Source: Escherichia phage vB_EcoS-95. Taken from it: a stretch of DNA of 50,910 nucleotides. The stretch is taken from the sequence record NC_048132.1, one strand, 5' to 3'. This document shows positions 1-50,910 of the stretch, piece after piece. Positions within the stretch are counted from its first letter, which is position 1, and each line of letters begins with the position of its first letter. The notes beneath the pieces were generated by a model, which made no database searches, was not told where the DNA came from, and saw only the letters and a list, made by a program, of their open reading frames with translations. Made by a program: the position numbers and the translations under genes.

Positions 1-302
1 TCTTTGCTTTGATAGTAACGCAGTGTTTCCGCTACGTCTTGCGCCAGCCCGTCAACCGTTAACGAGTCATGCAGCAAGATCAGGTAATTTGTCTTCTGGA
101 CTACCGCGCCGCCAGTGGTAATTGCGCGAATGCTTGTATCGCTAATCACTTCTGTGATCACGGCAGCCTGCAAAGGTTGAGTGAGAAAGAAAATAGTTGC
201 ACCTGGGCGAATCAATGTTAATTGCTCGCGCCATTTTGTGTCGTAACCAGTTACATAACCTTGAGCGTCCATAGACGCTTGGCCTTGTCTGTAAATCGCC
301 AT
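1..302 (-). CDS. 5' fragment of an ORF running off the window start; probable N-terminus of the tail-fibre gene if the genome is circular
   Basis: ATG at 302-300 preceded by AGGAGG; 100 codons open to position 3 ([28 protein letters not shown]...RYYQSK); not in ORF track because no stop in window. Confidence 0.4.
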
Positions 303-320
303 TTGTAAAATCCTCCTAAA

Positions 321-339
321 TAGCACTTTTTGCTAATGA
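321..339 (+). promoter_or_regulatory. Variant copy of the 19-bp box (TAGCACTTTTTGCTAATGAC); its reverse complement abuts the RBS of the minus ORF at 302
   Basis: Sequence match to the multi-copy box; TGCTAT on the minus strand lies just upstream of AGGAGG. Confidence 0.4.
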
Positions 340-365
340 CAATGCAGATAATAGCATTTTCAGGT

Positions 366-393
366 GCAAAAAAAAACCCCGCATAAGCGGGGC
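366..393 (-). terminator. Rho-independent terminator downstream of the primase gene
   Basis: Hairpin CCCCGC-ATAA-GCGGGG (377-392) followed on the minus strand by a T9 run. Confidence 0.6.
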
Positions 394-408
394 AATACTA
401 GCGGAGTT

Positions 409-1338
409 TTATAGCAGTGATTCAGGCTTGTAGATTTTTCTTTCTACGCCCTGTTTAAAATTATCGTTAACAGGCATCATTATGTCAAGACCTCTTTCCT
501 CTGCTGCGATTATCACATCACGATCATCTTTCCGGCAGACTACGCGCATTCTTCTTTCTCCTTTATATCTATGCGCAACCATTTCAAGATTTGAAGGAGT
601 AAAGCAGGCCCACACCTCTTGACCAGTTGACAAATGAACATGCTGGGAATCAACCCAATCAAGGCACAAATAGATCGTCTTATCTGTGCTACCTGTTTTA
701 ACAACAGACCCGCGCGTGTAGTCGCGAGCTAAAAACCAATCCTTTCCATCCTCATCAATGAAAAGCACGTTACACATTTCATCATCCAGCCCGTCATCAT
801 GCACCAGGTGACAAGGTAGCGCGTGAATGTATCGACCATCCTTGACGCCGCAATCATAATGACAACCTTCCGGCGGATATATCCCCTCATAAACGCTTAA
901 AGGTGTGCGATCGAATTTTAATGTTTTTGCCATCACTTTTTCGCAGCATTCATGACTTGCCTGTTTCCCGAACGAGTAACCAGAAGAACGCGAAGCGCGT
1001 TTGTTTGCTCTGATCCTGTAATCCTGCGGCACTTTTCCGAGGAAGCGGCCCAAAATGTTGATGGCCTCGCTGTAAGGTTCGCCAGTTAATTTCATTAACC
1101 AACCGATCCCCGTGTCGTTACCGCACACGTTGCAGATCGCGCCGCCGTCTCCCTCTTCATTTAGCTTATCAGTCCATCTAAAACGATCCTTACCGCCGCA
1201 GTGTGGGCAAGGCTGATGCTTTTTGTTGAAAACATCGCTATGCAGTCCGCAAATGCTTTGTAGTGCTTCACGCCATAACCCCTTCATATATGGCAAAACA
1301 TCTTCTTTCTGATAGGTCATAAAGTTTTCAGTATTCAT
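409..1338 (-). CDS. DNA primase (zinc-ribbon type)
   Basis: CPHCGGKDRFRW...CNVCG zinc-ribbon typical of phage/plasmid primases; acidic DxD-rich C-terminal half; start moved to MNTENF (RBS GAGGT) from track start 1365. Confidence 0.5.
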   Translation of the reverse strand: MNTENFMTYQKEDVLPYMKGLWREALQSICGLHSDVFNKKHQPCPHCGGKDRFRWTDKLNEEGDGGAICNVCGNDTGIGWLMKLTGEPYSEAINILGRFLGKVPQDYRIRANKRASRSSGYSFGKQASHECCEKVMAKTLKFDRTPLSVYEGIYPPEGCHYDCGVKDGRYIHALPCHLVHDDGLDDEMCNVLFIDEDGKDWFLARDYTRGSVVKTGSTDKTIYLCLDWVDSQHVHLSTGQEVWACFTPSNLEMVAHRYKGERRMRVVCRKDDRDVIIAAEERGLDIMMPVNDNFKQGVERKIYKPESLL

Positions 1339-1392
1339 AGCAACCTCAATAAAAAAGCCCAGCAAATATTATCATTTCGCTGGGCCTTATCA

Positions 1393-1869
1393 TTAGCTAT
1401 TCGTGCTGTTATCACCTTTGTAGAATCTTCCGCCTGGTTCGTAGTCTGAATTTTTGACTACGCGCAACATTTCGTATTTGTCGCAACGGGTAGTAAGAGG
1501 CTTGCCGTTAGAATCAAACCGCAGATCTGGACGACAAAACGAGGCGCGGTATCCTTTGCATCCATTATATTTGTAGTCGTTATGCACCTTTTGTGCTCCA
1601 GCGGCTGAAATCATACCACGCTTTCGCCATTGGTTAACTACTTGCTGAGATACGCGTAGACGTCGAGCCATAGCAGGGACACCGCCGTAATACTCGATCA
1701 GAATGTCAAGGCGAGATTTCAGGCTTGCTTTTACCTCATCTCGCAGGATAAGAAATCCGGTTCGGTGTTTTCGTGGCTTTTTGTCTTTACCTCGTCGCGT
1801 TCCGTTGTTACCGTTAATAGTGCGCTTGTCGATCTCACCCGTAGACACTGCAATTCGTGCATCTTTCAT
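1393..1869 (-). CDS. HTH DNA-binding protein (Cro/YdaS-like motif), candidate regulator
   Basis: GGVPAMARRLRVSQQVVNQWRKRGMIS resembles Cro/CI-type helix-turn-helix; basic N-terminus; divergent from the helicase gene. Confidence 0.4.
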   Translation of the reverse strand: MKDARIAVSTGEIDKRTINGNNGTRRGKDKKPRKHRTGFLILRDEVKASLKSRLDILIEYYGGVPAMARRLRVSQQVVNQWRKRGMISAAGAQKVHNDYKYNGCKGYRASFCRPDLRFDSNGKPLTTRCDKYEMLRVVKNSDYEPGGRFYKGDNSTNS

Positions 1870-1881
1870 CTAGTCACCTCA

Positions 1882-1924
1882 TAGCATTTTTTGTTAAAAC
1901 AGTTTATTGTAATGAGTCTATTAT
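1882..1924 (+). promoter_or_regulatory. Box promoter (TAGCATTTTTTGTTAAAAC + -10-like TATTAT at 1919-1924) upstream of helicase
   Basis: Box and -10-like hexamer at the family-typical spacing; the reverse complement of the box abuts the RBS of the divergent HTH gene. Confidence 0.5.
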
Positions 1925-1956
1925 ATACTCCAAATGGCATTTTTTAAAGGTTTAAG

Positions 1957-3954
1957 ATGATTCCAAATATCGAAAAACAAATATCAGCGTTAGGCGAGGC
2001 AGTAATAAAAAGCATCCAAGAGCGATTCACGGTTGGCAATATAGTGCCTTATCCTTATCAGTGCGTTGCGTATGCCGAGATCGCAAAGCGCATGAAAAAC
2101 TATGAGCATCCTTTCTTTGTTAAGGCTTCTGTGTCGGCTGGCAAAACATTGATGTTTGCGATGGTTGCTGCGCAATGCCGCAAAATGGGATTGAAAATGA
2201 TGGTCCTTGCTCGCCAAGCTGAAATTGTTGATCAGGATTCGGAAGAGATCAGCAATCTTGGCGTGCCAAACTCAATCTATTGCGCCGGACTGAAAACAAA
2301 AAGCGCATACTTTCCGATCGTAGTCGGTTCTGAGGGCACTGTAGTAAACGGATTGTTTAAGTCGTTAGGTGATTATGTTCCGCACGTTATCGGTATTGAT
2401 GAATGTCACCAGGTGGATTGGGAGGATCTCGCCGACGCGATAGAAAATAATGAATCTTACCAGCAGATGACCACTAAGAAGGATTTGCCTGTACTGATTG
2501 GAGAAGAACAGCAATTTGATTCCAATGGCGATCCAGTGTTCGGAACAGGGCGCACACAGTACACCGTAATAATCATGGAAATGATGCGCAGGTGTCGCGA
2601 GGCATACGGGCACGAATTGCGAATATTCGGTATGACTGGATCTGAATTTCGCGGCGTGGTTCCAATACTGGTTGAAGATAAGAACAAAAAGGGATTCTGG
2701 CGTGAGCAGGTGACTAACATAGACACAAACTACTTAATCAAATTCGGTTCTGTAGTACCAACAAATTTCGGCGACGTAGGCGACCTGGGGTATGACCTTT
2801 CAGAGTTCGAAGCCAGTAGCGAGGATGGCGTTTCAGACTTTGACGCTAAAACATTGCGCAAGATGGAAGAAAAGATCCATCAAGACGCAACAATGACACA
2901 GAAAATCATGGCTAAAGTCCATGAGATATGCAAAGACAGGAACGGAGTTTTAGTTACATGCGCAGGAGAAAGACACTGCAAGGAGGCCGCCGCCGCACTG
3001 CCGCCAGGCGTTGAATACAGGATCATAACTGGCAAAACTGGAGATAATCAGCGTAAAGAGTGGCTGAGGGAGGCATACGAGGGGAAAGTAAAATACATCT
3101 TCCAGGTACAGGCGCTTACCACTGGCGTTAACGTTCCGTTTTGGGATACTTCGGTAATACTGAGAAAGATAGGATCTCTAACATTGCTCATCCAGCTTTT
3201 GGGGCGCGGTATGCGACTGCTTAAGCAATGGCACATTGAGCAGGGATTCAAGAAAAAAGATCATCTTGTATTGGATTTTGCAGGTACTATGGATGAGTTA
3301 GGTGATTTGTATTTCGATCCAATCCTTGAGCAAGCGCAATTCCAAAAGAGATTTACAAACGGGAAAGAGCCTAAGACTTGTCCGATATGTGGAACGCTAA
3401 ACAGCTTTTACGCTCGCCGATGTATGCACGTAGACGATAGCGGGAAGAGATGCGAGCATTTTTGGACTTACAGAATTTGCGAGGACCAGGTAGATCCGAG
3501 AACGAAAAAGATAATCAAGCGCGGTTGCGGAACAAAAAACGACGTAGTTGCGAGAGTATGCCGTTGTTGCGATATTTCTCTTGTCGATCCTAACGAGAAG
3601 TTAAGCGGCAAGCACTACACCAAAAACGATTGGTGCAACGTTAAATCTTTCCGCGTTGATATGACGAAAAACCAAAAAGGAATTGTTTTTTGCTATGAGC
3701 TTGAGGCCAACGGCGACACGTTCAAGGCATACGAAAGATTTTTCCCTGAGTCAGAAAGCAACATTTGCCGGACGATATGGAGAAAAATAGCATTGCAGCA
3801 CATACCGGATCGTAAGATTGCTGGTATGGTGGCGAGCTATAGAAATGCGCGTAAAATAATGTCATACGCTCATCACATCATGCCGCCTGTACGCGTAACG
3901 CATCGCAAAAACGGCAAAGGTGAGGATAACATTGCAAAACGGGAGTTTGTTTAA
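1957..3954 (+). CDS. SF2 DExH-box helicase with C-terminal Cys-rich zinc-ribbon region
   Basis: Walker A SAGKTLMFAM, DECH motif (GIDECHQV), Cys clusters CPICG...C..C near the C-terminus; 665 aa. Confidence 0.7.
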   Translation: MIPNIEKQISALGEAVIKSIQERFTVGNIVPYPYQCVAYAEIAKRMKNYEHPFFVKASVSAGKTLMFAMVAAQCRKMGLKMMVLARQAEIVDQDSEEISNLGVPNSIYCAGLKTKSAYFPIVVGSEGTVVNGLFKSLGDYVPHVIGIDECHQVDWEDLADAIENNESYQQMTTKKDLPVLIGEEQQFDSNGDPVFGTGRTQYTVIIMEMMRRCREAYGHELRIFGMTGSEFRGVVPILVEDKNKKGFWREQVTNIDTNYLIKFGSVVPTNFGDVGDLGYDLSEFEASSEDGVSDFDAKTLRKMEEKIHQDATMTQKIMAKVHEICKDRNGVLVTCAGERHCKEAAAALPPGVEYRIITGKTGDNQRKEWLREAYEGKVKYIFQVQALTTGVNVPFWDTSVILRKIGSLTLLIQLLGRGMRLLKQWHIEQGFKKKDHLVLDFAGTMDELGDLYFDPILEQAQFQKRFTNGKEPKTCPICGTLNSFYARRCMHVDDSGKRCEHFWTYRICEDQVDPRTKKIIKRGCGTKNDVVARVCRCCDISLVDPNEKLSGKHYTKNDWCNVKSFRVDMTKNQKGIVFCYELEANGDTFKAYERFFPESESNICRTIWRKIALQHIPDRKIAGMVASYRNARKIMSYAHHIMPPVRVTHRKNGKGEDNIAKREFV

Positions 3955-4373
3955 TGGCTATAACTGATAAAGGAGATTATCTTGAGTTTTACGAAAGAGA
4001 TCCAACCGACACGAGAAAGGAAGTTAATCACCAGATAGATAGCTTTCAGTGGTTGACTTATGCTCATCCTTATTTGCTAGCGTGGCATACGGTAAACGAG
4101 AATGAGAAGTCGAAAGTAACGGCGATGATTGATCAGCAGTCCGGCTTGGTTAAGGGGGTAAGCGATTTCATCATCCTGATTGGTTCAAACGGAAAATACC
4201 CCTTTGCAGCGATTGAGATCAAACGAGTTAATAAATCAGGCAAGGGGAAAGCATCACCAGTCAGCGATGAACAAAAGGCTTTTTTGCGTCGCGTTCGCAG
4301 TTTAGGAGGATTCGCTGCGGTCGCCTACGGATTTAATCAGTTTAAGTTAGCTATTGAATACATGCTTAAATAG
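3954..4373 (+). CDS. VRR-NUC domain nuclease
   Basis: GVSDFIILIG...AIEIKRVNKSGKG...QKAFL pattern typical of VRR-NUC (PD-(D/E)XK) nucleases; start overlaps helicase stop. Confidence 0.55.
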   Translation: MAITDKGDYLEFYERDPTDTRKEVNHQIDSFQWLTYAHPYLLAWHTVNENEKSKVTAMIDQQSGLVKGVSDFIILIGSNGKYPFAAIEIKRVNKSGKGKASPVSDEQKAFLRRVRSLGGFAAVAYGFNQFKLAIEYMLK

Positions 4374-4413
4374 CACTTTTTGTTAAAACTGGCGCGATGG
4401 ATTGCGCCATAAT
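4371..4413 (+). promoter_or_regulatory. Box promoter (box 4371-4389 overlapping stop TAG; hairpin GGCGCGATGGATTGCGCC; -10-like CATAAT 4408-4413)
   Basis: Exact 19-mer TAGCACTTTTTGTTAAAAC; fixed 18-bp gap to -10-like hexamer. Confidence 0.6.
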
Positions 4414-4452
4414 TCAATAACACGAGATGGCTTTTAATAGCGGAGAAATGAA

Positions 4453-5178
4453 ATGGCTAAAGATATTTTAGATAAAGACACTCATGACGCATTCGTTAGC
4501 TTTGAGCAGTTGGAGAGAGAAACATTTATAGGTAATGCTCTTGCAACTGGAGGCCATTACCAGGCAGTAAAGCCAAATCAATATTATAAGGTAAGCGGCA
4601 ACCGATACGCTGGAAGCACCACGCCGGACGTTGTGCGCGATATGTGGAGCACTCCTCAAGAGATCGTGGAGTGGATGGAATCAGAATTTGGTGAATACGA
4701 TCTCGACGCAGCAGCAAGCCAGGAAAACGCAGTTTGCGAGAAGTTCTATAGCAAGGAAACAAACTGCTTAAAGCGTTGGTGGGGTAGCAACAAGCACGTA
4801 TGGCTTAACCCGCCGTACAGCAACCCAACTCCATTTATCAAGAAAGCAATTGAGCAAATGGAGCACAACAACCAAATTGATGTTTTGTTGCCAGCCGACA
4901 ACTCTACAGCATGGTTTTATGAAGCGCAGAAAAACGCGGCTGAAATCATCTGGATCACTGGCGAGGTTTACGAAGATGGTGGAGTAGAATACTCCCGCAC
5001 CGGAAGAATCGCCTTTGTGTCTGGATTGACTGGCGAGCCTGTGCAGGGCAACAACAAAGGAAGCGTGATTTTTGTCATGCGCAAACTTAAAGAAGGCGAG
5101 GAGCAGAAAACGCGATACGTTAAGATCAGCGATATTTGCCCTTCTGTAACAGAACGTCGCGCACGCAAACGGAGCTAA
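4453..5178 (+). CDS. dam: DNA N6-adenine methyltransferase (phage Dam family)
   Basis: NPPY catalytic motif (HVWLNPPYSNPTPF) characteristic of phage Dam-type methyltransferases; 241 aa. Confidence 0.7.
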   Translation: MAKDILDKDTHDAFVSFEQLERETFIGNALATGGHYQAVKPNQYYKVSGNRYAGSTTPDVVRDMWSTPQEIVEWMESEFGEYDLDAAASQENAVCEKFYSKETNCLKRWWGSNKHVWLNPPYSNPTPFIKKAIEQMEHNNQIDVLLPADNSTAWFYEAQKNAAEIIWITGEVYEDGGVEYSRTGRIAFVSGLTGEPVQGNNKGSVIFVMRKLKEGEEQKTRYVKISDICPSVTERRARKRS

Positions 5179-5182
5179 CACG

Positions 5183-5440
5183 ATGAAAAAAGAGAGAAGC
5201 GTTTATTTAAATGAAACTGGCGAATGGTTGTTATTTCGCGCTATGGTGTGCGATGCACTTGATAAAAACCCTAACGTGAAAAAGATGATTGATTGCGATC
5301 CGTGGGAATTTTCAAGCGCATTAGATATGAGCTTTGAGGAGACAAGAAAACTACCGCTTGAAAAATGGCACGAACAAATAAGAAATGACATGCAAGAGTT
5401 TGTCGATTCGTGGAATTTTCAGAACGGAATGATCCACTAA
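5183..5440 (+). CDS. Hypothetical protein
   Basis: 85-aa ORF with RBS; stop TAA directly followed by the box. Confidence 0.4.
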   Translation: MKKERSVYLNETGEWLLFRAMVCDALDKNPNVKKMIDCDPWEFSSALDMSFEETRKLPLEKWHEQIRNDMQEFVDSWNFQNGMIH

Positions 5441-5483
5441 TAGCATTTTTTGTTAAAACGCCCGGCATTTTGTCGGGCATAAT
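5441..5483 (+). promoter_or_regulatory. Box promoter (TAGCATTTTTTGTTAAAAC, hairpin GCCCGGCATTTTGTCGGGC, CATAAT 5478-5483, leader CATAGAAACGAA)
   Basis: Box + hairpin + -10-like hexamer at family spacing. Confidence 0.6.
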
Positions 5484-5509
5484 TATTTCATAGAAACGAA
5501 CGTGAGGAA

Positions 5510-5695
5510 ATGAAAATGGTAGTATATAGCAAGAAAGCATTTGACCAGGCGCAACAAACCGCACGCGAGGCGGTAAAAGGTGGAACGAAAAACAATATGC
5601 AGCTTGATTGGGGCGCTGCAATGATTCTACTTCGCGTTGCATATGGTCACTACCCATTAGAATTTGCGGAGGCATATTATAAGCATGAAGGTTGA
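5510..5695 (+). CDS. Hypothetical protein
   Basis: 61-aa ORF, RBS GAGGAAATG-proximal. Confidence 0.35.
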   Translation: MKMVVYSKKAFDQAQQTAREAVKGGTKNNMQLDWGAAMILLRVAYGHYPLEFAEAYYKHEG

Positions 5696-5927
5696 ACAAG
5701 GAAGAGATGCGGTATGGAATCACGCTAAAGAATGCGGAATAGCCGACGATATAAAGAAGATAGCGCAATACTTTGATATTGCAGATGTGAGCATAATTAG
5801 CGGTGATAAGATGACTTTCCTCAAGGAAAGGCCGCGAAAAATGGTAAGAGTTCCAGCAGTTCCAACAAAAATTGATTTCAAAGAGGCAATGGCTAAAATC
5901 CGAGAGCCTCGCAAATATTATAAATGA
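5685..5927 (+). CDS. Hypothetical protein
   Basis: ORF track 5664-5927 trimmed to internal ATG (MKVEQGRD). Confidence 0.3.
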   Translation: MKVEQGRDAVWNHAKECGIADDIKKIAQYFDIADVSIISGDKMTFLKERPRKMVRVPAVPTKIDFKEAMAKIREPRKYYK

Positions 5928-5931
5928 GGAT

Positions 5932-5992
5932 AGTTATCATGTGGCGCTTGTTTGTTCTACCGTTACCAGTTATCATCGCTGTTACAGTTATG
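5932..5992 (+). repeat. Direct repeats AGTTATCAT (x2) plus AGTTATG upstream of the HTH-phosphoesterase gene; candidate operator
   Basis: AGTTATCAT at about 5932 and 5968, AGTTATG at about 5986, in non-coding leader. Confidence 0.3.
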
Positions 5993-6021
5993 TACCATAT
6001 AGTAATGAGATAGGTAGCAGA

Positions 6022-7137
6022 ATGAAAAATGTAAAAATTACAGATGAGCAATTCAAGATCGAACGGGCGGCAGGTAAGACATATAAACAGATCGCTCAAG
6101 AGTACGGAATGAATGTGAGAAGCGTCGAACGTCGCGCGGCGCGCCTTGCAAAACAAGGACAGCTATCAACCATCGGAGCGCCTGGTTTTGGTGTTCATGG
6201 TGAGTCAGTAATGACTGACAAAGAAGGCAACATAATCCTCAAGTGGACCAAAACCAGCAAGGATAAAGAGCAACTAGAAGCATTAATGCGCGCAGCAATG
6301 GAGGCGTTTAGCGAGGAAGTGCCGCGATTAGATTCAGTTCCATTGCAGGAGCGTGACTATAATGAAACGCTTTCATTGTATCCGATCTTTGACATGCACT
6401 TAGGCGCTATGGCCCATAAGCACGAATGCGGCGAAAATTGGGATACTGCGACGGCGGAGCGCGTTATGAATAACTTTATTGACTATGCTTTGATGTGCGC
6501 ACCGGACAGCGAAAAGGCTGTTATCCTGATTGGTGGCGACATGCTTCATAGCGATGGCCTTGAGGCTGTGACACCTGCAAGCGGTCACGTACTTGATCAA
6601 GATAGCCGATATGCAAAATTGGTTTACGTTGCAATCCGTGCAATGCGTCGCGCAATTAACAAAATGCTGTTAAAGCATAAGCATGTTGAGGTCCAGATCG
6701 TAGAGGGCAATCACGACCAATCAGGAATGATTTGGCTACGCGCAGCAATGGCGGCAGCATATGAGAACGAGCCGCGCGTTTACGTTGATGTTTCTCCTCG
6801 CGTTGTTCACCACACGCAATACGGAAAAACTTTCCTTGCGTACCATCACGGGCACACAGTGCGCAAACCTGAGACTTTGCTAATGATGTGCGCGTCAGAT
6901 TGGCGGGAGGACTTCGGAAACTCAAAAACGATGTATGCGCACGTAGGGCACTGGCATCACCAGACCGTGACGGAAACGTCGCTTGGCATCGTTGAGGTGC
7001 ATAGCACCCTGGCGGCAAAAGACGCATACGCCGCGCGCGGTGGATGGAGATCTCGACGCCGTGCAGCGGTTATCATTTACGACAAAGAGCATGGAGAAGT
7101 TGGGCGATTTGTTCACTATCCAGAAATGATGAATTGA
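6022..7137 (+). CDS. HTH domain fused to calcineurin-like metallophosphoesterase
   Basis: N-terminal HTH (KTYKQIAQEYGMNVRSVERRAARLAKQG); DMH, GGDMLHSD, GNHD, HHGH, GHWHH metallophosphatase signature motifs; start at internal ATG (track start 5872 is TTG). Confidence 0.5.
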   Translation: MKNVKITDEQFKIERAAGKTYKQIAQEYGMNVRSVERRAARLAKQGQLSTIGAPGFGVHGESVMTDKEGNIILKWTKTSKDKEQLEALMRAAMEAFSEEVPRLDSVPLQERDYNETLSLYPIFDMHLGAMAHKHECGENWDTATAERVMNNFIDYALMCAPDSEKAVILIGGDMLHSDGLEAVTPASGHVLDQDSRYAKLVYVAIRAMRRAINKMLLKHKHVEVQIVEGNHDQSGMIWLRAAMAAAYENEPRVYVDVSPRVVHHTQYGKTFLAYHHGHTVRKPETLLMMCASDWREDFGNSKTMYAHVGHWHHQTVTETSLGIVEVHSTLAAKDAYAARGGWRSRRRAAVIIYDKEHGEVGRFVHYPEMMN

Positions 7138-7185
7138 TGAATTTTTATTTAAATCAATGACAAATTAAATCAAAAACTTGCAAAG

Positions 7186-7216
7186 GGGCGGCGTTTGTCG
7201 CCTCTTTTTTTGTTTG
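7186..7216 (+). terminator. Weak rho-independent terminator after the phosphoesterase gene
   Basis: Short GC stem (GGCG..CGCC) followed by TCTTTTTTTGTTTGATTTTTT. Confidence 0.35.
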
Positions 7217-7244
7217 ATTTTTTACCATGTAAGTTTATCATTCG

Positions 7245-7258
7245 GTCAATATATTGAC
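7245..7258. promoter_or_regulatory. Perfect 14-bp palindrome GTCAATATATTGAC upstream of the lysis cassette; candidate operator
   Basis: Self-complementary sequence 24 bp upstream of holin ATG. Confidence 0.4.
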
Positions 7259-7281
7259 TTTAATTAATATGGAGAATAAGA

Positions 7282-7497
7282 ATGAAAGATTTTATTAACG
7301 CAGCTACCGCCGGATCTGGCGGTTCATCTATCGCAAGCGCCGCGACAGGGCAGTTAACCATTGCTATTGCCAGCTTTGTTTTAATGGCTGCATTCGGTGC
7401 ATGGGGCGCTTACCTTCGCTGGCGTGATAGTAAAAAATTCCACGAGGCGATCGAAAATGGTGATATTCAAAAAGCTATTGAAATCAGGGGCAAGTAA
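7282..7497 (+). CDS. Holin (single TMD, 71 aa)
   Basis: Small protein with one hydrophobic helix and charged C-terminus, immediately upstream of endolysin. Confidence 0.55.
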
Positions 7498-7988
7498 TGA
7501 GCATAAAGAACAAGGTAGCGGCTGCGGCATTTGGCGTTGCGGTTGCCTTGACTTCTCCACTTCTTGAAGAGATCGAAGGGGTAAGATACAAGCCATACAA
7601 AGATATTGCGGGAATATGGACGGTTTGCGCAGGAATCACCGGACCAGATGTTATCCTGGGGAAAACGTACACTAAAAAAGAGTGTGATGCTTTGTTGGCT
7701 AAACATATCCAGGTTGCTAAAAAAGAAGTTGACAAGCAGGTTAAGGTTGACATTCCTGATAGTATGCGTGCAGCAATGTACTCATTCACTTATAATGCAG
7801 GTGTGGGAGCTTTCAGAAATTCAACAATGCTGAAACTCATCAACCAGGGGAAATTAAAAGATGCTTGCGATCAGCTTTATCGTTGGACGTATTACCATAA
7901 CCCCAAAACAGGAAGGCGCGAGAAGTCTAAAGGCTTACTTAACAGGCGCAAGGTCGAATACAAATATTGCACAATGGATCTGAAATGA
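7497..7988 (+). CDS. Endolysin (phage lysozyme, GH24-like)
   Basis: [23 protein letters not shown] catalytic-region motif of phage lysozymes; 163 aa. Confidence 0.7.
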
Positions 7989-8380
7989 TGAAGAAATTTT
8001 TACTTACACCAATCGCAATGGCGGTGATCTTGTCTGGATGTTCAAGCGTTACGCCACTGACCGGATTAATCGGCAGTAAGCCGGAAATAACAGCACAGGC
8101 TGGCGCTGAGAACGTGAAGCAGACAGTTGGCATTACAGCAAAGCAGGACGAAAGCACAAAACAGAAAACCACAATAAAGGAATCTGCGGTTGACAAGGTG
8201 GACACGTCCAGCAAGAAGGATTTCACAACATCAACCATTCAGGCCAATACCATCAAGGCAGAAAAAATTCAGGTCGTGCAGGGTAATAACGGCAGATGGT
8301 ACGATCCAATAATCATATGCGTGGTTGTGTTCATTGTGCTGATTTTTCTTTACTGGAGGGAAAAGAAAAAGGAGGCTTAA
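7985..8380 (+). CDS. Unimolecular spanin (u-spanin, T1 gp11-like)
   Basis: N-terminal lipoprotein signal with lipobox LSGC plus C-terminal TMD ([16 protein letters not shown]); start ATGATG overlaps endolysin stop. Confidence 0.6.
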
Positions 8381-8400
8381 TGCCTCCTTTATTTTTATGC
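8361..8400. terminator. Bidirectional rho-independent terminator between the lysis cassette and the convergent minus-strand block
   Basis: Hairpin AGGAGGC-TTAAT-GCCTCCT flanked by A/T runs on both sides. Confidence 0.55.
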
Positions 8401-8619
8401 GTCGGGCCACATATGAGTTTCGTTTGTTGGCTTGTTCGATTCGTCGTACTGCCTTACTTCAATGCTGCAAGTGTCGCCGTACAGTTCTGCAATCTTGCGC
8501 TCATTTTCAACCGCCGATTGCTCACTCCATCCAAAATCCCTGTCGTAAATTGTCGGGATTTCAGCAGAAGATCCGTTGTCATGATTATATACGCGAACTA
8601 CTAAAAACTTTCTGGACAT
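8395..8619 (-). CDS. Hypothetical protein
   Basis: 74-aa ORF; preceded by box promoter and conserved leader. Confidence 0.4.
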   Translation of the reverse strand: MSRKFLVVRVYNHDNGSSAEIPTIYDRDFGWSEQSAVENERKIAELYGDTCSIEVRQYDESNKPTNETHMWPDA

Positions 8620-8655
8620 AATTTTACCTTTTGGTTGTTTCGTTTCGATGAAACA

Positions 8656-8698
8656 AATATACCCGACACTAGGCCGGGCGTTTTAACAAAAAATGCTA
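8656..8698 (-). promoter_or_regulatory. Box promoter (minus strand; -10-like TATATT; leader CATCGAAACGAA)
   Basis: Reverse complement of box at 8680-8698, hairpin GCCCGGCCTAGTGTCGGG, hexamer at family spacing. Confidence 0.55.
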
Positions 8699-8816
8699 TT
8701 CCATACGCTTTACCGTAACCAGTAATACACCATCACCATTGCATAAAACATGTTCAGTGGTGCTAAAAGCGCGCATATCTGAATAAAGTAGCGTAAGTAA
8801 AGCATGAATAAAATCC

Positions 8817-9212
8817 TCATGTGATATTGAATTTACGGCGCAGTGCTTCAAGATCTTGTCTATTAGCTTTTGCCTGGAACAATTCATCATCGCCCATCTC
8901 CCCTATTCTAGCCATATCCCTGATCCAGTCGTTGCGCATACCATCCAGGCTATACAATTCGAATCCGAAAGGCCGCTTTGACGATCCTTTGGACCAGTAT
9001 TTTCCGCAGACCCCATCTATATAGCCAGCCGTCATCATTCTTGCGCAAAATTCCTTAGATGCAAGGCTGGCGAACATTCGCGGCGTAAGTCCGGCGGCCC
9101 GTGCGAGCCGCTCGCATTCTCTATGCTGATAGATAAATTTGGCTATGTGCTGCCTGTTAAACCAGTCGTATGACTCACACCATTTATACAGATCAAGCAA
9201 AAACATAATCAT
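8817..9212 (-). CDS. Hypothetical protein
   Basis: 131-aa ORF overlapping helicase stop (coupled). Confidence 0.4.
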   Translation of the reverse strand: MIMFLLDLYKWCESYDWFNRQHIAKFIYQHRECERLARAAGLTPRMFASLASKEFCARMMTAGYIDGVCGKYWSKGSSKRPFGFELYSLDGMRNDWIRDMARIGEMGDDELFQAKANRQDLEALRRKFNIT

Positions 9213-10789
9213 CCCAGCAGTATTGGATTGACAAAAATAACACCATTAATAACACAAACATAATTTCTTTCTTCCAGCATTGGCAGCAAGTGCCCTTCTA
9301 TCCTCTTCATTACGCCAGCTTGACCAACGAAAGGTTTTACCTTTCTCGCTGATTCGTACAGGGCGCGAATATTCAGAATCCCTTTATTAGCCTTGCCGTG
9401 TCTAGTGATCAATTCAATCAATTTGCCCATTTCAGCATCATCACCAGCATAACCAGAAGCATTGGCGGCGCTAATGTATGTTTTGCTCAATTCCTGAAAC
9501 ATGATCAGCGCCTCTTGCATTGTTTCCACGTCGATCTCTTTCGACTTCTGCGGGTATCCGGCAGGATTAAACCAGTTGCGGATAACATGCAGGACGGAAG
9601 CAAGCCTGATCACCTGTTTATCCATTTTACCCAGCGCACCGCGTAACATTGTATGAGAATACTTTCCGCCGTCTGCAAGATGCGGTTCCATATCCTGGCG
9701 AGCAATGTTTAGCACTCGCATAGCTGAACGGCTTATTTTCAGCGATATATTTGATTCGCTCATGATGTTATGCACCAATTGATAATATTGGGCCTTCAAT
9801 TCAGAATCAACCGCCTCATAGGTAGAATCACCATTTTCATCAATGAATGAGCGACGGCCTAAGAATGATTCCTCGCGGACCAACAAAAAGCGCTCACTCA
9901 CACCGATACCGCGCGATCCAGCGTCCATGATTCCGCTTATCGTTTCATCCTGGGCTATAACGCTCATACATCCAAGCGCGCGAAAACTCATGTTATTGTC
10001 AGCATTAGCACGGGCAATTGATACGTGACCATTATCCCACGCCTTAAGCACTAGCTCACTGTTAGTCTTCCTTTCGCTATTTGCATAGGTCAAGCCTAAC
10101 AGGCTGTTAATACTTGTTGCTTCGTCAGATATTACGGCAAAGTTACCTTGCTTGTTGTTGATTTTCGCCAAGCCTTCTGGAGTGGTATCTGAAACAGGGA
10201 AAGTTATATCACACATCTTTTCCAGCTTCTCCTCCAGATCCTCTTTTTCCTGGTATAGAGATTCCATATCAGCGCCTGATCTTTCGCTTTTCATCTCCTT
10301 TGCAAGACCTGCCAACTTTGCCTGTATTTTCTTTCTTTCCTTGCGGCGTTGCTCGTTGATCTTCTCAACTTCCGCAATCATCGGAGCAATAGCCATACTG
10401 TTGATCGCAGATTTACCAGTTGACGGCGGCTGGCTTGTAACGACGTAAAGCGCAGTCGGCTGATCGGTTCCGTGATAGTCAACTGTAAAGCGTCCAAGCA
10501 TAGCGGCAGAAATGCAGCCGATAAAGTGCATGTAAGCCGATGATTCAGGGAATTGAACTGATCGCGCAATGCTGCGTGATAGCTTGCCGACAACATCAAT
10601 ATCATTACCAAGAGAAATTACGGGGTAGCGATCGTGACCGCTATTTACATCCTTCACGTCGCCCCAAAAGCTGGACGACTGGCGATAGCCGTTAGCCTGA
10701 ATTGATACGCGAACTGGCGAAAGGTTCTGGCTTTCAGCCATAGCGATTATTTGCTGTGGAGTTAATTTGTTCGTTTCTAATGAAAACAT
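9209..10789 (-). CDS. SF3-type helicase / replication ATPase (P4-alpha or D5-like)
   Basis: Walker A SQPPSTGKS (SF3 GPPxTGKS pattern), Walker B-like FAVISDE; 526 aa. Confidence 0.5.
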   Translation of the reverse strand: MFSLETNKLTPQQIIAMAESQNLSPVRVSIQANGYRQSSSFWGDVKDVNSGHDRYPVISLGNDIDVVGKLSRSIARSVQFPESSAYMHFIGCISAAMLGRFTVDYHGTDQPTALYVVTSQPPSTGKSAINSMAIAPMIAEVEKINEQRRKERKKIQAKLAGLAKEMKSERSGADMESLYQEKEDLEEKLEKMCDITFPVSDTTPEGLAKINNKQGNFAVISDEATSINSLLGLTYANSERKTNSELVLKAWDNGHVSIARANADNNMSFRALGCMSVIAQDETISGIMDAGSRGIGVSERFLLVREESFLGRRSFIDENGDSTYEAVDSELKAQYYQLVHNIMSESNISLKISRSAMRVLNIARQDMEPHLADGGKYSHTMLRGALGKMDKQVIRLASVLHVIRNWFNPAGYPQKSKEIDVETMQEALIMFQELSKTYISAANASGYAGDDAEMGKLIELITRHGKANKGILNIRALYESARKVKPFVGQAGVMKRIEGHLLPMLEERNYVCVINGVIFVNPILLG

Positions 10790-10817
10790 TCGTTAGCTTC
10801 TCCTTTGTGGGCCGTAA

Positions 10818-10860
10818 ATTTTAACGGCCCAATACTACCCCGTTTTGTCAAAAAGTGCTA
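10818..10860 (-). promoter_or_regulatory. Box promoter variant (TAGCACTTTTTGACAAAAC) upstream of SF3 helicase
   Basis: Box overlaps stop TAG of the upstream gene; hairpin GGGCCGTTAAAATTTACGGCCC; -10-like TAAAAT. Confidence 0.5.
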
Positions 10861-11079
10861 TTTGATCCGCTCTATTGCAACCAGAAGTCGATCAGGCTGG
10901 CGGTCGCTGTAGCATTCTCCTGTAATCCCATCCTTAAACGCAAAGTAAAGCGCCTTATGATATGAAAAACCAATCAGCCAACCTACCGCCGTTTTTTTGA
11001 TGGGCCTGACTATATCGCCAGGCTTGAAAGTCTTTGTGGTAGAATGCGTTACTTTGTAACGGTTTTCACTGTTTATCAC
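10858..11079 (-). CDS. Hypothetical protein
   Basis: 73-aa ORF. Confidence 0.35.
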   Translation of the reverse strand: MINSENRYKVTHSTTKTFKPGDIVRPIKKTAVGWLIGFSYHKALYFAFKDGITGECYSDRQPDRLLVAIERIK

Positions 11080-11462
11080 AGATATTTGCCCTCAAACAGA
11101 TAACAGCCGCCAGCAGAGAATCCGACCTCTTCACGGTACAGGTTCCAGCGGTCGCCGCACTCATCAAAAACATAACCAGCAACGCTTCCAAGCGGTCGCC
11201 CTTTCTCGATCTGGTATCGCTTTCCCTGCTTAAAGTGCTTTTTGCACGGCATGTTATGATCTACAAACGTGCAAAGAACGGTTTTTGTGTTAATGGCGCG
11301 GTAATCATCTCGGTTTGCTGGAAGCCAGCGGCTACCCTTAACAAGCGTCTTAACCTGGAACTCTTCCACCTCGATCACATCATCACTTCCTGCAATCTTC
11401 TGATAAACCGTTTTAAAACGGCCTTTCATCAATACGTTGGTTTCATTACAGATAACATTCAT
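11076..11462 (-). CDS. Hypothetical protein
   Basis: 128-aa ORF with RBS AAGGAG. Confidence 0.4.
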   Translation of the reverse strand: MNVICNETNVLMKGRFKTVYQKIAGSDDVIEVEEFQVKTLVKGSRWLPANRDDYRAINTKTVLCTFVDHNMPCKKHFKQGKRYQIEKGRPLGSVAGYVFDECGDRWNLYREEVGFSAGGCYLFEGKYL

Positions 11463-11491
11463 GATCAGATCTCCTTTGTTTGTTCGATGTG

Positions 11492-11534
11492 ATTATGCCA
11501 GGTTTTTACACCTGGCTTTTAACAAAAAGTGCTA
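11492..11534 (-). promoter_or_regulatory. Box promoter (minus; hairpin GCCAGGTGTAAAAACCTGGC; CATAAT; leader CACATCGAACAAAC)
   Basis: Box overlaps stop TAG of the methyltransferase-like gene. Confidence 0.55.
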
Positions 11535-12242
11535 TTTTGAGTTTGACTCAAAGACGGCGCGAGCAAATCCGCGCGGAGTGAGTGAGCGGATCATCTTTGT
11601 GCGCGATGACTTACCGCCAGTTTTGGCCCAGCCTGGATTATCTTTGTCTTCCTCTTTCGGCAGGATTAAAGCGCGCGGAGGAATAACAAAGCCGTTGCCA
11701 GTCCAGAGGCACGTTTTCTTAAAATAGCGATCCCGCGCCGGAATAATATCAGGGAAGTCGGGATGTTTATCATCTTCCGGCAGATAGCCAGCGTAATCGC
11801 ACGGATGGAACGTATAATCAGGCTTTCGCCATAACGTTGACAACTTGCCAACCGGATTTTCGATCATGTAAGGAACACCGAAATAATCAGCTATATCAGC
11901 CGCGATTCTGCAAGTGTCGGCGGCCTCATCCTGGAACGATGGATTCTCAAGGCGTTTTTTGGCCCAATGGCGAGATCCGCTATTTGCAAGGTCGGTGCAC
12001 GGCGGAAATGCCATAATAAAGTCAGGAATGCCCCATTCCTCCCAGCGCGCGCGGTGGTAAAATCTTTCATCAATCCAGACGTTAACGTATTCGATATTCT
12101 CATGCTGTATGCGCACTGACTGGTAATCACCGTGATCGCCACCGTCAGCATTAAAGCAAATGCACTTATAGCCATTATCAGCCCAATCTTTAACGGCTTT
12201 ACCAGATCCATCAAATAGTGAGAATATTAAACCTTTATACAT
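11532..12242 (-). CDS. Compact DNA C5-cytosine methyltransferase-like protein (atypical PCT catalytic motif)
   Basis: Motif I LFDGSG, motif IV FPPCTDLANSGS (PCT instead of PCQ), motif VI ENPVG, C-terminal RSLTPRGFARAVF (motif X-like); about 236 aa with no obvious target-recognition domain. Confidence 0.45.
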   Translation of the reverse strand: MYKGLIFSLFDGSGKAVKDWADNGYKCICFNADGGDHGDYQSVRIQHENIEYVNVWIDERFYHRARWEEWGIPDFIMAFPPCTDLANSGSRHWAKKRLENPSFQDEAADTCRIAADIADYFGVPYMIENPVGKLSTLWRKPDYTFHPCDYAGYLPEDDKHPDFPDIIPARDRYFKKTCLWTGNGFVIPPRALILPKEEDKDNPGWAKTGGKSSRTKMIRSLTPRGFARAVFESNSK

Positions 12243-12252
12243 CGTCATTACC

Positions 12253-12477
12253 TCAAAACGGAAAACAGCGCGCACAACCAGGATCGAAATCGCATCCACA
12301 ATCATTAACAATCATAGTGGGATCTGCAAATATTGCGCTTGATTCAAGATACATATCCATATCACCTAAAGCCTCATCAAGAGTCTTAATTTTATATGCC
12401 ACTTCAAGCGCCGCCTCTTTATTTAGTCCGGCATCTTCTGCCATTTGAAGGCGCTCAAAAAAACCGTCTTGACTCAT
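12253..12477 (-). CDS. Hypothetical Cys-rich protein
   Basis: 74-aa ORF, C-terminal CGCDFDPGCARC. Confidence 0.35.
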   Translation of the reverse strand: MSQDGFFERLQMAEDAGLNKEAALEVAYKIKTLDEALGDMDMYLESSAIFADPTMIVNDCGCDFDPGCARCFPF

Positions 12478-12590
12478 CGCATAATCCCCTTAATAACAGC
12501 CAAGATAATAGCCAGACCAGCAGCAGTAACCAAAAATCCAACCGCGCCAATAATCGAATAAAAAAAGAAATCAATAGCTTTATCTATCAT
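12474..12590 (-). CDS. Small hydrophobic membrane protein (38 aa), not in ORF track
   Basis: ATG preceded by GAGGTG; MIDKAIDFFFYSIIGAVGFLVTAAGLAIILAVIKGIMR; stop TGA overlaps the next ATG (ATGA). Confidence 0.35.
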   Translation of the reverse strand: MIDKAIDFFFYSIIGAVGFLVTAAGLAIILAVIKGIMR

Positions 12591-12632
12591 TTTTCACCTC
12601 GTTTAAAAGGCGGCAAAACGCCGCCAGATTAA

Positions 12633-12860
12633 TTAAAGAGCGCGCCAACTTTGAATATAGAAAGCGTTTTCTTCCAGTAATTCTTTTACCTGATCTTTAT
12701 TGTATTTGCGCACCTTGCCGCCTGGATGGATACCAATAAGATAGCCGCCTTTGCCCTCGGTGATAGTGATTTGGCTAATTCCGCAGGACTTATCAAGTTT
12801 TACAGCCACGCGGTGATGAGCGTCAATAGTTGCCATAATGTTTAAAACTTTTGCTTTCAT
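12633..12860 (-). CDS. Hypothetical protein
   Basis: 75-aa ORF followed by hairpin GGCGGCGTTTTGCCGCC. Confidence 0.4.
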   Translation of the reverse strand: MKAKVLNIMATIDAHHRVAVKLDKSCGISQITITEGKGGYLIGIHPGGKVRKYNKDQVKELLEENAFYIQSWRAL

Positions 12861-12968
12861 TTAAATATCCTCAATTGAAATATGAATGACGTGGCGCTCT
12901 TTTTCCGTCGCCGCCGTAATGGTCATTTGCAACCGCCACCATCCAGGCGTTTTTGAAAATAAATAGCC

Positions 12969-13181
12969 TCATTTCTTATTTTTCAGCTTAAATTTATGAC
13001 CTGGAACACCAGCGCCAATATAGCCATCGTTGTATTCCATCAAATAAAGGTGAAGACCATTATCTGAAATTACATGAGGATCTTCTTTGAGATTTCCCAT
13101 TAGTGGATATTCTTTTCCGCGCGTAAATCTCCAAGTTGAGTTATAAGTTTCTACGCATTTAAGTTTTAATTGCTTTGCCAT
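12969..13181 (-). CDS. Hypothetical protein
   Basis: 70-aa ORF. Confidence 0.35.
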   Translation of the reverse strand: MAKQLKLKCVETYNSTWRFTRGKEYPLMGNLKEDPHVISDNGLHLYLMEYNDGYIGAGVPGHKFKLKNKK

Positions 13182-13462
13182 TATGCGATCCCAGTTACGT
13201 TAAAACTTACAGCCTTTGTTGCGCTAAATACATAAGCATCAACAGCGCCGCCAAATACACGAATTTTACCCTGGCCGTACTGCGCATTCATATTTCGCCA
13301 AACCGTTCTATTAGAGCAGAATGCGCTACCAGTCTTAATGAGCGTATCCATCTCTTTTCTTAGATCGCGATAGTCCATCCAGAATCTAAATGCACGCTGT
13401 TTAATTCGCGCCGCCTTGATTTTTTCTCTTGCGCTATTGAAATCATTCTTTTCGTATGCCAT
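13181..13462 (-). CDS. Hypothetical protein
   Basis: 93-aa ORF, start overlaps upstream stop. Confidence 0.35.
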   Translation of the reverse strand: MAYEKNDFNSAREKIKAARIKQRAFRFWMDYRDLRKEMDTLIKTGSAFCSNRTVWRNMNAQYGQGKIRVFGGAVDAYVFSATKAVSFNVTGIA

Positions 13463-13659
13463 TAAATGATCTCCATGTATGTTTCAAAGCCATTTAACTT
13501 GAACAGGCCGTTTTCACATTTGCGCACGTTCCAAGTTAGACCTGAGTGGTACGCCTCCATATCATCAAGGTCAATGGTGATTTCAGCGCCTTTCTTAAAC
13601 AAACCTTTTTCGTGAGACTTGTCGCGCTTAACAACTTTAACATCAACCTGATTTTCCAT
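13462..13659 (-). CDS. Hypothetical protein
   Basis: Trimmed to MENQVDVKV (RBS GAGGAT) from track 13462-13710. Confidence 0.4.
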   Translation of the reverse strand: MENQVDVKVVKRDKSHEKGLFKKGAEITIDLDDMEAYHSGLTWNVRKCENGLFKLNGFETYMEII

Positions 13660-13690
13660 CTTTAAATCCTCGCTTGTTGTCGATGGGTGT

Positions 13691-13733
13691 AATATACCAT
13701 TCAGGCGCACATCGTTTTTAACAAAAAGTGCTA
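13691..13733 (-). promoter_or_regulatory. Box promoter (minus; -10-like TATATT; leader CATCGACAACAA)
   Basis: Box overlaps stop TAG of upstream gene; fixed spacing to hexamer. Confidence 0.55.
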
Positions 13734-14021
13734 TTCAACAACTTTTCCAGTTAAAGAGATAAGTTGCCTTGTAATCTTGTGGCGGCGATACTTACGCGCA
13801 ACAACAGGAAGGCTTTCACCGCTTTGATGACCAAAACAGATCGGCAATTCACCTTCAAGGGAGCGGAAGCCACCAAATTCAAGATCCCGCACTGGCTTAG
13901 CGCGCCAGGCTTCAATAAATCCGCGCTCGTCACGAGTGATATAGCGGTATATGTTCGGGAGGGGCAATTGTATCCCCTCAAAATCCACGGTATCGGTATA
14001 GCTATAAAACTTAGAACTCAT
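13731..14021 (-). CDS. Hypothetical protein
   Basis: Trimmed to MSSKFYSY (RBS GGAG) from track 13731-14072. Confidence 0.4.
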   Translation of the reverse strand: MSSKFYSYTDTVDFEGIQLPLPNIYRYITRDERGFIEAWRAKPVRDLEFGGFRSLEGELPICFGHQSGESLPVVARKYRRHKITRQLISLTGKVVE

Positions 14022-14163
14022 AGTCAACAACTCCAAACTCATTGACGATTTGCGCCTTATAGAAGCCACCATTTTTCGCCAGGTTGTAACAAGCGGCTAC
14101 GGTTTCAAATTCGCGCGATTCCGGCTGGCTGTTTTCGTGTTCCCAGGTAATCAGAGTAACCAT
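14011..14163 (-). CDS. Small hypothetical protein (50 aa), not in ORF track
   Basis: ATG preceded by GCGAGGA; MVTLITWEHENSQPESREFETVAACYNLAKNGGFYKAQIVNEFGVVDYEF; overlaps next start. Confidence 0.35.
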   Translation of the reverse strand: MVTLITWEHENSQPESREFETVAACYNLAKNGGFYKAQIVNEFGVVDYEF

Positions 14164-14196
14164 TTTCAAATCCTCGCATTCGTTGTCGATGCGTGT

Positions 14197-14239
14197 AATG
14201 TACAGGAATGCGAGGATTGAGTTTTAACAAAAAGTGCCA
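14197..14239 (-). promoter_or_regulatory. Box promoter (minus; variant TGGCAC; -10-like TACATT; leader CATCGACAACGAA inside a 12-bp inverted repeat that includes the RBS)
   Basis: ATCCTCGCATTC ... GAATGCGAGGAT inverted repeat spans hexamer, leader and RBS. Confidence 0.55.
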
Positions 14240-14240
14240 T

Positions 14241-14504
14241 TTAGTCCAGGAATTCGATTTCACGCTCTCCAGTTAACGGATCCACAAGCCAGAATCCGAG
14301 CGGTTCGCCGTGAACACCTTCATAGAATCCAAGCGCCGCCAGATCTTCACCTTTAACAAATACCAGGTTTCCGCTACGGCTTACGTGAGACACGTTAACG
14401 ATAACCGGAAATGTGCGATCCTTAAATGCAGGCCGCAGGGCGTAACATCCGTTGTTTAGCAAACGTGCTTTGCGCTTAACTGGAATAGGTGCATTAATTT
14501 TCAT
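14241..14504 (-). CDS. Hypothetical protein
   Basis: 87-aa ORF. Confidence 0.4.
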   Translation of the reverse strand: MKINAPIPVKRKARLLNNGCYALRPAFKDRTFPVIVNVSHVSRSGNLVFVKGEDLAALGFYEGVHGEPLGFWLVDPLTGEREIEFLD

Positions 14505-14516
14505 GGTTATTACTCC

Positions 14517-14729
14517 TTATCGTAAAGATTTAAAGACGTATAGTTTACTGCGGTAACTATATATCCGCATTGTTATTTCTCGCAGTGCAATATATTCCTT
14601 CCTGTTTTCCGGCAGACTGGCGAGCAATAGCAGGCAGTATTTATAAGCGCGGTCAAGATTCCTTTCCGTGCCCCTGCAATATCCCTTGTTGCGCCTGGAG
14701 CGGTACAGCCATAACAATTTCTTGAACAT
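14517..14729 (-). CDS. Hypothetical protein
   Basis: Trimmed to internal ATG (MFKKLLW) that follows upstream stop. Confidence 0.3.
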   Translation of the reverse strand: MFKKLLWLYRSRRNKGYCRGTERNLDRAYKYCLLLLASLPENRKEYIALREITMRIYSYRSKLYVFKSLR

Positions 14730-14730
14730 T

Positions 14731-14940
14731 TCAGATACGCCCATACAGATCACAGACTTCGTTGATAAAATTGCTTTTCGCCCCTTTGTTGTCACGCTCA
14801 AGAATTGCGCGGCATTCAAACTTATGATTATGCACGATGACTACAACCATGTTTTCAGGCATTGAGCGGTTATAGCGTTGCGCATCACTGATTGAAACAT
14901 CCATACCCATCTCATGTGCTTTCTTGATCACATCCAACAT
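14731..14940 (-). CDS. Hypothetical protein, paralog of 14928-15194
   Basis: MLDVIKK start with RBS AGGAG; shares GxxSNFINEVC motif with upstream neighbour. Confidence 0.4.
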   Translation of the reverse strand: MLDVIKKAHEMGMDVSISDAQRYNRSMPENMVVVIVHNHKFECRAILERDNKGAKSNFINEVCDLYGRI

Positions 14941-15194
14941 TTTTTCTTCTCCTGCAATAAGCAAACATCATTGATAAAATCAGCACGGCCCTTAATGTTG
15001 CTGATGTGGAACGTCTTTTCAGCGTACAGGCCATCACCTTCAATCACGATCATTACGCGAGTCGGTTTATTCACGGGCGCACACGAAAAGAGTGGGCGCA
15101 CCGGAAGAAATTTAGTCATCACATCCAGGTTGGCCCTGGCGGCCCTGCAAAACGCCTCCGCCAGATCCAAATCATTTTCGGTAATCACCGCCAT
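14928..15194 (-). CDS. Hypothetical protein, paralog of 14731-14940
   Basis: RBS GAGGAG; GRADFINDVC motif shared with downstream neighbour. Confidence 0.4.
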   Translation of the reverse strand: MAVITENDLDLAEAFCRAARANLDVMTKFLPVRPLFSCAPVNKPTRVMIVIEGDGLYAEKTFHISNIKGRADFINDVCLLQEKKKCWM

Positions 15195-15466
15195 TACTTC
15201 TTGATCTCCTCACTGATAAATTTCAGCACCTGACGCAAGAAAACCTCGTTGTTGATAGTCGCTGGCAATTCTTCTTTCACTTCTTGCGGCAGATAGATAT
15301 TGCCGTGCCAGGTCAAGCAATCGTAGTTGATACGATAAGAGCAAAGCCACTCGCAATCGTTATCTGCTTCCCAAATGCAGAGTTGCAGAACATCGCCAAA
15401 ATCTTCAACAGTCAGATCCAGACCGTGACGCTTGGCGAAATTGAAAGTGGTTTTGCTGATGTTCAT
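15194..15466 (-). CDS. Hypothetical protein (first gene of the leftward block)
   Basis: 90-aa ORF with RBS AGGAG. Confidence 0.45.
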   Translation of the reverse strand: MNISKTTFNFAKRHGLDLTVEDFGDVLQLCIWEADNDCEWLCSYRINYDCLTWHGNIYLPQEVKEELPATINNEVFLRQVLKFISEEIKK

Positions 15467-15500
15467 TGCTATCTCCTGAGCGGTTCGTTTCGATGTGTGT

Positions 15501-15543
15501 AATGTACCCGATCAGACGGCCTGAGTTTTAACAAAAAGTGCTA
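15501..15543 (-). promoter_or_regulatory. Box promoter (minus; -10-like TACATT; leader CATCGAAACGAA)
   Basis: Exact reverse-complement box at 15525-15543. Confidence 0.55.
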
Positions 15544-15544
15544 T

Positions 15545-16099
15545 TTGACGGTTAGCGCCAGGATTGCGATCGAAATAATCAAAAGTAATCATTCGTAATC
15601 AAATCACGTCAAAATGATGATTGCCTTTGCAAATTTGATGAGAAAAGCAATCACGTTTAATCATTGGTTGCAGGGGAGATAGTGAAACCCTCCCCTCTCG
15701 CCTCACTTTTCCGCCTGGCTGTCAGTGGTTGTTGTCTTTTGTTCACCCCTGTTACCGATTTCAGGCGGCGTGTTTCCGCGCGGTTTTCCGGTGTAGCGAA
15801 AACGGAAAAAACAAAGAAAATCCTCTATAATACATTGAAAATAAAGATTATTTATTTATATATATCTATAATGTTTTCTTTTTGTTCTCACTGTTACAGT
15901 GCTTTTTGTTGGTTATGGTGTGGTTGTGTGTGGGCATATATGGATAGTTGCGCGCGCGGCGGATTGCATATGTATATATACTTTTTCCGGCGGATTGCGT
16001 TAACAGCGTGAACAGAAAAATAACAGCCGCGAAATCAATAACTTGCGCATGATTTTGTAGTTTTTCGATATTGGTAACGTTTTGAATACAACAAAAACA
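15545..16099. promoter_or_regulatory. AT-rich non-coding strand-switch region with AATCA-type short repeats, inverted repeats and a duplicated GGCGGATTGC element; candidate origin and control region
   Basis: No convincing ORF; TAATCA repeats 15570-15660; GGCGGATTGC twice about 32 bp apart flanking ATATGTATATATAC; T/G-rich tract TTATTTATTTAT...GTTGGTTATGGTGTGG. Confidence 0.4.
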
Positions 16100-16127
16100 T
16101 TGACACGCACCAAATAGCTTTTATAAT
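16100..16127 (+). promoter_or_regulatory. Near-consensus sigma70 promoter (TTGACA-16 bp-TATAAT) for rightward early transcription
   Basis: TTGACA at 16100-16105 and TATAAT at 16122-16127. Confidence 0.6.
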
Positions 16128-16158
16128 GCGCAAACAGTCAACAACTGGAGGAAAGGAA

Positions 16159-16623
16159 ATGGAACAGAAAACCACTAAGGACTATTGCGATTGGCTTCGC
16201 GAGCTTGGTCGCCGCCTGGCTAGTGGCGATATTGAAGAGTATAAAATGTCACTAATTGACCTGGCCGGAATGTTAAGCGGTGATGACTGCTACAAGATCA
16301 CGCGCAGTTCATCCTACAGCCGGACCATTATCAACCGCGTTCCAGAAGTAAGGGCCGCAGGTCGGGTAAGCATCAAGGTAGAGGAAACGGAAGATGATAA
16401 ATTTTACGTTTTCCGCATGGTCCGCGAATCGAAAAGGAAAATCATCACACCCGAAGAATTGCCAGCCATCAAGGCAAGGGCGATCAAAAAGTTTGCCGAT
16501 CGCTTACTGGCAGCAATCCCGAACATCGTGGACATGGAAGGGGATAAACTGGCTGGAGCTTGTGAGGGCGTAAGCCGCTACCAGGATATGATCCGCGAAA
16601 TCATCAAAGAGGAGGAGCAATAA
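16159..16623 (+). CDS. Hypothetical early protein (first gene downstream of the consensus promoter)
   Basis: Start at MEQKTTKDY with RBS GGAGG; 154 aa. Confidence 0.5.
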   Translation: MEQKTTKDYCDWLRELGRRLASGDIEEYKMSLIDLAGMLSGDDCYKITRSSSYSRTIINRVPEVRAAGRVSIKVEETEDDKFYVFRMVRESKRKIITPEELPAIKARAIKKFADRLLAAIPNIVDMEGDKLAGACEGVSRYQDMIREIIKEEEQ

Positions 16624-16883
16624 TGAAAAAGGCATTAATCGGCGTTTTGGCGGCAATGACACTCCTGACCGGATGCGAAAAGGCATCAGAATCAACGGTT
16701 GTCGTAGGCGTTGAGTCAGATTTCAAAGTCGGCCGCCTGTTCACTGTTGACGGATGCACAGCATACAGATTCTATGATAACGGTCGCGCGATCTATTACA
16801 CCAGTTGCAAAGGCGCAACGGATAGCACATACAACAGCGGAAAGAACGTAATGCACCAGCAAGTCACAACAGATATTAAATAG
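16623..16883 (+). CDS. Putative lipoprotein
   Basis: Signal peptide with lipobox LLTGC; 86 aa. Confidence 0.5.
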   Translation: MKKALIGVLAAMTLLTGCEKASESTVVVGVESDFKVGRLFTVDGCTAYRFYDNGRAIYYTSCKGATDSTYNSGKNVMHQQVTTDIK

Positions 16884-16923
16884 CACTTTTTGTTAAAACG
16901 CCAGGCGCAAAGCCTGGCATAAT
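16881..16923 (+). promoter_or_regulatory. Box promoter (hairpin GCCAGGCGCAAAGCCTGGC; CATAAT; leader CATCGAAACGAG)
   Basis: Exact box overlapping stop TAG. Confidence 0.6.
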
Positions 16924-16955
16924 AGCCTCATCGAAACGAGATTGAGTAAACAAAA

Positions 16956-17141
16956 ATGGCACGTCGCATCACCAAAGACCTTAAAGTCCTGAACAAAGAA
17001 AACGTAGTTAAAATCCTGGTTATCTGGGGCTACAACGAAGAAACAGCAAAGCAGAAGGTAGAGGCGGGTTATGACCTGGCTGTAAAAGCAATGCCAAACG
17101 ACGACGCCAAAGGCATTGCAAACTATGTAGCTTTCTTTTAA
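16956..17141 (+). CDS. Hypothetical protein
   Basis: 61-aa ORF. Confidence 0.4.
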   Translation: MARRITKDLKVLNKENVVKILVIWGYNEETAKQKVEAGYDLAVKAMPNDDAKGIANYVAFF

Positions 17142-17156
17142 TTAGCAGGTGAATAA

Positions 17157-17342
17157 ATGAAAACGAAATTAGTCCATAAATCAGAAATCAAGATCGGCGA
17201 TACTGTGATTCACAACGGAGAGCTTAGAACGGTTGGCAAAGAGTCAATAAGCCACGATGAATTTATGGGGATCTTGTTGTTCGGCGACTCTTATCGTCTT
17301 GGTTACAAGATGGTTGAGCTTGTGGAAGAAGTGAAATTCTAA
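17157..17342 (+). CDS. Hypothetical protein
   Basis: 61-aa ORF. Confidence 0.4.
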   Translation: MKTKLVHKSEIKIGDTVIHNGELRTVGKESISHDEFMGILLFGDSYRLGYKMVELVEEVKF

Positions 17343-17343
17343 A

Positions 17344-17386
17344 TAGCACTTTTTGTTAAAACTCAAAAACGATAACCAGGCATAAT
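17344..17386 (+). promoter_or_regulatory. Box promoter (CATAAT at 17381-17386)
   Basis: Exact box one base after stop TAA. Confidence 0.6.
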
Positions 17387-17441
17387 AAATCACATAGGGC
17401 GGCACGGCGTCGCCCAGTTAAACCAATCAGGAGAAAGCACC

Positions 17442-18335
17442 ATGTTAAAACTTGCTGACATTAAATTCCCGATCACCTTCGAATCTCGCGGCATTGGTCA
17501 TTACATTTTTACCGATGAAAAAACATGCCATAAGGTTGATATGAATAGCGACAAACTAAGCCCATCAACAATGGAGATTGAACACTTTATTGATGCACAC
17601 AATACGCACTACAACGCCCTTAAAGACTATGGCTATGCAATGCCAGGCTACACATGTTTGCACTACAAGCCATATAAGGGCCAGGTGTTACCAGTTCGCT
17701 CACCGGAACGCGCAGAGATTCCGATGGTCAATATGAAAACCTGCGACTACAAAAAGCTGTGGTGCTTAAGTGTGGATAATATCAAGTATCCGATCACGTT
17801 CCACACGACTGGTAAGTCAACGATTCGCTACACATCGCGCGACAATGGCGTTTATAGCGATGGTACGAAATCAGAGTTGAAAGTTGATTTCTTTGTCAAC
17901 GGTCACAACAAATTCAATCCGCACAACGAAGAGGATAAAGTGTACTACGTGGAAGACATTACAAAACACTTGTTTGGAGAAACTCCATTCGGCGGCGGAA
18001 AGACGTCAATTCAAAAAATCATTGGCGAGGAGATCCACAAAGCGGTCGCCGAAATGAAAGCGCCTGGAGGCTGGCGTATTGATAAGAGCGCCTTTGCAAA
18101 TCAAGAAATCGTAACGCAGGGCGCGATTGAAGATATGCCAGTTGCAGCCACGCTAAAAGGAGTCAGGCTTGATGACGGCACCTGGTATGAATTAACGGCT
18201 ACACCAAAGACGATCGAAATTCATGATGATGTTGTTATTCTCCTACTCCACTACGGCGGCACTAAAAACCGGACTGTTGCGGGTGAGATCAGCATCAAGC
18301 GCGGAACGATGGTTAAGTGGAAGGTGAAGATTTGA
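17442..18335 (+). CDS. Hypothetical protein with internal tandem duplication
   Basis: DIKFPITFESRGIGHYIFTDEK repeated as NIKYPITFHTTGKSTIRYTSRD; 297 aa. Confidence 0.5.
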   Translation: MLKLADIKFPITFESRGIGHYIFTDEKTCHKVDMNSDKLSPSTMEIEHFIDAHNTHYNALKDYGYAMPGYTCLHYKPYKGQVLPVRSPERAEIPMVNMKTCDYKKLWCLSVDNIKYPITFHTTGKSTIRYTSRDNGVYSDGTKSELKVDFFVNGHNKFNPHNEEDKVYYVEDITKHLFGETPFGGGKTSIQKIIGEEIHKAVAEMKAPGGWRIDKSAFANQEIVTQGAIEDMPVAATLKGVRLDDGTWYELTATPKTIEIHDDVVILLLHYGGTKNRTVAGEISIKRGTMVKWKVKI

Positions 18336-18561
18336 GTTTGCTCACTGCGGCGCACGTCGCCGCATGGATCGGATTGTTTGCCTACCTGTTTAGCTTTTAT
18401 TGAGGTGAGAGATGACTACCTGGATTTTGCTGATTCTTATGATTGATGGCGGCGTTGACCATATCGAAATGAATAGCCAGCAATCTTGCATTGAGGCACG
18501 AGAGCAGATCAAGAACAACAACAGGTTTTATGTGTACACTCACACGCTATGTATTAAGAAA

Positions 18562-18603
18562 TAGCACTTTTTGTTAAAACTCAAATTTGGGGCCAGGTAT
18601 AAT
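18562..18603 (+). promoter_or_regulatory. Box promoter (hairpin GGGGCCAGG..GGCCC with TATAAT)
   Basis: Exact box overlapping stop of a small upstream ORF. Confidence 0.55.
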
Positions 18604-18633
18604 GGCCCTGCTTTCAACGAAGGAGATAAAACG

Positions 18634-18852
18634 ATGTACATTAAAAAGAAGATGAAATGCATTTCCGTTAACTATGCTTGCTCTGGCATGTTCAAGCCTG
18701 GCGAAATCTATACGGCGCAAAAACTGAAATCATCAACCGGATCTTTTTACGTGAGCAATAGTAAGGGGCATCGCATGTTCCTGAACGGCGGCGAAGGCAC
18801 TAAGGTTATGGCACACGCTATGGTAATGGCTGAATTTGAGGAGGTGAAATAA
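18634..18852 (+). CDS. Hypothetical protein, paralog of 18852-19097
   Basis: Start at MYIKKK (RBS AAGGAG); shared C-terminal motif FLNGGEGT...AEFEEV. Confidence 0.45.
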   Translation: MYIKKKMKCISVNYACSGMFKPGEIYTAQKLKSSTGSFYVSNSKGHRMFLNGGEGTKVMAHAMVMAEFEEVK

Positions 18853-19097
18853 TGATCATTGAAAACAACTTTCTTTGCGTTAAGAGCAATCGACCATTCT
18901 TCACGCCTGGCAAGGTGTACCAGGGCAAGAAGGACACAAGAGATGGTCACTCTTATCATGTTCACTGCAACAACGGATACAAGTTTTACCTTAACGGCGA
19001 GAATGGAACTGAGATCGTTGCGTTTGAAAACGTAGTTGCCGAGTTTGAGCAGGTTACAGACGCGGAATTTGAGGAAGTGAAAGATGAAAACAAATAA
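18852..19097 (+). CDS. Hypothetical protein, paralog of 18634-18852
   Basis: YLNGENGTEIVAFENVVAEFEQV; start overlaps upstream stop (ATGA). Confidence 0.45.
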   Translation: MIIENNFLCVKSNRPFFTPGKVYQGKKDTRDGHSYHVHCNNGYKFYLNGENGTEIVAFENVVAEFEQVTDAEFEEVKDENK

Positions 19098-19305
19098 GCG
19101 CGTCAAGTACAGGTTTACTGATAACCACGGCGACGCGATTGATGTATACAAGTTCGGCGATCGCGTGTTTATTGATGGCACGTTTGAAGGTGGGCGTAGG
19201 CCGGATTTTAGGTCGATACTTACCGTTGACCAAGTGCGCAAGCTGGCAGATAAGTTAAATGATCTGGCAGATGAAATAGAATACAAGCAAATACATTTTA
19301 ATTGA
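19084..19305 (+). CDS. Hypothetical protein
   Basis: 73-aa ORF. Confidence 0.35.
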   Translation: MKTNKRVKYRFTDNHGDAIDVYKFGDRVFIDGTFEGGRRPDFRSILTVDQVRKLADKLNDLADEIEYKQIHFN

Positions 19306-19316
19306 TAGGTTTGATA

Positions 19317-20027
19317 ATGAAAAAATACACTTTCGAACTGTGGGGCAAGAAGTACGAATTAATCACCAGCAAGCCGATTGTTATCGTTGACCTGGACGGC
19401 ACACTATCGGACGGATCGCATCGTTTGCACTTGCTGCCAACTGAAAACTTGCACCTTACGGAATCTTGGCGCGAGTTTAACAGGTCCGCCGCCGGAGATT
19501 CACCTATTAAAAGCACGATCGCGGTTATTAACGGTTTGTGGGTGTCTGGATTTGCCATCGTCATCTTGACCGGACGCAGCGACGAGGTTCGCTATGAAAC
19601 CTGCAAATGGTTGAATGAGAACGGCGTGAAGTTTGACGAAATCATCATGCGCCGCCAGGAGGACAACCGAAAGGATACGGTTATTAAAGAAGAAGCCTTG
19701 CGCGCTATTGGCCTGGACAACATTGTTTGCGCCTTTGACGATTCGCCGAACGTGGTTAAGCACTTCCGCAGCTTGGGGATCACAACCTATCAGGTCACGG
19801 AATACGACAAGCCACACGCTCACATACAATCTCACGGCGTGGAATCAATCAAGATAACGAAGCGCGCCCGATTCGTTGGCAGCAAAGATAGCCTTGTCAA
19901 TGCCAGCTTTACCAGAGGAATAGCATATGACGTTGTTTCTTATCATGACAAGAGTTTTATAGTTCATGATGATTCTGGATGCGCATGGTCATTCAATCAT
20001 AGTGACGGCGATTTTGTTAATGCGTAA
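19317..20027 (+). CDS. HAD-superfamily phosphatase (nucleotidase or polynucleotide 3'-phosphatase-like)
   Basis: HAD motif I VIVDLDGTLSDG; later FDDSP motif; start at MKKYTFELW. Confidence 0.5.
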   Translation: MKKYTFELWGKKYELITSKPIVIVDLDGTLSDGSHRLHLLPTENLHLTESWREFNRSAAGDSPIKSTIAVINGLWVSGFAIVILTGRSDEVRYETCKWLNENGVKFDEIIMRRQEDNRKDTVIKEEALRAIGLDNIVCAFDDSPNVVKHFRSLGITTYQVTEYDKPHAHIQSHGVESIKITKRARFVGSKDSLVNASFTRGIAYDVVSYHDKSFIVHDDSGCAWSFNHSDGDFVNA

Positions 20028-20070
20028 TAGCACTTTTTGTTAAAACATCTCAACGGGCTTGCGGTATAGT
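20028..20070 (+). promoter_or_regulatory. Box promoter (hairpin GGGCTTGCGGTATAGTAAGCCC; -10-like TATAGT; leader CATCAACAACAAACGAGGA)
   Basis: Exact box directly after stop TAA. Confidence 0.6.
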
Positions 20071-20101
20071 AAGCCCATCAACAACAAACGAGGATTAAAT
20101 C

Positions 20102-20365
20102 ATGGCTAACAAGATCGAATTTTTTAAAGCGGTAGACATTATTGATGGCGCGCCTAGCTTCTTTGCGATCCATTCTATTGACGGCAAGGATATTGGGTAC
20201 AACGTTATCCGTCGAGATGGAATATCAAAACTTAGTGACCTGGTAGGCCATATTGTGTCAATCGGGAAATGCGCATGGCCCGATTCGCCACGAGAGCCGC
20301 GCCGCCGCGACATGATTAATCCTGAATTGCTTTACACGCTGGTAGTAGAGGGAGAAAATAAATGA
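20102..20365 (+). CDS. Hypothetical protein
   Basis: 87-aa ORF. Confidence 0.4.
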   Translation: MANKIEFFKAVDIIDGAPSFFAIHSIDGKDIGYNVIRRDGISKLSDLVGHIVSIGKCAWPDSPREPRRRDMINPELLYTLVVEGENK

Positions 20366-20547
20366 TTTGGTTACTTGCTTTTTTGGTTGTTTTTCTTTAC
20401 ATTTCAGGCTTGTTTACGTTCCGCGCGTTGGTGAAATATTCTGACGCGACAGACAAAGACGATAAAATCGTTCTCGCTTTCTGGTTTGTTTGGGTGTGGT
20501 TAGCAATTTACGAGATCATCAGAGACAAACAGAAATTTGAGTGGTGA
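20362..20547 (+). CDS. Small membrane protein (two predicted TMDs)
   Basis: MIWLLAFLVVFLYISGLFTF ... LAFWFVWVWLAIY hydrophobic segments. Confidence 0.4.
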   Translation: MIWLLAFLVVFLYISGLFTFRALVKYSDATDKDDKIVLAFWFVWVWLAIYEIIRDKQKFEW

Positions 20548-20604
20548 TTCTTGCTATGGCGCATTCATGCAGTGCGCCATGTTGAGAAAACCTAAAGGGG
20601 GGAA

Positions 20605-20748
20605 ATGATGCGTAACTTTGAAAAAATCATTACCAAAAAGAAGCGTCGCGGGTACGATGAGCATGTGGAGTTTGTGAACAAGCAGCGCAAGAAGCGCCAT
20701 AGACGCGAAATGCTGCATAATATCAACTCACGCTATGGAGGAAACTAA
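20605..20748 (+). CDS. Small basic protein (47 aa), not in ORF track
   Basis: ATG preceded by GGGGGGAA; Lys/Arg-rich (KKKRRGY...KQRKKRHRRE). Confidence 0.3.
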   Translation: MMRNFEKIITKKKRRGYDEHVEFVNKQRKKRHRREMLHNINSRYGGN

Positions 20749-20940
20749 ATGCAATTGCCACCATTTAACGAAAAAAGCGAAGAGATTGCCAAAACTGCAT
20801 GTCACCTTCGAGAGCTTGCCGACATGATAGAGCGCGGTCAGGTTATGATTGTCAATATGACGATTAAAAGCGAGAATAGAAATTTCAAGGTTTTAAGCGA
20901 GACAACAGAAATTACTGTGTTGAAAGCAATGGGAGAATAA
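20749..20940 (+). CDS. Hypothetical protein
   Basis: 63-aa ORF with RBS GGAGG. Confidence 0.4.
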   Translation: MQLPPFNEKSEEIAKTACHLRELADMIERGQVMIVNMTIKSENRNFKVLSETTEITVLKAMGE

Positions 20941-20942
20941 TC

Positions 20943-21533
20943 ATGAAACGAGACATTATTATCCTTAATGGGCCGCCTGGCTGTGGAAAGGACACTATTG
21001 CAGCTTACCTAACGGGCCATCGTTACCCAGCGGTTAAGGCGTCATTCAAACAGCCGATGTTCGATATTGCGTTTTCCATGCTGGGCGTGTACCGATACGA
21101 TGAATTTATGGACCTGTACAACGACCGAGAACAAAAAGAAAAGCCTCAAGTTATTTTGGGCGGCAAGTCACCTCGACAATTCATGATCTGGATTAGCGAG
21201 GATGTAATGAAGCCAGTTTTTGGAGATCACTATTTCGGGCGTCGAATGGTTGAAGAGATTCACGAGATGTACCGAGATTTGGCGGTTGTGATCAGTGATG
21301 GCGGATTCCCCGAAGAAATCAAGCCGCTGGTTAAGGCAGGGCATGAAGTGCATATTTGCAGATTGCATCGCGACGGCTTCACGTTTGCTGGCGATTCGAG
21401 AGACTACATTGACCTGAGCGGTTATCACTATCGAATCCATCACTATGATTTCCACTTGCAGGACGGCAAGCCAGATCTGGCTGTAAACGAGATCGTCAAT
21501 ACGGTCAAATGGAAGCACACACAGATTAAATAG
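20943..21533 (+). CDS. P-loop kinase, deoxynucleoside monophosphate kinase-like
   Basis: N-terminal Walker A ILNGPPGCGKDT resembling phage dNMP kinases; 196 aa. Confidence 0.45.
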   Translation: MKRDIIILNGPPGCGKDTIAAYLTGHRYPAVKASFKQPMFDIAFSMLGVYRYDEFMDLYNDREQKEKPQVILGGKSPRQFMIWISEDVMKPVFGDHYFGRRMVEEIHEMYRDLAVVISDGGFPEEIKPLVKAGHEVHICRLHRDGFTFAGDSRDYIDLSGYHYRIHHYDFHLQDGKPDLAVNEIVNTVKWKHTQIK

Positions 21534-21573
21534 CACGAATTGCTAAACGCGGGGTTATCGGCCCCGCTATAAT
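21531..21573 (+). promoter_or_regulatory. Box promoter variant (TAGCACGAATTGCTAAAC; hairpin CGGGGTTATCGGCCCCG; TATAAT)
   Basis: Box overlaps stop TAG; leader CACATCAACAATCAAGAGG. Confidence 0.5.
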
Positions 21574-21603
21574 GCTCACATCAACAATCAAGAGGAAATC
21601 ACA

Positions 21604-21984
21604 ATGGTTAACATTCGAAAAATTCGCGTCGGCACTAAATTCTTAGTTACTTACGCAATTCCAGATAGCGGAATGAAGAAGGGCCAGATTGTTAAGGTTG
21701 ATAGCAAAAGATTCGGAATCCCTGGTATCAATGGCTATCTAATCAATAGAGATCTTGGATTCGACGGCTTCGCTATCCGTGCGCTTGAGGGTATTGTTGC
21801 CACTCTTAAACGAATCACTAATCATCGCGGCTGCCCAATCAAGACGATTAAAGCGCCAATAAATTACGGCAAACTGGATAATCGTCGAATCCGCCGCCTG
21901 GCGCGTAACGCGTTAAAATTCCGTGGCGTAGGCGATGATTTCTACTATGGATACAAGAGGATTGCGCGCAATGCTGGGAAATAA
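21604..21984 (+). CDS. Hypothetical protein
   Basis: 126-aa basic ORF. Confidence 0.4.
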   Translation: MVNIRKIRVGTKFLVTYAIPDSGMKKGQIVKVDSKRFGIPGINGYLINRDLGFDGFAIRALEGIVATLKRITNHRGCPIKTIKAPINYGKLDNRRIRRLARNALKFRGVGDDFYYGYKRIARNAGK

Positions 21985-22083
21985 CAATAACGCAACGAAT
22001 CCTAAGCCACCTTTTGATTTTCATTACGCAATGATTGCGGTATTATCAATGCTACTTTTTCTTTATAGCATGAGGGCGCTACT

Positions 22084-22332
22084 ATGGTTTTTAACGCATT
22101 GAAACGACTGTTTAAGCCGGAATACCGGATCGTATTTTGCCGCGACTGTTCTACTTATCATGTGCAGCGACGCAGCTTAGGCGGAAATTGGCACTATGTT
22201 ACAGACGACTTTTTCGGCATCATTGCCACTGAGTTTAAGTATTACAGTGATGCTTATATGTACGTGAAGAAGCGCCACCGCTTACGCAAGTGTCGTTTTT
22301 CCGTGCCGATTCACGTTAATGATTGTTACTGA
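22084..22332 (+). CDS. Hypothetical protein
   Basis: 82-aa ORF. Confidence 0.35.
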   Translation: MVFNALKRLFKPEYRIVFCRDCSTYHVQRRSLGGNWHYVTDDFFGIIATEFKYYSDAYMYVKKRHRLRKCRFSVPIHVNDCY

Positions 22333-22339
22333 GGTGAAA

Positions 22340-22522
22340 ATGAAAACTGGTATTATTATTCTTTTCCTGATCCTTTTCGGTAGCCATTTAACCATTAACT
22401 ATGAGGGCATTATGGCCTTTTGGGGCAACTTGATGATTTTTGCCGCTGGTTCAATTACTGGCTACTCTGACGGGAAAAAGGACGGCGTTCGCAAGATGCT
22501 GATGGGACTTAAACAAAAATAA
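22340..22522 (+). CDS. Small membrane protein
   Basis: MKTGIIILFLILFGSHL hydrophobic N-terminus; trimmed from track 22319. Confidence 0.35.
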   Translation: MKTGIIILFLILFGSHLTINYEGIMAFWGNLMIFAAGSITGYSDGKKDGVRKMLMGLKQK

Positions 22523-22533
22523 GGGGATCTGAA

Positions 22534-22824
22534 ATGGCAAACAAAACTTACCGCAAACTACTGGTTAACGCTTTTGAAAACATCGCGCAGTCTAACAAGT
22601 GGAACGACTCTAAACACTCGCCAGTCACAATGAAGCGCGTCGGATTCAAAAATGCTCGTTCATGGGCGCGAGCTTTCGCAGCTTGCTATATGCCGGATGG
22701 TGGACTAGGAGCGATGAACGATTTTTTGATCAACATGATAGAGGAAGCTGCGCGAGAGGATCGACCGCTGACACAGCGAGATTTTGACGACTTCGCGCGC
22801 GATGAGCTTTACTATCTGAGCTAA
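22534..22824 (+). CDS. Hypothetical protein
   Basis: 96-aa ORF; stop followed by box. Confidence 0.4.
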   Translation: MANKTYRKLLVNAFENIAQSNKWNDSKHSPVTMKRVGFKNARSWARAFAACYMPDGGLGAMNDFLINMIEEAAREDRPLTQRDFDDFARDELYYLS

Positions 22825-22867
22825 TAGCACTTTTTGTTAAAACTTCCGCAAGGGCATTTGATAAAGT
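22825..22867 (+). promoter_or_regulatory. Box promoter (hairpin GGGCATTTGATAAAGTGCCC)
   Basis: Exact box immediately after stop TAA. Confidence 0.55.
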
Positions 22868-22899
22868 GCCCTTATTGAAGCGAAACAGAGGAAAGCGCA

Positions 22900-23112
22900 A
22901 TGAAAATCAAAATCACCAAAATCGACACCATCAACGGCGACGGATCAATCACTCTTGAGCAATGCGGTTTGGTTGTTGGTGATGTGCTGGAAGTTGATGG
23001 ACATTTCAGCGACGGATCTTATTGTGTTATTGCGCCGCGTAACAGCGAGTTTATCAAGGCTGGCGACAATATTAGTGTTAACCATGACGAATGCGAGGTA
23101 GTAGAAGAATGA
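22900..23112 (+). CDS. Hypothetical acidic protein
   Basis: 70-aa ORF, RBS GAGGAAAG. Confidence 0.4.
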   Translation: MKIKITKIDTINGDGSITLEQCGLVVGDVLEVDGHFSDGSYCVIAPRNSEFIKAGDNISVNHDECEVVEE

Positions 23113-23372
23113 TCACGATTAACCTGTCAGAGCAGCAAGCGCGCATTATGTTGTCGGCCTTCGGTTGGCGAGACAATGACGGTTTACAGGCCACAGTTAA
23201 AATTTATGAGCCAGTGGCGCGTGAAGTTTTCAGCCAGCTAGAACACGCATTTGATCCTGCTGGGACTGAGCAAGCGGAAACTGCCGCATGGTTCGGAGAG
23301 AACGGATACAGAGATCAGCAAGTCGAAAACTGGAAGCGCATAAACGAGACTATGGAGGAATCAGGTTTATGA
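23109..23372 (+). CDS. Hypothetical protein
   Basis: Trimmed to MITINLSEQ. Confidence 0.35.
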   Translation: MITINLSEQQARIMLSAFGWRDNDGLQATVKIYEPVAREVFSQLEHAFDPAGTEQAETAAWFGENGYRDQQVENWKRINETMEESGL

Positions 23373-23683
23373 TTTACATTCACTACTACCAAATAGGAAC
23401 TAACGAGAACAAAAAAGAGCATCGTTTCATCCACGATGATCTGGACAAGGCAAAGGCCCAGCAACAGGTTTTAGGCGGCGTCATTCAGGCTTTTGAGCCT
23501 GTAGAAGATATTGAGTACCGCGAGCATTTAAAAGATGTTGTTATTGATGAGATCTCTTGCTTGATTGATGATATGACAAATCACGGCCCTGGTTCCCCGT
23601 GGGAAGACGCAGGATCTGTAACGTGGGACAAGGCCAAAATTAAGACGCTAAACAACTTTCGAGAGATTCTCGACGGTTTTTAA
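23369..23683 (+). CDS. Hypothetical protein
   Basis: Start MIYIHYYQ with RBS GGAGG, ATGA overlap with upstream stop. Confidence 0.4.
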   Translation: MIYIHYYQIGTNENKKEHRFIHDDLDKAKAQQQVLGGVIQAFEPVEDIEYREHLKDVVIDEISCLIDDMTNHGPGSPWEDAGSVTWDKAKIKTLNNFREILDGF

Positions 23684-23753
23684 TTAAAAACGCATAGCCG
23701 TTAGAGCGCCTCAATCGCATTCTAACGAGCTATTTTTCTGGTAAGGTGATTTA

Positions 23754-23882
23754 ATGGATGAGTACAAACAACCTTCGCAGTGGTGCAAAGAGAAGCAAGA
23801 AGAGGCACTGGAGCGCGGAGATGTGGAAGAAGCTATGAACTATTTCAAACTTGCGGAAGAATGGAAGGGGAGAGGATACTGA
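23754..23882 (+). CDS. Small hypothetical protein (42 aa), not in ORF track
   Basis: MDEYKQPSQWCKEKQEEALERGDVEEAMNYFKLAEEWKGRGY; stop overlaps next ATG. Confidence 0.3.
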   Translation: MDEYKQPSQWCKEKQEEALERGDVEEAMNYFKLAEEWKGRGY

Positions 23883-24112
23883 TGTTCGGCATGAATGAGG
23901 CGCAATTCAACGCAGCTAAACGCCAGGCTAAAAAGTGCGGCGAGGCGATGAAAGCGGATGTGGAAAAGCGCGGGAAGTATGTTGATGAAGTAATGAAGGG
24001 CATCATTGCAGAACACTACCAGCCAATCGCGCCAATGTTGACGATCACTCAATTCATTTGGCTATGTGGTTACTTGCGTGGACGTTGGGGGAACGCTTTC
24101 GACAGGGAATGA
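23882..24112 (+). CDS. Hypothetical protein
   Basis: Trimmed to MFGMNEAQF with RBS GGAGAGGA. Confidence 0.4.
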   Translation: MFGMNEAQFNAAKRQAKKCGEAMKADVEKRGKYVDEVMKGIIAEHYQPIAPMLTITQFIWLCGYLRGRWGNAFDRE

Positions 24113-24274
24113 TTGACAACTCTTTCCTGATTGGTTAGCATGGAGTCGTTTACATAAGAGCGGCTTAGTCCGAACGCGTGACGCGATAGTCACACAACAA
24201 CGGCGATATGCAGGAGGTTTTTGCAATGCAAAATAATCCGTAAGACGTATCGCCTTTTTTAATGGAGATTCAAA

Positions 24275-24508
24275 ATGATCAAATACAAATTAACCGTTTC
24301 TTTCCGTGATACCGTTATTCATCCTTTCTACAATAGCTTTGTTAACAGCTTTACAGTAGAAGTTACAGAGGATCAGCTAGACGGTGACGAAACTTGCATT
24401 TCTATTGGAAATGTTGCTTACCCGATTCACAACATTACCAGCATTAAGCGTGAGGTTGTCGCTGATGAATTACAAAGTGAAGATGACGATCCGGCGAATG
24501 GGGCGTAA
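24275..24508 (+). CDS. Hypothetical acidic protein
   Basis: 77-aa ORF with RBS GGAG. Confidence 0.4.
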   Translation: MIKYKLTVSFRDTVIHPFYNSFVNSFTVEVTEDQLDGDETCISIGNVAYPIHNITSIKREVVADELQSEDDDPANGA

Positions 24509-24646
24509 TTGCCAATCATGCAAACAGGAATATGAATGCGTAGTTGATGCTCTTGATGAACTGGAAGCAGTAGCAAAAGCAAAAGAGCAATCGGGCGCTA
24601 ATCCTGAAACACATCAATTTTCAATTAACCTTGTGAGGGCTTTACA

Positions 24647-24871
24647 ATGATCGCATCATCTTTCTGCATTGGTTTTATCATGGCTATCATTATCTTTTCC
24701 GTTGTCATGCGCTTTGCTTATAAGTTCGTTATTAATAAAGGTTGGTACGCTTCTGCAATCTGGAGCGAAAAACAAAAGAAATGGCTTGTACGTGGTCAAT
24801 ACCTGATGATCGGTAGCAAGATCCTAAATTCCATTCGAGCCAAAGATGGGAAAGTAAAATATACAGCTTAA
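24647..24871 (+). CDS. Small membrane protein
   Basis: IASSFCIGFIMAIIIFSVVM TMD; 74 aa. Confidence 0.4.
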   Translation: MIASSFCIGFIMAIIIFSVVMRFAYKFVINKGWYASAIWSEKQKKWLVRGQYLMIGSKILNSIRAKDGKVKYTA

Positions 24872-24877
24872 AAATCA

Positions 24878-24899
24878 CCCGCCGCACGGCGGGTTTTTT
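24878..24899 (+). terminator. Rho-independent terminator at the end of the early region
   Basis: Hairpin CCCGCCG-CA-CGGCGGG followed by TTTTTT. Confidence 0.6.
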
Positions 24900-24912
24900 A
24901 TTGCCCGTTGTC

Positions 24913-24921
24913 TGGTATAAT
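24913..24921 (+). promoter_or_regulatory. Extended -10 promoter candidate (TGGTATAAT) for the packaging/structural operon
   Basis: TGnTATAAT match 29 bp upstream of TerS ATG; no clear -35. Confidence 0.4.
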
Positions 24922-24949
24922 CAGGCATCTAACAAAAGGAGGATTAACA

Positions 24950-25477
24950 ATGGCTAAAAATGTTGAGCCTGCTGTAAAGGCATTAAATTTCAAAGAGTTA
25001 TACAATAAAACTTATGGCGATATTGTTACGCTGAACAACCGCCACAAGTACACGCCGGAACAGGTTTTTGATATGGCGATCCGCTATTTCACGTGGGCAG
25101 AAGAGAATCACATCCAGGCGGCTGAAACTGCTTCCTTTCAGGGTGACGTGTACGAGAGCAGAGTTTACAAGCCTCGCGTTTTCACGGTAAACGGATTCAG
25201 CTTGTATCTCGGCGTGACTGAGGCTGCCGTAAGCAAATGGCGTAAAGAGCCTGGATTCTGCGATGTGATGGAGTTTGTTGATAAAGTAATTTACGAGCAA
25301 AAATTCCAGCTTGCGGCAAATAACATGATTAACGCTGGATTTATCGGTAAAGAGATCGGAGTAGAGAAGCCAGCAACAGTGAGCGTTGAAGCGAGCGCGG
25401 CAGCTAATGCAAGCATTGACGCAGTAACTGCCGATGAGGTGAAAGAGGCTGTGATTGATATTCTGGAGCAACTTTAA
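24950..25477 (+). CDS. Terminase small subunit
   Basis: Position upstream of TerL; HTH-like FTVNGFSLYLGVTEAAVSKW; start at MAKNVEP with RBS AAGGAGG. Confidence 0.6.
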   Translation: MAKNVEPAVKALNFKELYNKTYGDIVTLNNRHKYTPEQVFDMAIRYFTWAEENHIQAAETASFQGDVYESRVYKPRVFTVNGFSLYLGVTEAAVSKWRKEPGFCDVMEFVDKVIYEQKFQLAANNMINAGFIGKEIGVEKPATVSVEASAAANASIDAVTADEVKEAVIDILEQL

Positions 25478-27045
25478 TGATCATATGGGAAGATTTGACG
25501 GCGGCGCAAAAGCGAGCCATTAAAGAAATCAGTGAGCATTCATTCGAAAAGATGATCAGAATCTGGTTCCAATTATTGCAGGGGCAAAAATTCCAGAGCA
25601 ACTGGCATTTTAGCTTATTGTGCAGTGAGGTAGAGAAGATCATCAATGGAGAGTCGCAGAATGTTATTTTCAACATTACGCCAGGTAGCGGTAAGACTGA
25701 GATTTTCTCAATCCACATGTCACCCTACGCGTCATTGAAAAGCCGGAAGGTGAGAAATCTTAACCTTTCGTTTAGTGATGGACTTGTCCAGCAAAACAGC
25801 AACCGGATAAAGGAGATTATTGGTTCTCCTGAGTGGCAAGAGCTATGGCCTGGAAAACTGGCAAAGGCGAGCGCTAAAGATCTGATAGTCACCGAAGGCG
25901 GCAAGGTTAAATTGCAGGTTAACTCACGTTCTATTGGCGGCCAGGTAACAGGTTTGCGTGGCGGCTATATGGATGATGGTTTTACTGGTATGCTGGTTCT
26001 TGACGATCCAGACAAGCCGGATGATATGCTTTCTAAGGTCAAGCGTGAGGCTATCCACATGCGGCTAAAAAACACAGTGCGATCGCGTCGAATGAAAGAC
26101 ACCACGCCGATTGTTATGGTGCAACAGCGACTACACGTTAATGATTCCACCTGGTTTATGCTTAATGGCGGGATGGGTGGTATTGAGTTTAAAGTTGTGA
26201 GCATTCCGGCGCTGGTTACGAAAGAATACCGCGAAACACTTCCTGATTGGTTGAAGCCTGAATTTGATCGTGATGTTCTGTCAAGTAAGCCAGTGATGAT
26301 AGATGGCGTTGCTCATTATTCATTTTGGCCTGCGAAGGAAAGCGCGGAGGAGTTGCTTGCATTGCGCAATGCAGATCCTTACACGTTCGCCAGCCAATAC
26401 CAACAGCAACCAATCGCGCTTGGCGGCAACGTGTTTAAAACAGAGTGGTTCCAGTATTACGGCAGCGGCGAAAAATGCGCACTACCAAAACCGGATCGCT
26501 TTGAATACACATTTATTACTGGAGATACCGCGCAGAAGGCCGGAGAGCTTAACGACTATTCAGTTTTTTGTTATTGGGGGATGTATAAGAATCGCGTTTA
26601 CTTCATTGATGGCATTCGCGGAAAGTGGGAAGCGCCGGATCTTGAATTAAATTTTATTGCCTTCGTTAACCAGTGCTGGAAGCGCAATAAGGAGTGTGGC
26701 AGCTTGCGACGTATCCACATTGAGGATAAGGCCAGCGGAACTGGTTTGATTCAGGGGGCCAAAAAGAAGATCCCGATTGATATAAATCCCGTTCAGCGAA
26801 GCAACGACAAGGTAACGCGAGCAATGGACGCCGCGCCAGTGATGAGGGCCGGACGTGTGGCACTGCCAGAAAATCACCCCATGCTGCCTGAGATACTGGC
26901 AGAGGTTGCAGCATTCACTTTTGATGATTCTCATCCCCATGATGATATTGTCGATAATATAGTTGATGCTGTTAACGTAGAAATGAATTTGGCAGATGAT
27001 CCGGTAGCAAGGATGAAAAAGCTGGCAGGTCTACGCAATAAATAG
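25477..27045 (+). CDS. Terminase large subunit
   Basis: Walker A-like ITPGSGKTE, Walker B MLVLDDPD; 522 aa between TerS and portal. Confidence 0.75.
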   Translation: MIIWEDLTAAQKRAIKEISEHSFEKMIRIWFQLLQGQKFQSNWHFSLLCSEVEKIINGESQNVIFNITPGSGKTEIFSIHMSPYASLKSRKVRNLNLSFSDGLVQQNSNRIKEIIGSPEWQELWPGKLAKASAKDLIVTEGGKVKLQVNSRSIGGQVTGLRGGYMDDGFTGMLVLDDPDKPDDMLSKVKREAIHMRLKNTVRSRRMKDTTPIVMVQQRLHVNDSTWFMLNGGMGGIEFKVVSIPALVTKEYRETLPDWLKPEFDRDVLSSKPVMIDGVAHYSFWPAKESAEELLALRNADPYTFASQYQQQPIALGGNVFKTEWFQYYGSGEKCALPKPDRFEYTFITGDTAQKAGELNDYSVFCYWGMYKNRVYFIDGIRGKWEAPDLELNFIAFVNQCWKRNKECGSLRRIHIEDKASGTGLIQGAKKKIPIDINPVQRSNDKVTRAMDAAPVMRAGRVALPENHPMLPEILAEVAAFTFDDSHPHDDIVDNIVDAVNVEMNLADDPVARMKKLAGLRNK

Positions 27046-27060
27046 CACTAATTGCTAAAA
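27043..27060 (+). promoter_or_regulatory. Box variant (TAGCACTAATTGCTAAAA) overlapping TerL stop
   Basis: Sequence match to box; followed by TATATAAT and a terminator hairpin rather than the usual spacer hairpin. Confidence 0.4.
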
Positions 27061-27074
27061 AGTTATATAATCAA

Positions 27075-27100
27075 GGCTGGATTTTTCCAGCCTTTTTTAT
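27075..27100 (+). terminator. Rho-independent terminator-like hairpin between TerL and portal
   Basis: GGCTGG-ATTTTT-CCAGCC followed by TTTTTTATT. Confidence 0.5.
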
Positions 27101-27115
27101 TATGGAGATTTGACG

Positions 27116-28408
27116 ATGAGTGAAAAAACAAGGCTAGTTAAGGCCGATGGATACAACGAGATTTTCAAGGGCAGCAATGGCAATGGGCGTGTGGAGTTGC
27201 CTTTCTTTATGCAAGGGTTCGAATACACCACGCACGCTGATTTTTACATTCGCGACGGCCTAGCAAAACGAATCATCGACGTTGTTCCAGAAGAAATGGT
27301 GACGCCTGGATTTAATATTGACGGCGTGGAAGATGAGGAAAGTTTTAGATCTTTGTGGGATGAGAAGCGACTAAACGATAAAATCATTGATGCGCTTTGC
27401 TGGTCGCGTCTTTTTGGTGGCGCGGCAATTGTGGCAATCGTTCAGGATGGCAGGGCGTTAAAGTCACCTGTAGCGCCTGGTGCAATCCTTGAAGATGTTC
27501 GCGTTTACGATCGCTTTCAGGTTCGCGTAGAAAAGCGCGAAACTAATCCACGCAAGGTGCGATATGGTGAGCCATTAATTTACACCATTTCACCTGGTGC
27601 GGACTTGCCAGAATATCAGGTTCACTATTCGCGAGTCTGTATTATCGACGGTGAGCGGCTACCAAATCAGCGACGTCAGTCAAATGATGGTTGGGGTGAG
27701 TCAATCCTGAATAAGCGATTGGTTGAGGCTATTTGTGATTATAACTACTGCGAAAACTTAGCAACTCAATTGTTGCGACGTAAGCAACAGGCAGTATGGA
27801 AAGCTAAAGGACTTGCCGATCTTTGTGATGATGATGATGGTGTTAACGCCGCGCGTTTGCGCCTTGCTCAAGTTGATGATGAGGGTGGCGTAGGCCGCGC
27901 GATCGGCATTGATGCGGAAGATGAGGAATATGATGTTTTAAATTCTGATATTTCCGGCGTAGATTCATTCCTGGAAAAGAAGATGGATCGCATTGTATCT
28001 CTTTCCGGCATCCATGAAATCATCCTCAAAAACAAGAACGTTGGCGGTGTTAGCGCGAGCCAAAACACGGCGCTTGAAACCTTCTACAAGCTGATCGATC
28101 GAAAGCGAAAGGAAGAATACAAACCAATCCTTGAATTTCTGATCCCGTTCCTGATTCAAGAGGAAGAATGGAGTATTCACTTTGCGCCGTTAAGCGTTCC
28201 CAGCGAAAAGGACCAGGCCGAGATCTTGAACAAGAATATTGATTCTTTGAGCAAGGCTATTGACGGTCAATTCATGGATACAGAGGAGGCGCGCGACACA
28301 TTGCGAGCCATTGCGCCTAACGTTAAACTAAAGGACGGCAATAACATTAAATTACCTGAGCAGGACGTAGAGCCGGAGCCAGGAACAACCGAGGGTAGCA
28401 ATCAATGA
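27116..28408 (+). CDS. Portal protein
   Basis: About 430 aa directly after terminase; ATG start with RBS GGAG (track start 27110 is TTG). Confidence 0.6.
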   Translation: MSEKTRLVKADGYNEIFKGSNGNGRVELPFFMQGFEYTTHADFYIRDGLAKRIIDVVPEEMVTPGFNIDGVEDEESFRSLWDEKRLNDKIIDALCWSRLFGGAAIVAIVQDGRALKSPVAPGAILEDVRVYDRFQVRVEKRETNPRKVRYGEPLIYTISPGADLPEYQVHYSRVCIIDGERLPNQRRQSNDGWGESILNKRLVEAICDYNYCENLATQLLRRKQQAVWKAKGLADLCDDDDGVNAARLRLAQVDDEGGVGRAIGIDAEDEEYDVLNSDISGVDSFLEKKMDRIVSLSGIHEIILKNKNVGGVSASQNTALETFYKLIDRKRKEEYKPILEFLIPFLIQEEEWSIHFAPLSVPSEKDQAEILNKNIDSLSKAIDGQFMDTEEARDTLRAIAPNVKLKDGNNIKLPEQDVEPEPGTTEGSNQ

Positions 28409-29160
28409 TAGTGAAAGGCGTCGTTAAACAATGGCGCTTTCCTGAAGCAAGCGAGCGGCAATTGCGCCGCTCAATTCAGGAGGCGATAAGGGATCTTGTT
28501 GTGCTGATGCGCAGCAAAACAAAGGAAATGAAATTTGACGCGGACACCGAAGAAATCAACGCCGCAGAGGATGAGATTAGTAGCTTCGCGTTAAAGCTAA
28601 TAGCTGGCATCGCCGCATCACTTCCGGTTATCGGCCTTGCTGTTTATAAATTCAACGCAAAGCAATTTATTAACGTAGCGAAATCAACGGGAGGCAAGTC
28701 AAATTCCGCCGTTATCATCCTTATGGCTATTGGGGCCAATGCGAATGAGAGTTGGTATAGGACGCTATACGGTCAATGGCATGACATGACGATCGCATCT
28801 CTTCAAAAACTATTTGGAAACATTGTGTCTGACTGGTCAACCAATATCAGATCGGCAAACTTTCGCGGAATGAGAGATAGTCAGGTTAATGAATTGGCTG
28901 GTAAGAGGTTCGCAGTTTATAGCTCTTGGGGTAAGACCAGGGCGGAAAACATCATAGGCGCTTGGAATAGTAGACTCATGCGGCAGCGTCTGTATGATGC
29001 AAAAGTAACTCATTATTTTTGGCATGGTATGCTTGATGACAGAGAACGATTGCAGCATGTACAATGGGAGGGTAAGCGCATTGCGCTAGATTCTGAACAT
29101 GATTTTCCTGGTGAGCCTTTCGGTTGTCGTTGTTGGGCCATACCAGATTGGAACAGTTAA
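28405..29160 (+). CDS. Head morphogenesis / minor head protein
   Basis: Position after portal, overlapping start; 251 aa. Confidence 0.4.
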   Translation: MIVKGVVKQWRFPEASERQLRRSIQEAIRDLVVLMRSKTKEMKFDADTEEINAAEDEISSFALKLIAGIAASLPVIGLAVYKFNAKQFINVAKSTGGKSNSAVIILMAIGANANESWYRTLYGQWHDMTIASLQKLFGNIVSDWSTNIRSANFRGMRDSQVNELAGKRFAVYSSWGKTRAENIIGAWNSRLMRQRLYDAKVTHYFWHGMLDDRERLQHVQWEGKRIALDSEHDFPGEPFGCRCWAIPDWNS

Positions 29161-29170
29161 GAGGTGTTAA

Positions 29171-30286
29171 ATGAAGGCAAAACAAAGATTTGATAGCGCC
29201 AAAGTAAAGGCGCACTTTGATGATAACGGGTTTTTAGTTGATCGCCCTATCGTGGCGCGAATTGGTTTACAAGTCTATCAGACTCCTTTCGGTGAGCGCA
29301 GAGAATTTCGTCCTGCGTCCGAAGTATTCAAGGCCGACTCACTCGCCACCTTCGCAGGGAAGCCAGTCACGGTTGGTCACGTTACGGTAACTCCAGAAAA
29401 CGCCGAAAAGGTTGTGGTTGGTTCTTGTGCTGGTGCTGGTGTGCCGAACGGGATCGGCGTAGAGGTTCCGTTAAGCATTTACTCAAAACGAGCAATCGAA
29501 AGCGCGAAGAAGCGAGACACGGCGGAGATTTCAGTTGGTTATACATCGGTTGATATTGATAAACCAGGCTGGGGCAATAATAAAACTGGTGAGTACGTTT
29601 TCGATGAGGATGTTAGCGAAGACTGGAAACCTGATTCTCCTGATTGGGTTAAGTTTGATGCAATCCAGACTGAAATCAAGGTAAACCACATCGCGTTAGT
29701 TTTCCGAGGTCGAGCTGGCATTGCAAAATTAAACCTTGATAGCCAGCAAGATTTTCCGTATAGTGACGATGTTATTAACAACAAAGAGGATCAAATCATG
29801 ACTGTAAAAATTAAACTGGATGGCGCTGTAGAGTTTGACGTGCCAAAAGCAGTTGCGGATCACATTGAATCACTGAAAGCTGATGCCAAAGCACAGAAAG
29901 AAAAGGCGGACGGCCTGGAAGCTGAGCGAGATGCACTGCAAACCAAAGTAGATGGCATTCAGGATCAGATTGATGCCGCAGTCAAGAAAGCCAAAGAAGA
30001 TGCCGCGCAACATGCTCAATTAGTAGCAGACGCTAAAGAGTTAGGCATCAAGTGCGACGGCCTGGATGCGAAAGCAATCAAGGTTGCATACATCAAAGAA
30101 GTTATGGGCAATGACGTTTCCGATAAAACTGATGCCTATATCGAAACAGCTTTCGACATCGCCAAAAACTCTGATAAAATGGCGGCACAGCGTAAGAGCA
30201 TTAAAGGTGACTCTTTCGCTAATGAAAAACAGGATGACGCAGGTTCTAAGCTGAATCCTAACGCTCGTTTTGAGAAACTGAAATAA
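29171..30286 (+). CDS. Putative scaffolding / prohead core protein
   Basis: Position between portal and capsid genes; coiled-coil-like charged region (KADGLEAERDALQTKVDGIQDQIDAAVKKAKEDAAQHA). Confidence 0.35.
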   Translation: MKAKQRFDSAKVKAHFDDNGFLVDRPIVARIGLQVYQTPFGERREFRPASEVFKADSLATFAGKPVTVGHVTVTPENAEKVVVGSCAGAGVPNGIGVEVPLSIYSKRAIESAKKRDTAEISVGYTSVDIDKPGWGNNKTGEYVFDEDVSEDWKPDSPDWVKFDAIQTEIKVNHIALVFRGRAGIAKLNLDSQQDFPYSDDVINNKEDQIMTVKIKLDGAVEFDVPKAVADHIESLKADAKAQKEKADGLEAERDALQTKVDGIQDQIDAAVKKAKEDAAQHAQLVADAKELGIKCDGLDAKAIKVAYIKEVMGNDVSDKTDAYIETAFDIAKNSDKMAAQRKSIKGDSFANEKQDDAGSKLNPNARFEKLK

Positions 30287-30298
30287 GGAGTAATTAAA

Positions 30299-30778
30299 AT
30301 GGCTAAAATTGGAGCAAGTTATTTTGACACTATGGCGATCGCACTACCTGGCATGGTTGCCGACACTTCTAAATACAACATTGACGGCGCTTGCGTCGTT
30401 AGTGAAGGTGGGGAAATTCTTGTTGGTACTGCCGTGCAGGTTGTCGCAGTGCAAGCGGTTGAAGGTCATAAACTTATTAAGCGCATGGAAGCAGAAAAAT
30501 ATCCTTACGGTGTGGCAATTCGCTCTCACTGGCAAACTGTTAACTCTCAAGGACAGATGGTTTATGAAGAAGGAAGCGCAATCAACGTAATGACATCTGG
30601 AAGAGTTTGGATTCGTTCAAAGTCCAGCGCAGCACCAGTCTTCGGCACTGCCGTTAAACTTGATGTTGATGGTCATGAAAAATCAGACGGCGCAATCACT
30701 ACTAACTGGACATACGCTGGCGGATTTGTCAAATATAAAGATATTAATCTTGTAGAAGTTCAGTTGCAGCAACTGTAA
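30299..30778 (+). CDS. Capsid decoration-like protein (paralog A)
   Basis: Shares N-terminal domain with 30839-31852 (YNIDGACV...GRVW...AGGFVK...EVQ). Confidence 0.4.
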   Translation: MAKIGASYFDTMAIALPGMVADTSKYNIDGACVVSEGGEILVGTAVQVVAVQAVEGHKLIKRMEAEKYPYGVAIRSHWQTVNSQGQMVYEEGSAINVMTSGRVWIRSKSSAAPVFGTAVKLDVDGHEKSDGAITTNWTYAGGFVKYKDINLVEVQLQQL

Positions 30779-30794
30779 TTAGAGTTTAATATTG

Positions 30795-30824
30795 GGACCA
30801 TCCAAAAGGATGGTCCTTTTTTTT
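30795..30824 (+). terminator. Rho-independent terminator
   Basis: GGACCATCC-AAAA-GGATGGTCC followed by T8. Confidence 0.6.
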
Positions 30825-30838
30825 ATGGAGAAATTATT

Positions 30839-31852
30839 ATGGCTTATGAAAATTTAATGATGCACTATGCATGTCCTGGCAATCTCTCTGATACTTCAAC
30901 ATATAACATTGATGGCGCTTGTGTTGCTCAAGGTGATATTAAGTTTGGATCAGCGGTTCGGGTTGTCGGAATAGTGGATGGAATGAGGGTTGTGACGGCG
31001 CTTTCTGATGGTGAAACTCCTTACGGCATCGCTTTTCGTTCCCAATATGAGCACCTGAGCGGTAAAATTCTCGACGGAGAGGTGTGTAACGTCGTTTCTC
31101 ACGGTCGGGTGTGGGCGCTTACTTCTCTTAGTGAAGCCCCGAAATCATTCTCAAAACTAAGAATCGGTGTTGGAGGAGTAGTAACTGGCGTAGATGATTA
31201 TGTTGGTTGGACCTTTGCTGGTGGCTTTGTTAAGCACGAAGACGGTCACATTATTGAGGTTCAGGTGAAGCAAAATGCTCTAATCGTTCCACCCCCTCCG
31301 CCTCCTGTGGTGCTGGTAGAGTCTGCAACAATTAACACTGACAAGGAGAGTCCGCAGCCAAACAATGCTCCTGTAAAATGCAGTATCACAGTAGAGCCTG
31401 GCAACGCCACCGATAAAACTGGTGTTTGGTCTGTTGATGCTGTAAACATTGCGACTATTGATGCCGATACAGGTATTCTAACTCCTGTTGGTAGTGATGC
31501 ATTCGGTAGTGTAAACGTAAATTGGACTGCTAACGATGGAAGCAAGACTAAGGCCACGATTGTTTATCAATTCGAAAAAGCTGTTGTTAGCGTCGCTAGT
31601 GCAACCGTAAGCCTTGAGAAAAATTCTGCAATTGTTGGTGAAGCCGTTCAGGCGAGCGTTGTCGTTGCTCCAGAAGGTGCTACAAATAAATCCGGTTCTT
31701 GGTCTTTGTCAAGTGGTGATTTTGCATCTGTAGATCCTGGTACTGGACTAGTAACTACTATCGCCGCTGGCGAGGTTGATGTTATCTGGACCGCTGCTGA
31801 TGGTTCTGGCGTTAAAGGTCAGCAAAGACTAACCATCACCGATCCTGAATAA
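30839..31852 (+). CDS. Capsid decoration-like protein (paralog B) with Pro linker and two Ig-like (Big_2-type) domains
   Basis: N-terminal paralogy to 30299-30778; PPPPPPVV linker; two repeats of Ig-like pattern (ATID..TG.LT..G.......V.WTA.DGS). Confidence 0.45.
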   Translation: MAYENLMMHYACPGNLSDTSTYNIDGACVAQGDIKFGSAVRVVGIVDGMRVVTALSDGETPYGIAFRSQYEHLSGKILDGEVCNVVSHGRVWALTSLSEAPKSFSKLRIGVGGVVTGVDDYVGWTFAGGFVKHEDGHIIEVQVKQNALIVPPPPPPVVLVESATINTDKESPQPNNAPVKCSITVEPGNATDKTGVWSVDAVNIATIDADTGILTPVGSDAFGSVNVNWTANDGSKTKATIVYQFEKAVVSVASATVSLEKNSAIVGEAVQASVVVAPEGATNKSGSWSLSSGDFASVDPGTGLVTTIAAGEVDVIWTAADGSGVKGQQRLTITDPE

Positions 31853-31869
31853 CATAAAAACGCTTTGAC

Positions 31870-31892
31870 GCTTTAACAAAAAGTGCTATCAT
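31870..31892 (+). promoter_or_regulatory. Reverse-orientation box giving an extended -10 (TGCTATCAT) with upstream TTGACG, ahead of the major capsid gene
   Basis: TTGACG-16 bp-TATCAT with TG at -15/-14; sequence is the reverse complement of the early box. Confidence 0.45.
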
Positions 31893-31933
31893 CTAGGCCG
31901 TTACATTTAACGGCCTTTTATGGAGGAAACAAA

Positions 31934-32905
31934 ATGGCTAAAAAATATGATGAATTAGATGCTACTATTGTAGCAAATCATTTGCAGATTCAGGGTGTTA
32001 AGTCCGACGCTTCTGATATGGGTATTTGGACCGCTCAAGAGCTACACAAGATCCGCTCTAACGCATACGAGAAAGAGTATCCGGCAGGTTCCGCGCTTCG
32101 CGTATTCCCTGTAACAAACGAGCTTTCTGATACTGACAAGACTTTCGAATATCAGACTTTTGATAAGGTTGGCTACGCGAAAATTATCGCCGACTACACC
32201 GATGATCTGCCGACTGTGGACGCGTTGATGACTTCTGAGTTTGGCAAAGTGTTCCGCCTGGGTAACGCTTATCTGATCTCCATTGATGAGATTAAAGCAG
32301 GTCAGCGAACTGGCAAGAGCCTGTCAACTCGCAAGGCTAACGCTGCGCAAAATGCACATGATCAGTTGATTAACTTCCTGGTGTTCAAGGGTTCCAAGCC
32401 TCACAAGATCGTTTCCGTTTTCGATCATCCTAACCTTACGAAAATTGTTTCTAAAGGCTGGATGAGCAAGGATGGAAACACCAAGTTCCCTGATGTGGCA
32501 AGCGATGAACTGGAGGCTGCAATCGAGACTATCGAGGAAGTAACTAAAGGTCAGCACCGCGCGACTAACATCCTGATCCCGCCGTCCATGCGCAAAGTCC
32601 TGACGGTTCGAATGGAAAATACCACTGAAAGTTATCTGGAATACTTCCAGAAGCAAAACGGCGGTATCACTATCGACTCTATCGCAGAGCTTGAGGATAT
32701 TGACGGCAAAGGTACGAAAGGTTGCTTGGTTTACGAAAAAGATCCAATGAACATGAGCATTGAGATTCCAGAAGCGTTTAACATGCTTCCGGCGCAGCCA
32801 AAAGACCTTCACTTCAAGGTTCCTTGCACTTCCAAGTGTACTGGCCTTACGATTTACCGTCCGTTTACGATGGTGCTTATTACTGGCTTGAAAAAGGCTG
32901 TGTAA
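31934..32905 (+). CDS. Major capsid protein
   Basis: 323-aa ORF in capsid position with strong RBS GGAGGAAACAAAATG; followed by a strong terminator. Confidence 0.6.
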   Translation: MAKKYDELDATIVANHLQIQGVKSDASDMGIWTAQELHKIRSNAYEKEYPAGSALRVFPVTNELSDTDKTFEYQTFDKVGYAKIIADYTDDLPTVDALMTSEFGKVFRLGNAYLISIDEIKAGQRTGKSLSTRKANAAQNAHDQLINFLVFKGSKPHKIVSVFDHPNLTKIVSKGWMSKDGNTKFPDVASDELEAAIETIEEVTKGQHRATNILIPPSMRKVLTVRMENTTESYLEYFQKQNGGITIDSIAELEDIDGKGTKGCLVYEKDPMNMSIEIPEAFNMLPAQPKDLHFKVPCTSKCTGLTIYRPFTMVLITGLKKAV

Positions 32906-32916
32906 TTAGATAACAT

Positions 32917-32947
32917 GGGGAGCCTTAATGGTTCCCCTTTTTTTATT
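32917..32947 (+). terminator. Rho-independent terminator after the major capsid gene
   Basis: GGGGA..TCCCC hairpin followed by T-run. Confidence 0.55.
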
Positions 32948-32962
32948 TATGGAGCACACAAA

Positions 32963-33229
32963 ATGAGCAAAAATTTAAAACTTAAAGTAACTGGCGTTTG
33001 CATGATTGTTATGGACGGCAAGCGTTATCATCCTGGTGATGAAATTGAAATTGAATCCGATCGCATTAATGACTCCGCAATTGAATACCTGATCGCTCGC
33101 GGAGATGTGGAAGTTAAAGACAATTCCGAAATTAACGAGCAAATCAAGGAGAAAGCTGAGAAGAAGCGCAAAAAAGATCCTACCGAGGGTAAGAGCCGCA
33201 AAGAACTAGAGGATGGCGGCGAATATTAA
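32963..33229 (+). CDS. Hypothetical structural protein
   Basis: 88-aa ORF, start at MSKNLKLK. Confidence 0.35.
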
Positions 33230-33275
33230 TAATTGGGGCGCTTATGCGCCCCTTGTCACATCTGGAGAAAACAAA

Positions 33276-33695
33276 ATGGTAGATGAATTTTACACAGAAG
33301 CTGAAATCGTTCAGCAAATCGTAAAGTTAGCGCCGCCAATGCAACAAGTTGATCCCGATTTAATTGTGGCATGGATTGAGCTTGCTAAAGAGTTTGTTTG
33401 CAAAAAGCGGTTTAAAAACTCATACCCGAAAGCGGTTGCGCTTTACACTCTTCACCTTATGACCTTAGACGGGGCAATGAAACAGGAAGGTGAAAGCGTA
33501 GAAAGCTATTCCCGCCGCGTTGCCTCGTTCACTCTGACTGGTGAGTTTAGTCAGACGTTTGATCGAATTTCTTCCGATACAAGCGGAAAGCAGATCCGAC
33601 AAACGCCGTGGGGCAAAATGTACGAAGTGTTAAACCGTAAGCACGGTGGCGGCTTTGGCCTTGTGACTGGATTGCGCCGGAGATGCTGCCGATGA
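33276..33695 (+). CDS. Putative head-tail connector protein
   Basis: Position after capsid genes; start at MVDEFYTE (RBS GGAG). Confidence 0.35.
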
Positions 33696-34063
33696 ACTAC
33701 AATGAGATTGCAAGAATGGCTACGGCTGGGATTAACTTTTTCAGCGACGCTAACGGTATGTTTAAGTGCATCACGCAGCAGGGCGGAGTTGAGATTATCG
33801 GCGGAGAGGAAGTTACCAAGCCGGAGATTTCAGTGATGATAAAGGGGCTTGTTAGATCCCCGAGAGCTAGAGAGGTTGACGGTGAAACAATCAGAGTGAC
33901 CGACAAGCTGGGGATATTCACCAATGAAACTGAGATCAAAAATGGTTATCAGATTGAAATTGATGGCGAACGTTATGTTGTCGTTGAGGCAAGACCAGTC
34001 AGGCAGACTAACATCACGGCAGCTTATCGTCCGGTATTAAGGAGGATTGCTGTGCATGGCTGA
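33683..34063 (+). CDS. Putative head closure / adaptor protein
   Basis: Position; 126 aa; overlapping start. Confidence 0.3.
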
Positions 34064-34499
34064 TAATTATAAGGTTAGGGAATTTCACGGTGATATAAGC
34101 AGGTGGATTGATTCAGTAAGCAGCGGCCTTGTTGATTGCGTTGAAATGTTCGCGACAAACGTCCACGAGGATCTTGTAAAGCGCTCGCCAGTTGATACGG
34201 GCCGATATAAAGCTAACTGGCAGATAACAGCAAACAAGCCGCCGCTATATGCGCTCAACCAATACGATCTCGATGGTAGTAAAACCATTGCAGAAGGCAA
34301 GCGAGCAATATATGCAATCATGCGTGGCGGTGGCGCTGTGCGATCAATCTATTTTTCAAACATGCTCATTTACGCCAACGCGCTTGAATACGGTCATTCA
34401 AAACAAGCGCCGTCCGGCGTACTTGGAATCGTGGCGGTAAAGCTGCGATCTTATATGGCTAAGGCAATAAAGGATTCGAGGGCAAAAAATGCACTATGA
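34047..34499 (+). CDS. Neck / tail completion protein (HK97 gp10-like)
   Basis: VDTGRYKANWQI motif typical of HK97 gp10 family; 150 aa. Confidence 0.45.
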   Translation: MLCMADNYKVREFHGDISRWIDSVSSGLVDCVEMFATNVHEDLVKRSPVDTGRYKANWQITANKPPLYALNQYDLDGSKTIAEGKRAIYAIMRGGGAVRSIYFSNMLIYANALEYGHSKQAPSGVLGIVAVKLRSYMAKAIKDSRAKNAL

Positions 34500-34890
34500 T
34501 TTAATGTTGGCGGCAAGAAAGGCGCTGGCGGCTGAATATGAATCACGATTTAAGATAGCCTATGAAAACGTTGATTTTGTGCCGCCTGGAGATGGTTCTA
34601 TGTGGTTAAAATTTAACTACATGGAAGCGGACACGGATCGCATATCTCTTGATAGAAAATGTGTTTCTTACATCGGTTTGGTTCAGGTTGGAATTGTCAT
34701 TCCTCCTGGCGGTGGCACTGATAAAGCGCGTTTGCTGGCTAAAGAGATTGCGAGATTTTTCTATGATGGTAGAATGTTTGAAACTGGCTATATTAGCGAG
34801 GGAGCAAACGTCCACGCATTACTAAAAAGTGAAACAGGTTGGTTCTTGCCGATCCGTTTCAGTGTTAGGCTTGATACAAAGGAGGAATAA
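34489..34890 (+). CDS. Putative tail terminator protein
   Basis: Position immediately upstream of major tail gene; 133 aa. Confidence 0.3.
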   Translation: MHYDLMLAARKALAAEYESRFKIAYENVDFVPPGDGSMWLKFNYMEADTDRISLDRKCVSYIGLVQVGIVIPPGGGTDKARLLAKEIARFFYDGRMFETGYISEGANVHALLKSETGWFLPIRFSVRLDTKEE

Positions 34891-34892
34891 TC

Positions 34893-35555
34893 ATGCACTT
34901 GCCTAATGGTTCTCAAATTTTCATCGGCGTTAATATGGGTGATCCAATTCAAGCTACTGATATTTCAAACGCTAAAGATCCGGTTTTTACTGTTAGTAAT
35001 TCACAGCAGGTCAAAAAAGGTGCTTATGTTCTGATTGAAACGTCTTCCTGGGGTAAACTGGTTAGTCGTGTGTTGCGGGTAAAAGAAGTATCTGATAACG
35101 CAAGCGTAACTCTTGAAGGTGTAGACACAACCGATCAAAACGTATTTCCGGCTGGTTCTAATGCAGCAACTTTCCGAGAGGTGAAATCTTGGGTAGAGGT
35201 TCCTTGCGTACAGGATCTTGCGCAGGACGGCGGCGAGCAACAGTATTACACTTATCAGTGTTTGGCTGATGACCAGGAGCAGCAGTTACCGACTTACAAG
35301 AGCGCAGTTTCTCTTACCTACACTTTCGCGCATGAATATGATAACCCGATTTATCCGATCTTGCGCAAGGCTGAGGAATCCGGCGACGTAACCGCTTTGC
35401 GTATGTACGTTCCGAAAGCTAAAGAGATGCGTTGCTGGGCTGGCGTATTGTCTTTTAATGACATTCCGCAAACCACTATGAACGAAATGGAAACTGTTTC
35501 CCTTTCCGTATCTCTGAAAGGTCGATTTACGTTCTTACCTTCCGACGTTAAGTAA
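34893..35555 (+). CDS. Major tail protein
   Basis: 220-aa ORF upstream of the G/GT chaperone and tape measure (lambda V position); RBS AGGAGG. Confidence 0.5.
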   Translation: MHLPNGSQIFIGVNMGDPIQATDISNAKDPVFTVSNSQQVKKGAYVLIETSSWGKLVSRVLRVKEVSDNASVTLEGVDTTDQNVFPAGSNAATFREVKSWVEVPCVQDLAQDGGEQQYYTYQCLADDQEQQLPTYKSAVSLTYTFAHEYDNPIYPILRKAEESGDVTALRMYVPKAKEMRCWAGVLSFNDIPQTTMNEMETVSLSVSLKGRFTFLPSDVK

Positions 35556-35560
35556 AACAA

Positions 35561-35581
35561 GGGGCGTTGCGCCCCTTTTTT
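35561..35581 (+). terminator. Rho-independent terminator after the major tail gene
   Basis: GGGGC-GTTGC-GCCCC followed by TTTTTT. Confidence 0.6.
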
Positions 35582-35620
35582 CATTCCTGTAAAATCAATC
35601 TATCAAATAAATCAATTCCA

Positions 35621-35639
35621 CTTTTAACAAAAAGTGCTA
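35621..35639 (+). promoter_or_regulatory. Reverse-orientation box giving TGCTATAAG extended -10-like element directly abutting the RBS of the tail chaperone gene
   Basis: Reverse complement of the box; AAGGAG RBS starts 1 nt after the box. Confidence 0.45.
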
Positions 35640-35654
35640 TAAGGAGATCTTGAG

Positions 35655-35972
35655 ATGGCAAAGATGAAACTAACGTTAGGCCCACTGCCTGATTTTAAGC
35701 TGCCTGTTTCTTTCGTGCTTCCAAATGGTGATGAGCAAGTTATTGTTTTTACCGTGCGCCACAAGAAGGCAAGCGAGATTCACGAACGATACACGGCAGA
35801 AAAGCCGATGAGTGACGTAGAAATGATCACCTTCCTTGCTTCCGGTTGGGATCTGGAAGATGAATTTAACGAGGAAAACGTTGCTAAATTGCTGGATTAT
35901 TACCCTTCTGCGTCATTATCGCTGACTGGTCATTATATGAAAGCACTTGCGGGGCAGCGGGTAAAAAACTAA
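35655..35972 (+). CDS. Tail assembly chaperone (lambda gpG analogue)
   Basis: 105-aa ORF between major tail and tape measure; ends in slippery heptamer. Confidence 0.65.
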   Translation: MAKMKLTLGPLPDFKLPVSFVLPNGDEQVIVFTVRHKKASEIHERYTAEKPMSDVEMITFLASGWDLEDEFNEENVAKLLDYYPSASLSLTGHYMKALAGQRVKN

Positions 35973-36289
35973 AGCGGGCGGTTTACCTGTTTTACCTCAA
36001 GCCGCCAACTGACGCACAATTAGAGGCCGTCGGCCTATCCCGTTCAGACTACGAAGGGGAGGAGCCGCCGGAGGTAATTTTTGATGAATCAATGTTTCAA
36101 TCTTGGGATCTGTTTTGCGCCATGCAGACGCAATGGAGATCGACTAGCGGCAGCGTGTATGGGTTCGACTATAACGTTTTGCCCATGCTTTTTGACATTT
36201 ACAAGATTGATGATCGTGAGATGGCGCTAAATGATTTGCGCATCATGGAACAAAAGGCGCTAGAAATGATTCATTCAAACAAAACATAA
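35655..36289 (+). CDS. Tail assembly chaperone frameshift fusion (lambda gpGT analogue)
   Basis: -1 frame after 35969 reads KKLKRAVYLFYLKPPTDAQLEAVGLSRSDYEGEEPPEVIFDESMFQSWDLFCAMQTQWRS... without stops to 36289. Confidence 0.55.
35963..35969 (+). other. Programmed -1 ribosomal frameshift slippery heptamer A_AAA_AAC
   Basis: Canonical XXXYYYZ heptamer 1 codon before the G stop; -1 frame is open from here through ORF 36092-36289. Confidence 0.65.
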
Positions 36290-36310
36290 GCGCCGCGAGG
36301 CGCTTTTTTA
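36290..36310 (+). terminator. Rho-independent terminator-like hairpin before the tape measure gene
   Basis: GCGCC-GCGA-GGCGC followed by TTTTTT. Confidence 0.5.
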
Positions 36311-36328
36311 ATATCTGGAGGTTTTAAA

Positions 36329-39010
36329 ATGGCTGAAAAATACGCTGGCCTAACGCTAGGCGTTGACGTGTCGCAGGTCAACAATGCTGTTAAATCATTG
36401 CAGCAATTCAAGAAGGCAAACGACGACGCAAAAAAAAGCGTTAATGAATTTGTTGATTCTGAGGTTGTGGCCCGACAGCAAGCAAAACAGCTTGCCGAAG
36501 AACTGGCGCGCCAGAAAGCAGAATTTAAGAAAATCCAGGAGTCAATTGATCCCACCGCATCAAAGATGGATAAGCTGAGAAAGGCAGCGACACAGCTTGA
36601 TGCGCTATGGAAAAAGGGCGTTGTTCCTGATCAGACTTTTTTTGAGCTTGGGGCAATTCTTGAGATGCAGCAAAACAAGCTGATCGCAACAAAAAAAGCG
36701 ATGACAGAGGAAGGCCGCGCGGCGCTTGAGGAATCAAAGAACAAGGCGCGAGCAGCGGAAGAGGCTAAAAAATTCGTCCAGGCTTTGCGTGAGCAGGAAG
36801 AAGCAGCAGGAAAAAGCAAGTCTGAATTGCTGGAAATGAAAGCGGCACAGCTTGGAGTTAGCCAGGAGGCAGCACCTTACATCGCAAGACTGAAAGAGCA
36901 GGAAAAGCAGATCCAAAAACTTGGGATTTCTACAGGCCAATACAAACAAGCAATGCAGCAATTGCCAATGCAGATCACAGACGTGGTGACTTCACTTGCT
37001 TCTGGTATGCCCGTTTGGTTGGTCGCAGTCCAGCAGGGTGGACAGATCAAGGATTCTTTTGGTGGTGCATCCAATGCTTTAAAAGCGTTGCTATCTTTCC
37101 TGAATCCGGTAAACGTGGCGTTTGGTTTGCTTTCCGGCACGCTGGCAATTGCTGCATATAATGCCCACAAAGCACAGACAGAGCTTGAGGCAATTAAAAA
37201 AACCGTTCAGGAAACAACTGGCTTGAGTGGTGAGTTTGCCGAAAAGATTGCTATAGGAATCCAGGAGCTTTCCGACAAGACAGGCGAAAGCGCCGAAGAT
37301 CTGGCAAAGGCTTACATAACAACGAAAGACGGCGCGAGCGAGGCGATTAAAAAACTGGTTGACGTTGGAATGACTTATGATGACGCAAAAAAGAAAGTCA
37401 ACGAGTACAAGGGCGCGTCTAGCTTTGTCAGCTTGAATAACGAAATTGCAAACCACAAAAACAAAGTCCTTGAGTTGGGCGAGTCGTGGTATGAAGTTTT
37501 GAAAGCTAAGCGTGATTACGCTTCCCCGTCCGGCGGCCTGTTAGGTAAAGAGCTTGGCTATGTTAATCCTATGCTTAAGTTTGCACTTAACACTTATGAA
37601 GACATTGGAAAGGTCGTAAAAGATGCGAATAAGGACATGGCGGAGCGAGCGGAGCGAATCGACAAAGAAAACCTGTCATTAAACAGAGTGAGAGCGGCGC
37701 AAGAGGCTTTAAACAAAGCCATTGAGGATCAGAAGGGCGTGGCGCGTTCGGCTGATGAAGAACTGAAAAAGCGCGCGGCTGAAAACGTGGAGTTCAGACG
37801 CAAAGAGCTTGAGGAGATCAAGAAGCAGGAGCAGAAAAAGAAAGAGGCTAAAGGGGGAATAGTTCGCGGCCCTACTGAGCAGCTTGATAAAGAGTTGTAC
37901 GTTTTAAAAGCGCAACTGGAAACTCTTAAAGAGCATCGCACTGTTAACGATGTTATTTCTCGCCAGCGTAAATCTTTATGGAGCATCGAAAAGCAGATCG
38001 AGATCCTGGAGAATGCGCAGAGCAAGCGTAAATTGACCGGAGCGGAACAGGCGCTACTAAACGAGCAAAAAGCCGTTCTTGAAAGGGCAAGACAAAAAGC
38101 GGAGCTAGGGGATCAGATTGTTTTGCAGGAGCGCAAAAACAAGCTGGAGCAAGATAGTCTTAAGTTTATCCGTGAAACGGAGGCGGCTATTGATGCGATT
38201 GGCCTTAAGCAACTTGGATACACTGAAAAGCAGATCGAGCGTGAGCTAGAGTTACGCAAGCTGCGCACCGACTACGAGGCGCAAGGCGGAAGCGTTAGCG
38301 ACGAAGTTTTTCAGCAAATGGAGACGAAACTTAAGCTGTATTACCAGGCACAAGACGAGGCGCAAGGCAACTGGTTAGCCGGAGCAAAGAACGCATGGGA
38401 GCTATTCGCGGAAGATGCAAACAATGCCTATGGCAATGTTCAGCAGATTGCAAGCGAGGCGTTAAACGGCCTTACAAACCAATTAGCGAATTTTATCGCT
38501 ACTGGCAAGGCAAACTTTAAAGACTTCTCGACTGCTATCATCAAAATGATTATTCAGATGATCACGAAAATGGTTGTCTTTAATGCGTTATCTGGCCTGA
38601 TGGGTGGTCAAACCTGGACGATGGGGAGCTTGCTTAAGAATATTGGCGGATTTGCTGGCGGTGGATACACTGGCGACGGCGGGAAGTATGAGCCAGCCGG
38701 AATTGTTCATAAGGGTGAATTTGTCATGACGAAGGAGGCAACGCAGCGTATCGGAGTAGGCAACTTGTACCGCATGATGCGAGGCTATGCTAACGGCGGC
38801 GTTGTTGGTGGTTCCGGCTATACTGGCGGTGGCACTGTCACTGGTGGAGCACCTCAATTTAACATCGGTGGGATTGATGTTAGCATCAATAACGGCAATG
38901 ATCCGAAGGGTATCGAAACTGGTGTTAAGATGATCTTTACTGATATGATTAGACGTTCCTGTATGCAGGGCGGGGAGGTTTACGAATTTGTTATGAGCAA
39001 GCGAGGTTGA
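36329..39010 (+). CDS. Tail tape measure protein
   Basis: 893 aa, coiled-coil-rich, Gly-rich C-terminal region; position after G/GT. Confidence 0.8.
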   Translation: MAEKYAGLTLGVDVSQVNNAVKSLQQFKKANDDAKKSVNEFVDSEVVARQQAKQLAEELARQKAEFKKIQESIDPTASKMDKLRKAATQLDALWKKGVVPDQTFFELGAILEMQQNKLIATKKAMTEEGRAALEESKNKARAAEEAKKFVQALREQEEAAGKSKSELLEMKAAQLGVSQEAAPYIARLKEQEKQIQKLGISTGQYKQAMQQLPMQITDVVTSLASGMPVWLVAVQQGGQIKDSFGGASNALKALLSFLNPVNVAFGLLSGTLAIAAYNAHKAQTELEAIKKTVQETTGLSGEFAEKIAIGIQELSDKTGESAEDLAKAYITTKDGASEAIKKLVDVGMTYDDAKKKVNEYKGASSFVSLNNEIANHKNKVLELGESWYEVLKAKRDYASPSGGLLGKELGYVNPMLKFALNTYEDIGKVVKDANKDMAERAERIDKENLSLNRVRAAQEALNKAIEDQKGVARSADEELKKRAAENVEFRRKELEEIKKQEQKKKEAKGGIVRGPTEQLDKELYVLKAQLETLKEHRTVNDVISRQRKSLWSIEKQIEILENAQSKRKLTGAEQALLNEQKAVLERARQKAELGDQIVLQERKNKLEQDSLKFIRETEAAIDAIGLKQLGYTEKQIERELELRKLRTDYEAQGGSVSDEVFQQMETKLKLYYQAQDEAQGNWLAGAKNAWELFAEDANNAYGNVQQIASEALNGLTNQLANFIATGKANFKDFSTAIIKMIIQMITKMVVFNALSGLMGGQTWTMGSLLKNIGGFAGGGYTGDGGKYEPAGIVHKGEFVMTKEATQRIGVGNLYRMMRGYANGGVVGGSGYTGGGTVTGGAPQFNIGGIDVSINNGNDPKGIETGVKMIFTDMIRRSCMQGGEVYEFVMSKRG

Positions 39011-39363
39011 TAATGAAGCTGGATCAGTTTAAGTGGTGTACGCAGGTTCAGAACGGCGGCGGGGCAATGACGTCATCGAATAACGATCGAGAGATTGCAT
39101 TCGGTAACGGATACACACAGGTAGCATCTGGAGGTTTTAACACAATCCGGCGAGAGTTTAGCATTGTTTACGCTGGGCTTGATTACAGAGATGTTGTCAA
39201 GTTCCTGAATGAGCACAGGCTAAAGCCTTTCTTGTGGATCATGCCTGATGGAAGCCCTGGATTGTTCAGGGTGAAAAGCGGCAGCGTCGGCCTTACTCCA
39301 CTGTCGCCAACCGTTCAGGAAGTAAAAGCCACTTTTACGGAGCAATTTACATCAATGCAATAA
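39007..39363 (+). CDS. Minor tail protein (lambda gpM analogue)
   Basis: 118 aa immediately after tape measure with ATGA overlap. Confidence 0.55.
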   Translation: MIMKLDQFKWCTQVQNGGGAMTSSNNDREIAFGNGYTQVASGGFNTIRREFSIVYAGLDYRDVVKFLNEHRLKPFLWIMPDGSPGLFRVKSGSVGLTPLSPTVQEVKATFTEQFTSMQ

Positions 39364-39368
39364 TTTAA

Positions 39369-39392
39369 AGCCGCCTTTGTGCGGCTTTTTTC
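39369..39392 (+). terminator. Rho-independent terminator followed by TGTTACAAT extended -10-like element
   Basis: AGCCGC-CTTTGT-GCGGCT followed by TTTTTT; TGTTACAAT about 5 bp downstream. Confidence 0.5.
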
Positions 39393-39425
39393 TTGATGTT
39401 ACAATGAGCAAAAAGGAGGTAGAAA

Positions 39426-40187
39426 ATGGCTAATAAAGAATCAGGTAGAGTTGAATTTGAGAACTGCCTACAAAGTTTATACCCAGGCGAAATTATAACG
39501 CTCGTAGAGATTGATGGGACGAAGTTCGGAGCAAATATTTACCGATTTCACAATGAGAACATCTCTTATACTGCCGAAGAATTAATGCAAGCGCAGCAAA
39601 CCGGAATCTTGCCGCCGAAAGATATTATTTTTCAGGGTGAGGTTTACGGAGCGCGGCCTTTCGGTGTGAGCGGGATTAACTTCACAAGTAACGGCAGGGC
39701 AGATAAGCCTCAACTTATAGTGTCAAACCTTGACAGCAGGGTTAGCGCCATGATCAGAAATTACAATGGCATGATGCAAGCAAAGGTGACTTTCTGGATT
39801 ACGGCAAAGGAATTTATAGGAGAAGGCGGAGCAATCAAAGATGGCGCTTACAGAAAATTGGTTTATTACATTGAGCGCCCAAGCCAGTATAATAGAGAGG
39901 TGGCGAAATTTGATCTGACGTCGCCTTACGATATGGATGGATTGATGATCCCGCCGCGCATCACTCAAAGCGTTTGCTATTGGGCGCAAAGGGGGTGGTA
40001 CAGGAGCGGAAAGGGTTGCTCTTATAACGGATCGGCAATGTTCGATAAAGACAATAAGCCAGTAACAGAACCATCACAAGACTATTGCGCAGGAACTGTA
40101 ACGGCTTGCAAATTGAGATTCGGTCAGCAAAACGAGTTGGATTTCGGCGGTTGCGCGGTGGCGTCACTGCTACGGAGGAATCAATAA
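39426..40187 (+). CDS. Minor tail protein (lambda gpL analogue)
   Basis: 253 aa; C-terminal Cys cluster (CYWAQRGWYRSGKGCSYNG...C..C) as in gpL; gene order M-L-K-I-J. Confidence 0.6.
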   Translation: MANKESGRVEFENCLQSLYPGEIITLVEIDGTKFGANIYRFHNENISYTAEELMQAQQTGILPPKDIIFQGEVYGARPFGVSGINFTSNGRADKPQLIVSNLDSRVSAMIRNYNGMMQAKVTFWITAKEFIGEGGAIKDGAYRKLVYYIERPSQYNREVAKFDLTSPYDMDGLMIPPRITQSVCYWAQRGWYRSGKGCSYNGSAMFDKDNKPVTEPSQDYCAGTVTACKLRFGQQNELDFGGCAVASLLRRNQ

Positions 40188-40918
40188 TGATTAGTGCAAA
40201 AATTAAACTTGAAATAATGCAGCACGTTAAAGAGGAATACCCTAAAGAGGCTTGCGGTGTCATAACTCAAAAGTCACGGGTACAGAAATATCACCGCATA
40301 ACCAACGTGCATGACGATCCAGAAAATCATTTTGAAATGGACGCCGTAGAATACGCTGAATCGCTCGACAAAGGCGAATTAATCGCGGTGGTGCATTCCC
40401 ATTGCGGGGATGGTGCTAGTACGATACCGAGCGCGCACGACTCATGTATGTGCGATGAAATGGGTGTATCGTGGATTATAGTTTCATGGCCCGAAGGTGA
40501 TATGAGAATTGTCGAGCCGCAGGAGAGGCCGCTTATCGGTCGCCCGTGGTCGCTGGGGTCGTTCGATTGCTGGGGTCTTATCATGGCGTGGCATAAACAG
40601 CACGGAGTAGTATTGAATGACTTCCGAAAGCCTTACGAGTGGTGGAAGTCAGAATATGGTGAAAATCTTTACCAGGATAATTATTTGAAAGAGGGATTTG
40701 TTGAAACTAACGAGCCTCCAAAACCTGGTGATATGGTGATTATGCAGCTATCATCGCCAGTCTGGAATCATGCTGGGATTTATTTGGGTAACAATCAGCT
40801 ATTACATCATGCGTTTGGAAAGCTATCTCGCATTGACTTGTATTCTGGATGGTATCAGGAGCACACTGTAAAAATTTGCCGACATAAGGATCTGAAATAT
40901 GACATTGAAAGTAATTAA
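40187..40918 (+). CDS. Tail assembly protein (lambda gpK analogue; JAMM/MPN + NlpC/P60)
   Basis: JAMM-like HSHCGDGASTIPSAHD and NlpC/P60-like CWGLIM...H motifs; start at ATG overlapping gpL stop. Confidence 0.65.
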   Translation: MISAKIKLEIMQHVKEEYPKEACGVITQKSRVQKYHRITNVHDDPENHFEMDAVEYAESLDKGELIAVVHSHCGDGASTIPSAHDSCMCDEMGVSWIIVSWPEGDMRIVEPQERPLIGRPWSLGSFDCWGLIMAWHKQHGVVLNDFRKPYEWWKSEYGENLYQDNYLKEGFVETNEPPKPGDMVIMQLSSPVWNHAGIYLGNNQLLHHAFGKLSRIDLYSGWYQEHTVKICRHKDLKYDIESN

Positions 40919-41495
40919 GCTATCTGGTTCCCTGGGGCGTAGATTTGGCGTCTTTCACAAAATGGCGGTTGACTCATACCCCGAAGCAATACGCGCGTTA
41001 TCTTCCCAAGTTGAAGGGTTCAAGGACTACATGCAAAGCGAAGTAGGATCGCGAATGAAGTATGCTGTATTCGTTGATGGAAAAAACGTTGGTCAGCATG
41101 ATGAAAAATCATGGAAGTGCGCGCGAGAGGTTCGAATAGTTCCTGTTCCAACTGGTTCTAAGTCCGGCGGCCTGTTCAATGTTGTTTTTGGTGCTGTAAT
41201 TATGGCTACTGCTTTCATTACTGGCGGTGCAAGCCTGGCGGCTATGGGCGCTTTTGCATCTTCCGCATTTATGATGGGTGGTGCTATCGCGCTTGGCGGT
41301 GTCATGCAAATGATCTCGCCGCAGCAGGGTGGAATGAAACTGCAAAGCCAATCAGCAGAAAACAAGCCTTCTTACGCTTTCGGCGGCGCAGTAAATACCA
41401 CGGCGGCAGGTTATCCGGTTCCTTTGCCATATGGATATAGGACAGTAGGCGGCGCGATCTGGTCGGCTGGCAGCTACGCAGAAGATAAAGCATAA
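40899..41495 (+). CDS. Tail assembly protein (lambda gpI analogue)
   Basis: 198 aa between K and J analogues; Gly/Ala-rich hydrophobic C-terminal half. Confidence 0.5.
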   Translation: MTLKVIKLSGSLGRRFGVFHKMAVDSYPEAIRALSSQVEGFKDYMQSEVGSRMKYAVFVDGKNVGQHDEKSWKCAREVRIVPVPTGSKSGGLFNVVFGAVIMATAFITGGASLAAMGAFASSAFMMGGAIALGGVMQMISPQQGGMKLQSQSAENKPSYAFGGAVNTTAAGYPVPLPYGYRTVGGAIWSAGSYAEDKA

Positions 41496-41502
41496 AAAAA
41501 TA

Positions 41503-41525
41503 CCCGCCTTGCGCGGGTTTTTTTG
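41503..41525 (+). terminator. Rho-independent terminator before the J-like gene
   Basis: CCCGC-CTTGC-GCGGG followed by T8; TATAAT at about 41532. Confidence 0.55.
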
Positions 41526-41573
41526 TGCCTTTATAATGTGCAAACCAAGAAACAGCACAAAAGGTTAAAAGTC

Positions 41574-44500
41574 ATGGCTAAATATATGATAAGTGGCAGT
41601 AAAGGGGGCGGTCAAAAGCCCTACGTGCCAAAAGAGATGGAAGATAACCTGATCTCGATAAATAAGATTAAAGTTTTGCTTGCTGTATCTGATGGCGAGT
41701 GCGATCCAAATTTCACGTTGCGCGATCTTTATCTTGATGATGTTCCGGTTATTGCCAGCGATGGCACTGTTAACTACGAGGGAGTTACGGCTGAATATCG
41801 ACCAGGTACGCAGACGCAAGATTACATCCAGGGGTTTACTGACACATCAAGCGAGGTGACAGTTTCGCGAGATATTACAGCAGACAATCCTTATGTTATA
41901 TCTGTGACAAACAAAAATCTTTCTGCAATCAGAATCAAGATTCTGATGCCAGTTGGCATGAAGCAGGAGGATAACGGCGATCTTGTTGGCGTAAGGGTTC
42001 AATATGCCGTAGATATGGCTGTTGATGGCGGTTCTTATAACGAGGTTATGAGAGATGTAATTGACGGCAAGACGAGATCAGGATATGACCGCAGCAGAAG
42101 GATTGATCTTCCTAAGTTTGATGAGCGCGTTTTAATCAGGGTCAAGCGACTTACTCCAGACAGCACATCTTCAAAGGTGACTGATAAAATCAAACTGCAA
42201 AGTTACGCTGAGGTTGTGGATGCAAAATTCCGTTATCCTCTGACTGGCCTTGTATTCGTAGAATTTGACAGCGAATTGTTTCCTACGCAAATCCCTAACA
42301 TTTCTATAAAAAAGAAATGGAAGATTATTAATGTGCCAAGCAACTATGATCCAATATCTAGAGAATATCACGGGTCATGGGATGGGACTTTTAAAAAAGC
42401 GTGGTCAAATAATCCTGCTTGGGTTCTTTATGATCTGGTAACGAATCAGCGTTACGGGCTTGACCAGCGAGAGCTAGGAATACAGATCGACAAGTGGAGC
42501 TTATACGAGGCAGGCGTTTACTGCGATCAGAAAGTTCCAGACGGTAAGGGCGGTACAGAGCCTCGATACCTATGCGATGTGGTGATTCAGAATCAAGTTG
42601 AGGCTTATCAGCTAATACGTGACATTTGCTCAATCTTTCGCGGAATGAGCTTTTGGAATGGTGAGAGCTTATCAATCGTGATTGATAAGCCGCGCGATCC
42701 ATCATACGTGTTTACTAATGAAAACGTCATAAACGGTGATTTTCAGTACACAACCGCAAGCGAAAAAAGCATGTACACGCAGTGTAACGTGACGTTTGAC
42801 GACGAACAAAACATGTATCAGCAGGACGTAGAGGGGGTTTTTGACACTGAGGCGGCATTGCGATTTGGATACAATCCAACAAGCATTACAGCGATCGGGT
42901 GTACACGCAGGAGCGAAGCGAATCGTCGCGGTCGGTGGGTTTTGAAAACAAACCTTAGAAGCACTACTGTAAACTTTGCTACCGGACTAGAGGGGATGAT
43001 TCCATCAATAGGTGATGTGATTGCTATCGCTGATAATTTTCAGAGCAGCAACCTAACGTTAAACCTATCGGGCCGAGTGATGGAAGTTTCAGGATTGCAG
43101 GTTTTCGTTCCGTTTAAGGTTGATGCTCGTCCTGGTGATTTTATTATCATCAACAAGCCGGACGGCAAGCCAGTTAAGCGCACGATCTCAAAGGTTAGCG
43201 CAGACGGAAAAACCATTGAGTTAAATATTGGATTTGGTTTTGATGTTAAGCCTGACACTGTTTTTGCGATTGACCGTACTGACCTTGCGTTGCAGCAATA
43301 CGTTGTGACAACTATCAGCAAGGGTGATGACGAAAACGAGTTTACCTATTCAATCACGGCTGTGGAGTACGATCCGAACAAATACGACGAGATTGATTAT
43401 GGCGTAAACATTGATGACAGGCCTACTTCAATTGTTCAGCCTGACGTGATGGCAGTGCCGGAGAATGTTCAGATCTCATCTTATTCTCGCGTCGTGCAGG
43501 GTGTTAGCGTTGAAACTATGGTTGTTTCATGGGATAAGGTTCCTTACGCATCGCTTTATGAAATGCAGTGGCGAAAAGGTGATGGCAACTGGCTGAATAC
43601 GCCGCAGACAGCTAACAAAGAGATAGAGGTAGAAGGGATTTACTCAGGGAACTATCAAGTAAGGGTTAGATCTGTTTCTGCAAGTGGGAACACCTCCCCG
43701 TGGTCAAAGATTGCAACCGCCACCCTGACAGGTAAAGTTGGCGAGCCAGGAGCGCCGATTAATCTTACAGCTTCTGATAATGAAGTTTTTGGCATTCGTG
43801 TTAAATGGGGTATGCCGGAAGGATCAGGCGATACGGCTTACATTGAGCTTCACCAATCGCCAGACGGAACGGTTGAAAACTCAAGCCTGCTTACGCTGAT
43901 TCCATATCCTCAATATGAGTATTGGCATAGCACGTTACCAGCGGGTCAAGTTGTATGGTATAGAATCCGTAGCGTTGACAGGATCGGTAATGTTTCCGGC
44001 TGGACTGACTTTGTTCGCGGCATGGCGTCAGATGATGTTGAATCTGTTTTAGGCGACATTCTGGACAAGATTTTTGATACCGAAGCGGGTCAAGAAATCA
44101 AAGAGAACGCCATAGACAGTGCCAACAAAATCAAAGACCAGGCGCAATCAATCATCCAGAACGCATTGGCAAACGATGCTGATGTGAAATGGACGAGAGT
44201 ACAAAACGGAAAGCGCAAGGCTGAATATGGTCACGCTCTTGAGCTTATCGCCAACGAAACGGAGGCGCGAGTAACTCAAATCGAAGAGTTAAAGGCTTCA
44301 ATTGATGACGATATAGTTTCAAGTATCAAAACCGTTCAGGAAGCGATTGCCAACGAATCAGAGACGCGAGCTACTCAAGTTCAGCAGCTTGATTCTAAAT
44401 TTACGAAGGAAATAGACGGCGTAAAACGAGATACGGCTGCAAGCATTGGCGAGGTAAGGCAAACCATTACCAATGAATCAGAAGCGCGTGCGCAAGCTGT

Positions 44501-45152
44501 TCAGCAGCTTGACGCTAAGTTTACGAAAGAGATAAACGACCTTGACGAAGTGATCAAAACCGAAGTCGAGGCTAACATCTCAGAAGTTAAACAGGCGATC
44601 GCTAATGAGACAGAGGCAAGGGTTCAGGCCGACCAGTCTTTAACAGCTAAATTCGGAGACGTTGAGTCAGCACTAGCCGAAAAACTTGATTCGTGGGCTA
44701 ACGTTGATTCTGTTGGCGCTAAGTACGCTATGAAATTGGGCCTTACTTACAAGGGGCAGAAGTACAGCGCAGGAATGATCATGCAGTTGTCGCAATCTTC
44801 TCAAGGCCTGATCTCGCAAATCTTGTTCGATGCTAACAGGTTCGCGATCATGACTAGCTCTACTGGCGGTACGTTTACATTGCCGTTTGTGGTAGAAAAT
44901 AACCAGGTGTTTATCAACAGTTTGTTGGTGAAAAACGGGTCCATTACTAACGCAATGATTGGTAACGTGATTCAGTCAAATAACTTTGTTCAGAATCAGC
45001 AAGGATGGAGGCTTGATAAAAATGGTAACTTTGAGAACTACGGAACTAGAGCGGGAGAAGGAGCTACAAAATTCACTAACGAAGGATTGAAGGTGAAAGA
45101 TGCAAATGGACGATTGAGAGTTGAGATAGGGAGAATAACCGGAAGTTGGTAA
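41574..45152 (+). CDS. Tail tip / host specificity protein (lambda gpJ analogue)
   Basis: About 1190 aa after M-L-K-I; fibronectin-III-like central region; coiled-coil repeats near the C-terminus. Confidence 0.7.
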   Translation: MAKYMISGSKGGGQKPYVPKEMEDNLISINKIKVLLAVSDGECDPNFTLRDLYLDDVPVIASDGTVNYEGVTAEYRPGTQTQDYIQGFTDTSSEVTVSRDITADNPYVISVTNKNLSAIRIKILMPVGMKQEDNGDLVGVRVQYAVDMAVDGGSYNEVMRDVIDGKTRSGYDRSRRIDLPKFDERVLIRVKRLTPDSTSSKVTDKIKLQSYAEVVDAKFRYPLTGLVFVEFDSELFPTQIPNISIKKKWKIINVPSNYDPISREYHGSWDGTFKKAWSNNPAWVLYDLVTNQRYGLDQRELGIQIDKWSLYEAGVYCDQKVPDGKGGTEPRYLCDVVIQNQVEAYQLIRDICSIFRGMSFWNGESLSIVIDKPRDPSYVFTNENVINGDFQYTTASEKSMYTQCNVTFDDEQNMYQQDVEGVFDTEAALRFGYNPTSITAIGCTRRSEANRRGRWVLKTNLRSTTVNFATGLEGMIPSIGDVIAIADNFQSSNLTLNLSGRVMEVSGLQVFVPFKVDARPGDFIIINKPDGKPVKRTISKVSADGKTIELNIGFGFDVKPDTVFAIDRTDLALQQYVVTTISKGDDENEFTYSITAVEYDPNKYDEIDYGVNIDDRPTSIVQPDVMAVPENVQISSYSRVVQGVSVETMVVSWDKVPYASLYEMQWRKGDGNWLNTPQTANKEIEVEGIYSGNYQVRVRSVSASGNTSPWSKIATATLTGKVGEPGAPINLTASDNEVFGIRVKWGMPEGSGDTAYIELHQSPDGTVENSSLLTLIPYPQYEYWHSTLPAGQVVWYRIRSVDRIGNVSGWTDFVRGMASDDVESVLGDILDKIFDTEAGQEIKENAIDSANKIKDQAQSIIQNALANDADVKWTRVQNGKRKAEYGHALELIANETEARVTQIEELKASIDDDIVSSIKTVQEAIANESETRATQVQQLDSKFTKEIDGVKRDTAASIGEVRQTITNESEARAQAVQQLDAKFTKEINDLDEVIKTEVEANISEVKQAIANETEARVQADQSLTAKFGDVESALAEKLDSWANVDSVGAKYAMKLGLTYKGQKYSAGMIMQLSQSSQGLISQILFDANRFAIMTSSTGGTFTLPFVVENNQVFINSLLVKNGSITNAMIGNVIQSNNFVQNQQGWRLDKNGNFENYGTRAGEGATKFTNEGLKVKDANGRLRVEIGRITGSW

Positions 45153-45181
45153 AAAAAGGGGGCATAGCCCCCTTTAATTTT
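45151..45181. terminator. Bidirectional rho-independent terminator between convergent J and the minus-strand operon
   Basis: GGGGG-CATAG-CCCCC flanked by A7 upstream and TTTAATTTT downstream. Confidence 0.65.
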
Positions 45182-45794
45182 AATCATAGTGCGATGAATT
45201 TATAACCAAAACAGATGAAGCCGTGTAAATACCAACAGGACCAGAAGTTTGCGCAACCTGCCTAGATAAAGAATATACCCCGTTGCCATACGCGGCAGCT
45301 TGAGACTCAAATATCATGAATCCACCTAAAGACGGATTACGCACAGAGTTTAAAGCTGTTAGTGACGGCATGATGGCGCAAGGGTATCCCAAGTTAACGT
45401 CAAAAGTGATCCCGCTTACAGATACAAGTTTTGCATCTAAAGGCTTCATCTTTCCATGATAAACCATCTCACCATTAGCATTATAAAAAGCTATTCCGTG
45501 ACTACCAGGAGGAGTAACCATATTGCTAAAAGCATAAACAAATACCTCACCTTGATTGTCGGACTTTTCTATCTTTATTGCGTGCTTCCCACCATTATTA
45601 AATTGAGTAAATGCTATGTATGATTTTGATGTTAACCTTACAAAAAAGAAGCACGGTCTATTTATTGGTATAGAAGTATTAAAAACGGTTCCTGTTTTTG
45701 CTGATATTTTACCTTTATCTATAAGGTTAACAGGAGTGAAATCTGGACTTAACCACAATGATCCGTCTGGTTTTTTTATGCTCATCCCGTACAT
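45180..45794 (-). CDS. Hypothetical protein (possible receptor-binding or exclusion-related)
   Basis: 204 aa; start overlaps upstream stop; last gene of the Cor-like operon. Confidence 0.35.
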   Translation of the reverse strand: MYGMSIKKPDGSLWLSPDFTPVNLIDKGKISAKTGTVFNTSIPINRPCFFFVRLTSKSYIAFTQFNNGGKHAIKIEKSDNQGEVFVYAFSNMVTPPGSHGIAFYNANGEMVYHGKMKPLDAKLVSVSGITFDVNLGYPCAIMPSLTALNSVRNPSLGGFMIFESQAAAYGNGVYSLSRQVAQTSGPVGIYTASSVLVINSSHYD

Positions 45795-45796
45795 TA

Positions 45797-46075
45797 TTAC
45801 CCCCAAAAAGTATATATATATCTTGAGTCAGATCCAGAAAGTCCGCTCCATGTAACGGTATCACCACTTACACCTAAACTTGGAGCGCCAGGATCTCCTC
45901 CGCGCCACGAATTCATTCCAACATATATTGCTTTCAACGACTTACCTGGCGGCCTGTTTGAGTAGGTCTTACTGCCAGATGATTGAGTAAATTTATCCAA
46001 GAAAAAAACTGGAGTTAAAAGGCCAGTAACATTTCTACCTTGCTCATCATATATTGCATACCCATATTCAGCCAT
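45797..46075 (-). CDS. Hypothetical protein
   Basis: 92 aa; RBS GAGGTG; Gly/Ser-rich C-terminus. Confidence 0.35.
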   Translation of the reverse strand: MAEYGYAIYDEQGRNVTGLLTPVFFLDKFTQSSGSKTYSNRPPGKSLKAIYVGMNSWRGGDPGAPSLGVSGDTVTWSGLSGSDSRYIYTFWG

Positions 46076-46343
46076 TTTTGCACCTCAAATCAATGAATTT
46101 TCTTTCATCTTGCCAACGGTTGATAAATTTAACTTCTTTATTGTCAACGCTCAACCTGTATTGCTTTTGGCTGAATCTGTTTTCGCGGACCGCATTAATT
46201 TTAACTTCATGGAATCCGTTAACAGGGAATGTTTTAACGTTAAATTTTGCCGTGCAATCGATCTCCTTGAAGTTGCCAGTAGGCGAAGAAGAACATCCGG
46301 TCAGAGCGGCTACGGTGGCGATAACTGCGATTAATTTTTTCAT
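46068..46343 (-). CDS. Cor-like superinfection-exclusion lipoprotein candidate
   Basis: Signal peptide with lipobox LTGC (MKKLIAVIATVAALTGCSS); small size; location next to tail genes as for cor in T1/phi80-type phages. Confidence 0.4.
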   Translation of the reverse strand: MKKLIAVIATVAALTGCSSSPTGNFKEIDCTAKFNVKTFPVNGFHEVKINAVRENRFSQKQYRLSVDNKEVKFINRWQDERKFIDLRCKNG

Positions 46344-46374
46344 CTTCAATACCCCTTAGTTGTTGTTGGCTGTA

Positions 46375-46415
46375 ACTATACACGATCCGGCAAGCCGAGT
46401 TTAGCAAAAAGTGCT
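46375..46415 (-). promoter_or_regulatory. Box promoter variant (TAGCACTTTTTGCTAAAC) for the Cor-like operon
   Basis: Reverse complement of box at 46398-46415; -10-like TATAGT downstream. Confidence 0.5.
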
Positions 46416-46419
46416 ACTT

Positions 46420-46786
46420 GTTATTTTTTGTTTTTCGGTGTTATCGGATTTAAGGCGGCGTAAATTTAGCGCAAATTTTAGCCAACATAAGAACAATAAA
46501 TAATCAATAAAATAGGTATATACATATAAAATCAATAGTTTATTTATTTATGTATGTGTATTTGTTTTTTCTTGTTATCTGTGTTTCTTGTGGTTTTGGT
46601 TGTTTGTGGTGATTTTTCTTTCTGAGTATCTGTATGTGCCATCATTCATGTGTATGTATATAATCCGGCGTACCTTAGAGAACAAGGGAACAAGAAAAAT
46701 AACACATATTAATCATTAACTTACGCGTCAAATTTGTTTTATTGCCATCTGAGAACGTTTAGAAAACAGAAAAAACAAAACAACTA
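46420..46786. promoter_or_regulatory. Second AT-rich, T/G-skewed non-coding region, paralogous to 15840-15930
   Basis: TTATTTATTTATGTATGTGTATTTGTTTTTTCTTGTTATCTGTGTTTCTTGTGGTTTTGGTTGTTTGTGGTG resembles the tract in the 15.8-kb region; AATCA repeats; no ORF. Confidence 0.4.
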
Positions 46787-46814
46787 TTGACTAAATCAAC
46801 CAAATGGCTACAAT
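46787..46814 (+). promoter_or_regulatory. Sigma70-like promoter (TTGACT-16 bp-TACAAT) for the recombination operon
   Basis: Hexamers at 46787-46792 and 46809-46814, about 30 bp upstream of exonuclease ATG. Confidence 0.55.
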
Positions 46815-46844
46815 GCACACACAAAGCAACCAGGAGCATTAAAG

Positions 46845-47900
46845 ATGAGTGATTTTAACGCCTACACTAGCGAAGAAATGAGCAATGAGCTTTATCATGA
46901 TCCTAACGCGTGGACGGCTGAATACGTCAGCGGTTCCAGCCTGGCGGAGATTTACAGCACTTGCCCGGCGTACTGGAAGTACAAACCTCGCCAGGAAACT
47001 AAGGCACTTGTTTTCGGTACGCAGTCGCATACCAATTTTGAAAGCAATGAGTTATTCGAAAAAACATATCGCCGCGCACCGTCGCAGGATGATTTTAAAG
47101 ATCTGATCACAAGTCAAACGGCGTTGGCCTCAAAGCTGAAATCTTTTGGCCTGAAAGGTACAACGGGTAAGCAATACCCCGAATTGCTGGAAATGCTGTA
47201 CAAGTGCGGTGAGGATCTCAATGTATGGTGGCTTATCGAAATGATGGCAGAATGCCAGGCAGCAGCGGACGGCGTGCAGCTAATCGACGCGAAAGATTAT
47301 GATGCCTGTGTAGCGATGCGGCGCGTACTTGAGGCAATACCTGAGCATAATGCTTGCATGAATAGCCCAACCGCGCAGCGTGAAATGTCAATATTCGGGA
47401 TCATCAATGGCGTAAAAGTTAAAGTGCGCCTTGATCACGTTGACGTAAACAAGGATGTAAAGGCCACAATCATTAACGGTTACGACGAAAAAGGCCGACC
47501 GATTTATGAAGAAGTCATCTATCCAGAAGCTGTGATTATCACTGACTATAAAACAACGGTTAGCGCAAATCCGGTTGACTTCCAGCGCCTGGCTTACAAT
47601 CACGGCTATTATCTCAAAATGGCTTTGCAGCATGATTTATTTAAAAAGGCGTATCCAGACGAGGAAAGGCCAGTAATTGTGAGATTGCTTGCTCAAGAGA
47701 AGAAAGAGCCTTACTTGCCGCTCGCATTCCGCATGAACATTGAGCAATTGAAGATCGGTCGCATCCAGTACATGAGCGTGATCAACAAGTTCAACGTTTG
47801 CCAACAGTTAGATGAATGGCCTTCGTATGCAAACGGGCAACCAGAAATTGATCTTGATACTCCTGATTGGGTGCGCGCTCAATTCAGGCAGTATCTATGA
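46845..47900 (+). CDS. Recombination exonuclease (PD-(D/E)XK, RecE/lambda-Exo-like)
   Basis: IITDYKTT and YxxxQ nuclease motifs; located upstream of ERF. Confidence 0.5.
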   Translation: MSDFNAYTSEEMSNELYHDPNAWTAEYVSGSSLAEIYSTCPAYWKYKPRQETKALVFGTQSHTNFESNELFEKTYRRAPSQDDFKDLITSQTALASKLKSFGLKGTTGKQYPELLEMLYKCGEDLNVWWLIEMMAECQAAADGVQLIDAKDYDACVAMRRVLEAIPEHNACMNSPTAQREMSIFGIINGVKVKVRLDHVDVNKDVKATIINGYDEKGRPIYEEVIYPEAVIITDYKTTVSANPVDFQRLAYNHGYYLKMALQHDLFKKAYPDEERPVIVRLLAQEKKEPYLPLAFRMNIEQLKIGRIQYMSVINKFNVCQQLDEWPSYANGQPEIDLDTPDWVRAQFRQYL

Positions 47901-47973
47901 CAAACTAAACAAATAGCTAAACTTTTATAATGGTTGGTGATATAATTCGCCAACCAGATAACATGAGAATTAG

Positions 47974-48630
<657 letters not shown>

Positions 48631-48635
48631 TAAAC

Positions 48636-48656
48636 GGGGCGCTTGCGCCCCTTTTG
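48636..48656 (+). terminator. Rho-independent terminator-like hairpin after erf
   Basis: GGGGCGC-TT-GCGCCCC followed by TTTTGT. Confidence 0.5.
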
Positions 48657-48673
48657 TCATAGGAGAAAACAAA

Positions 48674-49126
48674 ATGCACGTTATTACAGGTGAGATCAGA
48701 AAAGAGCCAAAAGTAAAGCAAATGCCTAACGGCAGCACGCTATATGTTGTTGAGCTTTCCGAGCGATACAAAGACCGAGATGGAAATTGGCAGTATACAA
48801 ACTATGTGTTTTTCTTTAACGCGAAAACAGACGGCCTGAATGGTTGGTATGCTGAGGCTTTCCAGGTAGGCAAGGTTATTTCTGTTTCCTGCGATACCTT
48901 GCGAGTTGAAACGCGAGAATACAACGGAAAGATTTACAGCACCGTGCAGCCTGGCGGATTTGCAAACCTGCTATTTAGCCAGCGCGGAGAAAGCCAGCAA
49001 CAATATCAGCAGCGAACGCAAGGAGGCTGTGGGCAACCACAACAGCAACAGCAACAAAATACTCAACAGCAGCCACAGCAAAGCAATCAGCCGCCGATTG
49101 ACTTTGACGATGATATACCATTCTAA
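48674..49126 (+). CDS. ssb: Single-stranded DNA-binding protein
   Basis: OB-fold-sized N-terminus, Gln/Pro-rich linker and acidic tail DFDDDIPF. Confidence 0.75.
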   Translation: MHVITGEIRKEPKVKQMPNGSTLYVVELSERYKDRDGNWQYTNYVFFFNAKTDGLNGWYAEAFQVGKVISVSCDTLRVETREYNGKIYSTVQPGGFANLLFSQRGESQQQYQQRTQGGCGQPQQQQQQNTQQQPQQSNQPPIDFDDDIPF

Positions 49127-49163
49127 TGACAAAAAGCCCCGCATATGCGGGGCATTTTTATTT
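49127..49163. terminator. Bidirectional rho-independent terminator between ssb and the convergent tail-fibre gene
   Basis: GCCCCGCA-TA-TGCGGGGC flanked by A5 and TTTTTATTT. Confidence 0.65.
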
Positions 49164-50910
49164 GAGATCAACAAGTTTTGCAACCATCGACTTTAATTCG
49201 TCAACCTCTCGCTCAAGATTATCTATTCTTTCCTTGTTTTCAACGTCACGCGCCCTAAGAGCCTTGATTGCAGCAAGGCCATCAAGAAGCATAGGTGTTT
49301 GATCAAGATGCCAGAATCCTCCAACGTCCTTTGTGTATTCCTTGTCGATCGCCCTTATTTGCTGGGAAATAACGCCGCGACGAGTTGCACCAGCATTTTT
49401 CTTTGTTGTATGCTCCTCTTTAAACTTAAATAGTTTAAACTCCATTCTGTTGATGTTATCAAGCGCACACTCGACATTCATATCACCCATCACGTCCTTT
49501 AATCGCTCGTCAGACACGGCGCTTGTTGTCAGTTGCACCCATCCACTCCATGATGAGTCGTTTGTCTGTATTCTTGAGAATATCCTGTTTGACGTATCAT
49601 AAAACCTTTGCTGATACCACTTATTTCTAGTACCAACATTGTTTGCCCTTCCGGCTGATAATCCTTGCGAGCACTGAGTGAAAAGAGAGCCGTATACATT
49701 CCCGCTTTGAGGCGTTCCTGTTCCAGTGCCACCCCAATTTCGCCACCCTTGATGCGCTTCATTCATGTTTGCTGCCGTGTAACCAGGGACCGATGTTCCA
49801 CCTATAGCAAGCCCACCCTCATATGAAACATATCTTCTCTCCGTTGTATTTGGTCTTTCAATAACAATCGTCCTTCGATCTGTGTTATCACTTTCTTTTG
49901 CGAAAAATATGTTTAACTCATTCCCTCTGTTGTTTTCTGCATAAATACGTCTACCTATATATGTTTCGTCAACAGATGTAGAATTAAGAACTACAGAAGG
50001 CCATCCCGTTCTAATTGACAATCCTGAAAATGTAGGTGAGTGTTGTGCATTAAGGCCGATATTGTTTCGTATTCCGTTTGCGTCTTTAGCTCCTGTTCCA
50101 CCCTTATTTACTGGCAAGGCTATATCAGAATTAGAGGCTGAATCCCACATCCCCCAATCGCCATTATTTTTTACGAAAATTCGCTTTGTTCCATCAGCAC
50201 TTGAAACGACAGTCTCACCGGATGCATCAGACCCCTGCACCAATCTATCTACGCTTAAGTTTTTTCTTGCTTCACCTTTATCTGCAAGATCGTTAAGGTT
50301 GTTGTTTTTGTTAAGCATATTTTCCGGATTTATGCTATCTGCATATTCTTTCGCCTTATCTTCAGAAGCCTTAGCGGCATTTTTTGATGTCAGGGCGTCA
50401 GAAGCAGATCTGGCAGCTTCGCTCTTGCTTGCATTGGCTGCATTCTCTGAATTTTTGGCATTTGTCTCCGACGTCTTTGCTGCATTCTGAGAAGCGAGCG
50501 CAGCTTCCTGAGATGCTTTAGCGGCATCCTTGCTTGCATTTGCTGCGTCTTCTGAATTTTTTGCTTTAGTTTCTGAATTCTTTGCGGCGTTCTGAGATGT
50601 TAGCGCAGCAGACGCTGAATTTGCCGCCTCTATCATGCTTGAGTTAGCCGCCGTTTCAGATGCTTTAGCATTAGTCTCTGACTCTTTTGCTGCAATCTTG
50701 CTCGCGTTTGCTGCGTTTTCTGACTGTTTAGCATTAGTCTCTGACGCTTTCGCTTCGTTCTTTGAATTAAGCGCATCGGACGCAGATCTTGCTGCGGCAT
50801 CCTTACTTTGACTCGCAGACTCTGCGTTTTCTTCCACCTGTTTAGCTAAATCCTGATAATGCCTCCAATCAAACGTCTTAAGGAATTCGAGCGCCTCCCC
50901 AATCTCTGAT
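49158..50910 (-). CDS. Tail fibre protein with C-terminal intramolecular chaperone domain (5'-truncated at window end)
   Basis: Ser/Ala/Asn/Lys repeats (ASETNAKNSENAANASK) like T5 pb1-type fibres; C-terminal ERLKDV...peptidase S74-like chaperone; reading frame stays open to 50910. Confidence 0.65.
   Translation of the reverse strand, partial: SEIGEALEFLKTFDWRHYQDLAKQVEENAESASQSKDAAARSASDALNSKNEAKASETNAKQSENAANASKIAAKESETNAKASETAANSSMIEAANSASAALTSQNAAKNSETKAKNSEDAANASKDAAKASQEAALASQNAAKTSETNAKNSENAANASKSEAARSASDALTSKNAAKASEDKAKEYADSINPENMLNKNNNLNDLADKGEARKNLSVDRLVQGSDASGETVVSSADGTKRIFVKNNGDWGMWDSASNSDIALPVNKGGTGAKDANGIRNNIGLNAQHSPTFSGLSIRTGWPSVVLNSTSVDETYIGRRIYAENNRGNELNIFFAKESDNTDRRTIVIERPNTTERRYVSYEGGLAIGGTSVPGYTAANMNEAHQGWRNWGGTGTGTPQSGNVYGSLFTQCSQGLSAGRANNVGTRNKWYQQRFYDTSNRIFSRIQTNDSSWSGWVQLTTSAVSDERLKDVMGDMNVECALDNINRMEFKLFKFKEEHTTKKNAGATRRGVISQQIRAIDKEYTKDVGGFWHLDQTPMLLDGLAAIKALRARDVENKERIDNLEREVDELKSMVAKLVDLK

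Follow-up and report, generated by a model that had tools for sequence, protein, structure and literature searches.

Reversed copies of an intergenic box repeat at late and regulator promoters of a T1-like coliphage

The window analysed here, a 50,910-nt stretch of DNA assigned to a T1-like coliphage (Drexlerviridae), contains 21 copies of a box with the consensus ATAGCAC-N3-TTGnTAA, whereas about 0.3–2 are expected by chance. Four copies, at 320, 1881, 31873 and 35624, are reversed with respect to the downstream gene. We tentatively favour a reading in which a phage-specific promoter module has the box as its upstream element, most likely recognised as an operator by a DNA-binding regulator that the phage encodes. 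The reversed copies would then be boxes that overlap separate sigma-70 promoters or follow them closely, with no second promoter-forming mode, and the capsid gene would be the sole case of overlap in which a reversed box forms a promoter. The four reversed copies are not one class. All features are collected in Table 1.

Table 1. Positions of boxes, promoter elements and associated features in the window.
Feature	Position	Strand	Remarks
Reversed box copy, tail-fibre gene	320..336	-	TTAGCAAAAAGTGCTAT; perfect TAGCA/TGCTA half-sites
Extended -10 promoter, tail-fibre gene	348..356	-	TGc-TATTAT; read from sequence
Intrinsic terminator after primase gene	376..393	-	just upstream of tail-fibre promoter
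Canonical module, primase gene	1393..1409	-	ACAGCACGAATAGCTAA, N21, TGaTAATAT; overlaps regulator gene end
Cro-like HTH regulator gene	1393..1869	-	158 aa; candidate box-binding protein
Box between regulator and helicase genes	1881..1897	+	ATAGCATTTTTTGTTAA-N21-TATTAT; canonical helicase module
Overlapping face-to-face -10s	1919..1925		helicase TATTAT 1919-1924 (+), regulator TATAAT 1925-1920 (-)
-35 hexamer, regulator promoter	1943..1948	-	TTTAAA; box-independent
Canonical forward module	4370..4386	+	box-N21-CATAAT
Canonical forward module	5440..5456	+	
Canonical forward module	8683..8699	-	leftward genes
Canonical forward module	10845..10861	-	
Canonical forward module	11519..11535	-	
Canonical forward module	13718..13734	-	
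Canonical forward module	14224..14240	-	
Canonical forward module	15528..15544	-	first of leftward operon
Canonical forward module	16880..16896	+	
Canonical forward module	17343..17359	+	
Canonical forward module	18561..18577	+	-10 at 20 nt
Canonical forward module	20027..20043	+	
Canonical forward module	21530..21546	+	GAA-type box, perfect half-sites
Canonical forward module	22824..22840	+	
Off-register box	27042..27058	+	perfect palindrome TAGCA-CTAAT-TGCTA; large terminase gene end
-35 hexamer, major-capsid promoter	31865..31870	+	TTGACG; TTGNNN in 61/61 distinct relatives
Reversed box copy filling capsid promoter spacer	31873..31889	+	supplies TG at -15/-14 and TAT of -10
-10 hexamer, capsid promoter	31887..31892	+	TATCAT
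9-bp hairpin, then TTTTAT	31895..31916	+	between promoter and capsid Shine-Dalgarno; read from sequence
Terminator hairpin after major tail gene	35559..35577		scored terminator-like on both strands
-10 hexamer, conserved tail-chaperone promoter	35590..35595	+	TAAAAT
Extended -10, opposite strand to late genes	35597..35605	-	TGa-TAGATT; canonical 21 nt from box
Reversed box copy, tail-chaperone gene	35624..35640	+	touches Shine-Dalgarno 35641-46; start codon 35655
Canonical forward module	46401..46417	-	leftward genes 46349-45180; -10 at 20 nt

The box and its canonical modules

A search with the 17-mer box returned 19 matches at up to three mismatches versus 0.31 expected, a number reached in none of 100 shuffles, and the degenerate consensus gave its 21 copies versus 1.8 in mononucleotide shuffles. 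The element is 17–21 bases long, is repeated across T1-like phages, and corresponds to the "21-nt intergenic repeat" of phage TLS published in 2024; in the literature on T1-like phages, we found no binding, transcription-start or expression data. Its half-sites, TAGCA-N5-TG(C/T)TA, are perfect (TAGCA/TGCTA) in GAA-type boxes and in copies 320, 27042 and 46401, and they stay while the central bases vary (TTT, GAA, AAA), at canonical and reversed sites alike. The pseudo-palindromic box could serve as operator for the adjacent Cro-like regulator described below. However, asymmetry is clear, with AATAGCAC on one side and TTGnTAAAA on the other, and since only 4–5 of the 17 positions are symmetric, a monomer could just as well read the box as a bipartite site, or RNA polymerase itself could do part of the reading.

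In 17 of the 21 copies, the distance from the box to an extended −10 on its downstream side is exactly 21 nt (20 nt at 18561 and 46401). The box of these canonical modules spans −50 to −34, with the half-site centre at −42, and none of the 17 has a −35 hexamer. When the 85 copies of the window, T1, TLS and KP36 are taken together, 59 have their best −10 match at exactly 21 nt past the 17-mer, and 66 have it at 20–22 nt. In a profile built from 60 registered modules, aAATAGCACTTTTTGtTAAAAC...tGgTATAAT-N4-cCtCA, position −14 is a conserved G and the start is a C/A lying 7 nt past the hexamer. All 17 canonical modules precede non-structural genes; the off-register and reversed copies are all found at structural genes or the regulator gene, and off-register box 27042 has a TATAAT just 8 nt downstream, ahead of the portal gene. 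At the canonical modules, a regulator bound to the box would activate from −42. Many of these modules might need no activator, as their extended −10 elements are near consensus.

A different use of a phage protein would be a stoperator-like silencer, which represses or blocks transcription at every copy, the orientation giving the direction of the stopped polymerase, for example for shutting off early genes late in infection or for insulating transcription units. The authors of the TLS study drew an analogy to the stoperators of mycobacteriophage L5, and the many asymmetric copies, mostly co-oriented with transcription and situated in short intergenic gaps right after stop codons, would suit such a role, as would the positions at late and self promoters, which are typical of repression. 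We regard it as rather unlikely, because the strict 21-nt register with a downstream −10 is unneeded for a roadblock and typical of polymerase recruitment, and because the cores of many modules in the window (CATAAT, no T at −15, no −35) are weak and look activator-dependent. Furthermore, a virulent phage has no need for global silencing, and if a roadblock of late transcription depended on orientation, the reversed copies would be pointing the wrong way.

Reversed copies at the structural genes

On the strand of the downstream gene, the reversed copies read TTAGCAAAAAGTGCTAT (336→320), TTAACAAAAAATGCTAT (1897→1881) and TTAACAAAAAGTGCTAT (31873–31889 and 35624–35640). All four exist within 1–3 nt of the places named in a preliminary description, and the gene identities given there (tail fibre, HTH regulator, major capsid, tail chaperone) agree with the annotated orthologues of T1, TLS and KP36. 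The same description put TGCTAT 1 to 40 nt before the ribosome-binding site; we measured 2, 0, ~32 and 0 nt to the Shine-Dalgarno at 320, 1881, 31873 and 35624, respectively. T1 carries reversed copies at all four orthologous sites, the capsid copy is present in nearly every sampled T1-like lineage, and the tail-chaperone and tail-fibre copies were found in many lineages. By sequence comparison, this retention and recurrence confirms that the reversed copies are not due to chance. Conversely, TLS and Webervirus have neither a tail-chaperone nor a tail-fibre copy, and the capsid-site box of Webervirus is degenerate (ATATCACGAATCGTTAA), with its canonical boxes unchanged. In light of these absences and the degenerate capsid box, the reversed copies are dispensable modulators at best.

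According to the preliminary description, the reversed box is itself a promoter, one site acting in two modes, with TGCTAT as the extended −10 that starts all four genes. For the capsid gene, the sequences bear this out. Its promoter (TTGACG, 16-nt spacer, TGc-TATCAT) is a 10/12 sigma-70 match with TG, and the box provides TG and TAT to a universal TTGNNN-N16-TGnTAnnnT arrangement: TTGNNN-N16/17-TAnnnT is kept in 61 of 61 distinct homologous capsid-upstream sequences, and TG in 58 of them. Sigma-70 spacers are normally not conserved, unlike this one, which keeps TTTA(A/G)C-N5-(G/A)TG(C/A), i.e., the box half-sites, in all lineages. In three relatives (L047, L050 and L101), a 1-nt insertion breaks the box and TATCAT is retained. 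The predicted start (~31899–31900) falls inside the 5' arm of the leader hairpin, which has an equivalent in relatives and scored below threshold in the terminator scan.

For the tail-fibre, regulator and tail-chaperone genes, the proposal does not hold, and as an account of all four copies we consider it very unlikely. The hexamers at 320, 1881 and 35624 (TATTTA, TATGAG and TATAAG) lack the essential T at −7, which is also missing at these sites in nearly all relatives (TATCAA, TATAGG, TATCAC and others), and no −35 was found at a usable distance from TGCTAT. These hexamers abut or overlap the Shine-Dalgarno, so that a start 7 nt downstream would lose the ribosome-binding site, the transcript being leaderless or beginning at or after it. 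Each of the three genes has its own better promoter further upstream. That of the tail-fibre gene does use TGCTAT(A/T)AT, yet as a separate element upstream of the full box; aTGCTAT(A/T)AT after a terminator is kept in nearly all of 72 tail-fibre loci, box or no box. With a predicted start at ~341, the box occupies ~+6 to +22, 2 nt upstream of the Shine-Dalgarno (317–312; start codon 302). A copy is found at the orthologous place in T1 and many IMG/VR lineages, and the opposite strand of the 320 copy lacks a −10 at the 21-nt distance. At the tail-chaperone gene, the loop of the hairpin behind the major tail gene holds the −35, TTGCGC (35567–35572), and every lineage, whether it has the box or not, keeps this arrangement of TTGCRY in the loop, N17 and TAnAAT. 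The predicted start is ~35602, which places the box at ~+22 to +38.

These positions bear on a reading without any dedicated protein, in which host RNA polymerase itself reads the box: a UP-like A/T tract, together with TTGnTA serving as a displaced −35 contact, would boost extended −10 promoters. The reversed copies would be by-products: the capsid promoter would resemble the box via shared polymerase-binding words, and the others would be recombination relics. UP elements were suggested by the TLS authors, the box contains TTG and A/T runs, and its reverse strand holds the TGnTAT used as extended −10 by the capsid and tail-fibre promoters. Moreover, early genes need transcription before any phage protein exists, and in BLAST comparisons of phages the homology often ends right at the capsid box, as it would at a recombination joint. 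Nevertheless, this reading appears unlikely. The best-conserved part of the box, ATAGCAC, is neither A/T-rich nor UP-like, the A/T tract is replaceable (TTT, GAA, AAA), and TTGnTA lies 22 bp from the −10, beyond the sigma-70 spacer range. The tail-chaperone-site 17-mer is identical in 12 of 12 distinct box-bearing sequences amid diverged flanks, and it is located downstream of the promoter, where a UP element has no role.

Predicted 5' leaders contain three of the four reversed copies, each touching the Shine-Dalgarno, which would also fit an element acting in the transcript or the non-template strand of late and regulator leaders, either as a small hairpin beside the Shine-Dalgarno controlling translation or as a promoter-proximal sigma-70 pause at the −10-like TGCTAT that loads an antiterminator for reading through late-region terminators. 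The late region is full of intrinsic terminators, and sigma-dependent pausing, as at lambdoid PR', is caused by sequences of the type TGnTAT in the non-template strand, which the reversed box offers. We judge such a role quite unlikely: the 5-bp stem of the reversed RNA contains an A-C mismatch in most copies (UAACA/UGCUA) and would be very weak, the element at 35624, at ~+36, is a long way out for sigma to be retained, we identified no Q-like gene, and an Rfam search found nothing. In T1 and TLS, the box of the J and terS leaders has the other orientation. The canonical copies are upstream of their own starts, so that this cannot be the common function. Returning to the operator reading, a protein bound in the −35/−10 spacer or in the leader (+6 to +38) would hinder rather than help transcription, and the regulator on the reversed copies would thus hinder late promoters and its own.

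The adjacent regulator and the opposite-strand modules

The Cro-like HTH regulator, whose gene adjoins the 1881 copy and has a box-independent promoter, is the protein most likely to bind the box. The protein matches PHROG 2856 ('transcriptional regulator') at 1.6e-72, and matches to the YdaS/P22 Cro HTH were sub-threshold only. The core of its AlphaFold2 model (pLDDT 85) matches Xfaso1 Cro (TM 0.72–0.74) and also the N15 Cro-DNA complex. The regulator is 50–64% identical in T1, TLS and KP36, and occurs only in T1-like phages of ~50 kb. In all six T1-like genomes examined, regulator and box are both present, the regulator gene always being divergent from the helicase gene with the box between them; T1, TLS, KP36, Vc1 and an AAS23-like phage share this arrangement. 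Co-occurrence and adjacency are what links box and regulator, both highly conserved.

It had been suggested that the 1881 copy could serve both divergent genes. Its place relative to the helicase gene (predicted start ~1931) is that of a canonical upstream box, whereas for the regulator gene, on the − strand, it lies inside the leader (~+17 to +33), touching the Shine-Dalgarno; the regulator has its own − strand promoter, TTTAAA-N17-TATAAT (10/12 match), with a predicted start at ~1913. The 35624 box is likewise the upstream box of an antisense module with a predicted start at ~35590. Its antisense TAnnnT is kept in every box-bearing lineage, mostly with TG, while the 18-nt spacer varies, and folding of the predicted short antisense RNA gave the terminator hairpin (−15.6 kcal/mol, z −2.78). 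Both copies double as canonical modules for the opposite strand, and the −10s of these modules overlap or abut the −10 of the gene preceded. When the box-dependent direction is active (towards helicase, or towards a short antisense RNA ending in the two-way terminator), polymerase would be excluded from the regulator or tail-chaperone promoter.

The earlier idea that one regulator binds both orientations and couples middle and late expression fits the evidence and is close to our best model. If the regulator represses strong late promoters, later relief of repression would be needed, and the sequence contains no visible mechanism for it. Also counting against our explanation, nothing would keep late promoters closed until the first regulator is made.

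Regarding known systems, class II activators such as lambda cI at PRM and CRP at −41.5 contact RNA polymerase from just the position at which the canonical box is centred (−42). In bidirectional promoters, starts are most often 18 bp apart, and activating one direction represses the other via polymerase competition (PMC12825309); here, the predicted starts are 18 bp apart at the regulator and helicase genes (1931/1913) and 12 bp apart at the tail-chaperone gene (35602/35590).

Copy number, register, and symmetry of the box

The box, a 17-mer with the consensus ATAGCAC-N3-TTGnTAA, is highly repeated in the window: TTAACAAAAAGTGCTAT yielded 19 matches at ≤ 3 mismatches compared to 0.31 expected, and the degenerate form ATAGCAC-N3-TTG-N-TAA yielded 21 copies compared to 1.8 in shuffled sequences. 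These 21 copies are members of the 21-nt intergenic repeat aaATAGCACnnnTTGnTAAAA of T1-like phages, and all four reversed copies, i.e., the tail-fibre (320), regulator/helicase (1881), capsid (31873), and tail-chaperone (35624) copies, show 0–1 mismatch to it at conserved positions. In IMG/VR, the box was multi-copy only within contigs of 46–53 kb.

We aligned all box copies together with their flanks and then scanned 85 copies from the window, T1, TLS, and KP36 for the register of the −10 element. The best −10 was located exactly 21 nt past the 17-mer in 59 of the 85 copies, and 20–22 nt past it in 66. The profile of the 60 registered modules reads aAATAGCACTTTTTGtTAAAAC, ~14 nt, tGgTATAAT, 4 nt, and cCtCAtcgAAac, in which the G at −14 is well conserved; the C/A start lies 7 nt beyond the hexamer and leads into a conserved leader and the Shine–Dalgarno sequence. 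Positions −35 to −30 are AAAAC(t). Judged by this profile, the canonical module is a promoter of the extended −10 type that lacks a −35 hexamer, with the box at −50 to −34. All 17 canonical modules in the window precede non-structural genes, and none was found in the structural module (27.1–45.2 kb). Seventeen box copies are co-oriented with transcription and lie ~76 nt before a start codon. The copies 320, 31873, and 35624 face opposite to their flanking genes at 14–44 nt from the start codon, and copy 1881 shows the co-oriented arrangement for the helicase gene only.

The core of the box consists of the half-sites TAGCA-N5-TG(C/T)TA, with the symmetry centre at −42. GAA-type boxes of the window, T1, and TLS (ATAGCACGAATTGCTAA) form a perfect inverted repeat, as do the copies 320, 27042, and 46401. 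Central bases differ (TTT, GAA, and AAA) while the half-sites persist. The flanks are asymmetric, with AATAGCAC on one side and TTGnTAAAA on the other; the orientation of the box is therefore real. Despite this asymmetry, the box still resembles a lambda-type operator, pseudo-symmetric and 17 bp in length.

Several known elements were compared with the box and rejected. GCAC...TTGC resembles a sigma-54 promoter (−24/−12), but AGCAC-N3-TTGC corresponds to AG-N8-GC and not to GG-N10-GC (TGGCAC-N5-TTGC); the box lacks the first G as well as 2 nt of the spacing, and the conserved −10 at 21 nt would be left unexplained. TTTTGCTAAA is similar to the MotA box of T4 ((a/t)3TGCTT(t/c)A, centred at −30 and 12 ± 1 bp from the −10), but is located 22 bp away. 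The same distance applies to TTGnTA as an ordinary −35, with nothing −10-like at 17 bp. UP elements are degenerate, A/T-rich, and without a G/C core (−38 to −59); the most conserved part of the box is ATAGCAC, and GAA replaces the A/T tract. To our knowledge, none of the consensus sites of IHF, Fis, CRP, DnaA, ArcA, and LexA fits the box.

Two further features of canonical modules were observed. The first ~12 transcribed bases are conserved (C-A-TCGAAACGAA / CATCGACAACGA), and this 5′ leader is common to the window, T1, TLS, KP36, Vc1, and an AAS23-like phage. A G+C-rich hairpin is frequent in the 21 nt that separate box and −10; in T1 and TLS, the inverted repeat lies around the −10 itself instead (e.g., GGGGTA...TATAGT TACCCC). 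The spacer hairpin sits in the read-through RNA of the upstream gene, outside the module's own transcript, where it might terminate transcription weakly, stabilise the 3′ end, or serve in RNA processing.

Gene order in the window agrees with phages T1, TLS, and KP36, and the capsid region is 97–98% identical to T1-like coliphages, e.g., NorthRox, vB_Eco_mar001J1, and swan01. The window is probably a complete, circularly permuted genome opened within the tail-fibre region, since the tail-fibre ORF extends beyond the left end and a 559-aa ORF ends near the right end. Across the window, Rfam covariance models gave no match at the gathering threshold, and the tRNA scan detected no tRNA.

Positions of genes, promoter elements, and box copies in the window
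Feature	Position	Strand	Remark
Tail-fibre ORF	start 302	−	gene order as in T1, TLS, and KP36; runs off the left end (1–302)
Tail-fibre box	320–336		reversed
Tail-fibre element TGcTATTAT	356–348	−	predicted start ~341
HTH "transcriptional regulator" gene	1393–1869	−	158 aa; T1-like family
Regulator/helicase box	1881–1897
Regulator promoter TTTAAA-17-TATAAT	1948–1920	−	predicted start ~1913
Helicase −10 TATTAT	1919–1924	+	predicted start ~1931; ATG 1957
Targets of canonical modules	4.3–23 kb, 46.4 kb		small-gene and replication or recombination blocks; primase and helicase are further targets
Conserved 5′ leaders (examples)	8640–8660 (−), 15470–15500 (−), 16925–16945 (+)
Spacer hairpins (examples)	5457–5480, 8660–8682, 16897–16918
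Fifth off-register box ATAGCACTAATTGCTAA	27042		forward; perfect palindrome
TATAAT past this box	27066–27071
Terminator-like hairpin before portal gene	~27075–27095
Gene upstream of capsid promoter	30839–31852		replaced in many related phages
Onset of BLAST homology	~31846–31872
Capsid −35 TTGACG	31865–31870
Capsid box	31873–31889		reversed
Capsid −10 TATCAT	31887–31892		predicted start ~31899–31900
Major head protein	start 31934	+
Predicted antisense RNA	35545–35590	−	predicted start ~35590
77-aa ORF	35584–35351	−
Tail-chaperone −35 TTGCGC	35567–35572	+
Tail-chaperone −10 TAAAAT	35590–35595	+	predicted start ~35602
Antisense −10	35602–35597	−
Tail-chaperone box	35624–35640		reversed
First tail-chaperone / tape-measure frameshift gene	start 35655	+
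Tail-tip (J-like) terminator-with-promoter unit	41500–41576
Tail-tip −35 TTGCGC	41508–41513		in terminator loop
Tail-tip −10 TATAAT	41531–41536
Tail-tip box ACAGCACAAAAGGTTAAAA	41551–41569		forward, degenerate; ATG 41574
559-aa ORF	49158–50910	−

Promoters at the reversed and off-register copies

In the preliminary description, the TGCTAT of each reversed box was seen as an extended −10-like element through which the box may act on the downstream gene. The sequences of all four copies were confirmed where they had been placed, and TGCTAT precedes the Shine–Dalgarno sequence by 2, 0, ~32, and 0 nt (320, 1881, 31873, and 35624, respectively). The promoter reading applies to the capsid copy, which yields TATCAT with a TG, but not to the other three, whose hexamers (TATTTA, TATGAG, and TATAAG; in relatives TATCAA, TATAGG, TATCAC, and others) lack T at −7. 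Moreover, the Shine–Dalgarno sequence of these three begins 0–2 nt after TGCTAT, so that a start 7 nt downstream would delete the ribosome-binding site; a usable −35 is missing, and a better and more conserved promoter lies upstream of each gene. The alternative offered in the same description, i.e., one regulator binding both orientations, is viable.

The promoter scan of the capsid copy revealed TTGACG, a 16-nt spacer, and TATCAT (10/12 matches). The reversed box occupies the spacer and contributes TG and TAT. All 61 distinct upstream sequences (IMG/VR, T1, TLS, and KP36) comply with TTGNNN-N16/17-TAnnnT, 58 of them carry TG at −15/−14, and a promoter is annotated at this site in the GenBank record of KP36. 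A 1-nt insertion in three loci disrupts the box (GTGCTTATCAT) and retains TATCAT, and in Webervirus the capsid box is decayed to ATATCACGAATCGTTAA, while the same genus retains the usual canonical box with an unchanged consensus. The primary constraint is therefore the capsid promoter. The spacer reads TTTA(A/G)C-N5-(G/A)TG(C/A) everywhere, with the same central variants as in canonical boxes; sigma-70 spacers are normally without such conservation. A 9-bp hairpin precedes TTTTAT, and the predicted start falls within its 5′ arm. This terminator-like hairpin would be present in read-through RNA, but not in promoter-initiated capsid transcripts, whose leader from the predicted start comprises ~35 nt including the ribosome-binding site. 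The BLAST homology of many related phages starts exactly at the capsid promoter and box; the gene upstream is replaced in them, so that a mosaic joint between modules lies at the promoter.

At the regulator/helicase copy, the plus strand carries a canonical module for the helicase gene (box, N21, and TATTAT), and the minus strand carries the regulator's own promoter (10/12 in the promoter scan). The two −10 elements share 5 nt, and the predicted starts are 18 bp apart. The box falls at ~+17 to +33 of the regulator transcript, touching its Shine–Dalgarno sequence. T1, TLS, and KP36 share this layout down to the overlap of the −10 elements.

Behind the major tail gene, TTGCRY in the terminator loop is followed after 17 nt by TAnAAT in all lineages, with or without a box, which we read as a conserved sigma-70 promoter of the tail-chaperone gene. 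Box-bearing lineages have ~30 extra nt between this promoter and the Shine–Dalgarno sequence. Every one of them also shows TAnnnT on the opposite strand exactly 21 nt from the box, mostly with TG at the extended position (TGaTAGATT, TGaTAAGAT, TGaTATATT, gTGTATCAT, TGaTAGAGT, TGaTACAGT, and TGgTAGAGT); in one group of relatives (L005), the TG is one base closer (GTG). The 17-mer is invariant at this site, and the 18-nt spacer is freely variable. Copy 35624 is a canonical module that faces left and has no gene to serve. Its −10 adjoins that of the tail-chaperone promoter, and the predicted leftward RNA enters a hairpin scored terminator-like on both strands (predicted fold −15.6 kcal/mol, z −2.78). 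This would give an antisense RNA of ~40 nt, from the box-dependent start to the two-way terminator of the major tail gene. An ORF of 77 aa begins 6 nt into the predicted RNA; it is probably spurious, since it lacks a spaced Shine–Dalgarno sequence and is antisense to the major tail gene.

At the tail-fibre gene, aTGCTAT(A/T)AT directly follows the primase terminator in nearly all 72 loci, and by its sequence this element is a strong extended −10 promoter. The window, T1, and many other lineages carry the full box 5–11 nt past this element; Webervirus, TLS, and the L108 group of relatives lack it. On the strand opposite to the reading of the downstream gene, the register of canonical modules (TAnnnT, usually with G at −14, 21 ± 1 nt from the box) was found at 1881 (TATTAT) and 35624 (TGaTAGATT). 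An antisense promoter was rejected for the capsid and tail-fibre copies, since T at −7 is missing from the hexamer 21 nt away on the other strand, both in the window and in related phages (capsid: TATTCA in the window, TATACA, TAGCAC, and further variants in others; tail fibre: TTTCAG in the window).

Further box copies were observed. The fifth off-register box of the window coincides with the stop codon of the large terminase gene, with TATAAT only 8 nt past it, followed by a hairpin and the portal gene; at this site, T1, TLS, and KP36 have TATAAT or TAAAAT and a hairpin, without a clear box. The tail-tip gene is preceded by a terminator-with-promoter unit like that of the tail-chaperone gene (17 nt between −35 and −10), and its leader contains a degenerate box that is conserved in T1 (ATAGCACAAAAAGGTAAA) and TLS; the AAGG of this box is probably the Shine–Dalgarno sequence. 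In T1, a forward box touches the Shine–Dalgarno sequence of terS.

Candidate regulator and proposed mode of action

The regulator matched PHROG 2856 (1.6e-72) and showed weak sequence similarity to the HTH domains of Cro and YdaS. The core of its AlphaFold2 model (pLDDT 85) superimposed on Xfaso1 Cro with TM 0.72–0.74 (rmsd 2.4 Å) and on operator-bound N15 Cro with TM 0.66–0.68; Foldseek E-values were weak (best 0.014). Homologues are restricted to T1-like phages of ~50 kb, and in Vibrio phage Vc1 and an AAS23-like Pantoea phage, regulator and box are both present. As these most distant homologues (~50–60% identity) retain the same box, covariation between regulator and box is uninformative. 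Residues 1–38 form an invariant basic stretch that is predicted to be disordered (IDKRxxNGNNGxRRGKDKKxR), and residues 104–129 form a conserved C-terminal extension beyond the Cro-like core (GxRAxxxRxDxxFDxNGK...RC); neither resembles solved structures. The regulator promoter is box-independent, as expected of an immediate-early gene. By homology and structural model, the regulator is a candidate for the box-binding protein.

From the geometry and conservation of the sites, we infer that a phage protein binds the box. Bound at −42, it would recruit polymerase in a class II-like manner to the 17 promoters without a −35. Bound within the spacer of the capsid promoter, or between +6 and +38 in the leaders of the tail-fibre, tail-chaperone, and regulator genes, the same protein would obstruct transcription. 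A second route may operate at 1881 and 35624, where driving one of two divergent directions would repress the other by polymerase competition. It is conceivable, though rather unlikely as a whole, that one Cro-like protein, expressed from the sole box-independent early promoter, runs the T1-type programme via ~20 asymmetric operators: it would switch on all non-structural operons from −42, whereas via reversed or off-register copies it would repress its own gene together with the capsid, tail, and tail-fibre promoters, which look constitutive; two of these copies would do so by means of a polymerase-excluding divergent promoter. Weak points of the operator model are the box itself, which appears more asymmetric than a typical dimer operator, and the release of the late promoters, for which the model does not account. 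The reversed copies at the tail genes are not essential, since they are missing in TLS and Webervirus. Rivals to the operator model are direct recognition of the box by polymerase, stoperator-like silencing, and a role as leader RNA or pause elements.

Relation to known systems

T1-like phages frequently occur as contaminants in laboratories and are candidates for use in phage therapy. The box matches, in sequence and phage family, the 21-nt direct repeat described at 21 places in phage TLS (German et al. 2024, PMC11447400), the only report found in our literature search on the sequence, on transcription starts and promoters of T1/Drexlerviridae, and on box binding. The authors mention similar repeats in T1, Rtp, and Rogue1 (unpublished observations), suggest stoperators, enhancer sites, or UP elements, and name the role of the repeat as one of the questions still to be answered in T1-like phages (PMC11447400). 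The repeat itself is thus known, and vB_EcoS-95 is another carrier. Reversed copies, the 21-nt extended −10 register, half-site symmetry, and copies at late promoters are not part of the TLS description. The TLS genome itself has a reversed copy ahead of the capsid gene. The strict promoter register, the half-site symmetry, and the conserved, heterogeneous reversed or off-register copies at late and self promoters are not described elsewhere. The repeat now yields a testable set with a fixed promoter geometry, a named candidate regulator, and predicted start sites, in which the four conserved off-register copies should respond oppositely to the 17 canonical copies. If true, the model would answer what the repeat of the T1 family is for, and would describe a compact one-protein switch and a natural viral case of bidirectional-promoter competition. 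If the predictions fail, the reversed copies are still landmarks for late promoters.

Canonical modules resemble class II promoters, e.g., lambda cI at OR2/PRM (−42) and CRP or FNR (−41.5): the box is likewise a pseudo-palindrome of ~17 bp, its centre lies at −42 from the predicted start, the promoters lack a −35 hexamer, and the candidate binder has a Cro/cI-type HTH. They differ in the greater asymmetry of the site and in that ~17 promoters would depend on it in a virulent phage. In phage phi29, protein p4 acts as an activator at the late promoter A3 and as a repressor at the early promoters A2b and A2c, depending on site position. The window likewise contains one site family at activating and hindering positions across promoter classes, and such an arrangement would tie the temporal classes together. 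However, polarity would be opposite here (non-structural genes activated, structural genes hindered), and without homology in sequence or protein the likeness is one of analogy alone. The extended −10 (TGn) class of sigma-70 promoters covers the capsid TGcTATCAT, the tail-fibre TGcTATTAT, and most canonical modules (G at −14), in contrast to the other three TGCTAT, which lack T at −7 and leave no room for a leader.

In bidirectional promoters of E. coli, 18 bp is the commonest distance between divergent starts, and when one direction is activated, competition for polymerase represses the other (PMC12825309). The regulator/helicase site, with its 5-nt overlap of −10 elements and starts 18 bp apart, and the abutting −10 elements of the tail-chaperone and antisense promoters match this type; in the window, the starts are predicted, and the second direction at 35624 would yield only a short terminated RNA. 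The likeness to the stoperators of mycobacteriophage L5, drawn by the TLS authors, consists in many asymmetric intergenic sites with an orientation bias. L5 is temperate and its sites are out of promoter register, whereas the register with the −10 is strict in the window.

Follow-up and report, generated by a model that had tools for sequence, protein, structure and literature searches.

Intergenic repeats of a T1-like Escherichia phage match the marbox and may form activator-dependent class II sigma-70 promoters

Analysing the 50,910-nt sequence of Escherichia phage vB_EcoS-95 (NC_048132.1, hereafter the window), a Warwickvirus of the Drexlerviridae, we characterized 20 copies of a conserved box, (A)TAGCACTTTTTGTTAAAAC, most of which are placed like the upstream half of a promoter. 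In our estimation, with a probability of about 55%, they are activator-dependent class II sigma-70 promoters carried in promoter/stem-loop cassettes, and the host proteins MarA, SoxS or Rob, rather than a MotA-like phage factor, are the likely activator.

A position-weight scan recovered all the sites of the original prediction, which had announced about 20 such boxes, with scores of 22–38 bits, the highest score in 20 shuffles being 13.4; the sites stood, the position given as 46415 being corrected to 46416. An exact/near-exact search returned 17 copies with at most three mismatches, against 0.04 expected by shuffling. The boxes lie at 321, 1882, 4371, 5441, 16881, 17344, 18562, 20028, 21531, 22825 and 27043 on the plus strand, and at 8698, 10860, 11534, 13733, 14239, 15543, 31888, 35639 and 46416 on the minus strand (Table 1). 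As anticipated, most boxes overlap the upstream stop codon or lie directly against it, the TAG of the boxes at 4370 and 16880 being the stop codons of ORFs 3954-4373 and 16623-16883, respectively. Sixteen boxes are co-oriented with the downstream gene, and the remaining four (321+, 27043+, 31888- and 35639-) are not simple forward promoters.

Table 1. Candidate box promoters and associated elements of the window
Element	Coordinates	Strand	Description
Reversed box without -10, leader of minus-strand tail-fibre gene	320..339	+	between the tail-fibre extended -10 promoter (TGCTATTAT, 356-348) and the SD
Box promoter, helicase gene (start 1957)	1881..1924	+	marbox ATAGCATTTTTTGTTAAAAC 1881-1900, 18-bp gap, -10 TATTAT 1919-1924
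Box promoter, Dam methylase gene (start 4453)	4370..4413	+	box, spacer stem-loop, -10 CATAAT
Box promoter, gene start 5516	5440..5483	+	spacer stem-loop 5460-5478 (also terminator-like score), -10 CATAAT
Box promoter, gene start 8619	8656..8699	-	spacer stem-loop 8679-8661, -10 TATATT
Box promoter, DUF3987 helicase-like gene (start 10789)	10818..10861	-	variant ATAGCACTTTTTGACAAAAC; -10 TAAAAT in stem-loop loop
Box promoter, gene start 11462	11492..11535	-	spacer stem-loop; TGG before -10 CATAAT (extended -10)
Box promoter, gene start 13659	13691..13734	-	TGG before -10 TATATT
Box promoter, gene start 14163	14197..14240	-	box variant ATGGCAC..., -10 TACATT
First box promoter of leftward early block, gene start 15466	15501..15544	-	-10 TACATT
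Box-less perfect consensus sigma-70 promoter (not a family member)	16100..16127	+	TTGACA-16-TATAAT, upstream of DUF7174 gene
Box promoter, gene 16956-17141	16880..16923	+	spacer stem-loop, -10 CATAAT
Box promoter, gene start 17442	17343..17386	+	-10 CATAAT, without stem-loop
Box promoter, gene start 18634	18561..18603	+	17-bp gap, -10 TATAAT within stem-loop
Box promoter, gene start 20102	20027..20070	+	-10 TATAGT within stem-loop
Box promoter, gene start 21604	21530..21573	+	GAA subtype ATAGCACGAATTGCTAAACG, spacer stem-loop, -10 TATAAT
Box promoter, gene start 22900	22824..22867	+	-10 TAAAGT (TGA extended -10) within stem-loop
Box, TAA subtype	27042..27061	+	overlaps terminase-large stop codon; then canonical terminator 27073-27094, no convincing -10
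Late-sense sigma-70 promoter, major capsid gene	31865..31892	+	TTGACG, 16 bp, TGC-TATCAT
Reversed box with own -10	35597..35640	-	-10 TAGATT, 18-bp gap; points at bidirectional terminator 35559-35577
Promoter of leftward Cor-side operon (start 46343)	46375..46417	-	variant GTAGCACTTTTTGCTAAACT, 17-bp gap, -10 TATAGT

All 16 co-oriented boxes carry a -10-like hexamer (CATAAT, TATAAT, TATATT, TACATT, TATAGT, TAAAGT, TAAAAT or TATTAT) 18 bp past the box end, or 17 bp in two. Counted from the first box base, the hexamer begins after 37 nt in 14 copies, as originally predicted, and after 36 nt in two (18562 and 46416). Of the 112 boxes with an acceptable hexamer across six genomes, 92 have a gap of 18 bp, and the gap sequence is unrelated between copies. 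Such a fixed distance over free intervening sequence, maintained in about six genera, points to an activator contacting RNA polymerase. The conserved box occupies the place expected of a -35, in line with its proposed promoter role, and its TTG(T/C/A)(T/C)A lies 22 bp from the -10, indeed too far for a sigma-70 -35. The window has few canonical sigma-70 promoters, with no enrichment over shuffles, and only three were reported for phage TLS (PMC11447400), so that the boxes must supply most early initiation.

The original prediction also suggested searching related T1-like genomes for the motif, and across six genomes (the window, T1, Rtp, Stevie, Webervirus and one Pantoea phage) 121 copies were collected, spanning about five or six subfamilies/genera. 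The boxes are members of the known 21-22-bp intergenic direct repeat of T1-like phages, already described in T1 (Roberts et al. 2004, via PMC4319613) and reported as VWATAGCAYKWWTTGYTAAAAV in Stevie (Shaw 2015, PMC4319613) and as aaATAGCACnnnTTGnTAAAA in TLS (2024, PMC11447400). The published repeat and the window boxes have the same sequence, intergenic site and co-orientation with transcription, without structural difference; both comprise TTT, GAA and AAA/TAA subtypes, and their distances to the start codon are alike (~76 nt in TLS, 72-99 nt in the window). Stoperator, enhancer site and UP element have been proposed as functions (PMC4319613, PMC11447400), and the TLS paper posed the question as open (PMC11447400). 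Relative to this literature, the fixed 18-bp distance to the -10 and the apparent identity with the marbox are new.

The published marbox pattern gcannwwntgnnaaa (PMC12052159), of a site that comprises GCAC (A site) and CAAA (B site; PMC9638938), gave 19 matches in the 50.9 kb against 1.5 expected. Every match is a box, and 19 of the 20 boxes match all specified positions. A second search pattern, AYnGCACnnWnnRYYAAAYn, which we take to be the classical consensus, likewise produced 19 matches against 1.3 expected with one mismatch allowed; the box at 21530 (ATAGCACGAATTGCTAAACG) agrees with it at 14/14 positions. In the six-genome set, all ten specified positions of the 15-mer are matched by 92 of the 121 boxes, and at least 12 of the 14 classical positions by 112. 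The only variable box positions (8, 9, 10, 14, 19 and 20) are degenerate in the marbox (n, n, W, Y, Y and n), invariance reaches 98% or more at G4, C5, A6, G13, A16 and A17, and A3, T11 and T12, each 'n' in the marbox, are ~95% conserved in the phage boxes. This conservation is asymmetric (G4 100% vs 49% for its would-be dyad partner C14, and an invariant one-sided TAAAAC), which argues against a symmetric dimer site.

The layout also corresponds to that of a host promoter. At micF of E. coli (NC_000913), the marbox ACAGCACTGAATGTCAAAAC is followed by an 18-bp gap, a -10 TAGAAT and a +1 seven nt later; the phage box ATAGCACTTTTTGTTAAAAC is identical to it at 15 of 20 bases and shares AAAAC at the -35 position as well as the gap length. 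Promoters of class II carry a forward marbox overlapping the -35 (PMC12052159), and micF, centred at -41.5, is one of them (PMC9638938). Promoters of the micF type and phage elements alike combine a forward, 20-bp asymmetric site with GCAC and YAAA, a poor -35 (AAAAC-n) beneath it, 18 bp before the -10 and a centre close to -41. Furthermore, fumC has a forward 14/14 marbox directly behind the fumA terminator, and the marRAB marbox ATGCCACGTTTTGCTAAATC shares 14 contiguous nt with Webervirus boxes. Unlike host marboxes, the phage copies sit in a virulent genome, number ~16-20 per genome, are far more uniform, are joined to stem-loops and lie right against the upstream stop codon, and their binding by MarA, SoxS or Rob is a prediction.

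The marbox is the asymmetric site of the monomeric two-HTH activators MarA, SoxS and Rob (RamA in Klebsiella); Rob is constitutively abundant, and MarA and SoxS rise under stress. Under host activation, each co-oriented box would be the upstream half of a sigma-70 promoter without usable -35 hexamer: the 20-bp A-TAGCAC-nnn-TTGYTAAAAC would be a forward marbox, with GCAC as recognition element 1 and YTAAA as element 2, in the class II layout of micF, 18 bp before the -10 and centred near -40.5. A host protein of the MarA family is predicted to bind it, contact sigma-70 region 4 and the alpha C-terminal domain, and recruit RNA polymerase, with the extended -10 (frequent G or TG at -14/-15) probably assisting. 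Transcription would start ~7 nt past the hexamer, at a conserved ATCGAAACGAA leader, 21-32 nt from the start codon in most copies and 48 nt at 17344. The six phages encode no MarA-like protein detectable by tblastn or by a MarA/SoxS/Rob HMM over all six-frame ORFs (best E-values 0.36 and 0.11). As counterpoints, unstressed cells contain little MarA or SoxS, the bulk of Rob is kept inactive, and T1-like phages nevertheless grow vigorously in ordinary broth.

The original prediction had instead proposed a phage factor, by analogy with T4 MotA. MotA/AsiA middle promoters and box promoters do share a -10, the lack of a functional -35 and a fixed-distance upstream box implying a recruited factor. 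However, the MotA box is TGCTT-type, centred at -30 and 11-13 bp from the -10, whereas the window box has its centre near -40.5 and its end 18 bp from the -10, and differs in sequence, matching instead the MarA/SoxS/Rob site as at micF; nor did we find evidence of sigma appropriation in the box phages. A phage-encoded activator, as originally proposed, with the box promoters as a middle class, seems to us unlikely, though worth weighing. Its candidates would be the Cro-like ORF 1393-1869, the DUF7174 protein or the 86-aa ORF 16623-16883 behind the 16100 promoter, or an unrecognised small protein. The perfect box-less promoter before the first rightward early gene (DUF7174, 16159-16623), followed by box promoters, is how a cascade with a phage-made activator would be expected to look. 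In addition, the gene of ORF 1393-1869 is as family-wide as the box (about 800 Drexlerviridae records) and itself has a box upstream, the copy at 1881-1900 being also reversed relative to it, just upstream of its SD. The box contains a partial dyad, TAGCA-N5-TGCTA (C14 variant), centred at -42, with which a dimeric regulator would be compatible, and its uniformity beyond that of host marboxes could reflect a more specific reader, or concerted evolution via recombination between copies. The Drexlerviridae phages Vc1 (12 boxes; recorded host Vibrio cholerae) and Motto (17 boxes; recorded host Pseudomonas aeruginosa) also retain the same boxes and spacing; if these hosts are genuine and without a MarA/SoxS/Rob equivalent, a phage-borne reader would be needed.

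Against such a reader, the asymmetry of the box is at odds with the symmetric operators read by Cro-type HTH proteins. ORF 1393-1869 encodes a single HTH of this type, whose recognition helix differs between homologues (at most positions between Vc1 and the window) while the box consensus is constant. No DNA-binding signature was detected in the DUF7174 protein or in ORF 16623-16883, and ORF 6022-7137 gave only a sub-threshold HTH match; none of the regulators first put forward (ORFs 1393-1869, 6022-7137 and 16159-16623) fits. Moreover, the first leftward early gene itself lies behind a box (15543-), and the marbox match together with the micF spacing would have to be coincidence.

A GC-rich hairpin had been predicted to follow the co-oriented boxes. 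Hairpins are frequent, but not universal: they are stable in ~10 of the 16 co-oriented window copies, and ~three quarters of all elements carry one, within the 18-bp gap or straddling the -10. The cassettes sit between small early genes, right behind the upstream stop codon, and the stem-loop position suggests composite attenuator/promoter cassettes of the type of the PeSLs of T4-type phages (PMC2839356, PMC4122927). Both run from stop codon through an A/T-rich stretch and promoter to SD and ATG, have the stem-loop over the -10 or between it and the '-35', lie next to small accessory early genes, and are shared between unrelated phages, as for RB16 frd.1 and Webervirus gp63. By contrast, PeSL promoters are described with consensus -35 and -10 hexamers (PMC2839356, PMC4122927), whereas in the window the box replaces the -35.

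This resemblance bears on two further readings. The holoenzyme alone might suffice: the elements would be PeSL-type early promoters, strong and constitutive, that work through an extended -10, with the box as a UP-like or displaced -35 element and its uniformity kept mainly through recombination between cassettes. TGn or G at -14 occurs in many copies, PeSLs have the same anatomy and their promoters are active in uninfected E. coli (PMC2839356), UP elements were suggested by the TLS authors (PMC11447400), RB16-type phages combine the same -10 and leader with other upstream sequences, and cassettes have been exchanged between RB16 and Webervirus. We hold this to be quite improbable: UP elements are A/T tracts, whereas G4, C5, C7 and G13 are most invariant here, the 22 bp from TTGYTA to the -10 exceed the 15-19 bp usable by sigma-70, and recombination explains neither why marbox-specified positions are fixed while degenerate ones vary nor why the gap is held at 18 bp with free sequence. 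Alternatively, the conserved unit may work in the RNA or as a terminator, with box and hairpin ending or processing the upstream transcript and the apparent -10 being only a U-rich tail. Several hairpins are annotated as rho-independent terminators in the T1 record, two window hairpins score terminator-like and a PeSL stem-loop terminates in vivo (PMC2839356). This is hardly credible as the role of the box, since the ~one quarter of elements without stable hairpin retain box, gap and hexamer, the hexamers obey a TAnnnT rule rather than forming T-runs, and in many cases the hexamer lies inside the hairpin rather than after it. The cassette plausibly terminates transcription as an additional function.

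The reversed copies raise the question of repression. One forms the spacer of the capsid promoter (31870-31889, minus strand), lacks its own -10 and recurs in four genera; another lies in the tail-fibre leader, and that at 35597..35640 faces away from the tape-measure-chaperone gene, at a position conserved in T1. Repression from a marbox placed within a promoter spacer is known, as at pbpG (PMC12052159), and under host activation the same protein would repress at the capsid and tail-fibre copies. One could go further and regard all boxes as stoperator-like operators, as discussed in the Stevie and TLS papers, whose bound protein shuts early transcription or blocks elongation at intergenic sites. 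L5 stoperators of mycobacteriophage are likewise short, asymmetric, intergenic repeats oriented with transcription (PMC4319613, PMC11447400), and binding to these two reversed copies should repress. Yet L5 stoperators serve the repressor of a temperate phage and stand at no fixed distance from a -10, in contrast to the exact 18-bp spacing of the boxes (92/112). A repressor site needs overlap rather than such a distance, and if the box is taken away nothing equivalent to a -35 is left, so that recruitment must come from something. T1-like phages are virulent and have no prophage state to silence. Repression as the only role is thus very doubtful.

The marbox match in sequence and spacing suggests that most early genes run through a host activator, and, if such a factor is used, the box promoters could be early promoters rather than a middle-gene regulon.

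All 20 copies of the box in the window fit the 21-22-bp repeat published for T1-like phages (aaATAGCACnnnTTGnTAAAA / VWATAGCAYKWWTTGYTAAAAV); the element of the original prediction is a rediscovery of this known repeat, to which the window contributes a Warwickvirus member. In Citrobacter phage Stevie, 16 copies of VWATAGCAYKWWTTGYTAAAAV were described as asymmetric, intergenic and co-oriented, with a role given as unknown (Shaw et al. 2015, PMC4319613), and the Stevie sequence record labels box copies as repeat_region. A count of 20 copies is given for T1 (Roberts et al. 2004, as cited in PMC4319613). In phage TLS, 18 intergenic copies of aaATAGCACnnnTTGnTAAAA lie upstream of start codons, at a distance of about 76 nt; intergenic promoters of sigma-70-like type numbered only three, and the function of the repeat, for which the authors proposed stoperators, enhancer sites or UP elements, is counted among the open questions for T1-like phages (German et al. 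2024, PMC11447400).

The 19-mer TAGCACTTTTTGTTAAAAC is present in 17 copies at up to 3 mismatches in the window, against 0.04 expected, and a weight-matrix scan recovered 20/20 sites at 22-38 bits, the maximum over 20 shuffled genomes being 13.4 bits, so that the 20-box family proposed from the sequence alone stands in full. Sixteen of these 20 boxes are co-oriented with the next gene, their first base lying 72-99 nt 5' of the start codon; the remaining four are atypical, and T1 likewise carries atypical copies. The fixed-distance -10 hexamers that had been claimed were also recovered, a -10-like hexamer beginning 37 nt after the first box base in the co-oriented copies (36 nt in two of them). 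Behind it come, in order, a CA-rich stretch that is conserved (CATCGAAACGAA), the Shine-Dalgarno sequence and then the start codon; the stop codon of the preceding gene usually coincides with or just precedes the box start. The window is ~97% identical to Escherichia phages tonijn, FritzSarasin and tonnikala (Warwickvirus, Tempevirinae, Drexlerviridae), and a search of related T1-like genomes, as originally suggested, revealed the box with equal spacing in T1, Rtp, Stevie, Klebsiella Webervirus GML-KpCol1 and Pantoea phage AAS23. Using a 79-nt element as query, about 700 phage records were matched, essentially all of them Drexlerviridae.

Conservation statistics were obtained from 121 family members gathered from these six genomes, with the 20-mer numbered from the A before TAGCAC. 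Positions G4 and C5 are invariant (121/121), A6, G13, A16 and A17 are conserved in at least 98% of boxes and C7 in 89%, while positions 8-10 vary (TTT, GAA, TAA, AAA, GTT), position 14 is split evenly between C and T and positions 19-20 are loose, resulting in a strongly asymmetric conservation. Counted from the end of the 20-mer, and with a hexamer accepted when its second base is A and its sixth T, the gap to the -10 measures 18 bp in 92 of 112 boxes that have such a hexamer; TGn or a G at -14 stands before many of the hexamers. The gap sequences are unrelated from copy to copy; the length of the gap is therefore selected and its sequence is not.

Several identities for the box were considered and rejected. 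A displaced -35 was discarded because TTGYTA lies 22 bp from the -10 in every genome, where it is unusable by sigma-70, and an UP element because the invariant positions are G and C. The box bears a superficial likeness to the TGGCAC and TTGC of sigma-54 promoters but lacks their GG-N10-GC arrangement (TGGCAC-N5-TTGC), since T(A/G)GCAC-N3-TTG(C/T) is two bp shorter than required and a sigma-70-type -10 comes after it. In T4 middle promoters the MotA box has its centre at -30 and lies 11-13 bp upstream of the -10; the phage box, centred near -40.5 and ending 18 bp from the -10, disagrees with it in position as well as in sequence, and the proposed analogy with T4 MotA was consequently abandoned. 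L5-type stoperators belong to temperate phage and T1-like phages are virulent, and this identity also fails on the exact 18-bp spacing between box and -10. The reverse complement of the box contains TTTAACAA, which recalls rrn boxA, but the TGCTC part is absent and the match is antisense in 16/20 copies. Finally, a by-eye comparison of the box with the IHF and Fis consensus sequences revealed no convincing fit.

The classical marbox consensus is AYnGCACnnWnnRYYAAAYn. The phage consensus, ATAGCAC-nnW-TTG-Y-TAAAAC, fits it, and its variable positions across the 121 boxes are exactly the degenerate positions of the marbox. Allowing one mismatch to the classical 20-mer, 19 matches were found across the window against 1.3 expected. 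The mar/sox/rob site has also been published as gcannwwntgnnaaa (PMC12052159), and the marbox has been described as built from GCAC as its A site and CAAA as its B site (PMC9638938). At zero mismatches, the published 15-mer gave 19 matches across the window, all of them boxes, against 1.5 expected; 19/20 window boxes agree at 10/10 specified marbox positions. Over the six genomes, 92/121 boxes match 10/10 of the 15-mer and 112/121 match at least 12/14 of the classical consensus. The marbox of marRAB (ATGCCACGTTTTGCTAAATC) has 14 contiguous bases in common with Webervirus boxes.

This resemblance extends to promoter geometry. Class II promoters of the mar/sox/rob regulon carry a forward marbox overlapping the -35 (PMC12052159), and in micF, a class II promoter, the marbox is centred at -41.5 (PMC9638938). 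The phage box is likewise forward, with its final five bases at the -35 position and its centre at -40.5 if 6-7 nt are assumed between the -10 and +1. In the E. coli K-12 sequence, micF reads as the marbox ACAGCACTGAATGTCAAAAC, 18 bp, the -10 TAGAAT, 7 nt and +1, and the phage element as ATAGCACTTTTTGTTAAAAC, 18 bp and the -10; the two share orientation and the 18-bp gap, are identical at 15/20 bases and have AAAAC in place of a -35. At fumC, a forward 14/14 marbox directly follows the fumA terminator, an arrangement resembling the stop codon, stem-loop and box layout of the phages. The geometric references from E. coli are micF, which is exact, and fumC, which is approximate, as no marbox above the thresholds used was found in the sodA and inaA upstream regions. 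By consensus, orientation and spacing, the box qualifies as a class II marbox, for which binding by MarA, SoxS or Rob is predicted. Literature searches with the exact box sequence returned nothing relevant, and no report of a marbox identity or micF-like geometry for the repeat appeared in the literature reached, where the search combining marbox and phage was poorly constrained, an earlier publication being possible.

Candidate readers were sought in the phages themselves. Neither tblastn with MarA, SoxS and Rob nor an HMM of the DNA-binding domain detected a MarA-like protein among 3,364 six-frame ORFs of the six phages, the best score being no better than E = 0.1. Pfam and/or PHROGs scans took in nine window ORFs, including the three candidate regulators originally named, none of which fits the box well. 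Two of them, the DUF7174 and metallophosphoesterase-type ORFs, lack a convincing DNA-binding signature, the N-terminal helix-turn-helix of the latter being weak (Sigma70_r4_2, E = 0.0017, below threshold). The third is the one conserved phage "transcriptional regulator" (PHROG 2856), present in about 800 Drexlerviridae records, with sub-threshold hits to Cro and YdaS and weak profile hits to Cro proteins. Its AlphaFold model (pLDDT 85.7) is a single Cro-type helix-turn-helix whose closest structural matches are Xfaso-1 Cro and N15 Cro, with no AraC- or MarA-like protein among the matches. Residues 14-37 of this regulator form a basic N-terminal motif, DKRTINGNNGTRRGKDKKPRK, that is almost invariant and has low model confidence, and its C-terminal segment GYRASFCRPDLRFDSNGKP...RC is conserved and contains Cys.

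Cro proteins bind symmetric operators as dimers, whereas box conservation is one-sided, and the predicted recognition helix differs at most positions between homologues although the box consensus is common to their phages; a symmetric operator for the Cro-like regulator was rejected on both grounds. A phage-encoded factor fits the consensus promoter without a box at 16100, as expected of a cascade with a phage-made activator. It would also fit the retention of boxes with normal spacing in Vibrio phage Vc1 (12 boxes) and Pseudomonas phage Motto (17 boxes), the reader being phage-borne if these recorded hosts are real and devoid of a MarA-type factor. Overall, we regard a phage-encoded reader as unlikely. 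T1-like phages of non-enteric hosts had been expected to be devoid of the box. Vc1 and Motto are T1-like, with 45% G+C and non-enteric hosts on record, and they also keep the Cro-like regulator; this implies either an unusual or wrongly recorded host, or a box reader that the phage carries with it. Because no phage MarA homologue was found and the phage candidates fit poorly, the simplest reader would be a MarA-family protein of the host, which sequence comparison leads us to favour slightly. Cells contain little MarA or SoxS unless stressed, and Rob is mostly inactive, yet T1-like phages thrive in broth, which weakens the host-factor reading. In addition, phage boxes are more uniform than host marboxes, with A3, T11 and T12 ~95% conserved though unspecified in the marbox. 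Recognition of the element by RNA polymerase alone appears quite improbable.

Most elements also carry a stem-loop. Folding of the 52-nt segment from the box end to 20 nt past the hexamer (n = 105 elements) gave a mean free energy of -12.1 kcal/mol and a mean z of -2.5 relative to shuffles, with dG at or below -8 kcal/mol in 76% of the elements and no stem-loop in about a quarter. The stems sit within the 18-bp gap or enclose the hexamer; the T1 record annotates several of them as terminators, and two of those in the window score as terminator-like. In the PeSL layout of T4-type phages, a stop codon is followed by an A/T-rich stretch, a promoter with a stem-loop between or over its hexamers, a Shine-Dalgarno sequence and ATG, and both promoter and terminator activities were demonstrated in uninfected E. 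coli (PMC2839356). The phage cassette resembles PeSL in running from the upstream gene's stop codon to the Shine-Dalgarno sequence and ATG of the next small early gene, and in having, in most elements, a stable stem-loop between the -35 and -10 positions or overlapping the -10. Unlike PeSL, it has a -10 but no -35 hexamer at 16-18 bp, where the sequence reads TAAAAC or AAAACn.

Two correctly spaced T1-type boxes are present in RB16-like T4-type myoviruses. One of them in RB16 is followed by frd.1, a gene 66% identical to a gene of Webervirus KpCol1 that also lies behind a box, and promoter-plus-gene cassettes thus move between unrelated phages. The predicted transcript start, ACNC-ATCGAAACGAA, about 7 nt after the -10, is conserved across Drexlerviridae, and early intergenic regions of RB16 without a box carry this leader too, which points to a separate function for it, for example in promoter escape, mRNA stability or translation.

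Canonical sigma-70 matches show no enrichment over shuffles anywhere in the window, and the best intergenic ones are few (see table). Since such promoters are scarce, the boxes would supply the majority of initiation sites in the two early blocks and the Cor-side operon. The perfect promoter in front of the DUF7174 gene is a likely immediate-early promoter. The helicase box promoter and the leftward promoter of the regulator/primase operon overlap face to face in their -10 regions and would be competitors for RNA polymerase. Between the divergent early blocks lie about 540 bp of non-coding DNA; this stretch contains repeats, and TAATCG repeats occupy the equivalent place in T1. It may represent an origin, a pac region or an array of binding sites for a regulator.

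Promoters, boxes and other features of the window and of the compared phages (window coordinates unless a phage is named)
Feature	Position	Strand	Remark
Sigma-70 promoter TTGACA-16-TATAAT, 12/12	16100-16127	+	No box; before the first rightward early gene, DUF7174
Sigma-70 promoter TTTAAA-17-TATAAT	1948-1920	leftward	Regulator/primase operon
Further best intergenic sigma-70 matches	Capsid promoter, 24113, 46787
-10 (TATTAT) of the helicase box promoter	1919-1924
Face-to-face promoter overlap	1900-1956
Cro-like regulator	1393-1869	-	PHROG 2856
Metallophosphoesterase-type ORF	6022-7137	+
DUF7174 ORF	16159-16623
Non-coding stretch	15560-16100		Between the divergent early blocks
TAATCA/AATCA repeats	15575-15660		In the non-coding stretch
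Very A/T-rich stretch	15800-15880		In the non-coding stretch
Degenerate box-like CAGTGCTTTTTGTTGG	15897-15912		In the non-coding stretch
Conserved transcript start (predicted)	16930-16941		Example
Capsid promoter with reversed box as spacer	31865-31892
Strong hairpin AGGCCGTTA-CATT-TAACGGCCT	31893-31925	+	Then TTTT and Shine-Dalgarno
Box with retained -10	35639	-	Points at bidirectional terminator
Late region	24877-49153
Late intrinsic terminators	24877, 27073, 30794, 32917, 35559, 36288, 39367, 41502, 45155		Examples
T1-type boxes in RB16 (L003)	1508, 2047
Leader without box in RB16 (L003)	40-140, 2700-2780
Homologue of frd.1 in KpCol1 (L007)	42593-42911

Reversed copies of the box are associated with late genes. 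A late-sense sigma-70 promoter (TTGnnn-16 bp-TATnnT) lies upstream of the capsid gene in 6/6 genomes, with an extended -10 (TGn) in all except Rtp. Its 16-bp spacer is a reversed box in the window, T1, Stevie and AAS23; this box is eroded in Webervirus and absent in Rtp. In the window, T1 and Rtp, the promoter of the tail-fibre gene is of the extended -10 type and the leader behind it contains a reversed box, and neither the capsid nor the tail-fibre reversed boxes have a -10 of their own. A marbox within a promoter spacer is a documented arrangement for repression, as at pbpG (PMC12052159). Another atypical copy, which has kept its -10, is directed towards a bidirectional terminator, and T1 shows the same. 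Directly behind the capsid promoter, the predicted transcript opens with a strong hairpin ahead of the Shine-Dalgarno sequence, in the window and T1 alike; this hairpin may be either a stabiliser of the 5' end or a promoter-proximal terminator that requires antitermination. Many strong intrinsic terminators also lie between genes of the late region, and the T1 record annotates 17 or more.

Taken together, the family-wide, oriented site of marbox sequence, its 18-bp gap, the lack of a -35 hexamer, the frequent stem-loops and the lack of a phage MarA homologue led us to propose, with a probability of about 0.4, that Drexlerviridae drive most of their early promoters by host MarA, SoxS or Rob, through ~16-20 near-optimal class II marboxes per genome together with reversed sites in capsid and tail-fibre promoters. 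By analogy with the class II complexes solved for SoxS (PMC9638938), a host monomer of the MarA/SoxS/Rob type would bind the box and recruit sigma-70 holoenzyme via region 4 and the alpha-CTD. Transcripts would start at the conserved ATCGAAACGAA, the stem-loops would attenuate read-through from upstream units, and the box-binding protein would also repress the capsid and tail-fibre promoters. More speculatively, decay or titration of the factor during infection might constitute the early-to-late switch.

The marbox identity offers a testable answer to an acknowledged question about the repeat of a classic T phage, and, should the host-factor reading fail, the exact mimicry of a host site would still have to be explained. 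If the model holds, it would have a bearing on phage therapy with Webervirus and other T1-like phages and on the control of T1 contamination, and engineering would gain promoter cassettes that are compact and tunable through the host. The mar/sox/rob regulon is induced by salicylate, bile and redox drugs, and the model would thus also bear on phage-antibiotic interactions through these inducers. MarA and SoxS are short-lived, and could act as a timer that keeps early genes active and late genes silent until transcription by the host collapses or the factor is titrated by the sites. Drexlerviridae would then represent a clear case of virulent phages wiring their early programme to a host antibiotic- and stress-response regulator, in which a host-supplied activator would couple phage development to the stress or bile status of the host.

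Follow-up and report, generated by a model that had tools for sequence, protein, structure and literature searches.

Dam, a short Dcm-like methyltransferase, a Pnk-type phosphatase and a putative dNMP kinase in a T1-like coliphage

Introduction

All four escapers of phage K42 from retron Ec86 (Eco1) disrupt a 711-bp dcm gene of the phage, which is 95.4% identical to KarlJaspers (preprint 10.1101/2023.08.16.553469). Expression of K42 Dcm increased 5-methylcytosine (5mC) on the msDNA in an LC-MS assay targeted to 5mC alone, the C82A/E128A/K175A/K176A mutant lost activity, and changing either cytosine of the msDNA sequence CCTGG abolished retron defence; the host of that study, MG1655, has its own Dcm (10.1101/2023.08.16.553469). 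The finding that links K42 dcm to the retron is restated in PMC12916289. The CCWGG specificity of K42 Dcm is assumed from the name, its support being the mutagenesis of the msDNA site.

Other C5-cytosine enzymes differ in chemistry and in motif content. DNMT3 is a eukaryotic CpG enzyme and a true SAM methyltransferase with PCN. SpCmoX of Synechococcus phage S-B43 (372 aa, PDB 8yf3) is a DNA cytosine C5-carboxymethyltransferase that uses only Cx-SAM as substrate. Its ENV and QARER motifs are canonical, it has a motif IX as well as a motif X of the form GR350MVPP, and it is encoded contiguously with CmoA and CmoY, in the order CmoA-CmoY-CmoX. Arg350 of CmoX replaces Asn304 of HhaI in motif X and contacts the carboxymethyl group. 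A dNMP kinase belongs to the hmC pathway of T4, whose kinase, gp1, acts on hm-dCMP; T4 Pnk, in turn, is an end-healing enzyme.

The source phage and the four genes

The window is the whole stretch of DNA that was analysed, 50,910 nucleotides of Escherichia phage vB_EcoS-95 (NC_048132.1). Its closest phages are tonijn and FritzSarasin (about 97% identity), and the source is a Warwickvirus-like coliphage of the Drexlerviridae (T1-like). A sequence-only reading had proposed that a Dam, a C5-methyltransferase-like protein, a dNMP-kinase-like P-loop protein and a HAD phosphatase form a possible DNA-modification or nucleotide-metabolism set. The four ORFs were all found at the coordinates given there; they are spread across 17 kb on both strands, and only the HAD phosphatase and the kinase act as a pair. 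The features are:

4453..5178, + strand: phage Dam, N6-adenine DNA methyltransferase (GATC type) with NPPY motif (PF05869, TIGR01712, PHROG 111)
5872..7137, + strand: DNA-repair-exonuclease-like protein, given as context (PHROG 704, 7e-148); the true start is probably downstream of the listed TTG
11532..12242, - strand: Dcm-like orphan C5-cytosine DNA methyltransferase (MTase), 236 aa, 711 bp (motifs I, IV and VI; fold)
12251..12254, - strand: GAGG Shine-Dalgarno sequence, 8 nt before the ATG at 12242, read directly from the sequence
19317..20027, + strand: HAD phosphatase of the Pnk type, stand-alone; the domain covers about residues 1-180 (DxDGT at 25-29) and is followed by an extension of about 55 aa at the C-terminus (PF25109, PHROG 415, PDB matches)
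20943..21533, + strand: T4 gp1-like deoxynucleoside monophosphate kinase, 196 aa, P-loop GPPGCGKDT (PHROG 139, Foldseek 1DEK)

We consider the four to be ordinary conserved early genes of T1-like coliphages, without a role in a base-hypermodification pathway (probability about 0.85). The folds, motifs, conservation and synteny described below, as well as the absence of modification-pathway genes, are observations made on the window itself.

The canonical phage Dam was recognized correctly. Its translation carries WLNPPY, its matches are Pfam PF05869 (9.8e-62), PHROG 111 and the NCBIfam equivalog TIGR01712 (181.4 bits, cutoff 97.05), and the FritzSarasin and KarlJaspers copies are annotated as Dam-like. 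The enzyme would methylate GATC adenines. GATC occurs in the window at expectation (298 versus 300 expected), and genome comparison showed the site to be depleted in relatives that have no Dam.

The Dcm-like methyltransferase

The start of the 711-bp reading frame is supported by the GAGG sequence, which favours it over the upstream TTG at 12311. In K42, retron escapers carry mutations 9 bp ahead of the dcm start codon (10.1101/2023.08.16.553469); on the coding strand, the matching position in the window would be the last G of GAGG.

The MTase is a divergent but genuine member of the C5-cytosine MTase fold. Motif I, LFDGSG at residues 8-14, has the core FDGSG, which agrees with the F-x-G-x-G SAM-binding loop; motif IV is PPCT (residues 80-83), with the Pro-Cys dipeptide at P81-C82 and threonine in place of the following glutamine; and motif VI is ENPVG (residues 128-132), with the glutamate of E-N-V at E128. 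The C-terminal motif, IRSLTPRGFARAVF, occupies residues 218-231. In an alignment of 23 sequences with identity down to 54%, D11, G12, S13 and G14, P81 and C82, E128, N129, P130 and V131, K175 and K176, and R219 to G225 are invariant, and T83 is conserved in at least 90%. The motifs are therefore real and under selection. They are invariant across a family of more than 3,000 proteins; those listed in the sequence-only reading (LFDGSG, ENPVG and IRSLTPRGFARAVF) were all recovered. The three-dimensional fold is that of the C5-MTases. No Pfam or NCBIfam model, PF00145 included, was matched above threshold by the MTase; 12 of the 23 family members match PF00145 below threshold (best E 0.0014).

Compared with E. 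coli Dcm and M.EcoRII-type enzymes (PF00145), the window MTase has the C5-MTase fold in common, together with motifs I, IV and VI, and probably also CCWGG as target and 5mC as product. However, it is about half the size, with a minimal target-recognition domain (TRD), has PPCT instead of PCQ and KK instead of QxRxR, and ends in one C-terminal motif rather than in separate motifs IX and X. QxRxR (motif VIII) was not found in its sequence, an invariant K175-K176-T-C-x-W block taking that position, and the canonical GN motif X is likewise absent. The TRD-equivalent, from the K175/K176 block to the C-terminal motif, is only about 35 residues long, so that the description of a short enzyme lacking a clear TRD was accurate. 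In hhalign runs of low confidence, IRSLTPRGFARAVF pairs once with motif IX of HhaI and once with motif X of CmoX.

The best structural matches of the MTase are DNMT3B and DNMT3A, which carry PCN and not PCQ, and HMMER aligns its FDGSG and PCT with FDGIA and PCN of DNMT3B; the C-terminal motif resembles GRSWSVPVIRHLF of DNMT3. Identity to the DNMT3A/3B catalytic domain is only 15-18% and the phage enzyme has neither the regulatory domains nor a DNMT3L-type partner. The likeness is one of structure and does not speak for a common specificity. PCT had been noted as a departure from a near-invariant PCQ. The residues are indeed there, but that rule was overstated: PCT is the family-wide variant of motif IV, and the glutamine is also missing from bona fide methyltransferases (PCN in DNMT3) and from CmoX (PPCS).

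The KarlJaspers (Bas06) Dcm is 91% identical to the window MTase without gaps, both genes being 711 bp long and in full synteny, and most of the 22 substitutions fall in residues 23-72. K42 and KarlJaspers are Hanrivervirus, whereas the window phage is Warwickvirus-like and thus of another genus. C82, E128, K175 and K176, the catalytic and binding residues of the K42/KarlJaspers Dcm, are identical in the window MTase. By this analogy 5mC would be the MTase product, carried over from the K42 enzyme through the KarlJaspers Dcm, and the retron-trigger activity would be carried over in the same way. An orphan anti-restriction methyltransferase with altered chemistry had also been suggested, of which the divergent orphan C5-MTase stands and the altered chemistry lacks support.

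The HAD phosphatase and the kinase

The HAD protein could be assigned more specifically than before. It matches PF25109 (HAD_PNKP) at 7.8e-21 and 75.1 bits (cutoff 27.6) and PHROG 415 at 1.3e-65, its motif I is D25-L-D27-G-T29, and its PDB matches are Pnkp1 4xrp (1.6e-6), T4 Pnk 1ltq (7e-5) and 5uj0. It thus shares a HAD DxDGT domain, with significant sequence matches, with the T4 Pnk phosphatase domain and Capnocytophaga Pnkp1, but it stands alone: no fused Pnk-type 5'-kinase domain was found in the protein, which is a phosphatase only, and the neighbouring kinase is gp1-like and not Pnk-like. The unrelated extension of about 55 aa is specific to the window; FritzSarasin and KarlJaspers differ from it in this part, and in them a small ORF of its own comes next.

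The P-loop protein matches PHROG 139 (dNMP kinase) at 5.5e-51, and its AF2 model (pLDDT 91.4) finds the T4 dNMP kinase 1DEK_A/B as top Foldseek match (E 9e-7, TM 0.71), which bears out its labelling as dNMP-kinase-like. The P-loop is of the gp1 type, GKD, with G15, K16, D17 and T18 invariant, and the fold is also that of gp1. The resemblance is by structure, the comparison of sequence profiles having given no match to gp1; identity is about 15%, and the window protein has 196 aa against 241 aa. In other phage families, homologues of the kinase adjoin dUTPase and ligase or lie near thymidylate synthase, a context that supports a putative activity on dNMPs. T4 employs gp1 for hm-dCMP, whereas no hydroxymethylase was found in the scanned window ORFs, and canonical dNMPs are therefore the expected substrates.

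The kinase and HAD genes are a conserved pair. They overlap in Webervirus, where the order is exonuclease, HAD, kinase (SlimeyKevin, KP36) and the exonuclease directly precedes the pair, and in T1 they are adjacent except for an HNH insertion. Their families are present in 1,461 (kinase) and 3,082 (HAD) phage records from many groups and are, therefore, unspecific as markers of modified DNA, which is how they had been read.

Discussion

We propose that the MTase is a minimal DNMT3-like C5-cytosine methyltransferase in which Cys82 would be the nucleophile and SAM the donor. In the model, the enzyme would act after replication on phage, and other, DNA to produce 5mC, probably at Dcm-type CCWGG sites. 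This would keep the fast-replicating phage DNA methylated independently of the host Dcm and would protect it from restriction of the EcoRII and CCNGG types. Through this activity the enzyme would also methylate the msDNA of retron Ec86/Eco1 and so trigger abortive infection. The gp1-type kinase would feed dNMPs into dNTPs for replication, and the Pnk-type HAD phosphatase would most likely work in the salvage of nucleotides or in the healing of nucleic-acid ends. For the window phage we infer CCWGG as the target, protection from restriction as the role, and the substrates on which kinase and HAD act.

That the MTase-like enzyme, the dNMP kinase and the phosphatase form a pre-replicative cytosine hypermodification pathway of the T4/SPO1 type, replacing or decorating the base, is so improbable as to be nearly negligible, and this explanation is already close to refuted. 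It would account for the presence of a dNMP kinase, as in the T4 hmC pathway, for an atypical MTase without Pfam match and with PCT for PCQ, and for the unusual resistance of FritzSarasin to restriction-modification (RM). Yet hydroxymethylase, thymidylate-synthase/dCMP-hydroxymethylase homologue, dNTPase, dCTPase, dUTPase, glycosyltransferase, CmoA and phage DNA polymerase were not found in the scanned window ORFs; the MTase fold is that of C5-MTases acting on DNA; and T1 has kinase and HAD without a Dcm-like gene, so that the two are independent of it. Most Drexlerviridae are, moreover, very sensitive to RM, and 6-bp palindromes are strongly avoided in the window (observed versus expected, TCCGGA 1 versus 22, AAGCTT 0 versus 19, GATATC 0 versus 13.5), as expected of DNA exposed to restriction; CCWGG is not purged (129 versus 126). 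The DNA of the relative KP36, which has an MTase homologue at L011:47552-48244, is cut by the ordinary enzymes EcoRI, EcoRV and NsiI and by DpnI, and is left uncut by EcoRII at its 155 sites. The only resistance patterns that it shows are of the Dam and Dcm types. The claim of cytosine modification beyond methylation is therefore not sustained: the orthologue makes 5mC, PCT is family-wide and no modification genes were found beside it in the ORFs scanned. It is possible, if doubtful, that HAD and kinase instead constitute a split polynucleotide kinase-phosphatase, on the template of T4 Pnk, that repairs tRNA or DNA nicked by nucleases of host defence rather than serving salvage. The Pnk family of the HAD domain, the database label "polynucleotide kinase" that it bears, and the pair's adjacency in T1 and overlap behind a DNA-repair exonuclease in Webervirus agree with this, and in Rtp the HAD lies two genes away from a Stp-like PrrC-activator peptide, which hints at RNA repair over salvage. 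Against it, Rtp carries the HAD without the kinase, the homologues of the kinase in other phages have dUTPase, ligase or thymidylate synthase nearby but no HAD, and no RNA ligase was found in the scanned window ORFs. The kinase itself has a gp1-like GKDT P-loop and gp1 as best structural match (TM 0.71), with T4 Pnk (1ltq) outside the top 50.

As for the target, a true 5mC enzyme with a site other than CCWGG, shorter or relaxed, is unlikely. Such a site would fit the tiny, DNMT3-like target-recognition region, and it would fit the fact that the phage enzyme triggers the retron while the host Dcm of MG1655 apparently does not; moreover, no CCWGG-specific compositional signal was seen between genomes with and without the MTase gene. 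But each of the two cytosines of the msDNA CCTGG is needed for defence and KP36 DNA is fully resistant to EcoRII. The plating of the phages on mcrA+ mcrBC+ K-12 would further disfavour frequent RmC or CmCGG methylation, given the specificities of McrBC and McrA. It is very improbable that the MTase is CmoX-like and makes 5-carboxymethylcytosine, whether as its sole or as a secondary product, from the carboxy-SAM of the host CmoA. Motif IV is SPPCS in CmoX and FPPCT in the MTase family, against a canonical FPCQ; PPC and the following S/T are common to both, the leading Ser not; the canonical Asn-containing GN motif X is absent, and the C-terminal motif holds the invariant Arg219 and Arg224; and the assay of the retron study covered 5mC alone. 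Cx-SAM is available from E. coli itself, so that a phage CmoA would be unneeded (PMC12783734). However, the K42 orthologue raises 5mC in dependence on its catalytic residues whereas wild-type CmoX takes only Cx-SAM, and both the C-terminal motif and the best structural match point to DNMT3, a SAM methyltransferase. Neither CmoA nor CmoY was found in the window ORFs, CmoA being on most CmoX contigs. The profile probability between MTase and CmoX is only 15-18%, and the hhalign alignment at 18%, of low confidence, sets S220 opposite CmoX R350, with R219 next to it.

The methyltransferase family and its role as retron trigger are, in our preferred reading of four ordinary early genes, already known from a near-identical phage. 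There is a very slight chance that the Dcm-like family of the Drexlerviridae may install 5-carboxymethylcytosine from host carboxy-SAM, or act on a different target; if so, assays for 5mC alone would have overlooked a modification in the DNA of T1-like coliphages.

Phage identity and gene set

With positions 11000-13000 and 1-25000 of the window as megablast queries, the phages atuna, SECphi27, tonijn, tonnikala and FritzSarasin (Bas04) were 97-99% identical, with 93-100% of the query covered. Since FritzSarasin is classified in Drexlerviridae; Tempevirinae; Warwickvirus, the window is a near-complete genome of a T1-like coliphage. Some 20-39 records under the name 'Campylobacter phage' (C. 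jejuni given as host, UNVERIFIED), among them MG065649.1 (A143), MG065666.1 and MG065690.1, contain genomes of Drexlerviridae or of large E. coli-type myoviruses, with the same genes at 45-83% protein identity, and are probably mislabelled or co-isolated coliphages. A sequence-only reading had joined four ORFs as a possible DNA-modification or nucleotide-metabolism set, which could mean cytosine modification beyond methylation or an orphan anti-restriction methyltransferase with altered chemistry. All four are present as described there and are annotated in expert-curated relatives.

The four ORFs and their annotation in expert-curated relatives
4453-5178 (+), Dam: 'Dam-like N6-adenine methyltransferase'
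11532-12242 (-), 236-aa Dcm-like protein: 'Dcm-like C5 cytosine methyltransferase'
19317-20027 (+), HAD phosphatase: '(putative) polynucleotide kinase'
20943-21533 (+), P-loop kinase: 'putative P-loop NTPase protein'

The assignment of the NPPY-bearing protein as Dam holds: PF05869 matches at 9.8e-62, and the score with the NCBIfam equivalog TIGR01712 exceeds its cutoff. From the proposed set an orphan C5-methyltransferase and nucleotide-metabolism genes are retained; the chemistry beyond methylation and a single pathway joining all four are not. The central enzyme is already known, being annotated and, in a 91%-identical orthologue, experimentally characterised.

The Dcm-like methyltransferase

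The protein was accurately described as atypical, short and C5-methyltransferase-like, and the motifs quoted for it are present in the ORF. Its relatives, more than 3,000 in the protein collection, all measure about 225-260 aa, and none has a precomputed Pfam domain. The protein itself gave no match in Pfam or NCBIfam; PF00145 is touched below threshold by 12 of 23 family members (best E 0.0014), and PHROG 757, 'DNA methyltransferase', matches at 2e-84. Invariant in an alignment of 23 family sequences, with identity down to 54%, are FDGSG, P81-C82, E128-N-P-V131, K175-K176 and R219-S-L-T-P-R-G225. To call the usual PCQ near-invariant, as had been done in singling out the PCT of this protein, was too strong, for HMMER pairs FDGSG...PPCTDLANSG with FDGIA...SPCNDLSNVN of DNMT3B.

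Searches by sequence against solved structures fell short: phmmer with the Dcm-like protein reached DNMT3B at an E of only 0.05, the family profile found nothing, and the profile of the kinase retrieved P-loops only. Structure prediction was needed for both proteins, and for the Dcm-like ORF it had already been proposed as a check. AlphaFold, given the family alignment, yields a confident model (pLDDT 85.3, pTM 0.85), and Foldseek against the PDB places DNMT3A/3B on top at 1.2e-6; hence the predicted fold is that of a DNA C5-methyltransferase, nearest to the DNMT3 type with a small TRD.

The Dcm of phage KarlJaspers (Bas06) is identical to the window protein at 214/236 positions (91%), without gaps, and its 711-bp gene lies, as in the window, downstream of a DUF3987 helicase. 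Phage K42, 95.4% identical to KarlJaspers, had its 711-bp 'dcm' lost or silenced in 4/4 escapers of retron Ec86; toxicity of expressed Dcm required the retron; 5mC in msDNA was high by LC-MS with Dcm and not with the C82A/E128A/K175A/K176A mutant; alteration of the msDNA CCTGG abolished defence; and 34 of the 35 retron-sensitive phages encode Dcm (10.1101/2023.08.16.553469). A 2026 NSMB paper restates that methylation of msDNA by a phage cytosine methyltransferase is the trigger of Eco1 (PMC12916289). The four residues mutated in K42 Dcm are invariant in the 23-sequence alignment, with identical numbering. The literature on the orthologue settles most of the remaining questions on the window enzyme, whose target is presumably CCWGG.

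Starting from an upstream TTG at 12311, the ORF would be longer (259 aa; added part 12243-12311) and overlap the preceding gene; the annotated start is the long one (774 bp) in FritzSarasin and the 711-bp one in KarlJaspers. A GAGG Shine-Dalgarno sequence precedes the ATG at 12242 by 8 nt; its last G would correspond to the site of the mutations in K42 escapers, 9 bp upstream of the dcm start. Both points favour the short start.

An enzyme that takes carboxy-SAM (Cx-SAM) as donor, as does the recently discovered cytosine C5-carboxymethyltransferase CmoX of Synechococcus phage S-B43 (PDB 8yf3), would give a different product. The hallmarks of CmoX are an 'SPPC' motif IV and Arg350 in place of Asn304 of M.HhaI, and its gene, at 48586-49704 of S-B43, indeed encodes SPPC at residues 95-98 and R350 within GRMVPP. 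The FPPCT of the Dcm-like family has, as in CmoX, two successive prolines and, following the cysteine, a small hydroxyl residue, the family is without the GN motif X and bears a C-terminal motif with invariant arginines, and the donor can come from the CmoA of E. coli itself. However, the orthologue makes 5mC, whereas wild-type CmoX takes Cx-SAM only, and the window ORFs scanned include neither CmoA nor CmoY. Alignment by hhalign of the family with CmoX and M.HhaI, directed at the N304/R350 position, reached probabilities of 15-18% and <1% and, at this low confidence, sets Ser220 opposite CmoX R350; in the M.HhaI sequence used, C81 and N304 stand at the expected positions. Moreover, the C-terminal motif resembles GRSWSVPVIRHLF of DNMT3, which is a true SAM methyltransferase. 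A CmoX-like activity is thus highly improbable, and the enzyme is better regarded as a 5mC methyltransferase.

Cytosine modification and restriction sites

Among the larger non-structural ORFs of the window, scanned with Pfam and PHROGs, there is no thymidylate-synthase/hydroxymethylase homologue, dCTPase, dUTPase, MazG, glycosyltransferase, CmoA, amidoligase or DNA polymerase. Represented among the scanned ORFs are a primase, a Cro-like regulator, two helicases, VRR-NUC, a repair exonuclease, RecE and Erf-like proteins and DUF7174, besides several uncharacterised families. The exonuclease (5872-7137, 'DNA repair exonuclease', PHROG 704) shows a weak N-terminal match to sigma-70 region 4/HTH (E ~2e-3), and its homologue in KP36, a T1-like Klebsiella phage, also bears a Sigma70_r4_2 note.

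KP36 DNA is cut by EcoRI, EcoRV, NsiI and DpnI and is uncut by EcoRII at 155 sites, from which Kesik-Szeloch et al. concluded Dam plus Dcm methylation, crediting the EcoRII resistance to the host and stating, in that 2013 paper, that the genome has no cytosine methyltransferase gene (PMC3620542). By tblastn, KP36 47552-48244 is a homologue of the Dcm-like gene, 47.5% identical and currently annotated 'DNA methyltransferase'. Most Drexlerviridae are, according to BASEL, very RM-sensitive. The scanned ORFs, the cut KP36 DNA, this sensitivity and the avoidance of palindromes all speak against cytosine modification beyond methylation. Together they come close, for a relative, to the outcome named beforehand as contrary to it, only canonical bases plus methylation.

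Against a maximal-order Markov expectation over the whole window (1-50910), 6-bp palindromes are scarce (observed/expected: TCCGGA 1/22.4, AAGCTT 0/18.6, GGCGCC 0/15.9, AGGCCT 2/14.4, GATATC 0/13.5, GCATGC 0/10.8, GCCGGC 0/9.2, CTGCAG 0/10, GGATCC 1/11.9, GAATTC 4/16.2), and GATC (298 vs 300 expected) and CCWGG (129 vs 126) are at expectation. The pattern is that expected for DNA facing type II restriction, with Dam and Dcm sites as the exception. Depletion of GATC follows the lack of a phage Dam (Rtp, 72 vs 205 expected; Kagunavirus PDP21P8, 5 vs 143); the site is at expectation in the Dam-encoding window phage, FritzSarasin, KarlJaspers, KP36 and A143, and intermediate in T1 and TH27. Site counts lead to no explanation of the reported RM resistance of FritzSarasin (EcoRI 4, EcoRV 0, EcoKI 0), as KarlJaspers has equally few, and the BASEL authors likewise draw no conclusion.

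Purging of CCSGG was considered as a clue to the target of the enzyme, since the site is purged in three carriers of the gene (the window, 3 vs 20 expected, FritzSarasin and KarlJaspers) and unpurged in T1, where the gene is absent. The link broke when KP36, TH27, a Kagunavirus, A143 and Rtp were added: TH27 is purged, yet has no detectable copy of the gene in 50,000/52,344 bases, and KP36 and the Kagunavirus carry the gene and are unpurged. CCWGG gave no consistent signal among the genomes compared. CCSGG depletion is therefore independent of the Dcm-like gene. CCSGG (CCCGG + CCGGG) has 2-3 sites vs 12-23 expected in the window, FritzSarasin, KarlJaspers, TH27 and A143, a near-absence seen in E. 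coli Tempevirinae and Nouzillyvirus genomes, and is undepleted in T1, Rtp, KP36 and Kagunavirus PDP21P8; restriction specific for CCSGG or CCNGG may be one cause. The plating of related phages on mcrA+ mcrBC+ K-12 argues, from known type IV specificities, against promiscuous RmC or CmCGG methylation. A literature search for nanopore or bisulfite methylomes of Drexlerviridae phages returned nothing relevant.

The HAD phosphatase and the kinase

Phages with modified DNA had been said typically to carry such enzymes, but neither is a marker of modified DNA, their families extending over 1,461 (kinase) and 3,082 (HAD, mycobacteriophages and Pseudomonas phages included) phage records. The kinase belongs to PHROG 139, and its model (pLDDT 91.4) has T4 dNMP kinase 1DEK as best structural match (E 9e-7, TM 0.71), above adenylate kinases; its top 50 structural matches do not include T4 Pnk. 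Homologues lie between DNA ligase and dUTPase in Chaseviridae and near thymidylate synthase in a 145-kb Klebsiella phage. The HAD protein belongs to the Pnk-type phosphatases, with a PF25109 match at 7.8e-21 and the PDB matches Pnkp1 and T4 Pnk. The two genes overlap in Webervirus, directly downstream of the repair exonuclease, are separated in T1 only by an HNH homing-endonuclease ORF and in the window by three small ORFs. Since T1 has the pair, together with Dam, and no Dcm-like gene, the pair is independent of the methyltransferase.

T1 degrades and reuses host DNA. We favour nucleotide salvage as the predicted function of the pair: the HAD phosphatase would trim 3'-phosphorylated breakdown products and the kinase would convert dNMP to dNDP. 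A split Pnkp-like pair healing broken ends is a serious rival, though a distinctly less probable one. It is favoured by phage Rtp, where, in the region 1444-2524, a Pnk-type HAD and a 30-aa ORF annotated as T4 Stp-like lie two genes apart. T4 Stp activates the PrrC anticodon nuclease, and this proximity hints at a possible role of the HAD in RNA repair in some T1-like phages. Homologues of the kinase, Dam and Dcm are absent from Rtp.

The window HAD ORF runs ~55 codons (19845-20027) beyond the gene ends in FritzSarasin and KarlJaspers, where a separate small ORF starts. The complete divergence of the DNA after ...CACGGCGTGGA marks a mosaic junction, giving a HAD fusion in the window phage. A comparison of the extension with the neighbouring small paralogous ORFs detected no similarity. 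These adjacent ORFs (18571-18852 and 18852-19097) are tandem paralogues, 34% identical (E 1e-14), and both terminate in ...AEFE(E/Q)V.

Implications

The Dcm-like family, with more than 3,000 proteins and present in about 1,500 sequenced phage genomes, escapes Pfam and NCBIfam, and at least one published analysis, that of the KP36 genome, missed it. The gene set itself now has little significance, its genes being annotated in close relatives and its key enzyme known as a 5mC methyltransferase and trigger of retron Ec86/Eco1.

Follow-up and report, generated by a model that had tools for sequence, protein, structure and literature searches.

Predicted promoter cassettes in the window

The window, which is the whole 50,910-nucleotide stretch analyzed here (NC_048132.1, Escherichia phage vB_EcoS-95), comes from a T1-like coliphage (Drexlerviridae, Warwickvirus) with 97 to 98% identity to JLBYU26 and tonijn. 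It holds 16 copies of a cassette of ∼100 nt that extends from the stop codon of the upstream gene to the next ATG. The upstream part of the cassette is a 21-nt box, AATAGCACnnnTTGnTAAAAC, at −51 to −31 from the predicted start, with an information content of ∼35 bits. We observed 16 boxes in the window against 0 expected, and 14 of them were co-oriented with an ORF starting at +23 to +50. An 18-nt spacer of variable sequence, usually containing one (5′) arm of a hairpin, separates the box from a −10 element that carries G at −14. A 5-nt discriminator and a conserved start region, CATCGAAACGAA, at −1 to +11 follow, and the 3′ part comprises a Shine-Dalgarno sequence at ∼+14 and an ATG at ∼+27.

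Our family-wide set holds 388 unique cassettes, drawn from 124 sequences that include those of T1, Henu8, and a Webervirus; the spacing from box to −10 was 18 nt in 301 of the 388. Base frequencies taken without a −10 filter were 82% for G−14, 83% for A−11, 84% for T−7, 69% for C−1, and 77% for A+1. A canonical −35 is absent from the cassettes, which have TTG(T/C)TA instead, 22 nt from the −10, and a generic sigma-70 scan fails to detect them, so that host polymerase is only assumed to recognize them unaided. We infer promoter activity and the exact start site from this anatomy: we found no transcription start site or transcriptome data for the T1 family in the literature, and the cassette starts are predicted.

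The box itself was published in 2024 as 21-nt intergenic direct repeats in phage TLS and also in T1, Rtp, and Rogue1 (German et al. 2024, PMC11447400); sequence, orientation, and distance all match, and the TLS repeats are the same element as the window boxes. The repeat was treated there as an isolated element whose function was left open (a stoperator, an enhancer site, or an UP element was suggested), and only three sigma-70-like promoters were found. That paper does not contain the constant spacing of 18 nt between the box and a −10 bearing G−14, the spacer hairpins, or the conserved start region, and we did not find the fixed −10 and the start region described.

By analogy, the cassettes may be of the kind of the PeSLs (promoter-early stem-loops) of the T4-type phages RB49/phi1, PST, and nt-1 (Arbiol 2010, PMC2839356; Comeau 2014, PMC4122927). 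Both are repeated, intergenic elements of ∼100 nt with an early promoter and a G-run/C-run stem-loop, which is placed either over the −10 or between it and the upstream element. Both finish with a Shine-Dalgarno sequence and ATG, border small ORFs with no known function, and mark boundaries of insertion, deletion, or replacement. The PeSLs differ in phage family and sequence and have a consensus sigma-70 −35 and −10, whereas in the T1-like cassettes the −35 is replaced by the 21-nt box, which is separated from the −10 by 18 nt. Terminator and promoter activities were measured for PeSLs, while the T1-like cassettes are known from sequence alone. A conserved start region is not mentioned for PeSLs in the available text.

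A conserved start region in half of the cassettes

The sequence-only reading had listed a recurring leader downstream of −10-like hexamers. All of the listed copies were found, and 8 of the 16 cassettes carry a match at the fixed register −1 to +11; in standard-register copies it begins 5 nt past the hexamer, as had been claimed. Two copies match all 12 consensus positions (CATCGAAACGAA), both on the minus strand. The motif at 8639 to 8650 belongs to the cassette at 8639 to 8699 (box, 8680 to 8699; terminator-like spacer hairpin, 8661 to 8679; −10, TATATT; predicted +1, 8649; ATG, 8619), and that at 15484 to 15495 belongs to the cassette at 15484 to 15544, the first of the leftward early cluster (box, 15525 to 15544; −10, TACATT; +1, 15494; ATG, 15466). 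Two plus-strand copies match at 11 of 12 positions. These are CATAGAAACGAA at 5489 to 5500, in the cassette at 5440 to 5500 (box, 5440 to 5459; spacer hairpin, GCCCGGC/GTCGGGC; −10, CATAAT; +1, 5490; ATG, 5516 by the cassette script, with an ORF-table start at 5510), and CATCGAAACGAG at 16929 to 16940, in the cassette at 16880 to 16940 (box, 16880 to 16899; spacer hairpin, GCCAGGC/GCCTGGC; −10, CATAAT; +1, 16930; ATG, 16956).

Other copies are looser. The plus-strand cassette at 20027 to 20087 (box, 20027 to 20046; hairpin GGGCTT/AAGCCC flanking the −10, TATAGT; +1, 20077; ATG, 20102) has CATCAACAACAA at 20076 to 20087 (8/12), and that at 22824 to 22884 (box, 22824 to 22843; hairpin AAGGGCA/TGCCCTT flanking the −10, TAAAGT; ATG, 22900) has TATTGAAGCGAA (9/12). 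The minus-strand cassette at 13674 to 13734 (box, 13715 to 13734; −10, TATATT; +1, 13684; ATG, 13659) carries CATCGACAACAA (9/12) at 13674 to 13685, ∼10 nt from where it had been placed. At 14180 to 14240 (minus strand; box, 14221 to 14240; −10, TACATT; +1, 14190; Shine-Dalgarno GAGG, +16 to +19; ATG, 14163), the motif at 14180 to 14191, CATCGACAACGA, is the consensus with one inserted C. The copy that had been put in the 11480s is present on the minus strand at ∼11478 to 11489 but degenerate (CATCGAACAAAC) and displaced 3 nt upstream of the register of its cassette (11475 to 11535; box, 11516 to 11535; spacer hairpin, CCAGGT/ACCTGG; −10, CATAAT). The minus-strand copies at 8639, 13674, 14180, and 15484 lie on the same strand as their downstream genes.

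In the plus-strand cassette at 18561 to 18621, where the −10 TATAAT stands at a spacing of 17 with the hairpin GGGCCA/TGGCCC around it, the start region GCTTTCAACGAA matches at 7 of 12 positions. Cassettes without the motif precede a helicase gene (1881 to 1941, plus strand; box and −10 TATTAT), the Dam methylase gene (4370 to 4430, plus strand; box, spacer hairpin GGCGCGAT/ATTGCGCC, −10 CATAAT), and a second helicase gene (10801 to 10861, minus strand; box variant TTGACAAAAC, hairpin GGGCCGT/ACGGCCC around the −10 TAAAAT). The plus-strand cassette at 17343 to 17403 has a different leader, CACATAGGGCGGCACGGCGTCGCCC, with a 5′ hairpin and a 50-nt UTR, and also lacks the motif. Two minus-strand boxes are antisense to other genes: that at 31829 to 31889, with a weak −10, opposes structural genes and has neither a downstream ORF nor the motif, and that at 35580 to 35640, with the −10 TAGATT, opposes tail genes and is followed by a bidirectional terminator hairpin ∼15 nt past the predicted start.

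With at most one mismatch, the IUPAC pattern of the sequence-only reading gave 7 matches in the window against 2.5 expected, and none of 100 shuffles reached 7; a shorter pattern alone was not significant in the window (6 matches against 5 expected). The decisive test against chance is that of register. Eight of the 16 cassettes match at least 8 of 12 positions at −1 to +11 (random window 12-mer, P = 0.0039; binomial P = 6e−16), and all four window matches of at least 11 of 12 fall at this register.

Conservation and anchoring of the start region

The motif is present across T1-like phages far beyond the window, T1 and a Webervirus included. A logo of 293 cassettes gave the consensus CATCGAAACGAA at −1 to +11, with T at no more than 8% from +4 to +12. 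Among 41 lineages with unrelated spacers, the motif keeps 0.3 to 1.4 bits per position and ∼7 bits over −1 to +11, versus ∼0 in the spacer, and in the orthologous cassettes of one gene from 14 phages the motif is kept while the spacers are unalignable. The motif shows no association with box subtype or hairpin class. About 40% of cassettes are without a good motif, so it is dispensable for cassette function.

The motif keeps its position relative to the −10 and not to the Shine-Dalgarno sequence. In cassettes whose Shine-Dalgarno sequence is not at +14 (n = 62), a match of at least 8 of 12 was found in 32 at the −10 register versus 5 at the Shine-Dalgarno register. This anchoring points to a role connected with initiation or with the 5′ end of the RNA, and not with the geometry of the ribosome site.

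Two strong host-polymerase early promoters of T7 begin in a similar way. The annotated start of A1, CATCGAGAGGGA (C|ATCGAGAGGGA with the start point marked), matches the T1-family consensus at 9 of 12 positions in the same register, and that of A3, CATGAAACGACA (C|ATGAAACGACA), corresponds to it with a 1-nt gap; both share C−1/A+1 and a purine-rich, U-poor beginning. Unlike the T1-like cassettes, A1 and A3 have a canonical −35 and −10 and no 21-nt box. The likeness is short, concerns two promoters only, and could be convergence on a good start and escape sequence for Escherichia coli polymerase. Downstream transcribed sequence reportedly modulates the strength of T5 and T7 promoters (work of the Bujard and Hsu laboratories).

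The inverted repeat at 14169 to 14218 and alternative explanations

An inverted repeat of 12 bp had been noted at 14164 to 14220 and read as possibly folding in the mRNA of its own promoter, sequestering the ribosome-binding site, and adding RNA-level control. The repeat exists and is slightly longer, 13 nt with 100% complementarity and with 24 nt between the arms. Among perfect nonoverlapping inverted repeats of the window it is the longest. The −10 (TACATT), start, and leader fall within it, and its promoter-distal 3′ arm (14169 to 14181, minus strand; GAATGCGAGGATT; +10 to +22) holds the Shine-Dalgarno GAGG. The 5′ arm (14206 to 14218, minus strand; AATCCTCGCATTC on the transcribed strand) lies in the promoter spacer at −28 to −16, upstream of the −10 and of any usable start, so the promoter's own mRNA holds only the 3′ arm and the Shine-Dalgarno sequence would be masked only in read-through RNA. 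Predicted folds agree: occlusion appears in read-through RNA from upstream (minimum free energy [MFE], −21.5; z, −3.1), whereas for the own mRNA the prediction is an unstructured RNA (MFE, −3.5 kcal/mol; z, +1.5) with less structure than shuffles. In ∼11 related phages the anti-Shine-Dalgarno half of the stem is retained, and several of them have a U·G-compatible C-to-T change, but no compensatory double substitution is seen, and loop-proximal pairs are lost in vB_EcoP_06 and A112a. In other genera, ordinary spacer hairpins precede the same gene. Masking of the ribosome site in own-promoter mRNA is thus very improbable. The repeat, confined to Warwickvirus/Hanrivervirus relatives, is a clade-specific add-on to the cassette, and occlusion of the Shine-Dalgarno sequence by upstream sequence is not enriched family-wide (28 of 269 cassettes versus 26 to 33 with shuffled upstream sequence).

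It is possible, if rather doubtful, that the start-region motif itself works as RNA, an A/C-rich, U-poor, unstructured leader at the mRNA 5′ end just upstream of the Shine-Dalgarno sequence that aids ribosome loading or protects from 5′-end-dependent decay or RNase E cleavage. The leader is only ∼26 nt, the Shine-Dalgarno sequence stands at +14 in a plurality of cassettes (92 of 269), T is scarce, and the cassettes' own transcripts are almost without predicted structure (mean MFE over +1 to +25, −0.8 kcal/mol); moreover, anchoring to the start is also what an RNA 5′-end function, such as stability or protein binding, would produce. Yet the motif does not follow the Shine-Dalgarno sequence as spacing shifts from +10 to +22, a purely compositional need would not conserve the specific C+3, G+4, and C+8, and there was no Rfam match. 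A conserved block of ∼12 nt over the start is also a classic repressor position, and the motif could be an operator at which a phage or host protein binds the DNA at +1 to +11 or the nascent RNA, perhaps with a reader of the 21-nt box, and switches early cassettes off or on later. The information content of the box exceeds the usual requirement of RNA polymerase contacts, a conserved helix-turn-helix regulator is encoded by the phage (1393 to 1869, minus strand), and the motif's presence in only a subset of cassettes could define a regulon. We consider an operator unlikely because the motif lacks dyad symmetry, has only ∼7 bits, shows a continuous gradation from perfect to absent instead of two classes, and is unlinked to box subtype or hairpin class, while the likeness to T7 A1 and A3 points to polymerase and not to a T1-specific factor. 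Less likely still is a functionless motif hitchhiking with the box and −10 through cassette recombination (PeSL-like modular shuffling or gene conversion). Cassettes flank indels relative to Henu8 at 17327 to 17407, 12861 to 13666, and 8396 to 8694, and the junction in BEK7 is mosaic, made of two cassettes that cross over in or near the motif; since cassettes recombine with one another, part of the motif similarity could be concerted evolution. Against this, conversion tracts would have to skip the unrelated 18-nt spacer every time, the motif is shared by subfamilies with only ∼65 to 70% identity between their genes, and its profile is position specific, with A+1 and A+7 nearly invariant.

Proposed role of the start region

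We favor, at a probability of roughly 0.5, the reading that CATCGAAACGAA comprises the predicted start (C−1, A+1; 7 nt after the −10) and the ∼11 bases transcribed first from a tripartite T1-like promoter cassette, that it acts at or just after initiation, and that the inverted repeat masks only read-through RNA. The Shine-Dalgarno sequence would then be free in RNA from the promoter at 14180 to 14240 and masked in read-through RNA from upstream cassettes. The T4 genes e, soc, 49, and I-TevI have a comparable ribosome-binding-site hairpin with an internal promoter (reviewed in PMC3014915): the 5′ strand of the masking stem lies upstream of the promoter inside the hairpin, and read-through RNA is masked while promoter-proximal RNA is open (here by prediction). 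In T4, early and late promoters yield two transcript classes of different temporal programs, whereas in the window the upstream and internal promoters are of the same cassette type. The T4 effect was measured (∼100-fold for gene e; PMC3014915), while that of the window repeat is predicted from folds, and the gene concerned is, unlike gene e, a 50-aa ORF of unknown function.

T1-like phages place the cassette before many early and DNA-metabolism genes. Because it is locked to the −10 and not to the Shine-Dalgarno sequence, the motif most likely acts at initiation or immediately after. It would fix the transcription start at a pyrimidine-purine step and yield an A-rich, U-poor, structure-free initial transcript. 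Such a transcript should help host RNA polymerase to begin synthesis rapidly and to escape from the promoter, and it would leave a short open leader before the ribosome site.

A repeated cassette with a conserved, predicted start region

We identified 16 copies of a 20- to 21-nt box, (A)ATAGCAyTTTTTGTTAAAAC, in the window at no more than 3 mismatches, with 0 expected. The box opens a repeated unit of about 100 nt (cassette; named by its box coordinate), in which it is followed by a spacer of 18 nt with unrelated sequence, a -10-like hexamer (CATAAT, TATATT, TACATT, or TATAGT), five bases, and a motif beginning with CAT. The accessible text of German et al. (2024; PMC11447400) describes 18 intergenic 21-nt repeats in phage TLS, consensus aaATAGCACnnnTTGnTAAAA, that are oriented with transcription and lie ∼76 nt 5′ of start codons, and it places the repeat likewise in T1, Rtp, and Rogue1. 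The window boxes fit this description in all three respects: they belong to the same repeat, they are intergenic and point in the direction of transcription (14 of 16 are co-oriented with an ORF), and they lie 73 to 84 nt from the ATG, since in most window cassettes the first box base is at -50 from the predicted start and the ATG at +23 to +34. Cassette 17343 is an exception, with its ATG at +50, and two boxes, in the structural region, run antisense. The box usually begins in overlap with the upstream gene's stop codon (TAA-TAG-CAC; e.g., 4367-4372, 5437-5442, and 14238-14243), and the cassette therefore takes up all of the space between the genes, from stop codon to ATG.

The window is a T1-like coliphage; positions 5000-15000 are 97 to 98% identical to Escherichia phages JLBYU26, tonijn, and tiwna, and tonijn is classified as Drexlerviridae, Tempevirinae, Warwickvirus. 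Cassettes with the motif are spread over DNA-metabolism genes, lysis genes, and two divergent small-ORF early clusters, of which the leftward one ends at ∼15544 and the rightward one begins at ∼16100. In the divergent region separating these two cassette-driven clusters, a perfect consensus sigma-70 promoter (TTGACA-16-TATAAT, 12/12) at 16100-16127 (+), directly 5′ of ORF 16126-16623 (DUF7174), is a candidate immediate-early promoter. Just 5′ of cassette 5440, inside or at the end of ORF 5183-5440, there is an 18-nt inverted repeat with 83% complementarity (5301-5318/5355-5372). About 20 records labeled “Campylobacter phage” also match the window (e.g., MG065685, MG065657, and MG065669). The record that was fetched, A112a (UNVERIFIED), carries the classification Hanrivervirus, and in the cassette it shares 93% identity with the window coliphage; the labels suggest contamination or a wrong host assignment.

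All of the motif copies listed in a sequence-only reading of this DNA were present, with two corrections: the copy in the 13660s lies at 13674-13685, and the one in the 11480s is degenerate and shifted by 3 nt. Four copies lie on the minus strand, which is the strand of the genes that they precede (8639-8650, 13674-13685, 14180-14191, and 15484-15495). Taken alone, the short IUPAC pattern was only marginally enriched in the window. In the fixed register of -1 to +11 from the predicted start (C-1/A+1), 8 of the 16 cassettes matched the consensus CATCGAAACGAA at at least 8 of 12 positions, and because a random 12-mer from the window does so with P = 0.0039, the binomial P for the cassettes was 6e-16; the repeated leader is real. 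The window as a whole contains four matches of at least 11/12, and each of them falls in this register.

Two kinds of variation on this layout were observed. One cassette type has, in place of the CATCGAAACGAA start region, a longer variant leader, CACATAGGGCGGCACGGCGTCGCCC, with a stem-loop at its 5′ end and a UTR of 50 nt (window 17393-17441; cassettes 3841 and 4378 of phage Henu8). In each of three phages, two cassettes consisting of box plus -10 are directed antisense into the structural operon at conserved positions, all on the minus strand: 31870-31889 and 35621-35640 in the window, 15067-15086 and 18831-18850 in phage T1, and box starts 17285 and 21045 in Henu8. About 15 nt past the predicted start of cassette 35640 stands a bidirectional terminator, the hairpin GGGGCG-CAA-CGCCCC plus UUGUUUU, so an antisense RNA of ∼35 to 40 nt would be made.

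Conservation across Drexlerviridae

Phage T1, a member of a different subfamily with genes ∼65 to 70% identical to those of the window, carries an identical box and the same downstream motif (e.g., CCCATCGACAACGAACGAGGA and TTTCATAGAAACGAAATGAGGAA), as do Henu8 and a Webervirus. A pattern scan of IMG/VR and fetched genomes yielded 388 unique cassettes from 124 sequences. The box-to-(-10) spacing was exactly 18 nt in 301 of them, and a Shine-Dalgarno sequence plus a start codon followed within 60 nt in 333. With no -10 filter applied to the 388 cassettes, base frequencies were as follows: G-14, 82%; A-11, 83%; T-7, 84%; C-1, 69%; and A+1, 77%. The logo of 293 cassettes read C A T C G A A A C G A A from -1, with 0.45 to 1.3 bits per motif position (except G+9, 0.22), T at no more than 8% from +4 to +12, and no more than 0.3 bits at most spacer positions.

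As a control for relatedness, we kept one cassette per lineage, with spacers sharing <10 of 18 bases. Among the 41 cassettes kept, the motif retained its information (C-1, 0.86 bits; A+1, 1.41; C+3, 0.57; A+6, 0.61; A+7, 1.11; A+10, 0.77); the spacer was at ∼0 bits, by construction of the selection. In one set of orthologs, the cassette 5′ of a 50-amino-acid ORF (MVTLITWEHEN...), the motif was kept in 14 of 14 phages whose spacers were unalignable. The suggestion of a conserved initially transcribed leader is thus borne out across the family (T1, Henu8, the Webervirus, and the 41 lineages), relative to a predicted start.

Anchoring to the predicted start site

The Shine-Dalgarno sequence began at +14 in a plurality of cassettes (range, ∼+10 to +22). 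We therefore compared anchoring in 62 dereplicated cassettes in which it was not at +14. The motif matched at at least 8/12 in 32 of these in the -10-anchored register and in 5 in the Shine-Dalgarno-anchored register (mean match, 7.4 versus 4.05), which shows that it is locked to the promoter and start site and not to ribosome-site geometry. Neither box subtype (TTT, GAA, or AAA mid-box) nor hairpin position or class was linked to the motif.

Bacterial RNA polymerase prefers to start at a pyrimidine-purine step, and C-1/A+1 at 7 nt past the -10 corresponds to this standard preference; no such general explanation covers the remainder of the motif. Two strong host-polymerase promoters of phage T7 have similar annotated starts: A1 (C-1 followed by ATCGAGAGGGA) matches the T1-family consensus at 9/12 in the same register, and A3 (C-1 followed by ATGAAACGACA) matches it with a 1-nt gap. 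RNA from +1 was predicted to be nearly free of structure (mean minimum free energy [MFE] of +1 to +25, -0.8 kcal/mol). From the -10 anchoring, the likeness to T7 A1 and A3, and the structure-free transcripts, we infer, as the best reading, a real promoter whose start and initially transcribed sequence are the motif. The literature that we searched contained no start-site mapping or transcriptome data for the T1 family, and a search with the box as a sequence string returned nothing useful.

Of the two bases that mark an extended -10 (TG at -15/-14), G-14 was present in 82 to 90% of cassettes and T-15 in only 42%. We rejected a canonical -35: TTG(T/C)TA and the -10 are 22 nt apart, a -35 at 16 to 18 nt is absent, and no alternative -10 lies 17 nt 3′ of TTG(T/C)TA. 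A generic sigma-70 scan of the window did not pick up the cassettes, and on inspection the box fit none of the sigma-32, sigma-28, sigma-24, CRP/FNR, and IHF consensus sequences in sequence or spacing. The window had no Rfam match and no tRNA.

We also looked for a protein that might bind the box. The regulator encoded at 1393-1869 (-) was set aside as a candidate, with weak Cro/YdaS-type helix-turn-helix matches, and the first ORFs of the early clusters gave DUFs or no matches. A “sigma-70 region 4” label in phage BUCT705 falls on the gene at the phosphoesterase position and looks misannotated. The regulator gene itself is conserved (phrog_2856) and has its own near-consensus sigma-70-like promoter, TTTAAA-17-TATAAT, at 1920-1948 (-), which overlaps the helicase cassette 1881 in the opposite direction.

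Spacer hairpins

In most cassettes, the spacer right behind the box forms the 5′ arm of a stable hairpin. This arm lies at -30 to -16 in 50 to 74% of cassettes, and the 3′ arm lies either within the spacer (-18 to -12, ending at about -12), as in cassettes 5440 (GCCCGGC/GTCGGGC), 16880 (GCCAGGC/GCCTGGC), and 11535 (CCAGGT/ACCTGG), or across the -10 (-9 to -1), as in cassettes 20027 (GGGCTT/AAGCCC), 22824 (AAGGGCA/TGCCCTT), and 10861 (GGGCCGT/ACGGCCC). The arm sequences are wholly different among cassettes, with pairing retained. Folding of -31 to +2 in the 41 independent lineages gave a mean z of -1.8, with z < -2 in 41%. Because the hairpin register varies, fixed-register covariation between spacer and downstream columns was not significant (best z, 3.8 over 1650 column pairs), and the evidence for the hairpins is therefore their per-sequence folding energy. 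Lying upstream of the start, they would be present only in read-through RNA or in DNA.

Two window hairpins, at 5460-5478 and 8661-8679, passed a terminator-like scan; the -10-flanking hairpins have no U tract. In the T1 GenBank record, cassette spacer hairpins are annotated as rho-independent terminators (38973-39001, 39998-40024, 41980-42007, and 35930-35971), and zero promoters are annotated.

The inverted repeat at 14169-14218

The sequence-only reading had also proposed that an inverted repeat at 14164-14220, around the minus-strand cassette with its box at 14221-14240, could hide the ribosome-binding site. The repeat is real, and with 13 perfectly paired nucleotides in each arm (14169-14181 and 14206-14218), it is the longest perfect nonoverlapping inverted repeat in the window. 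With the predicted +1 at 14190, its 5′ arm lies at -28 to -16, inside the promoter spacer, and its 3′ arm at +10 to +22, where it holds the Shine-Dalgarno sequence GAGG (+16 to +19); the ATG is at +28 (window 14163). A 96-nt read-through RNA was predicted to fold at an MFE of -21.5 kcal/mol (z, -3.1) with GAGGAU paired, whereas the RNA from the predicted +1 reached -3.5 kcal/mol, weaker than 194 of 200 shuffles. Since the 5′ arm is upstream of the predicted start and the cassette's own RNA is unstructured, masking of the ribosome site is predicted in read-through transcripts and not in the cassette's own transcript.

The repeat was found in the window, tonijn, tiwna, Sip, herni, Henu8, vB_EcoP_06, A112a, and three IMG/VR contigs. 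Among these carriers the anti-Shine-Dalgarno half, AATCCTCGC, is constant, a C-to-T change in several phages preserves a U.G pair, and the loop-proximal end is mismatched in vB_EcoP_06 and A112a. Covariation, which had been suggested as a check on the stem, did not favor it: among related phages we found single-sided changes only and zero compensatory pairs. In other genera, ordinary spacer hairpins precede the same gene in place of the repeat. Family-wide masking of the Shine-Dalgarno sequence by upstream sequence was rejected, with 28 of 269 cassettes affected versus 26 to 33 with shuffled upstream DNA. Shine-Dalgarno sequestration can apply only to read-through RNA and only in one clade, and it is not a general design.

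Masking limited to read-through transcripts is the documented arrangement of T4 genes e, soc, 49, and I-TevI, which have a ribosome-binding-site hairpin with an internal promoter (PMC3014915). As in that arrangement, the predicted stem pairs the Shine-Dalgarno sequence, and a transcript from the predicted start at 14190, within the hairpin, would lack the 5′ strand. The temporal element differs: the predicted upstream and internal promoters here are of the same cassette type (boxes 15544 and 14240) and would not be of different temporal classes.

Cassettes at gene insertions and deletions

Cassettes bound places where small ORFs are inserted, deleted, or replaced in individual examples, which are cases and not a genome-wide statistic. 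Between the window and Henu8, cassette-bounded indels lie at 17327-17407, 12861-13666, and 8396-8694, and Henu8 cassettes 3841 and 4378 enclose two extra genes where the window has the single cassette 17343. The pair of genes that separates cassettes 14240 and 13734 is missing from phages BEK7, slyngel, and swan01; in BEK7, both cassettes contribute to a mosaic junction that keeps the 3′ arm of the inverted repeat and lacks its partner. These indels are, by analogy, PeSL-like modular shuffling.

Discussion

The published proposals for the 21-nt repeat are stoperators, enhancer sites, or UP elements, and the accessible text of the TLS paper poses its function as a question and reports three sigma-70-like promoters only (PMC11447400). 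That text does not describe the constant spacing of 18 nt from a -10 with G-14, the hairpins, or the conserved start region, nor do other accessible T1-like genome papers, a set that excludes the older T1 and Rtp genome papers. The closest architecture is that of the PeSLs of T4-type phages (PMC2839356, PMC4122927), and the likeness is architectural only. In the available text of those papers, PeSLs have a Shine-Dalgarno sequence and a start codon at their end, lie beside small ORFs, and mediate modular shuffling; in the cassettes, too, a stable stem-loop either overlaps the -10 or lies between it and the upstream element. PeSLs have consensus -35 and -10 elements, whereas the T1-like cassettes have a conserved -10 with G-14 and no canonical -35, and phage family and sequence are different. 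The comparison is thus an analogy, not membership.

If the motif is the start and initial transcript of a promoter, selection would have favored efficient choice of the start site, initial synthesis, and escape, with the short, open, U-poor leader as an incidental by-product. That leader might instead be the point, with the motif acting as an RNA element at the mRNA 5′ end for translation or stability; this is possible but less likely, as the motif is not anchored to the Shine-Dalgarno sequence and conserves specific C and G positions. A leader that sequesters its own ribosome site is contradicted by where the 5′ arm of the inverted repeat lies. Similarity among copies through concerted evolution alone is also contradicted, since unrelated spacers separate the two conserved blocks and the motif is conserved across subfamilies. 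That the motif is an operator for a phage regulator is possible but doubtful: it has no symmetry, carries ∼7 bits, and grades continuously from perfect to absent.

A bolder version of the promoter reading is that box, -10, and start region form a Drexlerviridae-specific promoter class that plain sigma-70 holoenzyme would not read by itself, in which an extra phage, injected, or host factor replaces -35 recognition and the motif is a second recognition or switch site, in DNA or nascent RNA. We consider this unlikely. We know of no sigma factor, RNA polymerase, or MotA/AsiA-like genes in the T1-like family. If this reading is true, a classic phage family would have a new way of appropriating the host polymerase.

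Our findings extend the known T1-like 21-nt repeat and PeSL-like cassettes and do not by themselves reveal a new mechanism. The T1-like transcription strategy is essentially uncharacterized, with genome papers reporting just a handful of sigma-70-like promoters. Reading the motif as a promoter start region gives a testable model, in which the repeat is predicted to serve as upstream element for a promoter whose -10 is fixed, whose start is defined, and whose initial transcript is conserved, and the published question about the repeat becomes directly testable. Hairpin and predicted promoter would be packaged together as a mobile gene-expression cassette, which by analogy would take PeSL-like modular shuffling beyond T4-type myoviruses into an unrelated family of siphoviruses. 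Natural start-region variants on an otherwise constant promoter could be used for promoter-escape studies. Across hundreds of Drexlerviridae genomes, the model predicts start sites for a large part of the genes of the early and DNA-metabolism groups.
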